From Mobula birostris (taxonomy: Eukaryota): a stretch of DNA of 64,000 nucleotides. Position 1 is the stretch's first letter. Each line of letters begins with the position of its first letter. The notes beneath the pieces were generated by a model, which saw nothing but the letters and a program-made list of their open reading frames with translations, was not told the origin of the DNA and ran no database searches. Shown one piece after another: positions 1 to 64,000 of this stretch. The translations under genes and the position numbers were made by a program. The DNA lies in NCBI RefSeq assembly GCF_030028105.1, contig NC_092377.1, forward strand, positions 126,684,242 to 126,748,241. The letters run 5' to 3'.

Positions 1-696
1 TTAATTTCCCTTCTTGACTGTTGACTCTGCCTGCTTTAATGCGTTGAGTTCGTGCCACATGATTGACCGATTAGATATTTTCATCACCAAGTCGGTGGAG
101 CTAATAAAGTGGCCACTGAGTGCACTAATGTCCTGTACTGTTGCAAAAACTCATCTTTGGGACATTTATACCCGGGGTAGGTCTGCCGTGACAACTTGCA
201 GATAACGACAATGAACTTGACGTTAGATTTTTGAATTTAATAAGCTTATCCTTGAGTCTGGTAGGACCAGTTTCAAACTTTAGTATCTTCTGCCTGACGA
301 GAGCGGGGAGAGGAGAGAATGTCCCGTGTGGGAATGCTCTTTAATACTGTTGGCTGCTCCTCCCATTCTTGCGGGGCCTTGGACACGGTATAGGGGGCTC
401 CGAGTTGCAGTGGGGACATGAGTGAGAGATTGAGAGAAGATTTGGCAAACAGACCCGAGGTATCCCCAGTAGTGTCCGAGCCTGAAGGGTTTAGGTGAGG
501 GGGTACGGAGGTCTCGGAGGATTAGGAAACTCCCAGATAGGTTGACCTATGTAGCGCCTGAGGGACAGGGCGTAAGGTCTACTGTTCGGGGAGCAATGTT
601 TCTGTTTGTACCGGGATTGAGTTTTTGTGCCTGCAGGAAGGGTTGGCGAGTTATTTAGAAGTCATGAGGACATGACTAAATTTGGTGGGGGGAGAG

Positions 697-1432
697 TGTA
701 ATGGGCTTCTTCTTTTATGTTACTGCTAAGGCTAATAAAATGGCTTCGTTGTTATGTTATAATAAAATGGTTTCTCTGTGATGTTAACTGCTGAGACAGT
801 GGTTCTCTATAGCAGCTTGTTTTGGGTTATAATTACTGATAACGAGAATTGTATTCATTTGTTAACCAATTGGGGTAGATGTTATTCTTTCTTGTGTGTC
901 TGTAAGCTATTGTTTTCGCGGGCATTGTGCAGAAGGCGCGATGGGGACATAGAGAGGAGATGCGATGCTGTAAGCTGGGCGAAGGAACGGACCCCGAGCA
1001 GGAGTCCGAGGCCCAGTGTCTTCGGCGATGAGAGGAGACACAGACAAACTCAAGTAGAGTGTTTGGTTGATCACCGAGGGTGGTCCCATTCGTGGGTTGG
1101 CGGAGTTCGGAGGACATCGACTGGAGGAAGGGGGAACCGGTTCTGTAAGAGCTCCAACGATGTGTGCACACAAACTGGATAATAATAATGTCTCCTTTTT
1201 TAAAAAAACAGTTAAACAGTTCTTATTTTGTTCCTTACTATCTACATAGTGAAAGTAAGAGTTATAAAGTGTAATCATTTAATCGCATATGGTGTACTGT
1301 CTGTTATTTGGCGTGTTGGGATACATCACACAGCATCTACACAAACTTGATGACACAGTTTGGCGGGGACCAAGGCCACTCCCCATAGACGAAAGCGAGC
1401 TGAGCGAGCCTGAGGCTTACCAGAGGGCTACA
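697..1432 (+). mobile_element. LTR (probable 3' LTR of a Gypsy/ERV-like element)
   Basis: Purine tract GGGGGGAGAG (687-696) directly precedes TGTAAT at 697; the segment ends GGCTACA at 1432 (TG...CA). The partner LTR is not in the window. Confidence 0.55.
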
Positions 1433-1439
1433 TATATTC

Positions 1440-2050
1440 CAGTCCTCTCAAAATGAATGCTAACATTGCATTTGCCTTCCTCACCTCTTGACTCAACCTA
1501 TACGTTAATGTTTAGGGAATCATGCATGAGGACACCCAAGTCCATTTGCATCTTAGATTTTTGAATTCTCTCCCCATTTAGAAAATAGTAATTTCTTAGG
1601 CCATTCTCCTAATCAGTACAAGTCTTCAGTCTCCCTGCTACCTCAATTCTATCTGCCCCTCCACCCTTCTTTATACCATTGTCAAACTGGGGCACAGAAC
1701 CAATTCTGTCATCCAAATGATTTATATACAACGTGCAAAGAAACACTCCCTAAAACAACTGGCACAGACCACTAGAGACCGGCAGCCTTAATTCCCACTC
1801 TTTGCCTCCTTCCAATAGCTAATGCTGTATCCATGCTAGTTCTTTTCCTGTCATACCATGGATTCTTATCTCTTATCTTATCTTAACATGTGCAGCACCT
1901 TGTCAAAGGCCTTCTGAAAATCCAAGCACAACATCCACAGATTATCCTTTGTCTATCCTGCTTGGTATTTCCTCAAAGAATCCCAAGAGATCTGTCATGC
2001 TAGGCTTTCCCTCAAGCAAACATATGCTGACTGTGGCCTGTTTGATCATG
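1440..2050 (-). mobile_element. CR1-type LINE RT fragments
   Basis: The reverse strand contains decayed CR1 ORF2 motifs, e.g. ttggattttcagaaggcctttgacaaggtg (LDFQKAFDKV). Confidence 0.6.
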
Positions 2051-2061
2051 TGCCTCCGAGT

Positions 2062-3598
2062 TGTCATGGTCCAATCTGTGAAGTCTGCTTTCCAGTTCAC
2101 GGTCCGGTCCATGGACTCAGGACTCTGGGTCTTGCAGCTGTCCCTTGTTTTGGTTGAGTTATTCCTAGGAACCTAATTCCCATCTTGGGGCTTGGAATAT
2201 AAGTAGCCTTGGGGTCGAGTGTGGGCTACTGGTTTGTGTTGTCAAGACCCCCTGGGAGAAACCTGCCGGAGGACGGCTAGAGTGGCCACTTGCCATCTTC
2301 AGGTCATGCTGGACATCCATCGCTTCATGGAGCCTTGATGTCAGTAGTTGGAGCTGTCTTTGCTGTATGTATTCCGCCGTTTCCCGGGCCAGCTGAGTGG
2401 CCATCCTCCATTCCGAGTGAGGTAGGGATCCGGCCTTTTCTGTAGCCAGCCAAGGTTGCTGGCCGTAACTGCGACTCGGAGCAACCCCTATGCAGAGATG
2501 GAACTGTCTGTTGTGCATCGGTGTTTGTCTCTTCTTGTCCTCGCCTCCAGAGGGTAAGTCAGGCAGTTCAGCTATTGCCCTGTGGGGCATTTGTCTTGTC
2601 TTGTCCTCACATCTGTGGGGTAAGTCAGGCCATTCTGCCATTACCTGACGGATGGACCTGTCCCACCTTGGTATGGGGATAAAGTTGAGTCCCCACTTTT
2701 TGAAGGGTAAGTCCCGGCTCTATGTTGATGTACATTTCCCAGTCTCTGATCCCCAGCCTCCGAGTTACCAGCCTCCAGCCTCAAGCCTCAGACTCCAGAA
2801 CCTAGCCTCAAGCCTCAGGACCCAAGACCCCAGCCTCAAGCCTCAAGCCTCAAGCCTCATCACCCAAGACCCACGATCCCAGCTTCAACCCTCTAGCCTC
2901 AGGACCCAAGACTCACGACCCCAGCCTCCAGCCTCAAGCCTCAAGCCTCAGGACCAAAGACCCAGGACCCCAGCCTCAATCCTCAAGTCTCAGGACCCAA
3001 GACCCACGACCCAGCCTCAATCCTCAGGGCCCAAGACCCACGACCCCAGTCTCAAGCTTCAGGACCAAAGACCCACGACCTCAGCCTCAAGCTCAGGGCC
3101 TAAGACCCACGACCACAGTCTCAAGCCTCAGGACCAAAGACCCACGACCCCAGCTTCAAGCCTCAGGACCCAAGACCCACGACCCCAGCCTCAAGCCTCA
3201 AGCCTCAGGACCCAAGAGCCACGAACCCAGCCTCAAGCCTCAAGCCTCAAGCCTCAGGACCCAAAAGCCACGACCTCAGCCTCAAACATCAAGCCACAGG
3301 ACCCAAGAGCCAAGATCCAAGCCTCAAGCTTCAAGCCTCAGGACCTAAGACCCACGACCCCAGCCTCAAGCCTCAGGACCCAAGACCCACGACCCCAGCC
3401 TCAAGCCTCAGGACCCAAGAGCCATGACCCCAGCCTCAAGCATCAAACCTCAAGCCACAGGACCCAAGACCCACGACCCCAGCCTCAAGCCTCAGGACCC
3501 AAGACCCATGACCCCAGCCTTAATCCTCAAGCCTCAAGCCTCAGGACCCAAGACCCACGACCCCAGCCTTAATCCTCAAGCCTCAAGCCTTTCTGACA
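2062..3598. mobile_element. LTR-like element with internal minisatellite; same family as 48382-49348
   Basis: Starts TGTCATGGTCC...GTGAAGTC...CCATGG, matching the reverse complement of the end of the 48.4-49.3 kb element; ends ...TGACA. No TSD found, so the right end is uncertain. Confidence 0.5.
2750..3590 (+). repeat. Heptamer-based ~35-bp minisatellite (CCTCAAG-CCTCAGG-ACCCAAG-ACCCACG-ACCCCAG)n
   Basis: Directly visible tandem array with gains and losses of 7-bp subunits. Confidence 0.9.
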
Positions 3599-3828
3599 AT
3601 ACCGTGCGGTGATTGTTGAAGTGGGGTTCCCGGTGCGGGAGTCGTGTTGCGGTGAGGTGTGCAGGCGTGGGGTGGGGGTGGGGGTGGGGTGAAGAGCCTG
3701 TGTAGCGAAACAGCTGAACCGACGCCGGAGGATCTACCTGGAACGCGACCTGTCACTACCGAAGGAAGCGGGAGGTTGAGTTAGGAACTGGACCGTCGGG
3801 AGGAATAGTGACAGAAAGCGTCGGGGCA

Positions 3829-4040
3829 AAACACACAAAATGCTGGAAGACCTCAGCAGGTAGCATATATGGAAGTGAATAAACATTCGATGTTTGGGGC
3901 CGAGAGGCTTGCTTTCCAGTCCTGCTGAAGGGTCTCTGCCCCAAATATCGAATGTTTACTCTTTTCTATAGATGCTATCTGGCCTGCTGAGTTCCTCCGC
4001 ATTTTGTGTGGTTGCTTGGAGTTCCAGTTTCTGCAGGTTT
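3829..4040. mobile_element. Penelope pseudo-LTR inverted-repeat (hairpin) element
   Basis: Arm cacacaaaatgctggaagacctcagcagg pairs with arm cctgctgagttcctccgcattttgtgtg. Related arms recur at about 16390-16570, 52200-52250, 52960-53110, 55940-56290 and 63830-63950. Confidence 0.75.
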
Positions 4041-4453
4041 TCTCGACTTAGTGAAACGTGTGAACGACAGAAAGTTAACGAGACTTGTAAAGCTAATCGA
4101 AAGAATCGCCAAACATGCGATAAACTACAAAAACATGATAGTGAAAAAATAATCTAAAAAGCAAATCTTTGCATGAACCTTAAGGTGTTCGGTATAGGTA
4201 TGAAGTTTCGCTTGGGTGGATGCTCAGCTTGTGCAGAACGCCTCGGGGAATGGAACATTCAATGCCACTGTACGTATAGCCTACATTAGAATAAGGAACT
4301 ACTTTACGTTAGATAATGCATGTGTTGAGTTATACTTGTGCGTACGGAGTACGCCGTAGGGCTGATTACTTTTGTGTAGCCCTACGCCGTAGCGAGCATG
4401 CGTAGGTGTGTCTGCGTCGCTCTGAATGCGCGCAATCCGCGTAGGTCACTTGC

Positions 4454-7325
4454 AAATACAAAATAAACTGCAGATGCTGTAAAAGGTCAAAGCAACTCTT
4501 TCAGTACGCTGGATGAACTCAGCAGGTCGGGCAGCATCAATCGAAACGATGAGTCGATGTTTCGGGCCGGAACCCTTCGTCAGGACGGAAGAATGAAAGA
4601 TAGGGAAGGATTTAGTCATAGTCATAGTCATACTTTATTAATCCCGGGGGAAATCGGTTTTCGTTACAGTTGCTCCATAAATAATAAATAGTAATAGAAC
4701 CATCAATAGTTAAATAGTAATATGTAAATTATGCCAGTAAATTATGAAATAAATCCAGGACCAGCCTATTGGCTCAGGGTGTCTAACCCTCCAAGGGAGG
4801 AGTTGTAAAGTTTGATGGCCACAGGCAGGAATGACTTCCTATGATGCTCTGTGTTGCATCTCGGTGGAATGAGTCTCTGGCTGAATGTACTCCTGTGCCC
4901 ACCCAGTACATTATGTAGTGGATGGGAGACATTGACCAAGATGGCATTCAACTTGGACAGCATCCTCTTTTCAGACACCACCGTGAGAGAGTCCAGTTCC
5001 ATCCCCACAACATCACCGGCCTTACGAATGAGTTTGTTGATTCTGTTGGTATATGAAGAATGCTTGTAGCGTCAGTTGAGGGACCAGTAATTTGAAAGAC
5101 AAAGGGATGGGGGAGGGGAAGCAATGACGTCATAGCCCTGAAAACATTGGGTGGTAGAAGAAGGAGGTGGAACCATGAGGGAGTTGGGAGAGGGGGTAGA
5201 GTGAAATAGGGTTAGAGGAAGGGAGGGGGAGGGAATTACCAGAAGTTGGAGAATTCTATGTTCATACCAAGGGGCTGGAGACTACCAAGACGGTATATGA
5301 GGTGTTGCTCCTCCAGTCTGAGTTTAGCCTCATCATGGCAGTAGAGGAGGCCATGTATGGACATATCTGAATGGGAATGGGAAGCAGAGTTGAAGTCGGT
5401 GGCTGCCGGGAGATCCTGTCTGTTGTGGCGGACGGAGTGGAGATGCTCGACGAAGCGGTCCCCCAATCTGCGTCGGGTTTCACCGATGTAGAGGAGGCCG
5501 CACCGGGAGCACCGGATGCAATAGATGACCCCAACAGACTCACAAGTGAAGTGTTGCCTCACCTGGAAGGACTGTTTGGGGCCCTGAATCGTTGCAAGAG
5601 ATGAAGTGTAGGGACAGGTGTAGCACTTACGCTTACAGGGATAAATGCCAGGTGGGAGATCAGTGGGGATGGACGTGTGGATAAGGGAGTCGTGGAGGGA
5701 CCGATCCCTGCGAAAAGTGGAGAGGGGTGGAGAGGGAAGGATGTGCTTAGTGGTGGGGTCCTGTTGAAGGTGGCGGAAGTTGCAGAGGATAATGTGCTGG
5801 ATCCGGAGGCTGGTGGAGTGGTATGTAAGGACAAGGGGAACACTGACCCTGTTGTGGTTGCGGGAGGATGGGGTGAGGGCCGAAGTGCGGGAAATGGAGG
5901 AGATGCAAGTGAGGGCATCATTGATGATGGTAGAAGGGAAACCACGATCCTTAAAGAAAGACGACATTTGAGATGTCCTGGAATGGAAAGCCTCATCCTT
6001 GGAGCAGATGCGGCGGAGACAGAGGAACTGGGAATAGGGAATGACATTTTTGCATGTGGTGGGGTGGGAAGAGGTATAGTTGAGGTAGTTATGAGAGTCA
6101 GTAGGCTTGTAGAAGATGTCAGTGGACAGTCTGTCTCCAGAGATGGAGACCGAGACATTGAGAAAGGGGAGAGAAGTGTCCGAGATAGACCAAGTGAATT
6201 TGAGGGCTAGGTGGAGGTTAGAAGTAAAGTCGGTGAAATTGACGAGCTCAGCATGGGTGCAGGAAGCAGCACCAATGTAGTCGTCAATGTACCGAAGGAA
6301 AAGTTGGGGAGCAGTACCAGAATAGGTCTGGAGTACAGACTGTTCCACATAACCAACGAAGAGGCAGGCGTAGCTGGGTCCCATGTGAGTTCCCATAGCT
6401 ACACCCTTAGTCTGAAGAAAGTGGGAAGAGCCAAAAGAGAAGTTATTAAGTGTGAGAACCAGTTCTGCCAACCGAAGGAGGGTAGTGGTGGTGGGGAACT
6501 GGTGAGGTCTATTATCCAGGAAGTAGCGGAGGGTTTTGAGGCCTTCTTGATGGGGAATGGAGGTGTATAAGGATTGGACATCCATAGTAAAAATGTAGTG
6601 GTTGGGACCAGGGAATTGGAAGTTATTGAAGAGATGGAGGGCATGGGATGTTTCCTGGATGTAGGTGGGGAGGGACTGAACTATGGGTGACAAAATGGAG
6701 TCCAGGTAGGCAGATACAAGTTCGGTGGGACAGGAGCAGGCAGAAACTATGGGTCTACCGGGACAGTCAGGCTTGTGGATCTTGGGGAGGAGGCAAAACC
6801 GAGCAGTATGGGGTGCGGGAATTATGAGTTTAGTGGCTGAGGATGGAAGGTCTCCTGAGTTGATAAGGGCGGTGATGGTACGGGAGACATTAGTTTGATG
6901 TTTTCTGGTGGGGTCCTGTTCCAGGGGTAAGTAAGAAGAGGTGTCAGAGAGCTGCCGTTTTGCCTCAGTGCGGTAGAGGTCCGTCCGCCAGACTACTACG
7001 GCACCACCTTTGTCAGCAGGTTTGATGGTGAGGGTGGGATTAGTGCAGAGAGAGTGGAGGGCAGTGTGTTCAGAGGGAGTGAGGTTGGAACAGGAGAGAA
7101 GAGTGGTGAAGTTGAGACGGTCGATGTCTCAGCGCCAGTTGGAGATGAAGAGATCGAGTGCAGGTAGAAGGCCCGGGCGGGGTGTCCAGGAGGAGGAGGA
7201 GGGTTGAAGACAGGAGAAGGGGTCATCTATAGCGGGAGGGGAATCCTTGCCAAAGAAGTAGGCTCGGAGATGTAGGCGACGGAAGAAGAGTTCAGTGTCA
7301 TGGCAGGCACGGTATGATAGGTATG
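4454..7325 (-). mobile_element. Penelope-like retroelement, 5'-truncated, RT + GIY-YIG endonuclease
   Basis: ORF 5236-6693 has RT motifs (GVAMG, FLRYIDD) and GIY-YIG (GVIYCIRC...YIGET). The N-terminal part (KPADKGG, LLPKIHK) extends to ~7310 with one stop and one frameshift. Flanked by 13-bp direct repeat GTAGGTCACTTGC at 4441-4453 and 7326-7338. Confidence 0.95.
4613..5049 (-). mobile_element. Rex1/Babar-type LINE 3' end inserted in the Penelope 3' end
   Basis: Encodes SHPLH...RSTFSQRL...RKSFLPVAIKLYN, followed by AATAAA and an (ATGACT)n tail. Confidence 0.75.
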
Positions 7326-7887
7326 GTAGGTCACTTGCGTAGGTTACCGCGTCGAGTTAACGCAGAAGTATAATCATTCACCGCCAAAGCGCTAGTTGGC
7401 TGTGGGGTTTCTATGCCACTGTGAGTTTCTTCGTGAGGGCAAGGAAATGCATTTCAAATATTATCGGATGTCGGCAGGTAGAGTTGATGATTTGGTTCGT
7501 TGTCTCCAACCATTTATTTCGCGTCAGGGTACAGACTTGATGGAGAAAAGCAACCGGAAATGCATAGGAGGAAATGCGATGCTACGAAGCGGACCAATAT
7601 CAATTGTTGCGGTCTGTGTCGCCAGGACGCGTGATTGCGAGGTGCACATCATCCTACGGCATACATTTGATGCTGAAGTATAAATTGGGCTTAAGGCGCG
7701 TATTGCTATGTGTGTGTGTGTGTGTGTGTCAAGTTCGGACTCTAACAGTAAAGAACCATGAAACTTAGTTCCCGTTTCCAGCGTTTTCATTAATAACATA
7801 GTTATGTAAACAGGCCACATACACAACAAATTGGTGATGAGAATTATGAACCTACATCTTATCAGAACGCCGTGTTTTAGTTGATAA

Positions 7888-8893
7888 TGTCACGTACCCC
7901 GTGACGGGAATAAAGAACCAGCAGAGATGGAAAACACTTTGGAGTCCAGTATTGCTATTAACTAATAATATTTATTAGTAACTATGCAATACAGTAATAT
8001 AAATGTAAATAAATCAAACAGGTTAGCAATGATTATATAGAATAATATATAATATGCAAGTATATCTGTAAGTGTGGAAATATATGTATGAAAAACCAAG
8101 CTTCTTTAAGTCTAGGGGTAAAAAGATATGCTCTTACGATGATGAGTAAAGTTCAGTTCAGTTCAGTTTGTGGTATTTCGTTGAGTAGTGATGGGGAGAG
8201 AGAGAGAGAGAGAGAGAGATTTGAGTCTTCAGGTGAGCTGATGCAGTCAATCTTCTCGTTGTCCTTCAAAGTCCTTTAAAAGTCACCGACTGTGACTTTA
8301 ACAAAGGGGACCGGTTTTCTGTGGTGGAGCTATCCCCCAGGCGAGGGTGGACACATGGACAACTCCCCACCAGTCAACCCTTTTCTTTTCCACTGCAAGA
8401 GCAATGGATCAATCTGCCTGATCGATTCTCCAAAACCCACTTTTTCTTCGGGCACAACAATGCTCATTCAGTGTCCCGATCATGTGTCTGAGGTCTATCA
8501 TCTGACCTCCTATTTTATCTTCCCGTGCTGAGCATCAACTGTCACTCAAATAACTCCTCCTTCCTCTCTCTGTGAAGAAAATGCAAGCAGGCAAAAGTCC
8601 TTGAAGAAGTATCAATAACCTGCCGAAAATCATAACATCAATTGTCCATTTAATAACGCCCTCGGTCACCATAGCAACTTACGAGCTGCTCGGTGCTATC
8701 TCCACTTTAGCAGAAATCCAAAAGTTAACGAGTTCTTTCTCGTGCCTTAAAGTGACAGTCCAACAGTCAGTCTTTGTCTCTCTCTCTTCAAAACAAGATA
8801 TCGATGTTAAATATCTCTCTCTCTCTTTTCAAAAGCACAGTTAATAGGGGTAATCGAGCACAGTTCAAAGGGGTAATTCAGGACCCCGTCACA
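7888..8893 (-). mobile_element. Solo LTR with 4-bp TSD ATAA; family of the 43.6-45.6 kb Gypsy
   Basis: TGTCAC...GTCACA termini; ATAA at 7884-7887 and 8894-8897; sequence matches the reverse complement of the LTR pieces at 43611-44308 and 45421-45650. Confidence 0.9.
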
Positions 8894-9071
8894 ATAATGA
8901 CACTCAGAAAAGAGAGAGAAGGGAGATGGAAAGGAGTGACACACACATCTAGACGGAGTGCGCTCATTGCGCTAGCAAAAAGGACACGTGAGTCAAGTGA
9001 AACGTGCAATGACGTGTCCCTGAAACGTGTAAAGAAAACAAGGAAAAACGGGCTAAATTATCATAACAAAG

Positions 9072-12000
9072 ATGGCGATGATTGGAGTCATTACAGTATT
9101 TGATAGTGGCATTGAAAACTGGGTAACTTACATTGAAAAAGTGGAGTTATATTGTGATGCTAACGGTGTTAATGATGAAAAGAAAGCCAGCGTCTTACTC
9201 AGTGTTATGGGAGCAAAAACATAGGGGCTGCTACGGAGCTTGTCAATCCCTGAGAAGCCAGCTGACAAAACGTTCAAGCAAATAGTAGACACTCTCAAAA
9301 CAGCATTCAAACCCCAAACCACTGGTAAATATTGTTGAAAGATTTAAATTTCACAAACGGAATCAGAGCAAAAATTAAAGCATTTCTGAATATTGTGCTG
9401 AGTTGTGCAAATTATCAGAACATTAACAGTTTGGAGCTGGTCTATCGGACACATTGAGGGACAGGTTAGTGTGTGGCCTGCACTGTGAAACCACACAGAA
9501 GAACCTTCTGTGTGAAAAAGACCTTACATTAGAGAATGCGCTAGAAATTGCAATATCACTGGAAATGTGCAGCACGGGGTGCTTCAAAGATACAACAAAA
9601 ATCTCTGGAATATGCTGCAAGTAAAATGTCACTGAACAGAAATGAAGGGAAGCAATGTAACCGCTGTGGGAGCATGTCACATGACCCAGAGGACTGCTAG
9701 TTTAAAGACAAAGAATGCAGAAACTGTGGCAAACAGGGCCACATTGGCAGAGTATGCAAAGCTAGTAAACAGCAGAAAAAGAACAAAGTACAGGGAAACA
9801 AGAAACCCCAGAAAGGGAAACACAACAGTACACAAAATGAAGGAAAGCAGTTCTGATGAAAATGACTCAGACAAAAGTGAATTGTCTTGTCTGCAACTTC
9901 ACAGTGTGAAAGAGACAGATGATCGAAGAGTAATATGGATCACTCCACAAGTGGCAGGCACGAGACTGAAAATGGAGTTGGACACAGGCTCAGCTTTAAC
10001 AGTGATCTTTGCATACGACTACAAATGACTGCCTCTCACATACCTCTGCAACAAACGAAACTACTGCTAAAGACTTACACAGGACAGGGAGTGTGTCCCA
10101 AAGGTAAAATTAAAGTGACAGTGACCTACAGAGACAAAACACAGCAGCCGAACCTCTATGTACTGAAAAATGGAGGACAACCATTGCTGGGACGTGAATG
10201 GCTCAGGAAAATCCAGTTGGATTGGCACACCATCAAGGCACTAGATGTGTCAGCAAAGGAGGGCAGCAAGGCTACATCTGAGAGACTGTCACAAATTCTT
10301 GCTGACTCTGAGGAAGTTTTCATGAAAGGAACAGGAACACTTCAGGGCATGAAGGCAAAGACTGAGATTGAGGAAAATGCATGTCCAAAATTTCACAAAG
10401 TCAGACCAGTGCCATCTGCAATCCATCCACAGTACAGGCAGAGCTGAAAAATCTGGAGCAGACTGGGGTCCTGCCAAAGGTGAGTTAGAGTGAATGGGCC
10501 ATGCCTATTGTTCCAGTGATGAAGAAAACCTCCAGCACAAAACCAGGAAAACCAAGCAGTGTGGGCATATATGGAAACTTTAAAGTGACTGTTAATCCAG
10601 TTCTCCGCACAGTACAGTATCCTCTACCTTGTATTGAGGACATCTTTGCTTCTCTCTCAGGAAGGGAACATTTCACAAAAATCAATTTGGCCCAGGCTTA
10701 TCTCCATACGAAAATTGATGAAGCATCTAAGAAATGGCTGAAATAAATGCACACAAAGGACTTTATCAGTACAATAAGTTGCTGTTTGGGATAGCATCAG
10801 CTCCTGCAATCTGGCAAAGGGCAATGGACCAGGTTCTGCAGGGGATTCCAGGGCCCAGTGTTACCTAGATGACATCATTGTCACCAGCAAAGATGACGAC
10901 AAATATATTTCTAAACTTGAACAAGTGCTCACCAGGTCATGAGAATATGGGCTCAGAGCTAATCAACAGAAATGTGAGTTTTTCAGAAGGAAATCTCATA
11001 CTGTGGGCATGTGATCAACAAGGATGGCCTACATATGTCTCAAGACAAGATAGAAGCGGTGCTTAGGCACCACCACCTGAAAATGTGTCGCAGCTGAGAG
11101 CATATCTTGGTCCAGTGAACTGTTACCACAAGTTCTTGCCTAACCTATCCACAGTCCCACACCCACTAAATGTACTATTACAGACAGGGACACGATGGAA
11201 GTGGACTGAGAGCTGTGAGAGAGCGTTTGAAGAAACTAAAACACTCATAACTTCAGAAGGGGTGCTCGCACAATTTGACCCCTCTTTACCAATCCGACTG
11301 GCTTGTGATGCCTCACCCCATGGGATAGGAGCTGTGTTATCGCACAAGTTTCCAGATGGCTCAGAAAGACCAATAGCCTTTGCCTCGAGAATGCTAACTT
11401 CAGCTGAACGCAACTACGCACAGATTGACAGAGAGGCCCTAAGCCTCATTTGGGGATTCAAGATATTCCATCACTACCTGTATGGTCAAAAGTTTACCCT
11501 GTTGACTGACCATCAGCCTCTCGTGTCAATCTTCAACCCAAGAAAAGGCGTTCCAGTGATGACACAGTGATGACAGTGATGATTGAACACAAGGGGACCA
11601 AGCAACATGGTAACGCAGATGGCTTGTCACGTTTACCACTACTGACTTCTGCAATAACTACACAAATGGATTCAGCAGAGGTCTTTCACACAATAGGTGA
11701 ACAAACAGCCTCATTGAAAGAGAAACACGCAATGACCGTATGTTGTCAAAAGTGTATGACATCACGGTAAAGGGATGGCCAGCACATGGAAACACTGTTT
11801 CCAGCCTTCTCAGCAAGGAAGGAACAGTTGTCAGTGTGTCGGCGAACAGTAATATGTGGTTAAATGAAGACAATCACATCGGAAAATACCATTACAGTTC
11901 TGAGGGCCATGTTCGCCAGGAATGGCATACCAGAACAAATCTGCACAGACAATGGATGACAATTTGTCTCTGAAGAATTCCAAAGTTTTGTGAAGAACAA

Positions 12001-12643
12001 TGGAATCAAGAACTTTACATCGGCTCCTTACCATCCATCCACAAATGGCTTGGCAGAAAGATTTGTGCAGACATTCAAGAAAGCCCTCAAGGCAAGGGAC
12101 AGCGAAAATCAATCACTGCAACACAAGATACACAACTTCCTCCTTGCCTATCATGCAACCACTAATCAGACTCCAGCGATGATGTTTCTGAACAGGAACC
12201 TGAGATCCCGCATAGATCTTCTCAAACCAGATGTACGGCATGATGTGGAGAACAGACAGTTCAAACACTTGAACGCTAAGTCAACATGGAGCTTCAGTGA
12301 GGGACAGTCCGTTCTTGCACGTGATTACTCGACTGAAAAGTGGCAGCCGGGTACTATTTCCGCCATAGACAGGCCACTGATGTATACAGTGGAGGTGGGA
12401 GAGAACGTATGGAGACGTCGTGTGGACCAAATCCTGGATGCTCAGGTGAAAAACACAACACCTCATCCAGAATCCCCTGACATAGAAGCAAGCACTCCTC
12501 ATGTGACCACATCAGCCTCATCTACAGATAAGCCTGTCAGCAGTGCTGATGTATCAGTGGAGACTCACTCCCCAAAGCAAACGTTTCAGGACAGACGTTA
12601 CCCGGAGAGGCAGAGAAGGCCTCACCAGAGACTTGAGCTATAA
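9072..12643 (+). pseudogene. Gypsy gag-pol, frameshifted with stops
   Basis: Gag start MAMIGVITVFDSGIENWVTYIEKV; protease LKMELDTGS; RT PIVPVMKK, QYPLP and YLDDII; RNase H LACDASPHGIGAVL; integrase APYHPSTNGLAERFVQTFK. Confidence 0.92.
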
Positions 12644-13431
12644 ATGAGTCTTAGACCAAAAGTAAAAAGTAAAAAAAAAAGCTTGTTATAATTTGATATT
12701 ATTGTTACTTTGTTATAATTTGTAAACAAATGGTAGGCATTTATATGTTAAGGGTAAACATATTTGTTTAGCATAGTGCCCCAGATTTTTAAAAAAACAT
12801 TTAAAATAAAAGGGGAGGAGTGTACCGTAGAGCTTACATTATAATAAGTGACTACTTTATGTTTTATTAATGTGTTGTTGCATGCGCTATTAGAGGAGTA
12901 TTGATCTGTTGTGTGTGTCAAGTTCGGACTTTACCAGTAAAGAACCATGAAACTTAATTCCCGTCTCCAGCGTTTTTATTAATAACATAGTTGTGTAAAC
13001 AGGCCACATGAGAATTACAAGACTTCGGGAACAGCGACACCGAGGAAGTATGGAATGGACACGATATGGATTCTACAGGAGCCCCTAGCAGCTCACGTGA
13101 GAATGACAGTGATGAAACAAAAAGATTGTCAACTATGTCAGATGAAACTATTGCTAATTAATTTATTGACATGCTAGTGGCAGATTGATCAACTATTGCT
13201 CATTCATCTGCTGAAGGATGAACCTCTGATTCTTAAAGAACAGCCAAAAGTTGACAATGTGTTCTGTCCTCCATTAAGTATCTGATACAGCTGCACTGAA
13301 TTGTCAATGAGAAACAGATGATAACAGTCTTAATTCAAGAACAGGAGACTGACGGCATCCTGTTAGTTATTACTCTGCCAAAGACTTGATTCTATTCACT
13401 GAAGGTTCCTCAGCAATTCAAAGGGTTTCAA

Positions 13432-13463
13432 ATGCCTGTTACTGGAACGCAGGGTTTGATCAG
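13432..13463 (+). CDS. Gene A exon 1: leader part 1 (MPVTGTQGLI-R), phase 2
   Basis: ATG at 13432; donor AG|gtaaca; phase fits exon 2 and gives a continuous signal peptide. Confidence 0.6.
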
Positions 13464-13689
13464 GTAACATGAAGGGTAAATACCCGTACCTGGGGAGCAG
13501 TAAAGCTGTACGTATGGAATTGATCAATCTCAGTTCTCCCTGTCTGCTGAACAGTACTTATTGGGTATGTGGTTGCCAGACCTACCCCTGCCTCCGAGCA
13601 TGTTCCCCTAGTAGGAGGGGAGGAGGAGAGAGCCGTGTCCCCGGAAGGCCAGCGTTATCTTGTCTACAAAGTGCCCCACATGTGATATT

Positions 13690-14560
13690 TGCCAGCTCTA
13701 CCTCAACAGCCTCTGTTCCAGCACCAGAGATCAATAGGATCCAGAGTTTCTGGTCAATTGGTCCATATCCCTGTTCATGGATATATCTAAGAGCCTTTTA
13801 AACACTCGTCATATCAAATACCACTGGCACATTCCAGGAATTCACCATGAATGAAAGCTTGCCTCGCACATCCTCTTTCAACCAACTTTATAGCTGCATT
13901 CCTCCTAGTGTTAGCCATTACAATCCCAAGGAAAAGATGGCGGCTGTCCATGCCTCTGGTAATGACATAAGATGTCCCCTCACTCTCAAACGCTCCACAA
14001 ACAACCCCATCAAACAGTGCAGCCACATTCTAGATCCCTCTGTACACCAATAATGTTAATGGTCTGGCCTTTAATCGTGCACTGTCCCGTTACATTTGAT
14101 CTCTCAAACTCCAACACCTCAACTTGCCAGGACTGGACTTCATCGACCATCATCTGCGAACACATTGACCCATACATCCAGCAGAAATCGCAGTACAGAA
14201 ACCTTGCAGAACAGCTCCAGTATTCCAACTGGAAGTCTTTGACACCTGATCAATCACTATCCTGTCTTCTAAATCCAAACGGCCAACTTCTGATTCACAG
14301 CCAACTCACTGTGGATCCACGTATCTTAATCTGGATGAGCTTCCCATCGGGGATGTTGTCAAAGACCTTGTAGACAACATCCATAGCTCGACCTTCATCA
14401 ATCACCCTCGTCACCTCATCAAAAAATTCAATCAAGTCAAAAGAATCACACGACTTACCCCACACAACAGCAGGCTGACTGACCCCAATTCAGCCATGGT
14501 TTTCCAATGAATACTAACCCAAAGGAACATTTAAGAGCAGACAGTTGGACAGTTTCAGCT
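13690..14560 (-). mobile_element. Old CR1 fragments in gene A intron 1
   Basis: Reverse frame WQVEVLEFERSNVTGQCTIKG resembles CR1 RT C-terminal motifs. Confidence 0.5.
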
Positions 14561-14632
14561 GTTCATGACTATCTGAGGTGGGATCAGATTCTGTGGAGTT
14601 CACTCCTCACTTCAACCTATCTTTCTCCTCAG

Positions 14633-14679
14633 GTCCATCGCAGTCTGTGTGTGGCTGTTCATGGTTGTAACGGCTGCTC
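14633..14679 (+). CDS. Gene A exon 2: leader part 2 (SIAVCVWLFMVVTAA), phase 2 to 1
   Basis: Acceptor ctttctcctcag|, donor |gtaagt; hydrophobic in this frame; homologous to gene B exon 62025-62065. Confidence 0.8.
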
Positions 14680-14972
14680 GTAAGTACAACATAGCATAGA
14701 GAGAGAATCAATCTGTGTCTGATCCCTGTGATAGGACAGTGTGCAGGGAACTGCATTTCATCAGACCCATGGAGTGGGCAATGGGACATTGCAGAGGGAG
14801 TTTCACCCTGTATCTGGTTCCAGTATGGTATTATGGGTCTGTAGGGAGAGGGAGAGATTCATTGTTTGTCTGACCCTGGGGCTGTGATGGGGCAGTGTAT
14901 AGGGAACCACTCTATGAAGGGGAGGATGATCTCCCTCTGAACCCACTGACCATGATACTCCTCTCCTGACAG

Positions 14973-15221
14973 GTGATCACGGCTTCTGTCAGTTCACTCC
15001 AAACACCATCTCCCTCAGCTGTCCCTGCACAATATCCTGGTCCCAGATCCTGTGGCTTCACAACCTCCGACAGTTCCAAGATAACTGTACCAGGGGAAAA
15101 GGCAACAAACTCCACTGTCAGATTGCCAGCCAGGCCAGGGTGGAAGCTGACAGAGTCACCCTGAACTACACCCGGGTTATCCCTGGCACCGTCTACTGTG
15201 AGATCTCCAGCAACACATCAG
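14973..15221 (+). CDS. Gene A exon 3: six-Cys Ig-like domain (83 codons, phase 1-1)
   Basis: Acceptor ctcctctcctgacag|, donor |gtaagt. Translates RDHGFCQFTPNTISLSCPCTISWSQILWLHN...VTLNYTRVIPGTVYCEISSNTS with B-strand Cys, C-strand Trp and F-strand YC; paralogous exon in gene B. Confidence 0.85.
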
Positions 15222-16144
15222 GTAAGTGCTGATGGGAGAGGGAGTAGTATGAGGGTCTGATACTCCAGACTGCCACCATTCCGATGTTTATTCTCTCCGT
15301 GCCATTAGAGCGAGATTCCGGTTTCTAGATTTAGAACAGTACAACACACGAACAGGCACTTTGGCCCAAAGTACTTGGTCAAATCGATTAAACCAGTAAT
15401 TAACTCAAAACTAAATAACTCTCTTCTGCCTGCCCGATGGCCACGTGGCTCTGGTCTCTGCCCGATGGTCCATATCCCTGCCCAGTCACATCGGCTTCTA
15501 AAAGGTTCCTTCACGCCTTAATCATATTAGAAATCAGAATTGGTTTATTGTGTCATGTGTACCGAGATAGTGAAAAGCTTGTCTTGCAAACTGTTCATAC
15601 AGATCAGATCACTACACAATAGAACAAGGTTAAATAATGACAGGAAGCAGAAAAACGTGTAACGGCAACAGAGAAAGTGCAGTGTAGGTAAACGATAAGG
15701 TGATTGATGATAATCTATCTATCATGATGAGGGACATGGATGGGGTGAATACACATAGCCTTTCTCCCAAGGTTATGCAGAGTTTTAAGCAGCATCTTCA
15801 CCCAGAAGAAGGTCCATACCTGGAATGAGCAGCCAGAAGTGTTTGTTGCCGGTTACAATAACAACGTTTAAAAGTCACTCAGAAAGGTACATGATGGGAA
15901 AGGTTTCAGAATGAATACAAGTCAATGGGACTGGCTCTGTTGGTTTGTCCCCAAAGGGCATGTTTCTATGGTGTGTGATTGTGACACTGAGTCCTGGGAC
16001 AGACCAGCTCTGTGGGACAGGCTCACCCCTTGCTCCCTTTGCACCGAGCTCACCGCTCCTCCCCACAGGACTCATCCGACCTCGGAGAAGCGCGGATCGA
16101 GGGACAGCAGCTCGGCCCTGAGGTGTACCTGCTGTGTTTTGCAG

Positions 16145-16291
16145 GTGTTGAGGATCCTACCCAGAGGACACAAGTAGACCAGTTGTCTGTCCCACCACAG
16201 ATAACATCTCAGACGCCAGTGTCCACTGAGACAGACGGAAGACAGGTGCAGGACAGAATTACGAGTGCACATGAGAAGATAGCAATTGCAG
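16145..16291 (+). CDS. Gene A exon 4: Ser/Thr/Pro-rich stalk (49 codons, phase 1-1)
   Basis: Acceptor tgtgttttgcag|, donor |gtgaat; VEDPTQRTQVDQLSVPPQIT aligns with gene B stalk PRQMTVVDQVISPPEAIT. Confidence 0.8.
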
Positions 16292-17157
16292 GTGAATTTC
16301 CACAGATTTAACACTTTCGGAATGGTGAAATTCCTCATCATAATTCCAAAGTAACTTCCCTTTATCCCATCACAAACAAGAGAAAAGCTGCAGATGCTGG
16401 ATATCCAAGCAGTGCACACAAAATGTTGGAGGAACTCGGCAGGCCAGACACCACCAATGGAAAAGAGTATGTCATTCAGGATGGAGGATCTCGGCCTGAA
16501 ACGTTGACTGTTTACTCTTTTCCGTAAATGTTGCCGGGCCTGCTGAGCTTCTCCAGCATTTTGTGTGTGTCCTTTATCCTGTTGCTGTTTCCTCGGATTC
16601 TGATGGAAATGTCCTCCTTGTGTCCACTCTATCCAGGACTTTCTGTATCCAGGAGGCTTCAATGAGACCCCCTTCCTTCATCATTCAGAACTCCCAGGAA
16701 CATCAAACACTTCTCAGGAGTTATTGTGAACTTCTGGACTGACCCCCAAATGGCACCTTTCATTCAAAGTAACTAGAAACACATTGACCAACACAATATT
16801 CCAAATGCAGCCTCACCAACGTCTTGTACAACTGCAACATAATGTTCCAGCTTCTATACTCAGTGACTTGACTGATGGAAGCCAGTGTGCCAAACACCTT
16901 CTTCATCATCCTGTCTACTGGTGACACCATGTTTACAGAACCCTGTACTTGTGATTTAGAAAGGGGATGGAGAGATACAAAAGGCAGTGAAGATGGGGAG
17001 TAAGTGGGACTATGGGATGGATGGATGTACAGCCGGGATGGGTGTGGATGGTGATGCAGCCATGGGAGTGGGGAGGAGGATGGGTATCAGAGTTTCCCAT
17101 ATCATTCCAGTATGTTTCTGGTCAAACCAGTGTAATTGTGACATTTCCATTCTACAG

Positions 17158-17203
17158 GGGTGGTGGGAGTCAGCGTGCTGGTGGTCCTGGTTGTCGTTCT
17201 GTG
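17158..17203 (+). CDS. Gene A exon 5: transmembrane (GVVGVSVLVVLVVVL), phase 1 to 2
   Basis: Acceptor ttccattctacag|, donor TG|gtaagt; uncharged hydrophobic stretch. Confidence 0.85.
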
Positions 17204-17365
17204 GTAAGTAACCTTGTTGCTTCCTGGGGTAGCCTAGTGTTCAGTTCTCTCAACTGCAGCATCCTCGCTCACCGTCCCTCCGGTGCCCCACCTCGCTCAC
17301 CGTCTCCATGACCCATCTCTGTCGCTCAGTGAACAGAATCTCAGTGACCTTCCCCTCTGTTGTAG

Positions 17366-17558
17366 CTCCAGGAGACAACATCATAAAATGTGTCCAAGAT
17401 TGTTGGCCCGGATGGAGATGCAGAGGGTGCCAATGCACAGGGAGATCCCACTATCAGCAATGTTGGTACCTCAAGCATCATGTCCATCAGGTCTCCCCTC
17501 AGCCTCCGACACTCCAGAGGAATCTGCTTCAACCCATCCAATCCTTCCACGTGACTAA
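17366..17558 (+). CDS. Gene A exon 6: cytoplasmic tail (CSRRQHHKMCPRLLARM...PILPRD*)
   Basis: Acceptor ccttcccctctgttgtag|; phase 2 join gives basic residues right after the TM. Total CDS is 714 nt (237 aa). Confidence 0.72.
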
Positions 17559-17749
17559 AGCCCCCACCACCCGATCCTGACAACATCACAGTGTATCTCC
17601 TCGGCTCTCCCTCCAATGCGAGCCCAGCCTTCCTGTATTGCAGTCAGCTGAAAACACAGTGATTGAAGTGCAGTCTGACCAGTATCTTGTCAAGTTCTAA
17701 CATAACATCCTAACTTTTACATTGCATACCTTGATCCCAGGGGTCTCTG

Positions 17750-20700
17750 TAATTGTATCCCACGGACTCTCTGTTCCACACCTCCAGTGCCCCATCATTT
17801 ATTGTGGATGCTCTTCCTGAATTTGACTTGCCGGAATACATCACCTTGTCCTCAGTTGTATCAAACTCCATCTGCCTCTCTCTGCCCAACTTTCCACCCG
17901 ATCTGAATCCAAGCCAACCTTGTCAATTCTTACAGTTACCTCTTTAAAAAAACTTGTGGAGGGGAGGAATTCCCCTGTGCAAGGATGAGCTGAAAGGCCT
18001 GTATTTGTGCTGTATATTTCTGTGACATTCCAGGCCAACCTATTCCGGGTTAGAATTGACGATTGGTTGTCTCCCAGGTGTCCAATTGTATGGGGGGTGG
18101 GGGAGAAATGCTGGACCCCTGGGTGTACGTGCATCCCTGGGTCATCTATGTAAATCCTGGCATTGGACTGTGTATACCAAGCACAGGCATTTCACACAGT
18201 TCAAAATCTCATGCGACTAATTCCTGCCTTTCCCACACCTCTGGGAATGATGACGTCTGCTTTCTAGGATGTGAACACCAACTATCCATCCCTGCTGTAA
18301 GAGGGATCAGTGTGGTAAATATTAATTTTAGTTATCTTGCATTTATGACAACATATTGTTATATTGAAGTGTTCAGCCCAGAGTGAGGGAGTGGGGGATG
18401 GAGATTGGAAATGTAATCTGGAAATGATGGAAACACTCAGCTGGTCAGACACATCTGTGGGGGGAGACATGGAGTTAACATTTCCATTTGGAAACACTGC
18501 TCCTGTTGCCAGCATCATGAAAGACACCTTTCAGCCTGGTAATTCTCTTGTACAATTAAGGTGAATTCTTGAAAAACTTCCTCGCCTTCCACAACACCAC
18601 CAGCTTGCCTTAACTGCAAACCTGCCAATTATCCCTGCAACCTTTACAACTCACACATTTGGTACCCTGTGGTAAACCACAGGTCAGACATCAGTCAGAA
18701 ATGTATCTTCCCTCCACTACTTTTGATCTCTGATCACCAGCCAATGTTGGATCCAATTATCTGGCTCATCTTGGACTTCAAGTGCCTTCCAGACCAGTCC
18801 TCCATATCAAAGATCTTACTAAAGTGTATGTAGATAACATCTACCTCACTGCCCTTATCAATCCTTTTACCACCTTAAAAAAACTCAGGCAAATTAGATT
18901 GACAGGATGAGCTACAAAGATGAGCTGAAGTGCCTGTATCTCGAAAATTCCGTGACTTTCCCAGCCAAAAGCCAGTCGGATCCATGGTTGTCCCTTGTAA
19001 ATAGCACATCTCCCAGGATGTGCCATGTACAATTTTCTCTCTAATTTTTAGTAGTCAGTGTGTGCAAAAATCTTATGTTGTGCAAATTTTTTTCCTGTGA
19101 CAAAAGTATGTGTGCACTGAATGCACACATGGCACAGTTTATGTAGGTTTACTGAATATTTGACATAAAACGGCACAGAATAACAACAAAATCACATACG
19201 TATTTAAGTCACTCAGTTATTTTTTTCTCTCTCCTGTCTTTGGCATTTACCCATTCTTTGTAAATTCTATCAAGACTGATGGAAATTCTATCCAATTGAT
19301 AGCTTTTGACTCTCATTAACATACCCAAATGACATTCCCTAAACGGTTTCTCAGCTTTTTGAGTTGATTCATTAAGCTAAAACTTCGCCCACAGTCCGCG
19401 CTAGATGCAAGAAAGGTTCCCCCAACATGTACCAACTGTGCAAGGTCGCAAAACTGTTCATTTTGAAGTCCAAATGTCACCATTTGAGCAAAGTTTGAAA
19501 TCAGTTTGGATTTAATTTTTTCTTGCATGGAAAATTTGAAGTCATTAAACTGTCTAACTATTACAGTATTTTCAGCTGGTAAATCCCAATATTTTATACA
19601 TAAGGCATTAACTTGTTCATTGCTGAATGTGAAGTCACAATCTGCAATTGCAGAGAAATCAAAAGCTGACCATTCTTGTACTTCACCTTCAGGAAACCTG
19701 TCTTCTAAATGAGCACAAAGACAATTTATAGAAGTCAACAGCGAACTTGTATCTACTGTGGCATTTTCTTCATGTTGTTCGCTTAGCAAAACTCTAACTT
19801 TGTCACTCCACAAAACATTGTCCCCTAGATACCGCTTTCTTATCTTGTTAATTTTGCCTCTGTCTTTAAGAACTTTGATCTCCTCTGGGTTGGATGGTTT
19901 TTGCTCTCGCTCATCTGTACTCAACCATAACACGCGTAGCACTCCTGTAACAGGTTCTGTTTCTCGTAGCTGAACGTTCATGACCTCATGAGCTTTCGGT
20001 GTAGCAATTTCTACTATTAAGCCATTCAACTTTTTAAAAAATTGCAGTTCTTTTGCACTTCACACACTTCACTTCTTTTGAATTCGACATAGTGAAATAA
20101 TTTTTTGTCAATAAGAACTTAGTAAGCTATCCGCAGGATTTGAAACAGATCTTTGTAAGCTTTACGATATAAACACTGTCCACCAAACATGGCTGCCAAC
20201 GTGATGCAGCTGTACAAACCGGAACAGGAAAGGTGAGGTGACGTAAATTTGTGAGGTGCATTGTGGTATTTGAAAAAGCGACTAACTAGTTAACAGAAAC
20301 AGTGAGCTAAAAGATTATTTTTAATAAGTATAATTATTCATTACTACATTATTTTAGGTAACTAAACTTTTGTGTGCACATTAATTTCCTTTGTGCGCTG
20401 GTTGAAAAACGTGTGCATGCACAGCTTAGAGGAAACATAGGCCATGTGTAAGGGAATCTGCTGACCCCTGGGTGAGCATACACCTCTGTGTCAGCTCTGC
20501 AAGCCCAGGGGTGGGATTTGCACACAGTCCGGGATCTCCTGGATCTCCTGCCTCTTTCCCAAATCTGTGGGAATGATGAAGGTAGTTTTCTGGGATGTGA
20601 ACAGAAGCTACTCCTGGTGTGAGAGGGATCAGTGTTATGAATATTAATTTTAATATTTATGGTTATAAAATATTCTTGTATTTATGACAATACATTATTA

Positions 20701-22200
20701 AATTAAAGTATTCAGCCTGGAGTGAATATTATTTTTTCATCACACGTGCCCAAATGGGGAATAATCTTCTAAAGCGAACTCTCTCGTGTGCCATTGTAAT
20801 TTTGAGCAGAGTTTATGATTGATTCATTTGTAACAATAAATATGTACTTTTTCCTTAAAGAATGCCGTGTTCATTATTGACATGTATTCACTGTTTCACT
20901 ATTAATAGAAGTATAACAGGCAGATTGCCATCGACAATTCTGTCCCGTCTCGAAATCAGAAGGTTGTTGTCCCAATGCCGTTCGTGCACTGCTGCAGGTT
21001 TAGAATAAATCAGAGTGTGGTGTAGCACCTTCCAGTTTCAGCGATTCTCGAAGTACAACAGGAGGAATGCATGAAGTGGCGGGCAGTGAACAAGGGGAGA
21101 GTAAAGGTAAAAGGTTGGTGAGGGAGCATCTACATCACAGGGAAGGAGATTGACCAGTCAGCTCAATCACACGTGCACACACACACTCTACTCTCTTACA
21201 TTTAGACCATAATAGATAGGGACAGGATAAGGAACTCAACCCATTGAATCTACTCTACCATTCCATCAAGGCAGAACACACCACCTTGTCCTCCTTTGTA
21301 TTAAACTCCATCTACCTCTCTCTGTACAACTTTCCATCCGATCTGTATCCGAGCCAACCTTCCTCACTCTCCACAATACCGTCTTGTCTTTGCCACAAAC
21401 CGACCAATTATGTCTTCAACATTCACAGCTCAGTTGTTATCATATCACACGAGTTACCCTTTGATACATCACAGAATAACAGACATCAATCAGAACTGCA
21501 ACCTCCCAACTCTACCATCAACTTCTGATCACCAGCTAATGTTGGATCCAATTAACCAGCTTACCTTGGACCTCAAGAGCCTCTGGACCAGCTCTCCCTA
21601 TCAAAGATCGAACCAAAGTGTATGTAGGTAACATCTACCTCACTGTTGTTGTCAATCCTTACAGTTACCTCCTTAAAAGATTTTGTGGGAGGGGCTGAAT
21701 TTTCCTGTGCAAGGAGGAACTGAAGGGCCTGTGTAGTTCTGTGACATTCCAGGTCAACCAATTCCCGTTTGGAATTGATGGTCATTAGTCTACCAGGCGT
21801 CCAATGTATGGGGGAACTTCTGGGCCCCTGGGTGCATGTGCGTCCCTGGGTCAGTTATGTAAAACCTGGCTTCCAGGCATTCAACTGCATATACTAAGCA
21901 TGGGATTTTCACGCAATCCACAATCTCATGGGAGTCATTACTGCCTTTCCACACATCTCTCAAAGGATTGGATGTGGGAATGACAAAGTCTGCTTTCTGG
22001 GATGTGAACACCAACTATCCCTCCCTGCTGCGAGAGGGATCAGTGTTGTAAATATTTATTGTAGTTATCTTGTAGTTATGGCAATATGTTATTGTTATAT
22101 TGAAGTGTTCGGCTCAGAGTGAGGGAGTGGGGGATGGAGATTGGAAATGTAATCCGGAAATAATGGAAACATTCAGCAGGTCAGGCAGTATCTGTGGGAG
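17750..22200 (+). repeat. Old local tandem duplication, about three diverged ~1-kb units downstream of gene A
   Basis: Blocks such as ctgggaatgatga...ggatgtgaac...agggatcagtg...aatattaattt recur at ~18240, ~20570 and ~21980; caccttgtcctc...aaactccatct recurs at ~17840 and ~21280. Confidence 0.75.
19030..20440 (-). mobile_element. hAT DNA transposon deletion derivative
   Basis: ORF 19316-20029 ends with the hAT dimerisation motif SSADCGRSFSLMNQLKKLRNRL. Degenerate TIRs caattttctctctaa / ttagaggaaacatag; 8-bp TSD gccatgta / gccatgtg (7/8 match). Confidence 0.85.
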
Positions 22201-22859
22201 CTCTTGTACGAGTCTTGTGACTTCCCGATCTTCCAATGAGCACATTGTGGCCCTGATTGTTTACCTGCAGCCGATTTTCTCTGTAACTCTGACACTATTA
22301 TGTATTCTGTTTCCCATTTGCACTGCTCTGATGAGTTGATGTAGACATGATCTTTCAGGACAGGACAGCACACAAATTAAAGCTCCTCACTGTTCCTCAG
22401 TACAAGTGAGAATAATAAAGCAATTATCAAAATGCAGAAGTGGGTAAATTGTAAATTCTGTTTGTGGAACTGCCGGGGGGAGTGGGGATGGAGGATGTCT
22501 CTGATGGGATAAAACCGGGGTAACCACGGGGAGAAGGTGCTGACAAGCTCACCGAATGATTGGGAGCAGTTAGGGAGTGAGAACAGACAGGAGACCATAC
22601 GTCACAGGTTTACAAACACCCAATCTACAGACACCCTCATGCTATTCAAATAAGTTTGCACATATCACCAAATATGGTGAGGTAATGGGCAATGAAGGGT
22701 GTTATCTCATGTGATAGTGGGTTCCAGATGACTGGGAACTGAATCAAGGAACTGCAGATGGAGTTTAACTCAGGGAAGTGAAACACATGTTTGTGTAGGG
22801 GAATACTTTGCATCTAGTGATCACAATGCCATTAGTTTCAAGGTATTTATGGAAAAGGA

Positions 22860-23700
22860 TAAGTCTGGTCCTGGGGTTGACATTCCAAATTGGAGAAAGG
22901 GTGATTTAGATGTACAGTATCAGAAAGATCTAGCAAGTGTGGATTCGGATAAGGTATTTTCTGGCAAAGGTAACATGGTAAGGGGGAGGCCTTCAAATCT
23001 GAAATTTTCAGAGGACAAAGCTTGTATTTGCTAGTCAGAATAAAAGGCAAGGTGAACAGGTTTCTGGAACCTTGCTTTGAGAGAGATTGCTGTCCTGGTT
23101 AAGGAAGAAAAGGAGGTGCATCGCAGATAGGAACAAATGAGGTAGTTGAGTTGGAGGAATGCAGAACGCTAAAGAAAGAAATCAGGAGGGCTAAAAGAAG
23201 GCATGAGCTTGGAATAACAAACAAGGTGAAGGAGCAAAATGATTGCAAGGCAGAAAATTTGCCCTCTGGAAGATCAGAATGTTCATCAAGGCTTGGAGCC
23301 AAAAGAAAGAGGGGAGATCTTAACTGGACGTTTTGCATATGAATTCAGTCAGGAGATGGACAGAGTCGATGGGAGAGAGGTGGTGGATTCTGTGCACGTT
23401 ACAGAGCAAGAGGTGTTTGTTGTCCTGAGGCAAGTCAGGGTGGACAGATCCCCAGGGTCTGACAAGGTGTCCCTTTGAAAAGCAGGTGCAAAAATTGCAG
23501 GGGCCCTAGCAGAGATATTTAGAGCAGGTGAAGTAGCCGGTGATTGGAGAATAGCTAATGTTGCTCTGCTGTTTTAGGAAGACTCTGTGAATAATCCAGG
23601 AAATTATAGGCCAGTGAGTCTGACATTAATGGTGGACAAGTTATGATAAGGTATTATCGGGACTGGATTGACAGGGACAGATCAGGGACAGTCAACAAAG
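22860..23700 (+). mobile_element. CR1 ORF2 fragments
   Basis: KKEIRRAKRRHE and RVDRSPGSD motifs, plus ccaggaaattataggccagtgagtctgac (PGNYRPVSL). Confidence 0.75.
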
Positions 23701-23809
23701 AGGGATATAACCAGGAAAAAGGAGCAAAATGGTGAGGTAGACCATGGGTTCATAGACCATTCAGAAATCTGATGGTAAACTGGAAGTTGTACTAAAAAAG
23801 TATTGTTTA

Positions 23810-24050
23810 AATTTTTATTTAGATATAAAGCACAGTGACAGGCCCTTCCAATTGGACAAACCTGCACTGTGCGTTACTCCGTACAAACCTGTCCCTTTTG
23901 GAATGTGGGAGGAAACTAGAAACCTGAGCACCCGTCGGATCCCATGCGGTGACGGGGAGAACATACATCTCCTTACAGACGGTGGTGGGAATCGAACCTG
24001 GGTCGCTGGCTCTGTAATAGTGACCTGCTACCCATTATGCTACTGTGCTG
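23810..24050 (-). mobile_element. tRNA-derived SINE (HE1-like); other copies at ~34640-34910, ~38690-38850 and ~55200-55470
   Basis: The reverse strand begins with a tRNA-like head carrying a B-box-like ggttcgattcc and a conserved body ggagaacatacatctccttacagac. Confidence 0.65.
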
Positions 24051-26999
24051 TCCACGATGAGTGAGTGTCCTCAGTCTCCGGTACCTCCTCCCTCACAGCA
24101 GTAATGAGAAGAGGGTGTGGTGAGCAAAGCGACTTAGACCATAAGACAGAGGAACCAATTTGGCCATTTGGTCCATCATGTCTGCTCCGCCATTTGATGG
24201 TGGTTGATCCATTTCCCTCTCAACTCCATTTACTTGCCTTCTTCCCATAACCTTTCATGCCCTGACTCATCAATAAACTATGAACCTCCGCCTTAAATAC
24301 ACCCCGGTGTCTACAGCCACATGCGGCAATAAATTTCACAGACTCATCATGCCATGGCTAAAGAAATTCCTCCAGACCTCCTTTAAAAATGAGCAGCTAA
24401 GGGTGTGTCCTCTGGTCCCAGACTCCCTCACTGCAGGAACCATCCTCTCCACATCCACTCTATCTGGGCCTTTCAACATTCGATAGAACTCAATGAGATC
24501 CCCCCTCATTCTTCTAAATTCCATCGAGTACATGACCAGAGCCGTCAAATGCTCCTCCTAAGATAAGCCTTTACTTACAGGAATAATTATCATGATCCAT
24601 CTCCAATGTCAGCACATCTCAGATTTTTGAATTCTCTCCCCATTTAGAAAATAGTAATTTCTTTGCCCATTCTGTGAATCAGTGCAGGTCTTCTGCAGTC
24701 ACCCTGCTTCCTCAGTTCTATCTGCACATCATTGATATCTTCATCTTCATATCACTGGCAAACTAGGGCACAAAATCACCAATTCCATCATCCAAATTAT
24801 TGACTAGCCGGAGACTCTGGTTTCTAGACTTAGAACAGTACAGCACAGGAATAGGCACTTTGGCCCAAAATACTTCAAATTGATTGAACCAGTAATGAAA
24901 CCCATAACTGAACGGATCCCTCCTGAATGCACATGGTCCAAATCCCTCCATTCTCTGCACAATCACATCGGTTTCCAAGAACTTCCTGAAGATCTTAATC
25001 ATATTAGAAATCAGAATTGGTTTATTGTGTCATGTGTACCGAGATAGTGAAAAGCTTGTCTTGCAAACTGTTCATACAGATCAGATCACTACACAATAGA
25101 ACAAGGTAAAATAATGACAGGAAGCAGAAATAAGTGTAGCAGCAACAGTGAGAGTGCAGTGCAGGTAAACGATAAAGTGCAGGATCATAATGAGACCCAG
25201 ACAATCTACTGCACTGAGGAACCACACAACAGTCTGAGAAGAGAAGGGCAGAAGCTGTCTTTGAGTCTGGTGGTACGTCTGTCAGATTTCTGTGTCTCTG
25301 ACTTATGGGAGGGGATGGAAAGGGACTGTTTGGGGTGGCTGGAATCTTTAACACAAGCGATTCAGCAGATACTGGAAACCCAGAGCAATTCTCACAGAAT
25401 GCCAAAGGAAGTCAGCAAGTCAGGTGTCATCTGTAAATCATTAAACAGTTGAAGTTTCGGTACTTTCACAGGACTGAAAGGGAAGAGGAAAGAACTAAAT
25501 GGTCGGGGGGGGGAGCGGGAGAGGAGGACTAGACAGAGGTGAGGGATGAAGGCCGGTGTTTGGGAAATGGAAGGGGCTGGGGAAGAGGGAAACTGTTGCG
25601 AATGGAGAATGGATCATGGGAGAAAGGGAAGAAAGGCATGTGGGTGAGGTGAGAGGCAGATCAGGTGAAGAGGTAGAGACCAGAGTGGGGAATAGAGGGA
25701 TCTGTCATTTGTCTGTACAGCTGTCGAGCAGCCAGCATAATCAGTCCATGGATGGGAGGATGGTTTCTGTGATATGTCGAGCTGTGTCTACAGATTACTA
25801 CAGTTTCATGTGATCCTGTACAGAGCATCTGCCGTACCAAATGTGAAAGGTATGTACAGGATGTTTTCAGTGATGTCTTAATAATAGATTGGTAAGGGTC
25901 AACGGAGTAATTCATTTTGCCTCCTGAGGAAGTAAATGCTCCCACCAGCACCACAACTTGGTTCATTGCTAAGTGCAGTCTTTGTAGTCCCATATGCCAG
26001 GTGTTCTTTGTCTTCATACTTCATGGCTTATGGGAAGGTTGGCCCAGGAATAATGTTGTGGGGCGTCTACGCGCAGTGAGATCTCACTATCAGTAGAGGA
26101 CGGGAGGGTCAGCCTTATCCCACTCAACAGAAATCAGGACCCATCCGACCCTAGGCATTCTCTCCTCTCCCACCTCCTGTCAGGCAGAATATACAAACAT
26201 TTGAAATTCATCCGACTAGAATCAAGGACAACGCCTGTCCCACCAGCACCAAACCTCTCGGACCCAAAAAGATGAACTCGTGATCTGTGTCTTGGTACAT
26301 GTGACAATTGAAAGCCAGTTACCAATCCTCTGGAAACAGGCAGCAGACACAAGGTGCTTATTAAATGGCAAGGGGGGGTGGTATCTCTGATGGGGCAAAA
26401 ACAAGGTGCCTTTGGGGAGAAGATGCAGATGAGGTCACCAAGTGAATGGGAGCAGGTAGAAAGTGAGAACAGAGCCCCAGATTTACAAAACCCAGAAAGC
26501 CATAACGTAATTAAATTCAAAAGTCTGATGTCAAGCTAATCATTGTTGTCTCCCAGATTGTCACAGCAGCCACACCTCAGGTATAAATGTCACCAAAATA
26601 GCTTTTCCCAGCTGCAATACAGTATAGTAAGTTTGCATTCAACAAGTTAACTACAGTTGTTGGTTACTGTAAATAAGGAATCAGCCAATCATGTATCAGC
26701 AACTGAATGCATAAAGTTCAGAAGACTCAAGAGTTTGAGATGTTGTTTAGACCAGACATCAGAATGGGGAAGAGCAAAGTGGCAGCTGTGTGTAGTTTGC
26801 ATGCTCGCATTGAAACAAAATAAACACAACAGCTATTATATACAATTTCTTGTTAATTTTAAACCCACAAGTTCTTCAGAGCAACACTGACAAAAATGCT
26901 GGGCAAATCAACAAGACAGGCAACATCAATGGAGGGGAATAAACAGTCAACATTGAAGGTTTCACCCGGGATCCTTCATCAGGATATTAATTTTAGTTT

Positions 27000-28350
27000 G
27001 TAAACTTTGGAAACCCGACCTTCCAAACAGCAGGGAGTCTGCAGAAGGACTTGGACAGATTGGGAGAATGGGCAAAGAAGTGACAGATGGAATTTAGTGC
27101 ATGGAGATGCATTTCCATGGACTTTGGAAGAAGGATAAAGATGTAGACTATTTACTAAACAGGGAGAAAATTTAAAAATCAGGAGCCAAAGGGCTTAGGA
27201 GATCATGCAGGATTCTCTGAAGATTGCTTCTGTGTGTTGGAAGGCAAATGCAATGTTAGCATTCATTTTTGGGAGGACTAGAATATAACAGCAAGGCTGT
27301 AATGCTGAGAATTTATGAGGCATTGGTCAGACTGGGGTATTGTGAGCAGTTTTGGGCCTCTTATCAAAGAAAAGATTTGCTGCCATTGGAAAGGTTCAGA
27401 AGAGGGTCACGATAATGAATTTGCAAACTAATGGGTTAAAGAATGAGGGGCATTGAATGGTTACGTTCCTGGACTTGCTGGAGTTTAGAGGAACGGAGGA
27501 GGGAGGGGAGGAATATTGAAAGGCCTACACAAGAGGGCACAGCCTCAGAAGAGAAGGGCATCCATTTGAAACAGAACTGAGAAGGGATTTCTGTAGCCAG
27601 AGTCTGTGGAATTCATTGCCATGGGTGGCTGTGGATGCCAAGTCATTGCATATGCCTAAAGCAGAGGCTGATGCCTTCTTGGTTCAGGCATCAAAGGTTA
27701 CAAGAGAAGGTGGGAGAATCGGTTCAGAGGGATAACAAATCAGCCACGATGAAACAGTGGAGCAGACACGATGGGCCAAGAGGCCTAACACACTCCTATG
27801 CCTTACAGGATCTAGGAGGAGACAGTGAACTGGATTTAGAACAGCTCAGTGGTAGGAAGCAGTGTGTGATGGTCGAGGGTTGCTTGTGGAATTGGGGGCC
27901 TGTGTCCAGTGGAATTCCATTGGGTTAGTGCTGGGTCCTTTGCTGTCTCTAAGTCATATAAATGATTTGGATGTGAAATAGGACACAAGTGATGGGAACT
28001 TTGCAGACGATAGTGAAACGGGTACTGTTTTGGGAGATCAGACAAGGGTTGAACTTGTACAATGAATGGTAGGGTCCCTGGGGAGTGCAATGGAATAGAG
28101 GGACCTCCAAGTACGAGTAGAGTTCACTGAAAGCGGAGTCACACGTAGACAGGGTGGGGAAGGAAGAGCTTGGCTCGCTGCTCTCCATTAGCCAGGGCGC
28201 TGAGTACAGGAGTTGGGGTTGTAATGCTGTTTACATATGACGTTGGTGAGGCCGCGGTTACAGTCCTGTTTTGGTTTTGTTTTGCAGTTTTGGTTCCTCT
28301 TTTCGGACAAATGACTCTTCCCCAATGGAGGGGGTGAAGAAAAGACCCCA
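27000..28350 (+). mobile_element. Patchwork of CR1 RT/3' fragments
   Basis: gcaaatgcaatgttagcattcatt, cagttttgggcc and gtgtccagtggaattcc...ctgggtcc are typical CR1 segments. Confidence 0.7.
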
Positions 28351-28500
28351 TAGGGGCGGTGAGAAGGAGACGCGCGAACTGTCAACAACGCCTTGTTCTG
28401 CATTATTCTTTAGAGATCTTAAGCCTTTGCATTTCACCTTTATAAAGAAACCTGATTCTGATCCGCAGGCAACAGGCAAAACCCTGCGCCTCATACTGTC

Positions 28501-28829
28501 TCAGCTCCGGGGTAATTCACCCCTGGGTCCCGCCTTCCTGAGGGTGATTCTACCCCTGATTCTGTCCACTCGTAATACCGGCCTGGCCTGACCGAAGCCC
28601 ACCTCCCGCTGCTCGCCACTGATCGTACGGTTCCCGATTTCCTCTGTCGGAATGTTTCCACAAACCCAACTCCTCCGATTCCGGGGCATGTACCTGTAGT
28701 GGGATGATACTGTGCACTCGTCCCGCTTGATCGCAGCTAATGTCCGGGGACGGGTTTGGATCCAGCCGCTTCTTCCCTCGGCCGGGAGACATTTTCCGCA
28801 GTTCCTGTTCCAAGCAGAGGGAGAGGCCG
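28501..28829 (-). other. Orphan CpG-rich exon-like segment with CX2C-X24-C-X17-C pattern
   Basis: Acceptor cccatctcggaattacag|; phase-1 frame AASPSAWNRNCGKC...RDECTVSSHYRYMPRNRRSWVCGNIP...*; optional internal donor CAG|gtacat gives a 136-nt exon (28694-28829). Confidence 0.3.
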
Positions 28830-29109
28830 CTGTAATTCCGAGATGGGACAGCGGGCGGAGCAAGATCAAAACCCCAGCTCCGCAGGCGGACGGGACTCGT
28901 CACAGGAGGACCCTCACTGGGGTCGGGTCTGTGTCGGTGTCTCTGTCTCCGTCTCCGTCTCCCATCTCCATACCTAACCCTAACTGGGGAACGAGCCTGT
29001 CTCTCACACAGAGCAATTGTCCCCCACCCACCCCTCCAGCTACCCTACATCTTGAATCACTGGAAGTGTCCGACCCAGAACGGGCATTCCATACAACCAT
29101 AGAACATTA

Positions 29110-32100
29110 CAGCACATAAACAGGGTTTTTGGTCCTTCTTGGCTACGCCGAACTATTTTTCTGCCTAGTCCCACTGAGCTGCACCTGGACCATATCCCCC
29201 CATACACCTCTCGTCCACGTACCTGTCCAAGTTTTTCTGAAATGTTAAAAGTGATCCCGTATTTACCACTTCATCTGGCAGCTCATTCCATACTCCCACC
29301 ACTCTCTGTGTGAAGAAGCCCCCCCCCAATGTTCCCTTTAAACTTTCCCCCCTTCACCCTTAACCCATTTCCTCTGTTTTTTTCCTCCCCTAGCCTCAGT
29401 GGAAAAAGCCTGCTTGCATTCACTCTATCTATACTCATCATAATTTTATATACCTCTATCAAATTTCCCCTCAAGTTGCTCAAGTCCCGGCAACATCCTT
29501 GTAAACCTCCTCTGCACTCTTTCAACCTAATTAATATCCTTCCTGTAATTTGGTGACCAAAACTGAACACAATACTCGAGGTTTGGCCTTACCAATGCCT
29601 TATACAACCTCGTCATAACATAACATTCCAACTCTTATACTCAATACCTTGATTAATAAAGGCCAATGTACCAAAAGCTCTCTTTAGGACTCTATCTACC
29701 TGTGATGCCACTTTTAGGGAATTTTGTATCTGTATTCCCAGATCCCTCTGTTCTACTGCACTCCTCAGTGCCCTACCATTTACCTTGTACGTTCTACCTT
29801 GGTTTCTCCTTCCAAAGTGCAATACCTCACACTTGTCTGTATTAAACTCCATCTCCCATGTTTCAGACCATTTTCCAGCTGGTCCAAATCCCTCCACAAA
29901 CTTTGAAAACCTTCCTCACTGTCCACTACACCACCAATCTTTCTATCATCAGCGAATTTGCTGATCCAATTTACCAATCATCCACATCATTGAGATAGAT
30001 GACAAATAACAATGGACCCAGCACTGATCCCTGTGGCACACCACAAGTTACAGGCCTCCACTCAGAGAAACAATCCTCCACTACCACTCTCTGGCTTAAT
30101 CCATTGAGCCAATGTCTAATCCAATTTACTACCTCTCCATGTATACCCAGTGACTGAATCTTCCTAACTAACGTCCCATGCGGGACCTTGTCAAAGGCCT
30201 TACTGAAGTCCATGTAGACAACATCCACTGCCTTCCCTTCATTCACTTTCCTAGTAACCTCCTTGAAAAACTCCAATAGATTGGTTAAACATGGCGTACC
30301 ATGCACAAAGCCATGTTAACTCTCCCTAATAAGTCCCTGTCTATCCAACTACTTGTAGATCTTATCTCTTAGTACTCCTTCCAATAATTTACCTACTACC
30401 GACGTCAAACTTACTGGCGTATAATTTCCCAGATTACCTTTAGAGCCTTTTCTAAATAACGGAACAACATGAGCTATCCTCCAATCCTTCGGCACCTCAC
30501 CCGTAGATACCGATATTTTAAATATATCTGCCAGGGCTCCTGCAATTTCAACACTAGTCTCCTTCAAGGTCCGAAGGAATACTCTGTCAGGTCCTGGGGA
30601 TTTATCTACTCTGATTTGCCTCAAGATAGCAAACACCTCCTCCTCCTCAATCTGTATAGGTTCCATGACCTCACTACTTGTTTGCCTTATTTCCATTGAC
30701 TCCATGCCAGTTTCCTTAGTAAATACAGACACAAAAAACCCATTTAAGATCTCCCCCATTTCTTTTGGTTCCATAGATAGCCGACCACTCTGATCATCAA
30801 GAGGACAAACTTTATCCCTTACTATCCTTTTGCTCTTAATATACCTGTAGAAGCTCTTTGGATTATCCTTCACCTTGACTGCCATAGCATCCTCATGTCT
30901 TCTTTTAGCCCTCCTGATTTCTTTCTTAAGTTTTTTATTGCACTTTCTATACTCCTCAAGCACCTTATTTACTCCCTGTTTCCTATACATGTCATACATC
31001 GCTCTCTCCTTCTTTATCAGAGCTCCAATATCACTTGAGAACCAAGGTTCCTTATTCTTATTCACTTTGCCTTTAATCCTGACAGGAACATACAAACTCT
31101 GCACTCTCAAAATTTCTCCTTTGAAGGCCTCCCACTTACCAATCACATCCTTGGCAGAGAACAACCTGTCCTAATCCACGCTTTTTTGATCCTTTCCCAT
31201 TTCTTCAAACTTGGCCTTTTTCCAGTTTAGAACCCCAACCCGAGGCCCAGATCTATCTTTATCCATGATCAAGTTGAAACTAATGGTGAAATTAATTGAT
31301 CGTTGGAACCAAAGTGTTCCCCTACACACACTTCTGTCACCTGTCCTAAATCATTTCCAAATAGGAGATCTAATATTGTATCCTCTCTAGTTGGTACCTT
31401 TATATATTGATTTAGAAAACTTTCCTGAACAGATTTTACAAACTCTAACTCATCTAGACCTTTAATAGTATGGGAATCCCAATCAATATGTGGAAAATTA
31501 AAATCCCCTACTATCACAACTTGATGTTTCCTGCAGTTGACTGCTATCTCTCTGCAGATTTGCTCCTCCAATTCTCGTTGACTATTGGGTGGTCTATAAT
31601 ACAACCCCATTAATGTGGTCATACCTTTCCTGTTTCTCAGCTCCACCCATATGGCCTCGGTAGACAAACCCTCTAATCTGTTCTGCCTGAGCACTGCTGT
31701 ACCATTTTCCCTGACTAGCAATGCCACCCCCCACCCCTCATTCCTCTGGCTCTCTCACGTCTGAAACATCGGAATCCTGGAACATTAAGCTGCCAGTCCT
31801 GCCCCTCCTGAAGCCAAGTTTCACTAATGGCTATAATGTCGTAATTCCATGTGCCAATCCATGCCCTCAGCTCGTCAGCCTTTCCCACAATACTCCTCGC
31901 ATTGAAATAGACACACCTCAGAAGGTTATTACCGACACACACAACCCTTCTATTTGTGACTTTGCATGAATTTTTAACGTCATTTATATTCACCCCCGCT
32001 CCACTATCTGCTCTGGCACTCTGGTTCCCATTCCCCTGCAAATCTAGTTTAAACCTACCCCAAAAGCAGTAACAAACCTCCCTGCAAGGATATTGGTCCC

Positions 32101-32450
32101 CTTATAGTTCAGGTGTAACCCGTCTCTCTTGTACAGGTCCCACCTACCCCAGAAGAGGTCCCAATGATCCTGAAATCTGAAACCCTGCCACCTACACCAG
32201 TTCCTCAGCCACGTATTCATCTGCCAGAGCATCCTATTCTTACCCTCACTGGCAGGTGGCATAGGTAGCAATCCTGAGATTACCACCCACGAGGTCCTGC
32301 TTTTCAACTTCCTACCAAGCTCTATACTCACTCTTCAGGACCTCCTCACTCTTTCTTCTTATGTCATTGGTACCGATGTGTACCATGACATCTGGCTGAT
32401 CACCCTCCCGCTTCAGCATGTTGTGCACGCGATCGAAGACATCCCAGCTG
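29110..32450 (-). mobile_element. CR1 LINE, large decayed copy (ORF1 esterase, APE endonuclease, RT)
   Basis: ORF1 WGRWDLYKRDGLHLN; APE YFNARSIVGKADEL, IVGDFNFPHIDW; RT YMDFSKAFDKVPH, GVPQGSVLGPLLF, SKFADD. Confidence 0.93.
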
Positions 32451-32499
32451 CCTCCACACCCACTGCCGTTCCCACTCACATTCTTTAATAATTGAGCAC

Positions 32500-33560
32500 A
32501 TTCTTTAAGAATGCATTTTGCACATTCTCTAAGAATTGAGTTTGCTGCAGTCAGGTCAACTCCTGTTTCAGCTTTACTGGTTGAAATGGGACAATTACCC
32601 TTGCAGTTGTGGAGGATGAAGTTGTTGTTGACATACTGGGCTAACTTAAGGGGGCAGAGGAATGATCACCCTGTTAAAAGTTTGCTGGAAGGCTGTTGGG
32701 AACATCACAAGAAGGGAGTTTTCAGTTTCCGTTGGCTGCGTTTTCATCAGGCTAGGAATATGGGTTTGTTGGACTATGTAATTTGTCCCACTGTATCTTT
32801 TTCGGTAACCCCATCATGGTTTTTCCCCAATGGTTTTAGTTGATTATAGATTGAATATTTTAATGAAATCCAAGGTTCCTGAAATGCCCGAGAGTCTGTG
32901 CGTTCATCAGTGTGTTAGAGAGAATTATTGTGATATGGTAATCATTTTTACTGATGGCTCGAAAGATAATATAACGGGAAATAACCGTGTGCTGTGTTTG
33001 TGCCTGAATTACAGGTAACAATGAAGAAATGCCTTACTAACTATATATCAGTGTATACTGCAGAACTGGTTGCCATCGTTCTAGGCTTACAGTGAGTGGA
33101 GGAAATCGTCCTTACAAATTTATAATTATTTAAGATTCTTTTTCTGTTTAGGCTAGTTTTAAAGCAGTTTATTTTAGCAGTAGGTCAGATTTACTGCTGG
33201 AAGCTCTTCAAACTTTATTTCACCTTTAAAATATTAATGTCTCATCTTATGGGTTCCTGCACATAGAGGTGTTGAGGGGGATGAACGAGTTGATTGTTTG
33301 ACCAAAAGAGCTGTTAAAAGTTCATCTGTGGATATAGTCCGTCCATGAAGCAAATCAGAAGCTAAGGGGTTGGTGGGGATAAGATTAGGGGATGATGGCA
33401 GGATTTGTGGGATAATGGGAATAAGGAGAGACACCTTTATAGAATACATGAAACTGTTGGATTGACGGGAGAAGGAGGTAAGACAAGAAGTGAAGGAATT
33501 ATATTGACTCGACTTAGAATTGGGCATACTGTACTATGCTTCATTACTCCTCATATCTTG
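32500..33560 (+). mobile_element. RNase H-bearing non-LTR retrotransposon (I/Nimb-like) 3' fragment
   Basis: AVRSTPVSALLVEMG, IFTDGSKD, SVYTAELVAI, WVPAHRGVEGDE and TRLRIGHT motifs across frames. Confidence 0.75.
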
Positions 33561-35852
33561 TTGCAAAACATCACTCTGGGTTGTCATTATGAAATAATTG
33601 AACACATCTGCACTACAAGCTTTGGGGGTTGACAGTTCTCATTTAAAAACTTTACTAAGTTATGAAAGTGATTTTAGTTCAATTCATAATATGGAAAAGA
33701 AAAAAGTTAAATGTGATTCTTCCTTCCTTTCGCTAAAATAGAGTGGAAGGTTGGTGTTAGCTTGCAGTGTTTTGAGAAAGTGTAAAAGAACCAGACCACT
33801 ATTTGAGAAAGTTAAGGAGGACAAATCTACAGCCATAATGGTGAATAACATGTTTGTCAGGAGAAGGGGAGAACATTAGGCAGGTGCAGGTATCTAATGC
33901 ATGAGAAAGTAGGGTAAGGGATTTTCGAGGCGATATAAAAGGTGTAATTAGAGAGAGAAGGAAAGAGAGAAAAAAGTTTGTTGTCATTCTGTGGATCAGC
34001 TCATACGGTGGATGAAAAGTATTTCAGTAATGCTTCATTACATGTTTTATAGAACTAACAAATTGTTTTTCCTTTTTGCGTCGGACGGTATTCATTGCTG
34101 TTTCCTCAGCGATTGCCTTTTTTACGAGGTCGAGTTGCTAACTCGGAGCTCAACGCAGCACGGATAGAAAGGATGGAAAGAGCCGGTCGATTTCGAACCA
34201 GATACCTTTTGGGGTTGAAGTCCGGTGCTGATGCCACGAAACCACCGGCCGATGTTATACGTGTACAATGCCTCGTTTGTTTACTAATGTCATTTGCTAC
34301 ATCAGAGAAGAACAGAAGAGAGAGGGGGTGGTCAGGGAGGGTCAGAGAGAGGGAGAGGAGAGGAGCGGGGGCATTACGAAGCATGGCAACGAATGCGTAG
34401 GCAGAGACGGGGGAAAGCATATGAGGGAGAGGCTGAAAAGAGTAGGAGGGTGAAGGGAGAGGGGAAAGGGGCAGGAGGATAGAGGGCGAGGGGAAAAGGG
34501 CAGGAGGACAGCGAGGGTGAAAGGGGTAGGAGGACGAAGGAAAAGGGGGAAAGGGGCAGGAGGACAGAGGGCCAGGTAAAGTGAGAGGGGTCAGAGAGGA
34601 GTTCCGGGAAAGAGTGGCAGAGATAGGAAGGTAGAAGGGGAAATTTTGGTTTTTATTTTTTATTTATTTCGAGATACGACACAGAAGCTGTCCAAGGAGT
34701 CGCTCCGCTCTGTAATCCACCTATTTAACTATCGCCGAATGACAGGACAATTTATAATGACCTATTAAATTATATCGTTGGACTGAGGGAGGAACCATGA
34801 CTGCCTGGGGAAACCCACACTCTCATGGGAAGGACGTACAAACGTCTCACAGACAACGTTGGAATTGAACTCTGAATTCTGACGCCTGGAACTAGCAGCT
34901 GCGCTATGGCAATGTTTCGTCTTGTGAGGAGAACAGACGTCGGCATCCTTCTTGGCCACAGGGTGTATGTGTTTCGACCAGGACAAATGGTGATGCTGAC
35001 TTATGGGAACCTGAAGCTCTCAACTATCTCCACCTCAGCAGGGACAGGGACGTGTACTCTGCCTGCTTCCTAGAGTCAATGCCCAGCTGTTCCCCGGCTG
35101 TATCGGTGACTGGCCAGGGAGAACAGATGTTTACTGATGTATCACAGTAGTCATTTAGTAAGCTTGAGAGACCAGGCACAATAAAGGTCCTGGAGCTATA
35201 CGGAGCAGAGAACAGGCCCTTCGGCCCAAATTATCCATGTCGACTGAGTTGTGTTCCTGGATTCGTCCCGTTTCACTGCCTTCGGCCCACTTCCCTCTAA
35301 ACCTTTCCTCATTATGTTCAAAACAACGATGAGGTACACCCCTACCACCTCCCCTACCCCCCGCCAGCCCTCTTCGCTCCAAAGAAAACACTCCCGTTCT
35401 GTCATACGTAACTCAAAACCTCCAGTCCTGGTAACATCCTCATAAATCTTTCCTGCATCACCTCCAGATTAATAACATCCTTCCTATTGCTGTGTCACCA
35501 GAACTCACACAATTCTCCCAGTACGGTCTCAGCAATGTCTTGTACAACTGTAACATGACGTCCCACCTCCTGTACTCAGTTCCCTGACGCATGATGGCTG
35601 GTGTGCCTAACACCCTCTGCACCGCCCAGTTTATCAGTGAATTACAACCTTATACCGCTAGGCGTCTCTGTCTGCAACGCTTAACAGTTCACACTTTAAG
35701 ACTTGGCCTTGTTTAAAACTCCAATTATCCAGCTGACTGGAACGATTTTAATTTCAAAAATAAACCTTATTCATAATAGAATACTGTACATATTATGCAA
35801 ATTTCGTGTCATTTGGTTGATCCAGTAGTTTGAACCATGGCGCCGTTACCAC

Positions 35853-36118
35853 TTACGCTCAGCGGACACTGTATCAGGAACCCCCTGTACCTAATAAAGT
35901 GGCCACTGACCGTGTGCTCGTGACCTGCGTCATCCACTGCAAGGTTCGATGTGTTGGACATTCAGGGGGGCTTTAGCACACACTGTTGTATCGCGTGATT
36001 ATTTGAGTTACTGTCCCCAACCCGTCAGCTTGAACCAGTCTGACCTCTCATTAACAAGGCGGGTTCACCAATAGAACTGCCATTTACTGAATGTGTTGTG
36101 TTTCTCGCACCATTGTCT
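35853..36118. mobile_element. Tc1/mariner-derived MITE fragment; TIR remnant also at ~101-125
   Basis: cctaataaagtggccactga TIR-like core in a partial palindrome, followed by a Tc1-type internal segment. Confidence 0.55.
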
Positions 36119-36324
36119 GTGTGGGGGGCAGAATGGGGAGGATAGGGCTTCGGGTAGAAGGAGTCGGGAGGGGTGAAGGAAGGATTTGTAGCGATTAGGA
36201 ATAGGGGAAGAGGGTAGATGAAAGGGATGCAGTGGCCGTTGTGTTCCGTCCCTTTCTCACTCCTCGCCGTTTATTCCGTGACGTTCCCTCTTCAAGGCTG
36301 CTCCCTCGGTCCGCCTCAAGGCAG

Positions 36325-37610
36325 CTATTCCACCCGCCCCCCACCCCCCCCCCACTTCGATGGAACGGTGTTATGAGTTTCCGGACGGTCAGGTACAGTC
36401 CGGCCCCCGGACAGGACGTCAGACAGTGAAAGGGGACCTGACTTTCGCTGCCGCACCTTCCTGTCCCGGCTGAGCGGCCGCAGCTCCTCTCGTGTCGGGT
36501 GTCCGGAGCGCCAGCGCTCGACCCCGAGAGGAAAGCAATTCCAGAGGGATCGGCTGGTCCCAACCGAAGAGGAGAGCTCGCCTGGCGGGGAAGGGAGCGA
36601 CAGATCGGAGCCGCTGACTGAACTCAGTGGACAGCCTATGAGCAGGTGGAGAGTGAGGAGGTGATGGCGGCCCGGAGCTCTATGAGTATCTGCCTGTCTC
36701 TCCGTCTCCATTAACCCTAACCATTCTTTCTGTCTCCCCACATCTCCATGACCCCATCTCCCTCCCTCTTTCTCTTCATCGCTCTCGCTCTTACTCTTTC
36801 CCTCTCTCTGTGTCTTGTCACCCTGATCTGAATCACAAAGATGGCGATTCTCGGTGCAGATCAGTTTGAACGTCTCTGCTGAGGAACCACAGCGGGAGGG
36901 GCGGTGAGGAGACAGGGCAAGTGAGGGATCGCACGACCAGTGTGGTAACTCAGGAGAAAGAGGTTCCCGTACCCATTTGTATAACTGGCGGGTCATCTTC
37001 CGGTGCCCGGGATCATGTAGTGCAGGTGACACCCGGTAGCACTGAAATAAATCGGGTGGGAGTGTTGTCACAGAGTCCGCACCACACACAGTTACTGTAC
37101 TGCGGAACGGAGCTGGCCTGCCAGTGTGCGGTCAGTGAATTAGTCACAGCGAAACACAGGAGAGGGGGAGACGTGGTGAACAGGATGTGGTGTAGATGAC
37201 ACCAGGCGGAGGTGGGGGATGTGAGTGAGGGTGCAGGAAAAGCGAGGGAGCAGAGAGAAAGGGGCAGTGTGAGGAGGAGAAAAGTGAAGAAGAGGAGGAT
37301 GGGGTGAAGAAGAGAGAGGGAAATATATAAGGAGGGAGTGTGGGCTGAAAAAATATCTTGGGGTAGTAGGAGGAAGAGAGCCTGAGATTGGAAACGAGAG
37401 AGAGAAACAGAGGGCAGAAAATGAGAGAAAGAGAGAGAGAAACAAATGTAGATTGGAAAGGGACAGGTTGAGGAAGGTTTACGGCGGATGCGATCTGAAA
37501 GACTCTTCACACGGCCTTGGATTACGAGGACAATACAAATACCTGTGACAGGATGCTGGTCTCTGTTGGAAGAACGGCCGATTTGCTGCCTGTCGTATTG
37601 GGGCTAGCCC
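36325..37610 (-). CDS. Putative unassigned gene C: exons 37543-37610, 36822-37117 and 36325-36581
   Basis: Three AG...GT exons after pyrimidine tracts join in frame (phases 0/2/1) to about 205 aa; AATAAA on the minus strand at 36270-36275. No recognisable domain and no start exon found. Confidence 0.3.
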
Positions 37611-37819
37611 ACTGGGCGCAGAGGGAGAGGGAGAGGGAACTGAGAGGACTGTGTGGTAAATGAAGCCGGCGTCTATATGGGAGATGGTAATGTCATGGCT
37701 ACGGATAGAAGGTTTGCGTAGGGGATCACGGGGAGAGTTGGGGACGGTTATTGGCCAGAGGTTGCCAGTCTTTGGACCTCGTCACCCTCTGCACCTTCCC
37801 CTCCATCCCGGTGTTTCAG

Positions 37820-38095
37820 ACGCTCCCTCACTACCCTCTTCCTCACCACACGCTCGTTAGGGACTCCGAGTAGCTCCTACGTGAGAGTCCACAGCGATGT
37901 TCGGGGGATGATGGACCTACGGGCTTTGATCTACTCCTAATCGATTAGTTTATCCGTGAGCGATCCCGGCTGGGTGCAGCCTTCACTGAAACTGAGATTG
38001 GCTCCGGGACTCCCTCCACCTCGCCTTCTCCCACCGAGCCACTCTAACACCGACCACTGACTGGCATCCCGAATGGCAGCCGCTGCTCCGAGGTT
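37820..38095 (+). pseudogene. Decayed third copy of the VJ-type V exon
   Basis: Aligns with the 40319 and 41855 exons and their upstream intron. First Cys codon TGC>AGC; TAC-CGC-TGC (YRC) > GAC-CAC-TGA at 38052-38060; internal deletions. Confidence 0.8.
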
Positions 38096-38152
38096 TCAGC
38101 AGAATTCCGGTAATCCACAATCCAGTTGTTCAGGGCCCTGATGCTTCAAGAT

Positions 38153-38490
38153 ACCCGTTTCTCGCTCCCTTTGAACCCACCGAGGTCCATTTCCCGCTCC
38201 TTTTTCAACCCACCACGACCCCGTTTTCCGCGCCCTTTAAACCCACCGAGACCCGTTTCCCGCTTCATTTAACCCCATAGGGATTAGTTTCTCCCTCTCG
38301 TTAAACCGACCGGGACCCGCTTCCCGCTCCACAACGCACAGTTTGATTCTCTCTCTGCAAATCCACCGAAACCATTTCCCGCTCTTTTTAACCCACAGGG
38401 ACCAGTTGCTCGCTCCCTTTAAACCCACTGGACCCGTCTGCCGCTCCCTTTAAAACCACAGGGACCCAATTCGTTGCTCCCTTTAAACTG
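38153..38490 (+). repeat. Degenerate ~31-bp tandem repeat (core cccgctccctttaaacccac)
   Basis: About nine imperfect copies are visible. Confidence 0.75.
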
Positions 38491-39302
38491 AACTAATTCA
38501 ATATATAAATAATATTCTCTGCGTGAAAGATCATTTCAATGTGCTGTGCCAGGCAGCCCACCGGGCAGTTTCGCCACTTAGGATGCCCACAACTTACTAA
38601 GATTGCTTTCAAGACCAGCGTTATTTGTCATATGGACATGGAAATAGACAGTGAAATGGGTTGTTTGCATCGATGACCAACACATTGCCAGGATTGTACT
38701 GGGCCCGCAAATGTCTCCATGCCTCCCGTGCCAACATAGCCTGTGCAAAACTGACTAATCTGTACCCGTACGCCTTTGGAATTTGGGAGGAAACCGGAGC
38801 ACCCGGAAACCCAAATGTTTGGGCAGCGACGGGAATCGAAACCGGATTATCCTCGAAATGACGTCTTCCTGCAGAGTTACGGTTGTTTATCAAACAATTT
38901 TGGTGTAGTATGATCAAATTCGGAGAGAGATTGTAGATGACAGGTTTGCAAAGGGGGCTTTTCAGTTCTGTGCAAAATTACAGCAACGTTGGACAGAGGA
39001 AACAAGTAGTGTGTGTGTGTGGGGGGGGTGGGGGTGTGACGGGAGGGGGTTGCACATCAGTTGATGTACAGATTCGAGCAGGTCCACAGCTCCCTGAATG
39101 AGACAACGTGTGCATGGGGTGGTGAAAATATGTAACTGGTAACTTGGTTTATCATTGTCACAGTGAAAAACTTTGTTCTGCACGTCAGTCCAGATCATTT
39201 CACTACAGCAAAGTATTTCGTCCCTTCGTCCGCCGACACTTGCTAAGGTGTTTCTTTATGCGTCCTCAGAGCTGTGTTAATTGAAAATACTTTGACTATG
39301 CG

Positions 39303-39351
39303 ATGATGAGGGCGCAGCTCCGAAAACTGATCTTGCTCCTTCTGCTACTGG
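39303..39351 (+). CDS. VJ-type receptor exon 1: leader MMRAQLRKLILLLLLL, phase 1
   Basis: ATG, Leu-rich signal peptide, donor G|gtaaga. Confidence 0.85.
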
Positions 39352-39382
39352 GTAAGAGAACCTCTCTTTCTGCTCGGGACAC

Positions 39383-39390
39383 GTGTGTGT

Positions 39391-39469
<79 letters not shown>
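39383..39469 (+). repeat. Compound (GT)n(GA)n microsatellite in intron 1
   Basis: Directly visible. Confidence 0.95.
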
Positions 39470-39473
<4 letters not shown>

Positions 39474-40318
39474 AGAAAATGACCGAAAGATTCTGTGTCT
39501 GTGTGGCCCGTTCCCCATAGAGTGACAGTATGCATGAAGGGTCGGAGTGTTGGGAAGAATTTCCGTCGTTTCGGGGTGAAGGAGTTAGGCTGTCAATGTA
39601 GAGAAGAAGAAGAAGGGGTGTGTGTTGTTGACAGGGGAGTGTCATGGATTCGGGAAAGGTCATTGGTTACGGGGAGAGGTGCTGGTTGATATTGAGCAGA
39701 GGTTGCCTGACTTTGAGCTGTTTTGGACGCCGCATCCGGGTCACTCTCTGCACCGCTCCGCTCCCTCCCGGTGATACAGACGCTCCCTCACCACACTTGT
39801 CTCTATCTTCCCCAACTCTTACCATTATCACTGGTTGTAACGTGGTCTGATGGAAAATTCTCCCCACGTGCCCAAAGATTTACCTGTATTTACACCCTTC
39901 AATATCCCTTTAAAACTCTAACATAACTCATACCCCAGAACTCTCCCTGATGGGTCACTGTTTGATACCTGGACAAACGCCTCGCCTTCCCCACACAAAC
40001 TTGTATTAATCACGATCTACTCTCCAGGCTGGAGACTTGTACTCATTCAACTTTCTCAAATCGGTTCCACTCCGGGTTAACACCATGTTGTCTGGCAGAC
40101 TTCCTTTTTATTTAGCACATACCAAGGACGAATCATGTTTAACTCTTTCCTTACAATTTGAGATCACTCCACGTTTACTCTCTGCCCCTCCCAACCTCTA
40201 CCCTCGCTACTCTCTCCCTATCTCCTTGTGTTACAGACGCGCCCTCTCCACTCTCTCTCTGTACCACTCTCCATGTGTTACGGACGCTCCCTCACTATTC
40301 TCTCTCACTGTGTTACAG

Positions 40319-40678
40319 ACAGCTCCCTCGCCACCCTCTCCGTGTCCCAGTGGCCTCGGAGGTTGGAGGTCCCGAGTGGCTCCAACGTGACGCTGCACTG
40401 CGAAGTTCTGGGGCTGACGGAGCCCCGGGTGATAATCTACCCCTATTGGGTGATCGGCGGGACGGAGGAGGGGGAAGAAGAACGTGTCGTCTACCCGCCC
40501 CCACAAGAAACCCGGCGGGAAGACGCCCTACCTGAGAGTGAGATCGGCACGGGACTCTCCCTCCAACTCCGGCACCTCCGCCCGAGCCACTCCAACACCT
40601 ACCGCTGCCTGGCGTCCGTTCACCTTCCCGACCGGCGGCTGCTGCTCCGAGGGAACGGGACCGTGCTCCTGGTACGAG
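40319..40678 (+). CDS. VJ-type receptor V exon 1 (NKp30/NCR3- or XMIV-like IgV)
   Basis: 360-nt phase 1-1 exon: VSQ...VTLHC...YW...LSLQLRHLRPSHSNTYRC...GNGTVLLVR, with a germline J-like GxGTxLxV motif; donor G|gtgagt. Confidence 0.9.
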
Positions 40679-41854
40679 GTGAGTCTCCGGTCCCACTACC
40701 CTTGTTCCCCACTAGCTGCCCCCAGATTCCCGCTTCCCTCCTGGGATCCGATCCCATATCATGTTCAGTTTTAATATATATAATTTTCCTGACTTGCTGG
40801 GTTAGATCCCAGTCTCTAACCGGCTCACGAGTAGTGTATCTGTGTATCTTTGGATAAATTGTGTAAGTCTGAGGGGATGAGGGAGCTGGAGAATTGTTGT
40901 AGGAGAGAGGGAGGAGGGGACGCCTGAGGAGGAGAAGGAAATGTCATGGATACGGGTGGAATGGGAGGAGGGATATGGGGAGAAGTGGGAGGGTTAGGCA
41001 GAGTTTGCCCGATTTGGGGCTGTGTTTGCGTAACGATAATTGTTTAAAATGTCGTTCTGTGGTCTTTCCTGATGCAGCAATAAGCATTCCGGTCTATATT
41101 TGCACACAAAGGGGACAACTGTACACATGTTAAACGACAATAAATTGTTTTACTAGGGTTATATAAACATGCAATGCAAAAAGGAAAACGAAGGGTTAAT
41201 GATGTCGCCAAAAACAAACACTTCTCGTCCACTGAACGAACTGATCTGCAGATGCCGGAAGGAATCACAGATACCACAAACTTTCAGTTCTTTCCCTCTC
41301 TCTCTCACTGGACGTAATTGTCTCTATCTTCGCCAACTCTTAAACCATTATCACTGGTCGTAACGTGGTCTGATGGAAAATTCTCCCCACTTGCACAAAG
41401 AAAACCCGTATCTACACCCTTCAATATCCCTTTAAAACTCTAACAGAACTCATACCCCAGAACTCTCCCTGATGGGTCACTGTTTGGTACCTGAAAAAAG
41501 GCCTCGCCTTCCCCACACAAACTTGTTTTAATCCATGATCTACTCTCCAGGCTGGAGACTTGTACTCATTCAACTTCCTCAAATCAGTTCCACTCCGGGT
41601 TAACACCATGTTCTCTGGCCGACTTCCTTTTTATTTTGGCACATACCAAAGACGAATCATGTTTAACTCTTTCCTTAGAGTTTGAGATCACTCCACGTTT
41701 AATCTCTGCCCCTCCCATCCTCTTTCTCTGTACAGACGCTCCTTCACTACTCCCTCCCTCCCTGTGTTTCAGACCCTCCCTCACTACTCTCTCCACTTCT
41801 CTCCATGTGTTACAGACGCTCCCTCAACATTCTCCCTCTCTCACTGTGTTACAG

Positions 41855-42214
41855 ACATCTCGCTCGCCACCCTCTACGTGTCCCAGTGGCCTCGGAGGTT
41901 GGAGGTCCCGAGTGGCTCCAACGTGACGCTGCACTGCGAAGTTCTGGGGCTGACGGAGCCCCGGGTGATAATCTACCCCTATTGGGTGGTCGGCGGGACA
42001 GAGAACGAGGGAGAGGAACGTATCGTCTATCCGACTCCCGAGGGATCCCGGCAGCAAGATGCTCTACCTGAGAGCGAGATCGGCACGGGACTCTCCCTCC
42101 AACTCCGGCACCTCCGACCGAGCCACTCCAACACCTACCGCTGCCTGGCGTCCGTTCATCTTACCGACCGGCGGCTGCTGCTCCGAGGGAATGGGACCGT
42201 GCTCCTGGTACGAG
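41855..42214 (+). CDS. VJ-type receptor V exon 2 (tandem duplicate)
   Basis: 360-nt phase 1-1 exon, 14 aa different from V1; intact splice sites. Confidence 0.9.
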
Positions 42215-42466
42215 GTGAGTCGCCGGTATCTCTCCCCTCGTTCACTTTTCACCGCCGCTTACATGATTCCTCCTGGGATTGGATCGCAGGTCCAGTTTTG
42301 TTATTTCATATATAACCCCTCCCCCAGAACGCTTGGATTAGATCCCAGCCTGTAACCCACTCCCAGCAATGTTATTCTCTATATAAACCCCTGAAACCTC
42401 AGAATACATCCCATCCTTAGTTCGCCTCGGTGAACCGTCTCACTCTGAACTCCGATTTACTCTCAG

Positions 42467-42621
42467 GTTCTCCTCGGGAGCCACTGCCTTTTTACATCCT
42501 GCTCGTCCTGAAGGCGCTCGCTCTCCTAGTCCTGACCACCGTGTACCGGCTCCCAAAGAGCAACAGCGAACCAGCGCACCGAGCGCCCACTGGCGGTCGT
42601 TCCGTAAAGTGCGGACTCTGA
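42467..42621 (+). CDS. VJ-type receptor TM/cytoplasmic exon with TM lysine
   Basis: Acceptor gatttactctcag|; GSPREPLPFYILLVLKALALLVLTTVYRLPK...KCGL*; short tail without ITIM or ITAM. L-V1-V2-TM CDS is 924 nt (307 aa). Confidence 0.85.
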
Positions 42622-43610
42622 GGCGACAGCGACAGTGGAGAAAAAGCCCCATCACTGCTGGCGGACCCAGGACACCTCCCTAAGTACGTCCTCCTGCGGC
42701 CTGGACTGTGCCAGCAACCAGCTTTCTCCTACCGACATCTCACTGTCAGGAGAGACCAACAAATTTCCGACAGACCAAAGGACGTCCTTCATCGAGCCGA
42801 TGATCTTCCAGTAGAATTTGATGCCCGTCTGTGTGTGACCTGGGAAATAGTCTGTTTCTCAGCGAATCCTTCGTTTCACAGCTGACAGAGATTAACCCGA
42901 TCACAGCCGTCCCGAAGGTAACGTGTTGTGGTAATGATAGAGGAAGGTTCCTACCGGGAGGGACATTTTCAGCTCGGCCTAGCGATGTCTTTGTGCTTGT
43001 TACTGCGATCAGGCGATGAGGCGTTCTGCCGTTTGCTCAGCGATTCACCCCATGGCCTTTCGTTCTTAAATTCATAGTGAATGCTTTCATTAGTGTTCGA
43101 TTACATTCCTTAATAACATTTGGATCGTTGTCACTCTTGTACACTGCTACAGTAATTAAGGAGCTTCCTCACCCAACCCGGCCCCGCCCTCTCCAGTAGT
43201 GAAGGAACATTACACTGTGGCGCTTCCTCACCGAGCCCTGCGGTGCCTGAACCCGGCTTCAGCGCCTCCCTCAGCACGGTGTCTTGTCGCCATTCGGCAG
43301 CTCCCATCCACGGACATCTCGATGACCAATGAGGTCGGGCGGACCAAAGGCGCCTTTCACCGAGTTGATGATCTGCCGGCTGCAATTGATGTCCGTCTCC
43401 TTGTGTGTCCCTGCGAACAGCCCGGAGATGTGAGAGTCCTCTGTCACGCAACTGCTCGGGATGAACAATGAAACACGACTTCTCACCTCTCCACATCATT
43501 CAGTGCAGACTCTGCCGCCGCAAACACCTCCCGTCAGTCAATGCATTCCGGGTTCTTTCCTGCAGCGTCTGTCTGATCCATCCATCTGATTGGTTGTTGA
43601 TATTTCTTCA

Positions 43611-45650
43611 AGGACAGGTTGCCTGCTTGCATTCCTTTACAGACAAAGGAAGGAGGGACTCTTTGAGTGACAGGTGATGCTCAGCCTGGTGAAATAAATA
43701 GGAGGTCAGATGATACAGACCTCAGACACATGATCTGGACACTGAATGAGCATCGTTGTGCCTGCAGAGAAAGTGGGTTTTGGAGGATCGATCAGGCGGA
43801 TCAATACAAAATTGCCATTCCAACGGTGAAGAAGGGGTTGACTGGTGGGGAGTTGTCTATGTGTCCACTCTCGCCTGGGTGATAGCTCCACCACAGGAAG
43901 ACCGGTCCCCCTGGTTGAAGTCACAGTCGGTGACTTGTAAAGGATTTCGGAGGACGACGAGAAGATCGACGCCATCAGCTCACCTGAAGACTCAACTCAC
44001 TCTCTCTCTCTCTCTCTCCATCACTACTCAACTAAATACCATGAACTGAACTGAACTGAACTGAACTTTACTCAACATCGTAAGACTGTATCTTTTTACT
44101 CCTAGACTTAAAGAAGCTAGTTTTTTCATACATATATATTCCACACTTACTATTGTATATAATCATTGCTAACCTGTTTGATTTATCTGCATTTATATTA
44201 CTGTATTGCGTAGTTACTAATAAATATTATTCCTTTATAGCAATACGAGACTCCAAAGTGTTTTCCATCTCTGCTGGTTTCCTAACCCCTGTCACGGGGT
44301 ACGTGACACTTGTTAAAAGGATACGGGGTGTTCCTTTGACAGAGAGGGCTAAAGAGATATCAGCATTTGTGACACCATCTAGTCTGTATGAGTACAATGT
44401 TTTACACATCGGGATGAAAAATGCTCTGGGGACATTTCAAAGAATGGTCAGTTCTGTGATTGGAGGGTTAGAAAGCACAGGGTTTATATCAATGATTTAG
44501 TGGTCTGGAAGGACACGTGGGAAAAGTAGATTGCAGCTGTAGAAAAACAGTTTGACAAAACTTTCCAAGGCCAATCTTACTGTGAACCTCGCTAAAAGTA
44601 GGTTTGGTCATGCTACTGTTATTTATCTTGGCTATGCAGCAGGCCAGGGCCCCCTGGCTCCTGTACAGCCCAAGGTTCAAGCGATTGCTGAAGTTCCTGT
44701 TCCGACCGGCAAGGAAGCTTTAAGAAGGTTTTTAGGAATGGTTGGGTATTACTGTAAGTTATGTAAGATCTTTGCTGACATCGCTCTACCCCTAACAAAA
44801 CTCCTGGGGAAGAGTGAAAGATCTGTATGGAATGACCTTTGCCAGGAGGCATTTGAACATCTGAAAACCATCCTGTGCTCAAAGCACCAGATTTTTCCAA
44901 GCCATTTTCTATAGCAACAGACGCTAGTGACAAAGCTGCTGGGGCAGTACTGTTACAGGAAAGAGTGAATAACATTGAACATCCAGTAGCTTATTTCTCA
45001 AAGAACTTTAATGTACACCAGAAAAATTATTCAACTGTTGAAAAGGAATTACTAGCACTTATTCTGGCCTTACAACATTTTGAGGCCAATGTTAAAAAAA
45101 AAGACCTCGAAATCTTTCTGTTGCCCAGAGACCACTTGTAATTTACACGGATCATAATCCGTTGGTGTTTCTAACTAAAATGAAGGATAAGAATAGAAGG
45201 TTATTAAATTGGAGTCTGATATTGCAAGAATTTGATCTGACAATCAGACATGTGAAAGATACTGACAATATTATAGCTGATTAGTTATCCAGATATTAAG
45301 TTGGAAATTGTACACATTTTTGCTCTGTCATCTAATGATTTTATCTGTACTTTCAAACTCTGTACTTTACATTTAGACAAAAAAAATTCATCGTCAATTT
45401 TTTTTTCTGAAGAAAGGGAGTGTGACAGAATCCTGAATTACCCCTATAAATTGTGCTCGTTTACCCCTATTAACTGTGCTTTTGAAAAGAGAGAGAGTTA
45501 TTTAACATCGATATCTTGTTTTGAAGAGAGAGAGAGAGAGACGAAGACTAACTGTTGGACTGTCACTTTAAGGCACTGGAAGTAACTTTTGGATTTCTGC
45601 TGAGTTGGAGAGAGAGATGGCACCGAGCAGCTCGTAAGTTGCTATGGTTC
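43611..45650 (+). mobile_element. Internally deleted Gypsy (probably Gmr1-type, IN upstream of RT) with partial LTRs
   Basis: LTR 3' part 43611-44308 is fused to RT (VPLTERAKEISAFVTP). RNase H (ATDASDKAAGAVL, YSTVEKELLAL) ends ~120 bp before PPT aagaaagggag and the LTR start TGTGACA at 45421. Confidence 0.85.
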
Positions 45651-45659
45651 ACTGGCAGG

Positions 45660-46015
45660 AGTGGGAATGAATAGTTGGGTGTGCTTTACCCGTGGTGGAC
45701 TGGGCCGTATCTACTACTTTTTGTATTCCATTCAAGGGCATTGGTGTTTCCACACCAGACTGTATGCAGCCAGTCAATATACTCTCCGCACACACATCTA
45801 CAGAAGTTTGTCAAAGTTTTAGAAGTCACGCTGAATCTCTGCAAACTCCTAAGGAAGTAGAGGTGCTGCCGTACTTTCTTCATAATTGCATTCATTTGCT
45901 GGGCCCATAACCCTTGAAATCATAACCTTGGAGTTTAAAGCTGCTGATCCTCTCCACCTCTGACCTTCCGATGAGGAGTGGCTCATGGCCTCTGGTTTTC
46001 TTCTCATGAAGTCAA
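45660..46015 (-). mobile_element. Rex/Babar- or L2-like LINE fragment
   Basis: Reverse frame KKVRQHLYFLRSLQRF...TLTNFCRC...IDWLHTVWCG. Confidence 0.65.
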
Positions 46016-46018
46016 TAA

Positions 46019-46760
46019 CACTGGACAACAAAGAATTTGCTTCCTGAATACTTTTGGGTGAACTTTATGGACTTTAGGCTGCTGATCATGCAAAATCACC
46101 ATGAAATTTCCCTATCACACAGCATTTTTTTAAAAACTCACCTATATTTGTTATTTCAATTTATTATTAAAGTCAATTAAAATGTTACCAACAAGGTAAA
46201 TTGAAAAGTTCTGCATCATGTCCAGGTATTCCTTGGCATGTTTAGGCAGGGTGGATCCTACAGGGCAGGACAGGTTTTAGAAAAAGCAATAAAGCATCTC
46301 ACACACACCATTCTATGCATTGTGTTTACATATATATTGGTTTGCTGTCACATTGGTGTGCATGCATTCATTATAATAAAGTAACTGTATTTTCAGGAGT
46401 ATTTGTACAAAAAAATGTCTTGCTGACGTTGCAACAACTCTGATTCTTTGTTACATTTGTGACGAGTATACACTAAAATCTCAAAGACGGAAATTGACTC
46501 CTCTTATTAAGAAAGCCCATGAGCTTTACGTTGGGTGGAAAATTGGCGATTCAGACAAAGCCTGGGCTGCTTGCATTTGTTGCAAAACATGCACAGTCGA
46601 TCATAAAGCTTGGCTCAGAAGTACTCAGAAGTCAATTCTGTCTGCTGTCGTGATGACATGGCAGAAGCAGAAGGATCATGTGACAGACTGCTATTTCTGT
46701 CTAACCGGTGTGTCTGGTTTCTCGGCTGAAACAAGAAATCCATTGAATGCCCCAATCTCC
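46019..46760 (+). mobile_element. Chapaev3-like DNA transposon 5' remnant
   Basis: CAC-initial end; Cys-rich N-terminal domain KIGDSDKAWAACICCKTC...QKDHVTDCYFCL. The family assignment is from memory of this motif. Confidence 0.55.
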
Positions 46761-47539
46761 CTTCATCAACCTGCAGGCACCCTCACACAAACACACAACC
46801 CAAACACACCCTCACACAAACACACAACCAACAGACATCCTCACACAAACACAACCAAAGGACACCCTCACACACCAAACACACAACCTACTGACACCCT
46901 CAGTTGCCAAACACACAACCTACGCACACCCTCACACAATCTGTATTGTTGAGCAGTTTAGGATTGTCACAGGAGACACACCTGGGGTAGTTCGCAACAG
47001 CTTCACTCTTCATTACTGACAAACTTTTTAAATATCCTGACATCAGTGCAGACTGAAGGTGGGGACAATACAATCAGAGACAGTGTCAGGGTTTTAGGTA
47101 GGTTCAAGAATATGATGGAAGCGGAAAGGAAGCTGTTATTGAGCCTTGAGGTGTGGGCCTCAGATTCCTGTACCTCCGGCCTGGTTTGTGGGGGTCCATG
47201 ATGATGAATGCCGCTTTCCTGAGACATCGCATCTTGTAGATCTTCCTTGATCATGGTAAAAAGTGTAATAGATCCAGCTCACTCCCTCTGTTCTCTGCAG
47301 CCTCTAGCCAACTTTAAAGATCAAAAATTCTCCCTGATGTCTGCCAACATTAAAGATCATGACATCTCCATGTGACATCTGCCAACATTAAGGTACATAT
47401 GCCATTCGTCAAATTGTCAAATCAAAAGTGCACTAAATTTAGATGTAGAATTTGTCATGTTAAAAGTTGTGAAAGCTCAATGTATTATTTGCCGACATTC
47501 AAAGTCATTTCAAAATGCTGCATGGTTAACATGAAACAT

Positions 47540-48225
47540 ACTTAAAGGTGTATAATGACACTATCGATGTTGGCCAAATCAAAGTTGATTTAAAATCTGG
47601 CTGAGTGGTTCCACAACAGCATCTCAGACAATGTAATGTTGAGGCTTTATAAAGCACTGGTGAGGCCTCACTTGGGGTATTGTGAGCAGTTTTGGGCCCC
47701 TTATCTGAGAAAGGATGTGCTGACACGGGAGAGGGTTCAAAGGAGCTTCATGAAAATGATTCCAGGATCGAACAGCTTGTGAAATGAAGAGCACTTGATG
47801 GCTCTGGGCCTTTATACACTAGAATTCAAATGAATGAGGGGGTGGCCTCATTGAAACCTTTTGAATGGTGAAAGACCTTGATAGAGTGGATGTGGAGAGG
47901 ATGCTTCCTATGGTGAGAGAGTCTAGGACCAGAAGACACAGCCTCAGAACAGAGGGATGTCCTTTTAGAACAGAAATGAGCAGGAATTTCTTTACCAGAG
48001 AGTGGTGAGTCTGTGGAATTTCTTGCCACAGATGGCTGTGGAAGCCAAGTCAACGGTATACTTAAGGCCAAAAGTTGATAGATTCTTGATTGGACAGGGC
48101 ATGAAGGGATACGGGGAGAAGGCAGGAGATTGGGGCTGAGAGGAAAAAATGGTTCAGCCATGGTGGAATGGTAGAGTAGACTCGATGGGCCAAATGGCCC
48201 AATTGTCTTCCTATATGGGTCTCAG
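47540..48225 (+). mobile_element. CR1 3' fragment
   Basis: gcactggtgaggcctcacttggggtattgtgagcagttttggg and the typical CR1 3' UTR. Confidence 0.8.
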
Positions 48226-48381
48226 ACCCTGTCTTCCATCTACCGTCTTGTCCCTCCCCAGGAACTTGTCCCGCCCATCACTGGCTGGGCAGGCCCCATA
48301 TCTGCACCAGTCTTGCCCTACTGGTCATTTCTGCCCCGGAGACTTACAGCGGCTCATGGTCAAACGTTCCCCACAAATACC

Positions 48382-49348
48382 TGTCACAATTGGGCGTTGG
48401 GAACAGACCCAAATGCAAGATGCAGACACTGATGTTCAAGGAACAGGACTTGACTAGAGTAGGGACGTGACAGGATACAGACGAGGAGCAGGGACAGGAA
48501 TGCACACTAGGGCTTGGACCTCGAGCCAGAGACTGGACAAGGACCCAGAACCTGGGACTCGACTCAGGCTCAGACTCCAGAACTAAGCAAGGACAAGACG
48601 AGGCTACAGGACTGGACATGGCTTGGGTGAGGAACTCCTGCATAGGGCGAGACACAGGGACAGGTGAAGGCACATGGACAGGACTCGGATAGGACTGGAC
48701 TAGGCATGGACTGGATGAGGGCCTTCAGGAGCACGGAACCTTGGACTAGAAGAGACAGGAGCATGGAACGCAAAGCTGGGACCCCTCCTTGGGAACAGGA
48801 CATGGGGCCAGAACTCTCACACATAACACAGAGCCACACCCCTCCTTGGGAACAGGATGTAGGGCTGGGACTTATACACAGAACACTGAACATGAAGAGA
48901 CAGATCCCAACACAAGATGGCGGCAAACGGCTGGACCCACCTAGCGAAGGCGAGGACACAGAGACATTTCCCAACGCTAGGTAGTGGCAAACGGCCAGAC
49001 CTACCTAGCGAAGGCGTGGACACAGACAATTCCACACAACAAAAGGCAGTTCCTTATCTTGACCTAACCAGGCTCCGGTCATGCTCCAGTGGTAAAACTT
49101 CAGTGATACAGGTGGGGTATCCGGGCTAGGTGAGCAGGCAGAGTCAGGTGAGGGGGGGGGGGAAGACAAGGAGGGGAACAGGACAATCGAGCAGGGAATC
49201 CCTGGTTTGCAGAGGTATTTATGTCTCAGCCCCAGAACGAGAATCATGTGCCCACAACAGAAACTGGGGAAAACCAGAAACCCTGGAACAAGGAACCATG
49301 GACTGGACTGTGAACCGGAACACGGACTTCACGGACCGGACCATGACA
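48382..49348. mobile_element. Solo LTR-like element
   Basis: TGTCA...TGACA termini; flanks ATACC / ATGCC suggest a 5-bp TSD with one mismatch; related to 2062-3598. Confidence 0.7.
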
Positions 49349-50049
49349 ATGCCTCCCAAGTGTAACTCACAGTATAACGGTTCGTTGGACCCCATATAAA
49401 AGGGATCCCATCCTCATTGCAAAATTGTTAGGGAAATGAATTTGCTAAGTAAATTCAATTAAAATTGGTCATCACTAAATTGGACAAGGAATTCGAAGTA
49501 ACTAGAGAATACCTTCATTTGTGAATAAGGGAAGAATGACTTGTCAAGTCTTCCAAAGAACAATAGTCACAGCCTTTTTTTTTACTGTACATGCACACAG
49601 AAAGTCAAATACTACAAAGTTAAACAAAGTCAATTCTGTGCGTCTTATCAATTTCCACAAAAATGTCAGAGACAGTCTCCTTTCCGCCCATAACACACAG
49701 AGATAAGTTGTTAGAACATCTTTGAAACTAAGAAGTTTCAAGTGTGCTGAGAACCCAGGCCAAATGGTGAGTCTTTATTTATGGAAAACAGAAGGTTCAT
49801 TAAATCCTTAGATCTAGTAAGTCATTAAGTCCAAAAGTATAACTTGTTTTGTATTTTGTACCAGAGAGGTGAAGAACCAGACTTTTTAATTGTCAGAAAC
49901 TTAACAGCCCACGGGGTCCTCCTGACAATTTATGAACTTCGCAGTCTCCATCTTGATTACAGTGCTGTGTTGTGCTCCAAGGCCAGCACTAGGCATATTG
50001 CTAAGTTGCAGGGTGTTAACAACTCAGATATTTAACCCTTTATTCGGAA

Positions 50050-51640
50050 TTTTCTTCCACACCAGGACAATATAAACACCTATGCCAGGATGCTCTTTGT
50101 TGAATACAGCTCAGCGTTCAACATCATCATTCCCACAGTCCTGATTGATACCCTGGGCCTCTGTACATCCCTCTCCAATTGGATCCACGGCTTCCTAATT
50201 GGAAGACCACAATCTGTGTGGATTGGTAATAACACCTCCTCCTCACTGATGATCAACACTGGCATACCTCAGGAGTGTCTGCTTAGCCCACTGCTCTACT
50301 CTATCTATACCCAGGATTGTGTGGCTAGGCATAGCTTAAATACCATCTATAAATTTGCTGATGACACAATCATTGTTGGTAGAATCTCAGATTAAGATGA
50401 AAGGGTGTGCAGGAGTGAGATATACCAGCTAGTTGAGTGGTTCTGCAGCAACAGTCTTGCACTCAATGTCCGTAACACGAAAGAGCTGGTTGTGGACTTC
50501 AGGAGGGGTAAAGCAAAGGAACACAAACCAATCCTCATAGAGGTATCAGAGTGGACAGAGTGAATGGTTTCAAGTTCCTGGATGTCAAGATCACTGAGGA
50601 TATAACCTAAGCCCGTTATATTAAGACAGCTGCTATATTTCGTTCGAAGTTTGAAGAGATTTGATTTGTCAATTTAAACACTCAAAAGCTTCTACAGATG
50701 TACCGTGGAGAGCATTCTGACAGGCTGCATCACTCTTCAGTTTACGGAGAGGGGTCTGCTGCAGAGGACCAAAAGAAGCTGCAATAAAATTCGTCAGCTC
50801 TATTTATAGACAATAGACAATAGGTGCAGGAGTAGGCCATTCGGTCCTTCGAGCCAGCACCGCCATTCACTGAGATCATGGCTGATCATTCACAATCAGT
50901 ATCCAGTTCCTGCCTTATCCCCATAACCTTTGATTCCCTATCTTTAAGAGCTCCAACTCTTTCTTGAAAGCATTCAGAGACTTGGCCTCCACAGCCTTCT
51001 GGGGCAGAGCATTCCATATATCCACCACTCTCTGGGTGAAAAAGTTTTTCCTCAACTCCGTTCTAAATGGCCTACTCCTTATTCTTAAACTGTGGCCCCT
51101 AGTTCTGGACTCACCCATCAGCGGGAATATGCTTCCTGCCTCCAGCGTGTCCAATCCCTTAATAATCTTATATGTTTCAATAAGATCCCCTCTCATCCTT
51201 CTAAATTCCAGAGTATACAAGCCCAGTCGCTCCAATCTTTCGACATTTGGCAGTCCTGCCATCCCGGGAATTAACCTTCGGGAACTAGCCTCCGTAGCAT
51301 CCCAAGACATCTGCAAGCAGAAAGGTGGCGTCTATCTTAATGACCCCACCACCCAGGACATGCCCTGTTCCTGTTGTTACCATCAGGAAGGAGGTACAGA
51401 AGCCTGAAGGCACACACTCAGAGATTCAGGAACAGCTTCCCCCATCTCTATACAATTCATAAATGGACATTTAACCGAGAAACACTACCTCAGTTTTTAA
51501 ATAGATATGACTTTTGCACAATCTTTAATCTATTCAAAATACATACGTAAATACTTACTGTCATTGATTTACTTTTTTAATTTCTATATTAACATTTATT
51601 GCATTTGCTGCTGCTGCTAAGTTAACAAATTTCACTACAC
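50050..51640 (+). mobile_element. Rex/Babar-type LINE RT fragment, interrupted by a minus-strand CR1 3' end (~50812-51290)
   Basis: [26 protein letters not shown] and YKFADDT motifs; the CR1 insert carries an (aatagac)n tail, and the host resumes at ~51300. Confidence 0.75.
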
Positions 51641-53408
51641 ACGTCGGCGATGATAAACCTGATTCTGATTTTGATTCCGACCTGGAGAGCTCAGATGACA
51701 GGCCGCGAACTCGTCCTGTCATCTGCGCTCCCGCTGCGCCCGGGGCACCTGATTGACATCTGCTCGCTGACGTGTTTGCCGTTTACTTGTTACTCCAGTC
51801 TGTGGGGAACTTTGCAGACTCTCGAGAGTTAATCACAAGAGATAAGTTCATTTAATTTCCTTGTGTTTCTACGTCTCCACTTACTGTTACACAAACCGTG
51901 GACAGGACACCGTTCGCAGTGAGATTGTCAGCTGTTAGTTTGTAGGGTATTTAGTTTTGAAAGTAATGAACATGAACTCTCTGTTACCACCGCATTCCAC
52001 GCCACATCGGAACTGCTTTCCTCGGCGTCTCCAGAAAAAAAGAGGTAAGTAATACATTTGATGTTTGATTGTGTTGTTCGGGCAAGCCTTTGCCCATAAT
52101 TGCTTCACCTTCCACGATGCCCTCTCCCTTCAGGTCTCCTTCAGTCCACCCTGTGGCCCCCGCGACGGAGGAGGTCCCAGACACTCCCTCAAGTACTCTT
52201 TATCCATAGGTGTTGCCTGGTCTGCTGAGTTCCTCCAGCATTGTGTGTGGGTTACTTCCTCAAGCAACCCTCCTCTCTCCGCGAGGGGCGGTTCCCGAGC
52301 GACCCCGCTGCCCTGCAGTTGTAGCGACCATCCCTGCAGGTTCCCCACCGTGACCTCACAGAGATACTGGAATGCAGGACAGGAGGCAAAGATCTGGCAG
52401 AATCTGTGGAGGGAAATGGACAGTCGGCGTATTGGACCAACACCCTGTATTAAGACTCGAAATGAAAGGGAAGAGCGCAGAATAAGACAGTGAAGGGAGG
52501 GGGAGGAGAACCGCTCGCAGGCGACAGGTGCTCGACCTGGTGAAGGAGGGGAACATAGGTAGCAGGTGGAGTGGTGGGAATAATGAGAGAAATCTGTAAC
52601 AGGCAAAAGCTGGAGAATAAGGAATACAGCACCAGAGGGGACGGTAGTGTCCCATGGAAGAAAAGGAAGGAGGAAGGGAACAAGATGGAGGGGTTGGGAA
52701 CAGGAAACCAAAGGTGAAAGGATGAATAGAATGAGGGGAAAGCCAAATGTGGGAGAGGGAACTAAGGGGATTGCTACCAGAAGTTAGATCAATCAATGTT
52801 AATGTCATCAGACTGGACAGAATTAGTGCTCATATTGAGGCATTGGAGGAAATCGTAGACAGAAAATTCAGCGTGAGAATAGGAAGAGCAATTGGTTTGG
52901 GTGGCCAGTGGGAAATACTGACTGTTGCGGCCGACAGAGCGAAGACGCTCCTTCCTGTGTAAGTCACACAAAATGCTGGAGGAACTCAGCATCTATGGTA
53001 GAGAGTGCAGTCGACGTTTCGGGCCGAGACCTTTCATCAGATTCTGCCTGGCCGGCTGAGTTTCTCCGCAATTTAGGTGTGTGTAACTTGTATTTCCAGC
53101 ATCTGCAGATTTTGTCTTGTTCCTTCCATTCTAAGCCATGTTGCATACAGATTTACATATGTAGCATACAGGGCACCTGGTCCAGCGGTTAGTTTCTGCA
53201 GTAGCCGCGTTTTATCTAAACGTAAGCAGAATAAATTCTTTTGAGTCATGACGTCCATTTTGTTCTGTGCGGCGCCGGGATTGCTTTCCTCCGCTTCCCA
53301 GTGAAGACAGGAAAATAACAATTGTTTGTTCAGGGAGTACTGCTGCTAAAACTGACACATTACACATACTGTAGCGTGTTCTGCTCTTTACTCGGCACAC
53401 GAGTCCGT

Positions 53409-53480
53409 GGGGATCATTGAAGAGTCTCGCGAGATTCCCCCAGTTTGTGGGATTCATTGAAGAGTCTCGCGAGATTCCCC
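53409..53480. promoter_or_regulatory. Two TCTCGCGAGA palindromes (BANP/ZBTB33-attributed CpG-promoter motif) in a 40-bp tandem duplication
   Basis: Exact motifs at 53425-53434 and 53465-53474; CpG-rich surroundings with TGAGTCA and TGACGT nearby (~53243-53255). Confidence 0.55.
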
Positions 53481-53789
53481 CTCCCCTCATCTTTTGTTCC
53501 CCATTCAAGCCCTTAACCTCTTCCCACCTGCCTATCACCTCCCGTTGTATTCCTCCTCTTTCTGCAATGGTCCACACTCCACTCCGATCAGATTCCTTCA
53601 TCTCCAGCCCTGTACATTTCCCACCCAGCTGGGTTCACCTAACCTCTTCCGGCTATCTCCCCTCCCCTGCCCCAACTTTTTATTCTGGCCTCTCCCTCCT
53701 TCTTTTGCAATCGTGTAAAAGGTCTTGGCCCGAAACCCCGACTGTTTGTTCATCTCCATGGATGCTGCCTGACCAGCTGAGTTAGAGTC

Positions 53790-55900
53790 ATAAAATCAGA
53801 TAAAACTACAGTGCAGAAACAAACCCTTCGGCTATCCAGTCCATGCCAAACTGCTTAAACTGCCAACTCTGACCAACCATCGCTCTCCATGCCCCTCCCA
53901 TCCATAATCCTATCCAAACTTCTTTGAACATGAAAACCAAAATCACTTGCACCACTTGCGCTGGCAGCTCGTACACACTCACCACCCTCCAGGTGAAGGA
54001 GTTTCTCCTCATGATCCCCTTAAATATTTCACCTTTCATCCTTAACCCATGACCTCTGCTTGCCATCCCACCCAACCTCAGTGAAAAATGCCTGCTTGCA
54101 TTTACCCTGTCTATAGCCCTCATAATTTAAATTCTTGCAAATCTCCCCTCAGTCTTCTATGTTCCAGGGAATGAAGTTCAAACCTATTCAATCTTTCCTT
54201 ATAACTGAGGTATTTCAGTCTCAGCAAAATCCTTGTAAATTTTCTCTGTACTCTTTCAATCTTATTTATATCTTTACTGTAGCTGGGTGACCAAATGTGC
54301 ACACATTACTCCAAATTAGGCCTCGCCAAACCCGTATACGATTTTAACATAACATCCTGACTCCTGTACTCAGTACTTTGATCTTTGAAGGCCAATGTGC
54401 CAAAAGTTTTCTTAATGACACTACCTACCTGTGCCACCACTTTCAATGAATTATGGACCTGTATTCCAGAATCCCTTTGTTCTACTTTGACCCCTCAGTG
54501 CCCTACTGCTCACTGGTTGGTCCTCCCAAAGTGTAACACCTCACACTCTTCTGCATTAAATTCCATCTACCATCTTTCCAGTTGGTTCAGATCCCACTGC
54601 AAGCTTTGATAGTCATCCTCCCTGTCCAGTACACCCACAATCTTGGTTTCATCTGCAAATTTGCTGAACTGGTTAACCACATTATCATCCAGATCATTGA
54701 TATCGATGAAAAACAACAGTGGACCCAGCACTGACACTGGCGGGACTTCACAAGTCACAGGCCTCCAGTCAGAGAGGCAATCAACCGCTACAAACCTTTG
54801 GCTTCTCCCACAAAGTCAGTTCCTAATATAATTGACCACCTCATCTTGAATACCAAGCAACTGAACCTACTTGACCAATCTTCCATGTGGAACCTTGTCA
54901 AATGCTTTGTCCATCTGGACAACAGCCACTGCCTTGCTGTCGTCAACTTTCATAGTAACTTCCTAAAAACACTCTCTAAGATTAGTTAGATGTAACCTGC
55001 TGTGCACAAAGCCTTGCTGACTACTCCTAATCAATCCAAATACATATTTATCCAGTCTCTTGGAATACCTTCCAATAGCTTTCCCATTACTGATGTCATG
55101 CTCATCAGCCTATAATTTCCTAGTTTATTCTTAGAGCCTTTCTGAAACAGCAGAACAACATTAGCTATCCTCCAGGTATCTCACCTGTCCGCTAAGGACC
55201 CTAGTTTTTAATTATTTATTGGGATACAGTATGGAATAAGCCCTTCTGGCCCTTCATTACCAGTAACCCCCGATTTATTCCTAGCCTAATCACAGGAAAA
55301 TTTACAGTGACCATTAACCTTCTAACTGATATATCTTTGAACTGTGGGAGGAAATCTGAGCACCCAGACGAAACCCACACGGTCCCGGGGAAAAAGTACA
55401 AGTTTCTTACAGGCAGCAGCAGAAATTGAACCTGGATCACTGGTACTGTGATGCATTGTGCCAACCACTGTCCTTTCCACAGGGCCTGAGGGAACACTTT
55501 GTCAGGCCCTGGAGATTTGTCCCAAAACTGCAAACACCTGTGTAGTGACCGCACTGCCACTTTGCCTCATATCTGTAGATTTCGTCTCTCTCACTTAATT
55601 CCATGCATAGGGTTACCAATCTGACCTTCCAGAGGACCAATTTTGTCCCTGGCAATCCTCTTGCTCTTAACATATCTGTTGAAGCTCTTAGGATTCTCCT
55701 TCACCTTGTTTGCTAGAGAAGCCTCATGCCTTATTTTAGCCCCCCTGATTTCTTTAGGTGTTCTCTTGAATTTCATACACTCCTCAAGTACCTCATTTGT
55801 TCCTACCTGCCTGTAACTGCTAGACACCACTTTTTTCTTAACCAACCTTCAAAATCTCTCTTGAAAAACAGGGTTTCCTAAATCTATCATCTTTGCCTTT
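53790..55900 (-). mobile_element. CR1 ORF2 fragments with a SINE insertion
   Basis: SVLGPLLFFIDINDLD, SKFADETK, KIERVQRKFT and EIRGAKIRHE motifs. Confidence 0.85.
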
Positions 55901-57869
55901 TATTCTGACGGGCACGTCAAGCTTTGTACTCTCAAACAACATACACAAAATGCTGGAGGAACGCAGCAGGCCAGGCAGCATCAATATTTCAGGCCGAGAT
56001 CCTTCAGTAGGATGGGAAAAAAAACTGAGGAGTAGATTTGAAAGGTGGGGGAGGGGAGCAAGAACACAAGGTGAAAGGTGAACCTGAAGGGGGAGGGATG
56101 AAGTTAAGAGCTGGGAAGTTGATCGGTGAAAGAGATAGAGGCCTGGAGAAGGTGGGAGTCTGATGGAAGAGGACAGAAGACCATGGAAGAAAGAAAAGGG
56201 GGGAGGTGATGGGTGAGAGAGGGAAAAGGCCTCACGAGTTCCTCCAACACTTTGTGTGTTGCTTGGATTTCCAGCATCTGCAGATTTTCTCTTGTTTGTG
56301 ATTGTACTCTCAGATTTTCACTTTTGAAGGTGTCCTACTTACCAACTACATCTTCTTTCAGCAGTTTGTGTATGCTGCAATGAAAAGTTGTCTTCTGAAT
56401 TTAACAGCATTGTGGGAGCTTGTTGGTGTGTGGGGCTCTGAGGATGTTGGGTGTTTGTGACACAGTGACATATGTTCTCCTGTCAACATACTGAGAGCCC
56501 TTGTCTGCACCTTGCCCACATGGGCACTGTGCTTTTTCCCCATCAGGGACGCCCCCCAACACACAGAGCCGTTTGATAAGTACCTTGGTCTGCTGCCCAG
56601 TTCTGGTTTACTATTTTCACAGATGTACCGAGATACAGTGAAAAGCTTTGCTTTATGTTTCATCCCGACAGATCATTGCACACGTCAGTATGGTGAGGTA
56701 GTACCGAGATAAAACAAGGACACAATTCAGAATAAAGCGTTAATTAGAAAGTGCAGTGCAGGGAAATGATAAGGTGCAAGATCACAGCCAGTTATTTGAT
56801 CTTTATTGTAAATCAGACTCGTGTCAGCTGGTGAGAAGTTGACTTATGCCTGATGGGTGGGAGTTTGAGTTCAAGCTCAAGTTAAGGTTTACTGTCATTC
56901 AACTGTTAGATGTAAACCACCAAATGAAACAAAATTCCTCCAGACCAGGGTGTACACACATAACACAGAGTAATATTACCACAGATATTCACAAGTTCAA
57001 AGGTACAATTTAATGTCAGAAATGTATACAATATACATCCTGAAATGCCTTTTCTTCGCAACCATCCATGAAAACAGAGAAGCGCCCCAAAGAATGAATG
57101 ACAGTTAAATGTTAGAACCCCAAAGGTCCCCCCTGGCTCCCCGGTCCCCCACGTGTAAGCAGCAGCGAGCAACAATCCCCCCTCCCCTACTGGCAAAAAC
57201 AAAGCACACCCACTACCAGCACTCAAGCGTGAGCAAAGCAATAGCAAAGACACAGACTTGCAGTTACCCCAAAGACTACACTGTTCACCCGATAGTTTGA
57301 CACGCTGCAGGCTCTCTCTCTCCTAATAAGGGAGAAAGAGGTGAGTCCATTTTCCAATGAGTGAGAGAGATAACAAACAACTCGCTGGATTATGATGTTA
57401 AAAGTCCGTTATGTCGCTTTTTCCGAGCTCTATACCTGGAGATTAAATGGATCCCAGGTGTACAGCAGATGTTCCGACTCCCTCAATGACACACGGATCT
57501 TTTGTGGTGACACTGACCCTTGACTTGCGCGACTCCAATCAATCGAGAACCTAGGCTTCTGAAATTGTGTCAAATCATAGGCTGAGACCACGGCATGCCG
57601 AATAGCGGCTGATCGTGGAACCTCGAGAGTGGGTCCCATTCCCACAAAGAACCATAGTCAGGGTCTTCAAAGGAACCCTGAAAGGGAAATATAGAGATAT
57701 TAATGATGGAAATAGGACTGCTTCCGAAGATGCAAGCAAAAGAGTTGCTGTTGGGCGCCATCATCCACTTAGCTCTGCCTCCGATTATTTTATTTTATCA
57801 GATATTAAAATATATTCCAGTGGACTGCTAATCTAACTCCTTTCAGGCAGTCCATGCTGTTAATCAGTT

Positions 57870-57951
57870 CTAACTGTGTGTAGACGTTCCCTGGGGATCA
57901 ATCCAGGCCAACGTTCTCACCAGTCTCACATTGTGATGTCACTTCGGGTAT
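57870..57951 (-). pseudogene. Gene B homolog of exon 6, with stops in the homologous frame
   Basis: Acceptor gtgaccttcctttctgttctacttgcag| resembles gene A intron 5. The split codon TG|A is a stop, followed by YPK*HHNVRLVRTLAWID (gene A: SRRQHHKMCPRLLARME). Confidence 0.65.
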
Positions 57952-58263
57952 CTGCAAGTAGAACAGAAAGGAAGGTCACAGAATCACAGAGGCAAAGGGT
58001 TGGAGGCAGTCAAAGAGGGGTGTAGCAGATGGAGGGAAGAGTCAGAGACTGGGAAGGGTTAGGGGAGATATTGGGTTACAGAGATTGGGAGGAGTCTAGG
58101 GACTGGAGGTGGTTACAGAAATGGGAGGAGCCTAGGGGCCAGAGTTGGGGGGTGGTCACAGAGATGGGTTGACGGGGTGTAGGGACTAGAAGAACTGAGA
58201 GGGGTGCAGGGGAAGCCACAGTTGTGGTTCAGAGTTTTCCCAGGAAGGGACGAAGTCACTTAC

Positions 58264-58312
58264 CATTGAATGAGAACCACAGCAACAAGCACGATGACTA
58301 CCACAGTCACTG
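58264..58312 (-). CDS. Gene B transmembrane exon (AVTVVVIVLVAVVLIQ), phase 1 to 2
   Basis: Acceptor catttccgttcag|, donor TG|gtaagt; same phases as gene A exon 5. Confidence 0.82.
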
Positions 58313-59227
58313 CTGAACGGAAATGATATAATTAGAGTAAATCAACCGGAAACATACAATGGGACATCCGTTACCCCTGGTGCCTGCTCCACCATCCACA
58401 CCCATCCCAGATACACCTTCATCCATATTACAATCCCATTCACTCTCCATCACAGGTCTGTTATATTAAAAAGTCTATCTATCCCCTTCTTAAATCCCAA
58501 TCAATTGTTCCCTGAAAGTGGTGATACAGGTAGACAAGATGGTGAAGAAGGTGTTTGGTACATGAGCTTTCATCAGTCAGGGTACTGACAGCAGGACTTG
58601 GGTGGTCACGTTGCGGTTGTACGAGTTGTTAGTGAGCCCACACTTGGAATATTGTGCTCAGCTTTGGTCAACTTGATATGGGGAAAGTTGCCCTGAATTT
58701 GGAAAGAGTGCAGATTAGATCTGAGATGTTGCCGAGGATCGAGGGACTAAGTTATGGAGAGAGGTTGGGACTTTATTGTCTGGAGTATACAAGACTGAGA
58801 GATGACTTTATAGAGGTGAATAAAATTATGAGGAGCACAGAACTGTGGAATTCATTGGCTGTGGACATCGCCATTGGGAAAGGGTACTGAAGGCAGATAT
58901 GAATAAGTTTTGACATTGAGAAGAGGGGTGAAGGTGTGAGGGTTACAGGGAGAAAGTGGGAGGGTGGGGCTGAGGAAAAAAAAAATCAGCCATGAATGTA
59001 TGGAAAGGCAGACTCAATGAGACAAATGGTCTTATTCAGTTCCTGTATCTTCTGGTTTAAAACTGCCCCCACAGCAGAGCAATAGGGGAATAGAGAGGAA
59101 GAGGGGCTGTAATCCAGGGACAGAGGACAGGACAGCCCAGTTACTGCTGGGTTCTTTTAACCCCTTCTGAACCTGACACCCTCCAGACACTCATCTCAAG
59201 TCCCAGTTTCAGAATGAGAAACCTCAC

Positions 59228-59383
59228 CTGGAGCTGCAATCCACCCAGCCACACTTGTAGTTCCACCCTGCACATCTCCTCCGCCCAATCCATTCCTCCA
59301 GGCATGCTCTGGCTCCAAAGTTATCGCTTCCGGTGGGCTAATCACTTGGTCCACCACAGTCATCTGTCTGGGGCACTCCCAGT
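59228..59383 (-). CDS. Gene B stalk exon (52 codons, phase 1-1)
   Basis: Acceptor tgtgctttgcag|, donor |gtgagg; aligns with the gene A stalk. Confidence 0.78.
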
Positions 59384-61046
59384 CTGCAAAGCACAGGGGT
59401 TCTGTCTTAGTTCTGAGATGCTCTCTGTAAATCCGCACTCTCCAGAGGTCGGTAAATGGTTGGTGAACTTAGGGCCATGGGAGCACCATTCAAGCTTGCT
59501 CCGGAGCTCAGAGATACAGTCACACAGCAAGCAAACAGGTCCAGCTAGACAAGATGCTCATCTAAGCCAATCCCATATCCCTCCAAGCCTTTCTTATCCA
59601 TGTACCTGTTGAACTATCTTTTAAGTGTAATGTATCTGCCTGAGCCACTTCCTCTGGAAGCTTGTTCCACATATGAACTACCCTCTGGGTGTAAAGATTT
59701 CCACTTGGATTCATAGTAAATCTTCCTTATCTTGCCTTAAATCATGCCCTCTAATTCTTGATTTTGCAACCTTAGGGAAAAAACCATGCGTCTTCACCCT
59801 ACCCATGGCCCTCATGATTTTATACACCTCCTTAAGGTCAACCCAGTCTCCTGTCCTCCGCTGAATAAGGACCTAACCTGCCCACCCATCTCCATAACTC
59901 AGAATGGTGTCCTGACAACAGACACGTGATGCTCCTCTGTACTCTTTCCACTCAATGACATGTTCCCTATAGCAAGGTGACCAAAACTGAACACAATCGT
60001 CCAAGTGCCACCTTACCAATGTCTTGTGGAAGTCCCATGTTCTCTCGTGTCCCAATTTCCATGGGTGTCAATCCCTACTACAAACCCCCTCCACACAATC
60101 TTCCTGACCTTTATGCCTTTCCCTCAGTAGTCCATCCTTCACATCCTCTGGGGCAGAGTATTGACAGTACCATCTTCCAGTAGAAATGACTGACCTTGAT
60201 CTTGTAATTCTCTCCCCTCGATTGAAATGATGACAGCCCTGCAGTAATCATTACACCACAGAGTTGTCCATTAACTATCCAATAACCTGCCATGCCGCTC
60301 AGCTGGAAGATGAGCTAATCTTCCAGACTTCTGGAAGTTATTCCAACTTAAACTCTCAACTCTTATTGGCTTGATTGTTACAAAGTACTAGAACACATTT
60401 TCCAGCAAAACAATTTACAGACATGCAGTTGCAATCTTTTTCTCAGAGACTTTACAACAAGTTTTGGCTCTCCAAGAAGTTTGATTCGTAGAGACTCGTA
60501 ATGAAATTACAAAAGCTAGTATCTTCTTGTTCCCAGGATTAAAGTGTACAAAGGGTGTGCATGTAAGGTGAAAGGGGGCAAATTCAAAGGAGATGTGCTG
60601 AGCCAGGTCTCCTTACAGGGATGCACCACAGCAAATTTCCAACACATGGAACAGTACACGGCAAATGAATTAGATTGTTGACCCACGAGTGCTGAGTGGC
60701 TCGATTGACCTGCCAAGGTGGTGGTGGAGACAGACGCAGCAGTCATTTGATAGGTTCTTAGACAGAAAGATGACTGTTCAGACAATGGAGGAATGTTGAT
60801 GTGATGTAGGGAGAAGGGACTATTCAAGTATGAACATATTAAATATATAGTCTAGCACTGCATATTGGGCTGAATGGCCTGTTCCCGTACTGTGCTGGCT
60901 CATGTTATATTTAGATCAGAACACAGGAAACCAGGTGCCCCTGCAAGGGATGTGTGGGGGAATATTGTCCAGACACCAAACAATGGGAAGAGTGGGATTC
61001 TGGAGTATCAAACCCTCATGGAACGTGCCTCTCCCCCAGCACCTAC

Positions 61047-61301
61047 TTGGAATGCCGAAGCCAATCTCACAGAAGTCAGTGTTGGGGATGTCACCCTGGT
61101 GATACTTCAGGATGACACAGTCAGCCACCATCCAACCCTGGCTGGAGTTTCGACAGCACAGTTCATCTTCCTCACCCCTGATGCAGACATCCGTGACAGA
61201 CAACTGGTGGTCCTTAAGGTACAGGCTCTCCCCAGCAGTCAGGACGCAGCGGCAGATGAGGGTACTATTGGCCTCATTGAAAGAGCAGGTGGCCCGTGGA
61301 A
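61047..61301 (-). CDS. Gene B Ig-like domain exon (85 codons, eight Cys)
   Basis: Acceptor ctcctctcccgacag|, donor |gtaggt; VPRATCSFNEANSTLICRC...DVCIRG...LCC...ADCVILKY...IPNTDFCEI shares all six Cys of gene A. Confidence 0.85.
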
Positions 61302-61419
61302 CTGTCGGGAGAGGAGTGTTCGCAGTCAGTGGGGTCGGGGGTGGGGGGGGGTCATCATCCTCACCTCCCCACCTTCATTGCCCTACCATCCCATCACACA
61401 CTCTCAGGGACAGATACAG

Positions 61420-61980
61420 AGTGAAACTTCCTACACAGTGTCCCATCACACACTACTGGTGTCAGACACAGAGTGAAGGTCCCTCCACACTGTCCAATCA
61501 CACACTCCTGGTGTCAGACACAAAGTGAATCCCCCTTCACACCGTCCCATCACACACTCCCAGGTTCAGATACAGGATGAAGTTCCCTCCACCCACAGTC
61601 CCATCACATACTCCTGGTGTCAGACACAGAGTGAAGCTCCCTCCACACTGTCCCATCACATACTCCTGGGGAAGACACTGAGTGAAGCTCCCTCCACCAT
61701 GTCCCATCACACACTCCTGGGGAAGACACTGAATGAAGCTCCCTCCACACCATCCCATCACATACTCCTGGTGTCAGACACAGAGTGAAGCTCCCTCCAC
61801 ACTGTCCCATCATATACCTCCAGATCCAGGCACAGAGTCAAGTTCCCTCCCACTCCATTCCATCACACGCTTCCTGGGACAGAAACAGGGTGAAACTCAC
61901 TCAGCACCTTCTCATCACAAACTTCTGGATTTGGCCACAGAGTTAATTGTTCTCCACACTGTGCCATCACACACACACAG
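61420..61980. repeat. ~52-bp minisatellite in gene B intron 2; decayed equivalent at ~14700-14920 in gene A intron 2
   Basis: Unit ccatcacacactcctggtgtcagacacagagtgaagctccctccacactgtc, about ten copies. Confidence 0.88.
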
Positions 61981-62024
61981 GATCAGACATTGTCTGAAGT
62001 TCCTTCTGGACAGGATGTACTTAC

Positions 62025-62065
62025 CAGGAGTAGATCTGCCCATGATCATACAGACTATGATACAC
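62025..62065 (-). CDS. Gene B leader part 2 (CIIVCMIMGRSTP), phase 2 to 1; ATG exon not found in the window
   Basis: Acceptor tttatttttcctcag|, donor |gtaagt; IxVC shared with gene A exon 2. Confidence 0.78.
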
Positions 62066-63439
62066 CTGAGGAAAAATAAATGTTGATTTGAAGAGTTAAT
62101 CTGCAGAATCTGAAAGCTGGAACTATGCAGCTAGCTGTCTGTTCTCTGCCAATGTTCCACCTGCCCTTAAATATTTCTATGGGATATGATTTATGGGCAC
62201 TTTGAAAACAACGGCCTCATTAGAAACAGTCAATCTGGTGTTGTGTCGAGCAAGTTGTAATCCCTGTTCACCATCATATACAAGACCATAGGATAAAGGA
62301 GCAGAAGTGAGCCATTTGGCCCATTGAGTCTGCTGCATCATCTCATGGCTGGTTCAACTTTCCTCTCAGCCCCAATATCCGGCTTTTTACCTGTATCCCT
62401 TCATGCCCTGACCAATCAAGAATTTATCATCCTTTGCCTTAAATATACATAAAGATTTGGCCTCCACAGCTGCCCATGGCAAAGAATTCTGCAGATTCAT
62501 GACTCTCTAGTTAAAGAAAATGTATGTAAATTATCTGGATGAAAGCAAGGATGGGTGATTACGTTCACCAAAGATACAACGATTGGTGGCATTGTGGATA
62601 GTGCAGAAGATTACAACAGAAACGGTGAGATACAGATCAGTTACAGAGATGGGCAGAGAAATGGCAGGTGAGGCTTAATTGGGACAAGTGTGAGGTTTTG
62701 CTCTTTTTAAGAGGTCAGATTTAAAGGGACAGGCCACATTTAAAGACAGGACCAATAATAGTGTTGGGCAGGTGAATCTTTGGATCCTTGTCTAGATCTC
62801 CATGAAAGTGGCGCACAAATTGATAAGATGGTAAAGAAGGTGTATGGCATGTATGTGTTTATTACGAATGATGAATCAGTCCATTTGCATTGTTTAATTG
62901 TGTATAACCTACACTAATTTTTGTCTTGCACTGTACTGCTGTGGCAAAACACTTCTTGCAACATACCGATCTTATAATGAACCAGATTCTGATTCATCGA
63001 AGCACCGAGTTCAAGAGTCAGCAAGTTATGCTGCAGATTGATCAAACCAGTTTGGTTCACTCAGTTCTTTTCGCCTCGATACAAGTTGGGGCACGTGTTA
63101 TTTTTAGCTGAGTGTTGGCTGCCTGCAATGTGCTGCCAGGGATCATGGTGAAGGCAGATACGATAGAGATGTGCAAGCGTTAGGCAGGCATCCTCATTAG
63201 AGAACGTGGAGGCTTTCGAGTGGGCACAGAAGAGGTTTACCGGGATGCTACCTGGAATGCGGAGCGCATCTTATGAGTGAACTCTGGATTTTCTCTTTGG
63301 AGAGAAACAGGATGAGAGGTGACTTGATAGAGGAGTACGAGATGATAAGCCATAGGTAGGGATTTTTTCCCAGGGCAGAAGTGGGCATAATTTTAAGGTA
63401 ATTGGAGGAATGTTCGGGATATGAGATAGAAGGTGTTGT

Positions 63440-63960
63440 TCCTCCAACCTGAGTGTGGCTTCATCTTATATTCCGTCTGGGTAGCCTCCAACCTGATGGC
63501 ATGAACATTCTCAAACTTCTGCTAATGCCCCACCTCCCCCTGGTACCCCAAATATTATTTATTTATATACACACATTCTTTCTCTCTCTCTCTCTCCTTT
63601 TTCTCCCTCTGTTCTTCTCACTATACCCCTTGCCCGTCCTCTGGGTTTTTCCTCCTCCCCCTTTTCTTTCTCCCTAGGCCTCCTGTCCCATGATCCTCTC
63701 ATATCCCTTTTGCCAATCACCTGTCCAGCTCTTGGCTCCATCCCTCCCCCTCCTGTCTTCTCCTATCATTTTGGATCTCCCCCTCCCCCTCCAACTTTCA
63801 AATCCCTCACTAGCTCTTCCTTCAGTTAGTCCTGACGAAGGGTCTCGGCCTGAAACGTCGACTGCACCTCTGCCTACAGATGCTGCCTGGCCTGCTGTGT
63901 TCACCAGCAACTTTGATGTGTGTTGCTTGAATTTCCAGCATCTGCAGAATTCCTTGTGTT
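63440..63960 (+). mobile_element. Penelope 3' end / pseudo-LTR
   Basis: HLIFRLGSLQPDGMNI matches the C-terminus of the 5236-6693 ORF; followed by the pLTR arm. Confidence 0.88.
63828..63863 (+). ncRNA. Minimal type I hammerhead ribozyme motif in a Penelope pLTR
   Basis: AGTC-CTGACGA-AGG(gtctcgg)CCT-GAAA-CG-TC-GACT: stem I AGTC/GACT, intact core, palindromic ACGT in place of stem III. Confidence 0.65.
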
Positions 63961-64000
63961 TATGTCTTTTACAGTCTTAACCCACCATGGGCAATTGAAA

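What the first reader, a model, noticed from the sequence alone, without database searches (positions are those of the whole stretch)
13432..62065. Candidate new receptor family: two convergent paralogs with a six-cysteine Ig-like domain
Seen: genes A (+, 13432-17558) and B (-, 62065-57951) share exon phases (leader 2 at 2-1, domain 1-1, stalk 1-1, TM 1-2). They also share the pattern C-x-F-x6-L-x-C-x-C-x7-L-[WY]-L...D-x-C-x-R-G-x4-L-x-C...SQ-x4-AD-x-V-x-L-x-Y...IP-x-T-x-[YF]-C-E-I, at roughly 30% identity by eye. A stalk motif (P.Q.T.VDQ...PP) and the same minisatellite in intron 2 are also common to both. Established: B-strand Cys, C-strand Trp and F-strand YxC mark Ig folds, but six conserved Cys with a CxC in strand B is not the pattern of standard V/C1/C2/I domains. 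Inference: an old duplicated family of surface receptors that I cannot assign to any named family, lying next to an NKp30-like gene.
Basis: partly seen in the sequence, partly recalled or inferred. Interest (0 to 1): 0.88.

Follow-up and report, generated by a model that had tools for sequence, protein, structure and literature searches.

The report
Fast-evolving six-cysteine receptor family of rays
The two genes are real paralogs of an unnamed family of small cell-surface proteins, so far found only in rays and sawfish, whose six-cysteine head resembles an antibody V domain without its last strand and whose exons change faster than the surrounding introns.

Summary
Gene A (+, 13432-17558) and gene B (-, from 62065) have the same GT-AG exon plan and phases. 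Their domain exons are 34% identical (E 1e-11). They share a stalk motif and a 52-bp minisatellite in the intron before the domain exon.

A profile of the two domains, searched against 1.84 billion proteins, hits only about 11 clusters. All are 'uncharacterized protein' from Mobula, Hemitrygon, Hypanus and Pristis, with no Pfam domain. Six cysteines are invariant. The exon plan and the minisatellite position are kept in all the species examined.

AlphaFold gives a confident nine-strand beta-sandwich (pLDDT >90). Its neighbours are nearly all V-type Ig domains (VHH, CTLA-4, CD28), aligned over strands A to F at only Z about 5. There is no G strand, and the stalk is disordered. Ig HMMs, the C-strand Trp and the YxC motif all fail, so 'Ig-like' is plausible but not shown.

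Exons diverge faster than introns (about 17.5% against 11.3%, p ≤ 4e-5), yet reading frames and cysteines are kept. This suggests diversifying selection.

Gene B probably does not stop at 57951: an ortholog-supported tail exon lies at 57677-57575.

No spliced RNA was seen for A or B. A close paralog is expressed and is spliced at the homologous donor.

The parts
13432..13463 (+). Gene A exon 1: ATG plus 10 codons, phase-2 donor
   Evidence: ATG and GT donor read. The peptide resembles the orthologs' N-termini (MAVCAVLQLDTF-R). This exon is inferred; no RNA supports it.
14633..14679 (+). Gene A leader exon 2 (hydrophobic core of the signal peptide), phase 2-1
   Evidence: tblastn with family proteins gives 56-82% identity.
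14699..14916 (+). Degenerate copies (about 4 units) of the family's 52-bp minisatellite, in the intron before the domain exon
   Evidence: blastn against B's array, E 5e-12. The unit search also finds it. It is below the TRF threshold.
14973..15221 (+). Gene A six-Cys domain exon (83 codons, phase 1-1)
   Evidence: Family HMM hits reach E 2e-34. In RNA contigs a 96%-identical paralog leaves exactly at this donor.
16145..16291 (+). Gene A stalk exon (phase 1-1), predicted disordered
   Evidence: The phase-1 donor at 16291 was chosen because the aligned end (IAIAG against IAAPG) and the exon length match B and the orthologs. The stalk has pLDDT <50 in the model.
17158..17203 (+). Gene A transmembrane exon (phase 1-2), no charged residue
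   Evidence: The region has 67% nucleotide identity to B's TM region.
17366..17558 (+). Gene A cytoplasmic tail exon (about 64 aa, no Tyr, ends TAA)
   Evidence: The tail is 57-80% identical to the Hemitrygon and Hypanus A-type tails. The motif is found only in this family.
63241..63269 (-). Candidate exon 1 of gene B (MRSAFQVAS plus 2 nt, phase-2 donor GTAAAC)
   Evidence: ORF and donor scan. It has the same length as exon 1 of paralog P0011, restores the junction Arg, and implies a 1.2-kb intron as in A. It lies inside the block colinear with the Hemitrygon ortholog. Inference only.
62025..62065 (-). Gene B leader exon 2, phase 2-1
61389..61974 (-). 52-bp minisatellite, 11.2 copies, in the intron before B's domain exon
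   Evidence: TRF. The same repeat occupies the same intron in the Hypanus, Hemitrygon and Pristis loci, and occurs nowhere else in those loci.
61047..61301 (-). Gene B domain exon (85 codons, phase 1-1; 8 Cys)
   Evidence: It is 64% identical to Hemitrygon P0002.
59228..59383 (-). Gene B stalk exon (phase 1-1), carries the stalk Cys (WECPRQ)
   Evidence: It is 60% identical to P0002.
58264..58312 (-). Gene B transmembrane exon (phase 1-2)
57575..57677 (-). Probable last coding exon of gene B (W-VPLKTLTMVLCGNGTHSRGSTISRYSACRGLSL-stop)
Evidence: The acceptor AG at 57679/78 is in the right phase. The peptide is homologous to the tails of P0002 and P0011. No RNA supports it.

Best explanation
Genes A and B are intact members of two old subfamilies of a gene family seen so far only in batoid fishes (Myliobatiformes and a sawfish).

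Each encodes a small type I membrane glycoprotein with these parts: a signal peptide split over two exons; an ~83-residue all-beta head held by three disulfides (six invariant Cys); a ~50-residue disordered stalk; one uncharged TM helix; and a subfamily-specific tail. The A-type tail is ~64 aa, Tyr-free, Pro/Ser/acid-rich and conserved between species. The B-type tail is short.

The head is best described as a V-type Ig-like sandwich with strands A to F but no G strand. Most members, including B but not A, carry an extra head Cys and a stalk Cys. These may pair with each other or link two chains, as in CD28 and CTLA-4.

Inferred function: a surface recognition molecule (receptor, ligand or pathogen-targeted decoy) of the immune-receptor cluster in which it lies. 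It appears to be under diversifying selection, because its exons change faster than its introns while frame and cysteines are kept.

Shown: gene structure, paralogy, family membership, taxonomic range in the annotated proteomes, confidence of the fold model, rate asymmetry, frame conservation.

Inferred: Ig ancestry, disulfide pairing, dimerisation, cell type, ligand, and that A and B themselves are expressed.
For: - Exon models and shared phases.
- A against B: E 1e-11.
- The profile search finds 11 related clusters (E 2e-34 to 1e-11), all batoid and all unnamed.
- Six Cys are invariant in 15 sequences.
- The same exon plan is found in Pristis and Hypanus. The same intronic minisatellite is found in Pristis, Hypanus and Hemitrygon.
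- AF2 with the 15-sequence alignment: all five models about 73 overall, head pLDDT >90, nine strands, stalk <50.
- Structural neighbours are almost only V domains over strands A-F.
- Strands are more conserved than loops, with alternating conservation in strand C.
- Exon against intron divergence: 17.9 vs 11.3% (p 9e-6), 17.4 vs 11.4% (p 4e-5), 13.5 vs 7.7% (p 6e-4).
- Zero frame-breaking indels in B's exons against 36 in its introns, P = 0.015.
- A paralog transcript at depth 42-201 is spliced at the homologous domain donor into a family stalk exon.
- The tree shows three subfamilies, with A and B in different ones, each with Hemitrygon orthologs.
Against: - No spliced RNA for A or B. The A region shows only low-depth unspliced contigs, and B is not held by any listed RNA run.
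- Pairwise dN/dS is about 0.4-1.0, and above 1 in the stalks. On its own this is also what a decaying gene would show.
- Faster exons could come from gene conversion among paralogs rather than from selection.
- No significant fold match (Foldseek E ≥ 0.05, Z ≤ 6), no Ig HMM hit, and hhalign probability 0.2 against the neighbouring V exon.
- The tail has no recognised signalling motif.
- Absence from sharks and skates rests on annotated proteins only.
Confidence: 0.62

Rival explanations
1. A and/or B are young pseudogenes or neutrally drifting relics of a family whose only working members lie elsewhere, for example the expressed P0001/P0020-like paralog.
For: Pairwise omega is 0.94 for the B domain and about 1 or more for the stalks and tails. 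Exons are no better conserved than introns. B is absent from the listed RNA runs, and A is seen only as unspliced low-depth contigs. B has an odd number of Cys.
Against: All exons are open with intact GT-AG sites in both genes. B's exons show only 3n indels against 36 non-3n indels in its introns (P = 0.015). The six Cys and the core positions are kept between A and B although synonymous sites are nearly saturated. Exons evolve significantly faster than introns, which neutral decay does not predict.
Confidence: 0.15
2. The head is not an Ig derivative at all. It is a new small disulfide-rich beta-sandwich or barrel that only superficially superposes on V domains.
For: No Ig HMM hit in 12 members, whereas the neighbouring V exon scores 1e-7. 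The Trp, YxC and G strand are missing. The best Foldseek hits to the confident model are ATPase N-terminal barrels, and the best Z (6.0) is a phage tailspike domain. All Z values are below the tool's noise guide of 7-8.
Against: About 45 of the 50 best second-look matches are V domains. They align 75-82 residues colinearly over strands A to F at about 3.1 Å. The nine predicted strands map one-to-one onto A A' B C C' C'' D E F. The exon is phase 1-1, and the gene lies in a V-set receptor cluster.
Confidence: 0.25
3. The family is a disguised member of a described family: CD28/CTLA-4/ICOS-type costimulatory receptors, or the adenovirus E3 CR1 / cytomegalovirus RL11 type of Ig-like domain.
For: CTLA-4, CD28 and ICOS are among the best structural neighbours. 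Most members have a stalk Cys, as CD28 and CTLA-4 do. Pfam PF06040 Adeno_E3 is the only family matching the whole head: E 1.1e-3 for P0005 and 0.11 for P0002, over the same part of the profile.
Against: PF06040 scores 19.5 bits against a cut-off of 25, and in only 2 of 10 domain-only queries. The viral structure library gives nothing significant. There is no MYPPPY-type FG loop, no G strand and no YxxM tail. No sequence hit falls outside batoids in 1.84 billion representatives.
Confidence: 0.08

Closest known systems
Unnamed batoid proteins: Hypanus sabinus LOC132385339/341/355, Mobula hypostoma LOC134350231/LOC134350892, Mobula birostris XP_072123318, Hemitrygon akajei XP_072911376/XP_072925635 and others, Pristis pectinata LOC127587166
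   Same: They share the six-Cys head (E 1e-11 to 2e-34), the stalk motif, the TM, the tails and the exon plan. The minisatellite sits in the same intron. B is colinear with the locus of XP_072925635, and A with that of XP_072911376.
   Different: None in kind. These are computer-predicted entries without name, domain or publication. A-type members lack the CC and the stalk Cys found in the other members.
CD28 / CTLA-4 / ICOS family (single V domain, stalk Cys, TM, short tail)
   Same: They are single-domain type I proteins. Most members have a membrane-proximal Cys. There is an extra intradomain disulfide in the C'-C''/D region. They are among the best fold neighbours (Z 4.4-5.0).
   Different: The ray family has no Ig HMM match, no G strand, no MYPPPY-type loop, a CxC in strand B and no tyrosine motif in the tail. 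The leader is split in two exons and the stalk has its own exon.
Canonical Ig V-set domain (Pfam PF07686), e.g. the NKp30/TCR-like V exons at 40342-40692 and 41866-42216 of this window
   Same: Both are phase 1-1 exons with Cys in the presumed B and F strands. The nine predicted strands match A to F. Both lie in the same gene cluster.
   Different: The six-Cys domain is 83 residues instead of about 115. It lacks the C-strand Trp, the YxC and the G strand. hhalign probability is 0.2.
Adenovirus E3 proteins (Pfam PF06040), a weak lead only
   Same: This is the only Pfam model that aligns over the whole head, and it does so for both an A-type and a B-type member.
   Different: The score is below the curated cut-off, the match appears in 2 of 10 members, and no structural match supports it.

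Membership tests
Batoid six-Cys family (unnamed; defined here) | Head domain with six invariant Cys: C-x10-C-x-C ... D-x-C-x-R-G ... L-x-C ... [YF]-C-E-I | tested here: met
   A and B both carry all six. They are invariant in 15 sequences. HMM E-values run from 2e-34 to 1e-11.
Batoid six-Cys family (unnamed; defined here) | Exon plan leader1 / leader2 (2-1) / head (1-1) / stalk (1-1) / TM (1-2) / tail, with a 52-bp-unit minisatellite between leader2 and head | tested here: met
   Window genes. Exon positions in the Pristis, Hypanus and Hemitrygon loci. Minisatellite position.
Ig superfamily, V-set (PF07686 / clan Ig) | Significant match to an Ig-clan profile | tested here: not met
   No Ig family at E ≤ 1 in 12 members, or at E ≤ 10 in 12 domain-only queries. 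As a positive control, the neighbouring V exon scores 1.4e-7.
Ig superfamily, V-set (PF07686 / clan Ig) | Cys in strand B and Cys in strand F, 55-75 residues apart | tested here: met
   C43/C45 and C102 of protein A are 57-59 residues apart. They lie in the predicted 3rd and last strands. The pairing itself was not observed.
Ig superfamily, V-set (PF07686 / clan Ig) | Invariant Trp in strand C, and the D-x-G/A-x-Y-x-C motif before the F-strand Cys | tested here: not met
   The Trp column holds H/R/Y/W. The motif is I-P-x-T-x-[YF]-C, with the aromatic residue at -1.
Ig superfamily, V-set (PF07686 / clan Ig) | G strand (J-like G-x-G motif) closing the GFC sheet | tested here: not met
   The head exon ends 5-8 residues after the last Cys. 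In the AF2 model the last strand is YCEI and everything after about residue 95 has pLDDT <50.
Ig superfamily, V-set (PF07686 / clan Ig) | Fold superposes on solved V domains | tested here: inconclusive
   V domains dominate the neighbour lists (75-82 residues, about 3.1 Å). Z is only 4.8-5.4 and Foldseek E ≥ 0.05, which is below the tools' own noise guides.
CD28/CTLA-4 family | Ig V domain with a proline-rich FG-loop ligand motif, a stalk Cys dimer, and a YxxM-type tail motif | tested here: not met
   There is no such loop and no G strand. The stalk Cys is present in B and most members but absent in A. The A tail has no Tyr.
Adenovirus E3 (PF06040) | Score at or above the Pfam gathering threshold (25 bits) | tested here: not met
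   The best score is 19.5 bits (E 1.1e-3), with hits in 2 of 10 domain-only queries.

The most novel reading that the evidence does not exclude
This is a lineage-restricted invention of batoid fishes: a V-derived (or wholly new) 83-residue head that has dispensed with the G strand and is stapled by three disulfides. Its coding exons evolve about 1.6 times faster than its introns, which would indicate an arms-race surface molecule. Its family-specific minisatellite has kept its place in front of the head exon in every paralog and species examined since before the sawfish and stingray lineages split. That persistence hints at a role for the repeat in regulation, splicing or exon-targeted gene conversion.
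Probability: 0.3. Interest if true: 0.75.

Novelty: new variant of a known kind. Interest (0 to 1): 0.62.

Why it matters
Cartilaginous fishes are the oldest lineage with antibody-based immunity, and their non-rearranging receptor clusters are searched for clues to how V domains arose and diversified.

This family adds three things:
- A structurally confident domain that sits at the edge of, or outside, the Ig fold. It has no G strand, no Trp and a CxC in strand B.
- A clear case of exons outrunning introns, which marks it as a likely target of host-pathogen or receptor-ligand co-evolution.
- A minisatellite kept at one intronic position through many duplications and speciations.

The family gives ray immunology a new marker, provides a test case for minimal Ig-like folds, and shows that 'uncharacterized' predicted proteins can hide coherent receptor families.

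Tried and rejected
- Pfam on the window exons and on 12 family members found no Ig family.
- PDB sequence searches, with a single sequence and with a profile, found nothing beyond TM-helix noise.
- The ESM-Atlas feature search gave only weak Ig-flavoured hits at 0.87-0.89, below the tool's trust level.
- The first AF2 run, with a 2-sequence alignment, was unstable: one model of five was good. It was replaced by the 15-sequence run.
- Foldseek against AFDB clusters, Swiss-Prot, the viral library and the Atlas gave no significant match.
- hhalign against the neighbouring V exon gave probability 0.2.
- A search for the A-type tail in other proteins found only family members.
- The PF06040 (adenovirus E3) lead did not strengthen with domain-only queries. 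A paper checked for CR1 domain features gave nothing useful.
- Literature searches for a described batoid family found none.
- The stalk sequence of the expressed paralog is not in the window.
- The scan's own index has no look-alike by sequence.
- I rejected the phase-0 donor at 16245 for A's stalk in favour of 16291, which keeps phase 1 and matches B and the orthologs.


Full report
**What is in the sequence.**

The window is vertebrate DNA with retroelement ORFs and multi-exon genes. Reading the two regions and testing splice sites gives complete GT-AG models.

Gene A (+) has six exons:
- 13432-13463: ATG, phase-2 donor
- 14633-14679: leader 2
- 14973-15221: head, phase 1-1
- 16145-16291: stalk, phase 1-1
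- 17158-17203: TM, phase 1-2
- 17366-17558: tail, ending TAA

This is a 237-residue type I protein. It has a signal peptide, three N-glycosylation sequons in the head, an uncharged TM helix and a 64-residue tail without tyrosine.

Gene B (-) has leader 2 at 62065-62025, head at 61301-61047, stalk at 59383-59228 and TM at 58312-58264, with the same phases.

The heads align at 26/76 identities, E 1e-11. The stalk motif and the end of the stalk exon also align. A and B also share nucleotide similarity over the TM exon and its upstream intron, and over a repeat in the intron before the head exon. That repeat is a 52-bp unit x 11.2 in B. In A it is about four decayed units.

**The 3' end of B.**

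The Hemitrygon ortholog P0002 continues after the TM with '…KNRTTVLCLNGTRSRGSTICHYSACRGL…'. The window encodes 'VPLKTLTMVLCGNGTHSRGSTISRYSACRGLSL*' at 57677-57575. This lies behind an AG in exactly the phase that the TM exon needs. I therefore consider 57677-57575 the likelier last coding exon. No RNA is available to decide between the two.

A candidate first exon for B lies at 63269-63241. It has the length of exon 1 of paralog P0011, restores the junction Arg seen across the family, and implies a 1.2-kb intron as in A. It is inference only.

**A real family, without a name.**

A profile of the two heads was scored against 1.84 billion representative proteins. It found 11 related clusters (E 2e-34 to 1e-11) and one spurious repeat protein. 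Two further searches of 5.8 billion proteins, at E ≤ 0.01 and E ≤ 10, added only more members from the same species.

Every member is an NCBI 'uncharacterized protein' with no precomputed Pfam domain. The species are Mobula birostris, M. hypostoma, Hemitrygon akajei, Hypanus sabinus (all Myliobatiformes) and Pristis pectinata (a sawfish). No shark, skate, chimaera or other vertebrate protein was hit. This covers annotated proteins only, so it is not proof of absence.

Six Cys are invariant in 15 sequences. Most members add a second Cys beside the fifth (CC) and a stalk Cys (ECPRQ). A-type members usually lack both; M. hypostoma P0004 keeps the stalk Cys.

A maximum-likelihood tree separates three groups:
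- An A-type clade (support 100/100) holding window A and members from Mobula, Hemitrygon and Hypanus.
- A B-type clade (95/90) holding window B and Hemitrygon P0002 and P0011.
- An intermediate 8-Cys group that includes the Pristis gene.

The A/B duplication therefore predates the split of mobulid and dasyatid rays. Whether it predates the sawfish split depends on the root, which is unknown.

**Gene structure and the minisatellite are inherited.**

The head, stalk and tail exons sit in the same order in the Pristis, Hypanus and Hemitrygon loci. In the Hypanus gene the head (249 nt) and stalk (150 nt) exons are of nearly the same size as in gene A.

In every locus the 52-bp-unit repeat lies between leader 2 and the head exon, and nowhere else in 24-32 kb:
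- Window A: 14699-14916
- Window B: 61389-62006
- Hypanus: 12579-14348
- Hemitrygon: 10044-10453
- Pristis: 17579-17896

In the window the strict unit occurs only in B's intron. Its persistence at one position through all duplications and speciations is unexplained.

**Fold.**

With two sequences, AF2 gave one acceptable model of five. With 15 sequences, all five models agree: mean pLDDT is about 73 overall, the head is above 90, and the stalk is below 50.

The head has nine strands, and the last one is …YCEI. There is no strand after it, so the head exon alone makes the domain. Conservation is higher in strands than in loops, and it alternates along strand C, as expected for a sandwich.

Searches with the confident model found nothing significant:
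- Foldseek against the PDB gave E ≥ 0.05. ATPase N-terminal barrels came first, followed by CTLA-4, CD28 and VHH.
- AFDB clusters (run with the first, two-sequence model), Swiss-Prot, the viral library and the Atlas gave nothing.
- The Foldseek-independent aligner gave a best Z of 6.0, for a phage tailspike domain. After that came a long run of V domains at Z 4.2-5.4.
- A second look at Foldseek's top 1000 gave V domains almost exclusively (VHH/VH, CTLA-4). They aligned 75-82 residues at about 3.1 Å, with model residues 6-90 against chain residues 2-105. That range covers strands A to F.

By the tool's own guide, Z below 8 may reflect only a common arrangement.

On sequence, no Ig-clan HMM matches any member, whereas the V exons at 40342-40692 and 41866-42216 of the same window match V-set at 1e-7. 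hhalign of the family against that V exon gives probability 0.2. The family lacks the C-strand Trp, the YxC motif and the G strand.

My reading is a V-like sandwich missing strand G and stabilised by extra disulfides. My inferred pairing is C(A)-C(B), C(B)-C(F) and C(C')-C(C''). Ig ancestry is plausible but not demonstrated.

The only Pfam model covering the head is PF06040 (adenovirus E3). It scores 19.5 bits against a cut-off of 25, and matches in 2 of 10 domain-only queries. This is a lead, not a result.

**Evolutionary rate.**

B's locus is colinear with the Hemitrygon P0002 locus over 6.3 kb, and A's locus is colinear with the P0015 locus. In these alignments the exons are more diverged than the introns:

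| Comparison | Exons | Introns | Fisher p |
|---|---|---|---|
| B vs Hemitrygon | 17.9% | 11.3% | 9e-6 |
| A vs Hemitrygon | 17.4% | 11.4% | 4e-5 |
| Hypanus vs Hemitrygon | 13.5% | 7.7% | 6e-4 |

Nei-Gojobori estimates give dN/dS of 0.4-0.6 for A's head, 0.94 for B's head, and above 1 for both stalks. dN in B's head and in the stalks is nearly twice the intron distance.

The frame is nevertheless protected. B's exons carry two indels, both multiples of three. The introns carry 50 indels, of which 36 are not multiples of three, so the probability of none in the exons is 0.015. In A, a 2-nt and a 1-nt indel in the TM exon compensate each other.

This combination fits diversifying selection on an expressed surface protein. 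Gene conversion among paralogs is the main alternative explanation for the fast exons. Simple decay does not explain exons outrunning introns or the kept cysteines.

**RNA.**

RNA-type runs of the window's own species hold 20-32% of the sampled words of 14600-17600, but next to none of gene B.

Laying their contigs on 13000-18900 shows only low-depth, unspliced pieces of gene A, together with repeats. One contig of depth 42-201 covers 15006-15221 with 9 differences. Four of these are the amino-acid changes seen in M. birostris P0001/P0013 (N>T, G>D, K>E, G>R). The contig leaves the window sequence exactly at the predicted donor. It then runs into sequence that reads, in phase, …SGSESPRQETVA, the stalk of P0020-type members.

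So a close paralog is well expressed and uses the homologous junction. Splicing of A and B themselves is not shown. The tail-exon bin (17334-17530) also has raised depth (13-95), but I cannot assign it to A rather than to paralogs.

**How it most likely works.**

This part is inference. The protein is a glycosylated recognition head held away from the membrane on a flexible stalk.

A-type members have a conserved Pro/Ser/acid-rich tail (…EIPLSA[VM]L[IV]PQA…SGLPSASDTPEESA…). This tail is found only in this family and has no ITAM, ITIM or YxxM motif. B-type members have a short tail. Members with the stalk Cys may form disulfide-linked dimers.

The gene sits among V-set receptor genes and evolves quickly. 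A role in immune cell recognition, or as a pathogen-targeted or decoy surface molecule, is therefore the best guess. A ligand-receptor relation with the neighbouring NKp30/CD28H-like genes is a testable speculation.

**Verdict.**

The family exists in databases only as unnamed predictions, and I found no paper describing it. The Ig label, expression of A and B, and function remain open.

Noticed in passing
window 17233-17697 (+), the frame overlapping gene A's tail exon: Skipping the 46-nt TM exon shifts the frame into a second long open frame (…GDNIIKCVQDCWPGWRCRGCQCTG…). This frame is 76% identical over 114 aa to M. hypostoma isoform X1 (P0010). It could be a secreted, Cys-rich-tailed isoform. 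In the window the frame has a stop at 17578-17580, where M. hypostoma reads on.
   Followed up: partly
window 26182-26283 (+): An isolated homolog of the last exon of the P0020-type family member (…DNACPTSTKPLGPKKMNS-stop; 58% identity over 33 aa, E 3e-9). No other P0020-type exon lies nearby. It could be the remnant of a third family gene or an alternative 3' exon.
   Followed up: partly
window 40342-40692 and 41866-42216 (+): Two near-identical V-set exons (Pfam V-set about 1e-7; the best PDB sequence hits are TCR alpha V domains), with J-like 'GNGTVLLV' ends. Each is preceded by its own 36-43-bp tandem repeat (40267-40345, 41731-41856). The NKp30 assignment itself was not tested.
   Followed up: partly
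window 15807-15887 joined to 16162 in RNA contig (run X2): One contig joins intron-3-like sequence to a stalk exon through 16 letters that read 'VECPR'. This is the stalk start of a paralog such as P0004, so it comes from a paralog's locus or from a retained-intron transcript, not from gene A.
   Followed up: no
window 16349-16742: Word depth is very high in all four RNA runs, including the other species (2,800-6,700). This marks an abundant transcribed interspersed repeat inside gene A's intron 4.
   Followed up: no
window 5239-7128 (-), 9636-12640 (+), 29974-32101 (-): Long retroelement ORFs lie upstream of gene A and between the two genes. They are LINE-type reverse transcriptase and an LTR-type pol/integrase.
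   Followed up: no
window 2770-3590: A large compound tandem repeat (7, 35, 42 and 49-bp periods) gives a long open frame rich in Pro, Gln and Ser.
   Followed up: no
L002 26430-26690 (Hypanus) and L004 (Hemitrygon): Further head exons and whole gene copies lie in tandem within 10-12 kb in both stingrays, so the family is locally amplified. In Hemitrygon the A-type and B-type orthologs lie 47 Mb apart on one chromosome, whereas in the window they are 40 kb apart.
   Followed up: partly

Follow-up and report, generated by a model that had tools for sequence, protein, structure and literature searches.

A manta ray gene for a putative activating receptor with two tandem VJ-type domains, from a small shark-and-ray family

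The 64,000-nt stretch of Mobula birostris DNA analysed here (RefSeq GCF_030028105.1, contig NC_092377.1; hereafter the window) carries, at positions 39303–42621, an intact four-exon gene for a type I membrane protein. The product consists of a signal peptide, two V-set domains that follow each other without a spacer, a stalk, a single transmembrane (TM) helix and a short tail. It is likely to be a receptor of the adaptor-coupled activating type from a small family of sharks and rays, in which extra V exons were gained in stingray-type rays. Among animals that have antibodies and T-cell receptors (TCRs), sharks and rays are the oldest, and their non-rearranging VJ-type genes are watched for what they may tell about receptor origins (PMC12227049). 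The gene adds to these a small family of sharks and rays that is well conserved and whose history of V-exon duplication is clear; its two-V product, with an invariant TM lysine, is an activating-receptor design open to testing. In practical terms, several database entries now called 'uncharacterized protein' gain from it a name and a hypothesis of function.

Gene organization and V domains

All four exons lie on the forward strand. Exon 1 (39303–39351, 49 nt), read directly from the DNA, contains the start codon, the signal peptide MMRAQLRKLILLLLLL and the first base of Asp17; its donor (GT at 39352) is in phase 1, and its product matches the N-terminus of RefSeq protein P0008 exactly. Exon 2 (40319–40678, 360 nt, phase 1-1) encodes V1, a V-set domain with the germline J-like sequence GNGTVLLV, and is supported by Pfam, by alignment to TCR alpha V+J and by RNA-like contigs that cover it. 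Exon 3 (41855–42214, 360 nt, phase 1-1), supported by Pfam and contigs, encodes V2, a second V-set domain that also has GNGTVLLV. The two V exons share the acceptor ttacag and the donor GTGAGT. The coding part of exon 4 (42467–42621), again read directly, comprises an 8-aa stalk, the TM helix FYILLVLKALALLVLTTVY with Lys272, a 24-aa tail and the stop codon TGA, and the 3′ UTR probably extends to at least about 43600. Joined as L-V1-V2-TM, the exons form an open frame of 307 aa; the frames of L-V1-TM and L-V2-TM are also open, with 187 aa each. The spliced L-V1-V2-TM product is identical at every residue to RefSeq XP_072122256.1 (P0008), an 'uncharacterized protein' of Mobula birostris; the gene is already in databases as an unnamed prediction.

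No C domain is present in the gene. The original prediction, made from the DNA letters alone, had described a leader-V1-V2-TM/tail layout with a germline J-like GNGTVLLV in each V and no C domain, and every one of these parts was found in its place. The outcome that it had named as damaging, an already annotated single-V NKp30 allele, came true in one half: the gene is annotated, if only as an unnamed prediction, but with two V domains in the annotated form. Scanning all six frames of the window with an HMM revealed no further VJ-type exons, and an Rfam scan of 37500–43700 gave no match. Apart from the two-V receptor gene, only retroelements and no cellular genes were recognised in the window.

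Both V exons score above the Pfam cut-offs for V-set (PF07686; gathering cut-off, 26 bits) and Ig_3: V1 matches V-set at 1.5e-7 (32.0 bits) and Ig_3 at 2.9e-8, and V2 matches V-set at 6.1e-8 (33.3 bits). The Cys-Trp-Cys core is conserved as C44/W60/C113 in V1 and C164/W180/C233 in V2, and by score and core together both belong to the Ig V-set. The AF2 model of a single V has a nine-strand V fold (pLDDT 81), and its top structural matches are the V domains of IgNAR, TCR and Ig, with Z about 12. As the mark of a VJ-type domain we took a J-like G strand, G-x-G-T-x-L-x-V, within the V's own exon. GNGTVLLV closes both V exons, and its counterpart in alignments with TCR alpha chains is the J segment. 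The prediction that the gene is non-rearranging, with two germline-joined VJ-type V domains in tandem, is borne out.

Transcripts and tandem duplication

Sequencing runs that were judged, by guess, to be RNA yielded assembled contigs without intron cover. The V1–V2 joint (40678 to 41855) is present in four runs as an exact GT..AG junction, although these contigs could derive from a near-identical paralogue. The V2–TM joint (42214 to 42467), likewise an exact GT..AG junction, is present in three runs; one contig across it matches the last 103 nt of V2 exactly, where the paralogue differs at four codons. Furthermore, contigs exactly match the variable middle of V2, and contig cover of exon 4 runs on to 43593. 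No RNA-like contig covers the 49-nt leader exon. Judging by these RNA-like contigs, the gene is transcribed and V1, V2 and TM are spliced together.

The two V exons differ at 28 of 360 nt (92% identical) and agree at 107 of 121 residues. Their similarity continues into the flanks. In unit 1 (39797–40707, forward strand), V1 is preceded by about 520 nt of intron and followed by about 30 nt of flank; the unit aligns with unit 2 (41318–42243, forward strand), which comprises upstream intron, V2 and a short downstream flank, at 89% identity over 931 columns (91% for the intron part alone). The tandem duplication is of about 1.5 kb, and the 610-nt spacer (40708–41317) is unique. With a dN/dS of 0.41 between V1 and V2, both copies are under purifying selection. 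The differences are concentrated in the C′-C″-D segment. We considered positive selection as their cause and rejected it: over codons 44–72, dS is raised (0.49) together with dN (0.21), giving a ratio of 0.43 from small counts. A mosaic history fits this pattern better than adaptive change does.

Two adjacent copies with 92% identity may raise the suspicion of an assembly artefact, such as haplotypes set in tandem. However, the same layout is present in the assemblies of three other species and in the paralogue, Mobula hypostoma has separate orthologues for V1 and for V2, and the spacer is unique. Because the duplication is found in four species and V1–V2 and V2–TM are bridged at GT..AG by RNA-like contigs, it is real, and the artefact, which the original prediction had listed among its possible refutations, is practically refuted. 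A real duplication might still serve alternative use of the two exons, as L-V1-TM or L-V2-TM, giving one receptor two binding specificities. Both exons are in phase 1-1, so that either could be skipped in frame, and V1 and V2 differ chiefly in the C′-C″-D segment. Yet phase 1-1 is usual for Ig exons and by itself no pointer to skipping. Moreover, the V1–V2 joint was found in four of four runs and L–V2 or V1–TM joints in none of the four, and both V domains are present in all four RefSeq products of the gene and in the orthologues. Although contigs could miss rare skipping, alternative usage, which had been offered as one option for this gene, is very unlikely, and a product with both V domains is the preferred reading.

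A family of sharks and rays

Two-V orthologues were found in Mobula hypostoma (95% identity), Hypanus sabinus (84%) and Hemitrygon akajei (86%), the last of which also has a three-V form. A catshark relative with 41% identity has one V and the same TM lysine. In the manta ray, a sister gene located 2.4 kb before the window (product P0006) is 93% identical and has the same two-V layout; in both genes, a single leader exon is followed by a row of phase-1 V exons and a single TM exon. The M. hypostoma paralogue has an isoform, X3, with an alternative terminal exon encoding an uncharged TM segment, and a counterpart of this exon is absent from the window. The family amounts to about eight sequences, all of them computer predictions, and by sequence searches has so far been found only in sharks and rays. 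A sawshark has a two-VJ protein (P0019).

The family has one V in the catshark and two or three V domains in the stingray-type rays Mobula, Hypanus and Hemitrygon. In these rays, the extra V exons probably arose by tandem duplication of the 1.5-kb intron-plus-exon unit, with partial homogenisation of the copies afterwards.

Transmembrane segment and signalling

The AF2-predicted TM helix spans residues 265–283, with K272 about 40% into the helix. The lysine and its flanking KSxS/TxP motif are invariant from manta to catshark (7 sequences). The 24-aa tail has no tyrosine and no ITIM, ITAM or ITSM, and in its distal part the reading frame of Mobula differs from that of Hypanus, implying that the distal tail is not constrained, which fits signalling via a partner. 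In other receptors, a basic TM residue pairs with FcR-gamma or DAP12 (PMC4016189), and NKp30 has a TM charge interaction with CD3-zeta (PMC12272517). The manta receptor combines the two features that characterize adaptor-coupled activating IgSF receptors of the SIRP-beta, activating KIR or TREM type, namely, a basic residue in the TM helix and a short motif-free tail, and the activating design proposed for it is, at the level of sequence, borne out.

From these features we infer adaptor coupling, an activating role and ligand binding. The ectodomain would bind a conserved ligand, probably via the outer V, and the buried Lys272 would pair with an aspartate in the TM segment of an adaptor dimer (ITAM or YxxM; DAP12, FcR-gamma or CD3-zeta type); the adaptor would then carry the signal and the receptor activate the cell. 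For the TM lysine, assembly with other partners is also conceivable.

The TM segment had also been called TCR-like on the strength of an ILLxK-type motif. The TCR-beta TM motif is ILLGK, and ILLVLK of the two-V receptor is one residue off in spacing. A search with the 50-aa TM exon gave no match among PDB chains at E≤10, in a library that holds full-length TCR chains, and the likeness thus has no statistical support.

Relationship to other V-set receptors

NKp30 (NCR3) is close in design: its VJ-type domain, likewise non-rearranging and encoded by a single exon, carries a GNGT J-like motif and is followed by a short stalk, a TM segment with a basic residue, which in NKp30 recruits ITAM adaptors, and a short tail (PMC12272517). 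It differs in having one V and a TM arginine, whereas the manta receptor has two V domains and a TM lysine, and the manta V, 22% identical to human NCR3, is no nearer to it than to TCR, SIRP or TMIGD2. TMIGD2 (CD28H) also has a single VJ-like V, with a structure score slightly above that of NCR3, but it has an uncharged TM and signals through its own long tail; the resemblance is weak. SIRPB2 is built like the manta protein, with a TM and a short tail after two Ig domains, and ranks second among the whole-protein structural matches (Q5JXA9, E 2e-14). However, with about 19% identity and a high rmsd, the domain folds alone match and not their arrangement, and SIRPB2 belongs to another family. 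SIRP-beta1 binds DAP12 via a TM lysine. NITRs and VCBPs are, like the manta gene, non-rearranging and have germline-joined V domains with J-like motifs. Amphioxus VCBP3 even has two tandem V domains (structural match 2fbo, Z 11.4), and one NITR-named catfish protein is a weak profile match (P0054, E 1.6e-5). By contrast, teleost NITRs have a V-I layout and belong to bony fish, amphioxus VCBPs are secreted chitin binders, and the sequence similarity of either group to the manta V is at the background V-set level.

In a Swiss-Prot structure search with the single V, NCR3 occupied ranks 26–28, behind TCR alpha, SIRP, IGSF3, TMIGD2 and CD7, with scores near-tied. Human and macaque NCR3 matched at E 4.9e-6 (TM score 0.64, 22% identity) and TMIGD2, at rank 10, with a TM score of 0.70 and 25% identity. 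An exhaustive phmmer search gave 41 matches; among the 20 looked up, none was named NCR3, several carried the name SIRP-beta-like, and the sole named mammalian protein was TMIGD2 (P0045, E 4.8e-4). NKp30 was absent from the best 60 PDB chains in sequence and profile searches. With the sawshark protein P0019 as query, no NCR3-named protein was reached, and an Atlas look-alike search with the catshark relative returned generic V-set clusters alone. Whole-protein structure searches gave two-domain matches such as IGSF3, SIRPB2, JAMs, scFv and diabodies, with TM scores ≤0.33 and rmsd of 12–31 Å. These matches speak for two V domains and nothing further; neither scFv-like packing nor a family assignment is indicated by them.

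These results bear on two other identities of the receptor. A true NKp30 family member or orthologue, namely, a divergent shark NCR3 subtype with a duplicated V exon, would share the design described above, and human and macaque NCR3 are indeed among the structural matches. In addition, eight divergent NCR3 subtypes are reported in sharks (Kinlein 2021, as cited in PMC12227049). Against it stand the low rank of NCR3 among near-tied V domains, the lack of an NCR3 name among the 20 looked-up relatives (TMIGD2 being one of them), the position of NKp30 outside the best 60 PDB chains and the lysine in place of arginine. Moreover, NCR3 has a single-VJ ectodomain, whereas two or three V domains are present in the manta and stingray proteins and one in the catshark relative alone; nor is the V closer to NCR3 than to other V-set families, by a comparison that is weaker than a tree and lacks the shark NCR3 sequences. 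Kinship with NKp30 or with Xenopus XMIV was not shown, and we regard NKp30 family membership as unlikely. Alternatively, the protein may be a subunit or co-receptor, with the lysine serving assembly into a multi-chain complex (e.g. of CD3 type), or have a role in adhesion. From manta to stingrays, conservation of the V domains is unusually high (84–86% for the whole protein), which fits a fixed endogenous partner, and the top structural matches are TCR and Ig V domains. However, neither TCR nor any other solved chain is detectably similar to the TM exon, and no C domain is available for chain pairing, making this reading quite unlikely. An adaptor-coupled activating receptor of a separate shark-and-ray family remains the favoured identity. 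Because many ordinary V-set receptors are at least as close to TCR or Ig as the manta V domain is, the gene has no special bearing on antigen-receptor ancestry, for which it had been thought relevant.

Repeats and a candidate linker upstream of the V exons

Just before V1, two repeats of ~45 nt (40208–40309, forward strand; repeat family D2) contain acceptor-like sites (tgtgttacag/acgctccctc), which are out of frame or have AG mutated to GG. The same two repeats precede V2 (41744–41841, forward strand), and here the proximal copy holds an in-frame alternative acceptor. From this AG (41814–41815), the sole upstream acceptor that is in frame and stop-free, a candidate V2 extension (41816–41854, forward strand) would add a 13-aa linker, DAPSTFSLSHCVT, and its use in the two-V receptor gene is possible. 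On a much bolder reading, a one-V receptor became in rays an expandable array of two to three V domains, in which the 45-nt repeats would act as optional splice-in linkers (13–37 aa). Linked VJ neighbours would pair like a natural single-chain Fv to form a germline-encoded, antigen-receptor-like combining site, the C′-C″-D segments being held different by patchy gene conversion. We consider this scheme exceedingly unlikely as a whole. Three annotated stingray proteins (P0002, P0003 and P0009) use the same linker position, and run X3 contains a related 17-codon linker joint whose letters differ from those of the two-V receptor gene.

A two-V receptor gene and its paralogue

Direct reading of 39000–43000 and splicing of the proposed exons reproduced exactly the leader/V1/V2/TM anatomy of the original prediction. 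The gene, on the + strand, consists of a leader exon (39303–39351, 49 nt, donor GT at 39352), two V exons, V1 (40319–40678) and V2 (41855–42214), both 360 nt long, of phase 1-1 and flanked by acceptor ttacag and donor GTGAGT, and a last exon whose coding part (42467–42621) ends in TGA. Joined, they form an open frame of 307 aa, which survives loss of either V exon. V1 and V2 differ at 28/360 nt and are identical at 107 of 121 residues, and both pass the V-set and Ig_3 thresholds of Pfam. In alignments, the GNGTVLLV that closes each V exon falls on the J segment of TCR alpha chains. In the mature protein, a stalk of 8 residues is followed by a TM helix predicted at 265–283, containing K272, and by a cytoplasmic tail of 24 residues lacking tyrosine. 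The gene is intact, conserved and spliced and encodes a type I membrane protein with two V domains; purifying selection acts on both V copies.

The two-V gene model was already known as an unnamed RefSeq prediction: the spliced model is identical across 307/307 residues to the ‘uncharacterized protein’ P0008 (XP_072122256/57/58/60) of the giant manta ray, Mobula birostris. A two-V M. birostris paralogue, P0006 (XP_072122252-54; 306 aa, 93% identical to P0008), is encoded by a 6568-nt gene ~2.4 kb ahead of the window start. The same gene pair is present in M. hypostoma, and both M. birostris proteins sit in the 90% cluster of a M. hypostoma two-V protein. With V1 as the query, a protein search retrieved two-V proteins from Mobula hypostoma, Hypanus sabinus and Hemitrygon akajei. 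For the M. hypostoma counterpart of P0006, isoforms with a retained intron and without TM are predicted, as is one whose different last exon, absent from the window, encodes a TM without charge (VTVGVCVPVVVLLFLWCRMCGS).

Tandem duplication and splicing

The V exons lie in a ~1.5 kb tandem duplication (39797–40707 versus 41318–42243, 89% identical), whose units are separated by a 610-nt spacer of unique sequence. Contigs of four public runs, only presumed to be of RNA origin, were mapped on 37700–43600. They left the introns uncovered and contained intron-precise GT..AG joints from V1 to V2 (40678→41855) in all four runs and from V2 to TM (42214→42467) in three of the four. One V2→TM contig matched the final 103 nt of V2, within which P0006 differs at four codons, without mismatch; in the last exon it carried four substitutions and, directly past the stop, a 6-nt repeat-unit insertion, as would be expected of another allele. 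Three other species show the same layout, and this, combined with the spliced joints, excludes that the duplication is an assembly artefact and supports L-V1-V2-TM as the main product. Alternative V usage, which had been proposed, found no support: neither L→V2 nor V1→TM was among the contig joints of the four runs, although contigs could miss rare forms, and the leader exon had no contig cover. RNA-like contigs of three runs contained an extra GCGACA unit directly past the stop codon (42622) and, again in three runs, A>C at 42589 (Thr→Pro, as in the paralogue and M. hypostoma), both probably allelic variation. Within the V2–TM intron, a repeat at 42231–42427 had contig depth of up to ~300 and ‘goes back’ joints at ~42327–42366, which is repeat cover and no sign of intron retention.

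Two ~45-nt repeats precede each V exon, each ending in an acceptor-like ttacag. Before V2, the AG at 41814–41815 of the proximal repeat is a candidate in-frame acceptor that would insert DAPSTFSLSHCVT. A linker of exactly this kind (13 aa) is annotated in the stingray proteins P0002 and P0003, and one of 37 aa precedes the third V in P0009, a three-V protein of Hemitrygon. One contig of run X3 links V1 to a 17-codon linker; its letters differ from the studied gene, so it probably derives from the paralogue.

Distribution and history of the V domains

When 1.84 billion cluster representatives were searched exhaustively with phmmer, only 41 matches reached E ≤ 1e-3, and four of them E ≤ 1e-10. 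The closest was P0009 (450 aa). Second came P0010 (175 aa, 41% identity), annotated as hypothetical in the catshark Scyliorhinus torazame, in which a single V is followed by stalk, TM and tail in the same pattern. Seven aligned sequences share without exception the TM lysine, the PLP..Y that flanks it and a K-S-x-S/T-x-P motif. The family therefore spans sharks and rays; the shark member has one V, and those of myliobatiform rays have two or three. It is a small family with a tidy record of V-exon gain.

A tree was built from 16 V domains. In it, the V2 domains of the two Mobula species, from either paralogue, form one clade (95/98), and the V1 domains cluster by gene across the two species. 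In Mobula, therefore, the V duplication preceded the gene duplication, and this the species split. In stingrays, V domains of one gene cluster together (V1+V2 of Hypanus; V1+V2 of the three-V Hemitrygon protein), a pattern that implies either gene conversion or duplications that occurred independently. Within the studied gene, V1/V2 differences are mosaic: dS and dN are 0.49 and 0.21 in codons 44–72 (C'-C''-D) and 0.07 and 0.016 in the remainder, all from small counts, and the duplicated intron diverges by 9%. The variable block would therefore be older sequence spared homogenisation, subject to these small counts. Positive selection on codons 44–72 was ruled out (dN/dS 0.43; small counts). 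Upstream of the leader by ~1.2 kb lies a decayed V-exon relic (37781–38093) that includes the acceptor-repeat motif, contains stop codons and resembles V residues 2–40 (41% identity) and the 3' half of V1/V2 (~70% identity at the nt level); it is probably what is left of an additional V copy or a dead paralogue.

Relationship to NKp30 and other V-set proteins

NKp30 (NCR3) consists of a VJ domain on a short stalk, a TM with a basic residue and a short tail (PMC12272517), and the manta gene has the same build, which would favour its membership of the NCR3 family. However, when a single-V AF2 model (pLDDT 81) was searched against Swiss-Prot models, TCR alpha V (E 6.6e-8) came ahead of SIRP-alpha, IGSF3, TMIGD2 (rank 10, 25% identity, TM 0.70) and CD7, and NCR3 appeared only at ranks 26–28 (22% identity, TM 0.64, E 4.9e-6), with nearly tied scores for all six. 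Furthermore, NKp30 was not in the 60 best PDB chains by sequence or by family profile. On these Swiss-Prot and PDB comparisons, membership of the NCR3 family appears unlikely. A Foldseek-independent PDB search was led by skate IgNAR V, antibody V and TCR delta V (Z ~12). Among 20 looked-up remaining phmmer matches, none was named NCR3; the names included NCAM2, hemicentin-like, PTGFRN-like, IGSF3-like, SIRP-beta-like and TMIGD2, alongside unnamed V-C-TM proteins from paddlefish, coelacanth and gar. The TM exon matched no solved chain at E ≤ 10, leaving its description as ‘TCR-like’ unsupported; of the original prediction, the anatomy stands, and the TM resemblance and alternative V usage lack support.

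Proposed function

Receptors that pair with DAP12 typically carry a lysine in the middle of the helix, more so than those that pair with CD3-zeta or FcR-gamma. Basic TM residues pair with an aspartate of FcR-gamma, DAP12 or CD3-zeta dimers (PMC4016189, PMC12272517), and from this established rule we infer that the TM lysine would couple the receptor to a signalling adaptor of the FcR-gamma/DAP12/CD3-zeta type, whose signal would lead to cell activation. The gene would accordingly represent an adaptor-coupled-type IgSF receptor with VJ-type domains, predicted earlier but nameless. The reading frame of the distal tail differs between Mobula and Hypanus: the Hypanus orthologue has a distal tail (PVQFRNVRTLKGRRQWRSTAGG) that corresponds to 42585–42665 in a frame other than that of the manta. 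The tail past KSNSEPAH thus changed frame between ray lineages, and the distal part is therefore not a signalling module. Conservation between manta and stingrays (84–86% over the whole protein) suggests a conserved, probably endogenous ligand. In the whole-protein model the two V domains are separate and scFv/diabody matches have an rmsd of 12–20 Å, so nothing in either points to V–V pairing within the chain.

Other features of the window

No further VJ-type exon was found elsewhere in the 64,000-nt window. Three long ORFs belong to mobile elements: a Penelope-like reverse transcriptase with a GIY-YIG domain (5239–6693, −), an LTR-element pol with RNase H and integrase (9642–12643, +) and a LINE endonuclease/RT (29971–31727, −); the window's other long ORFs had no Pfam match. 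One of these, a 306-aa ORF at 2652–3572 (+) consisting of a proline/serine/glutamine-rich repeat (..PQASSLRTQDPRP..), is probably a translated tandem repeat. The segment 38764–38807 (ttggaatttgggaggaaaccggagcacccggaaaccc; bin 38685–38881) has a summed contig depth of ~1,900–9,100 over the four runs, is flanked on both sides by many loose ends and has no Rfam match; its appearance is that of a SINE-type repeat present in many copies, of which this would be the conserved core. In intron 1, directly after the leader, 39376–39470 is a compound microsatellite of the form (GT)n(GA)n, and reads seem to be cut at this site.
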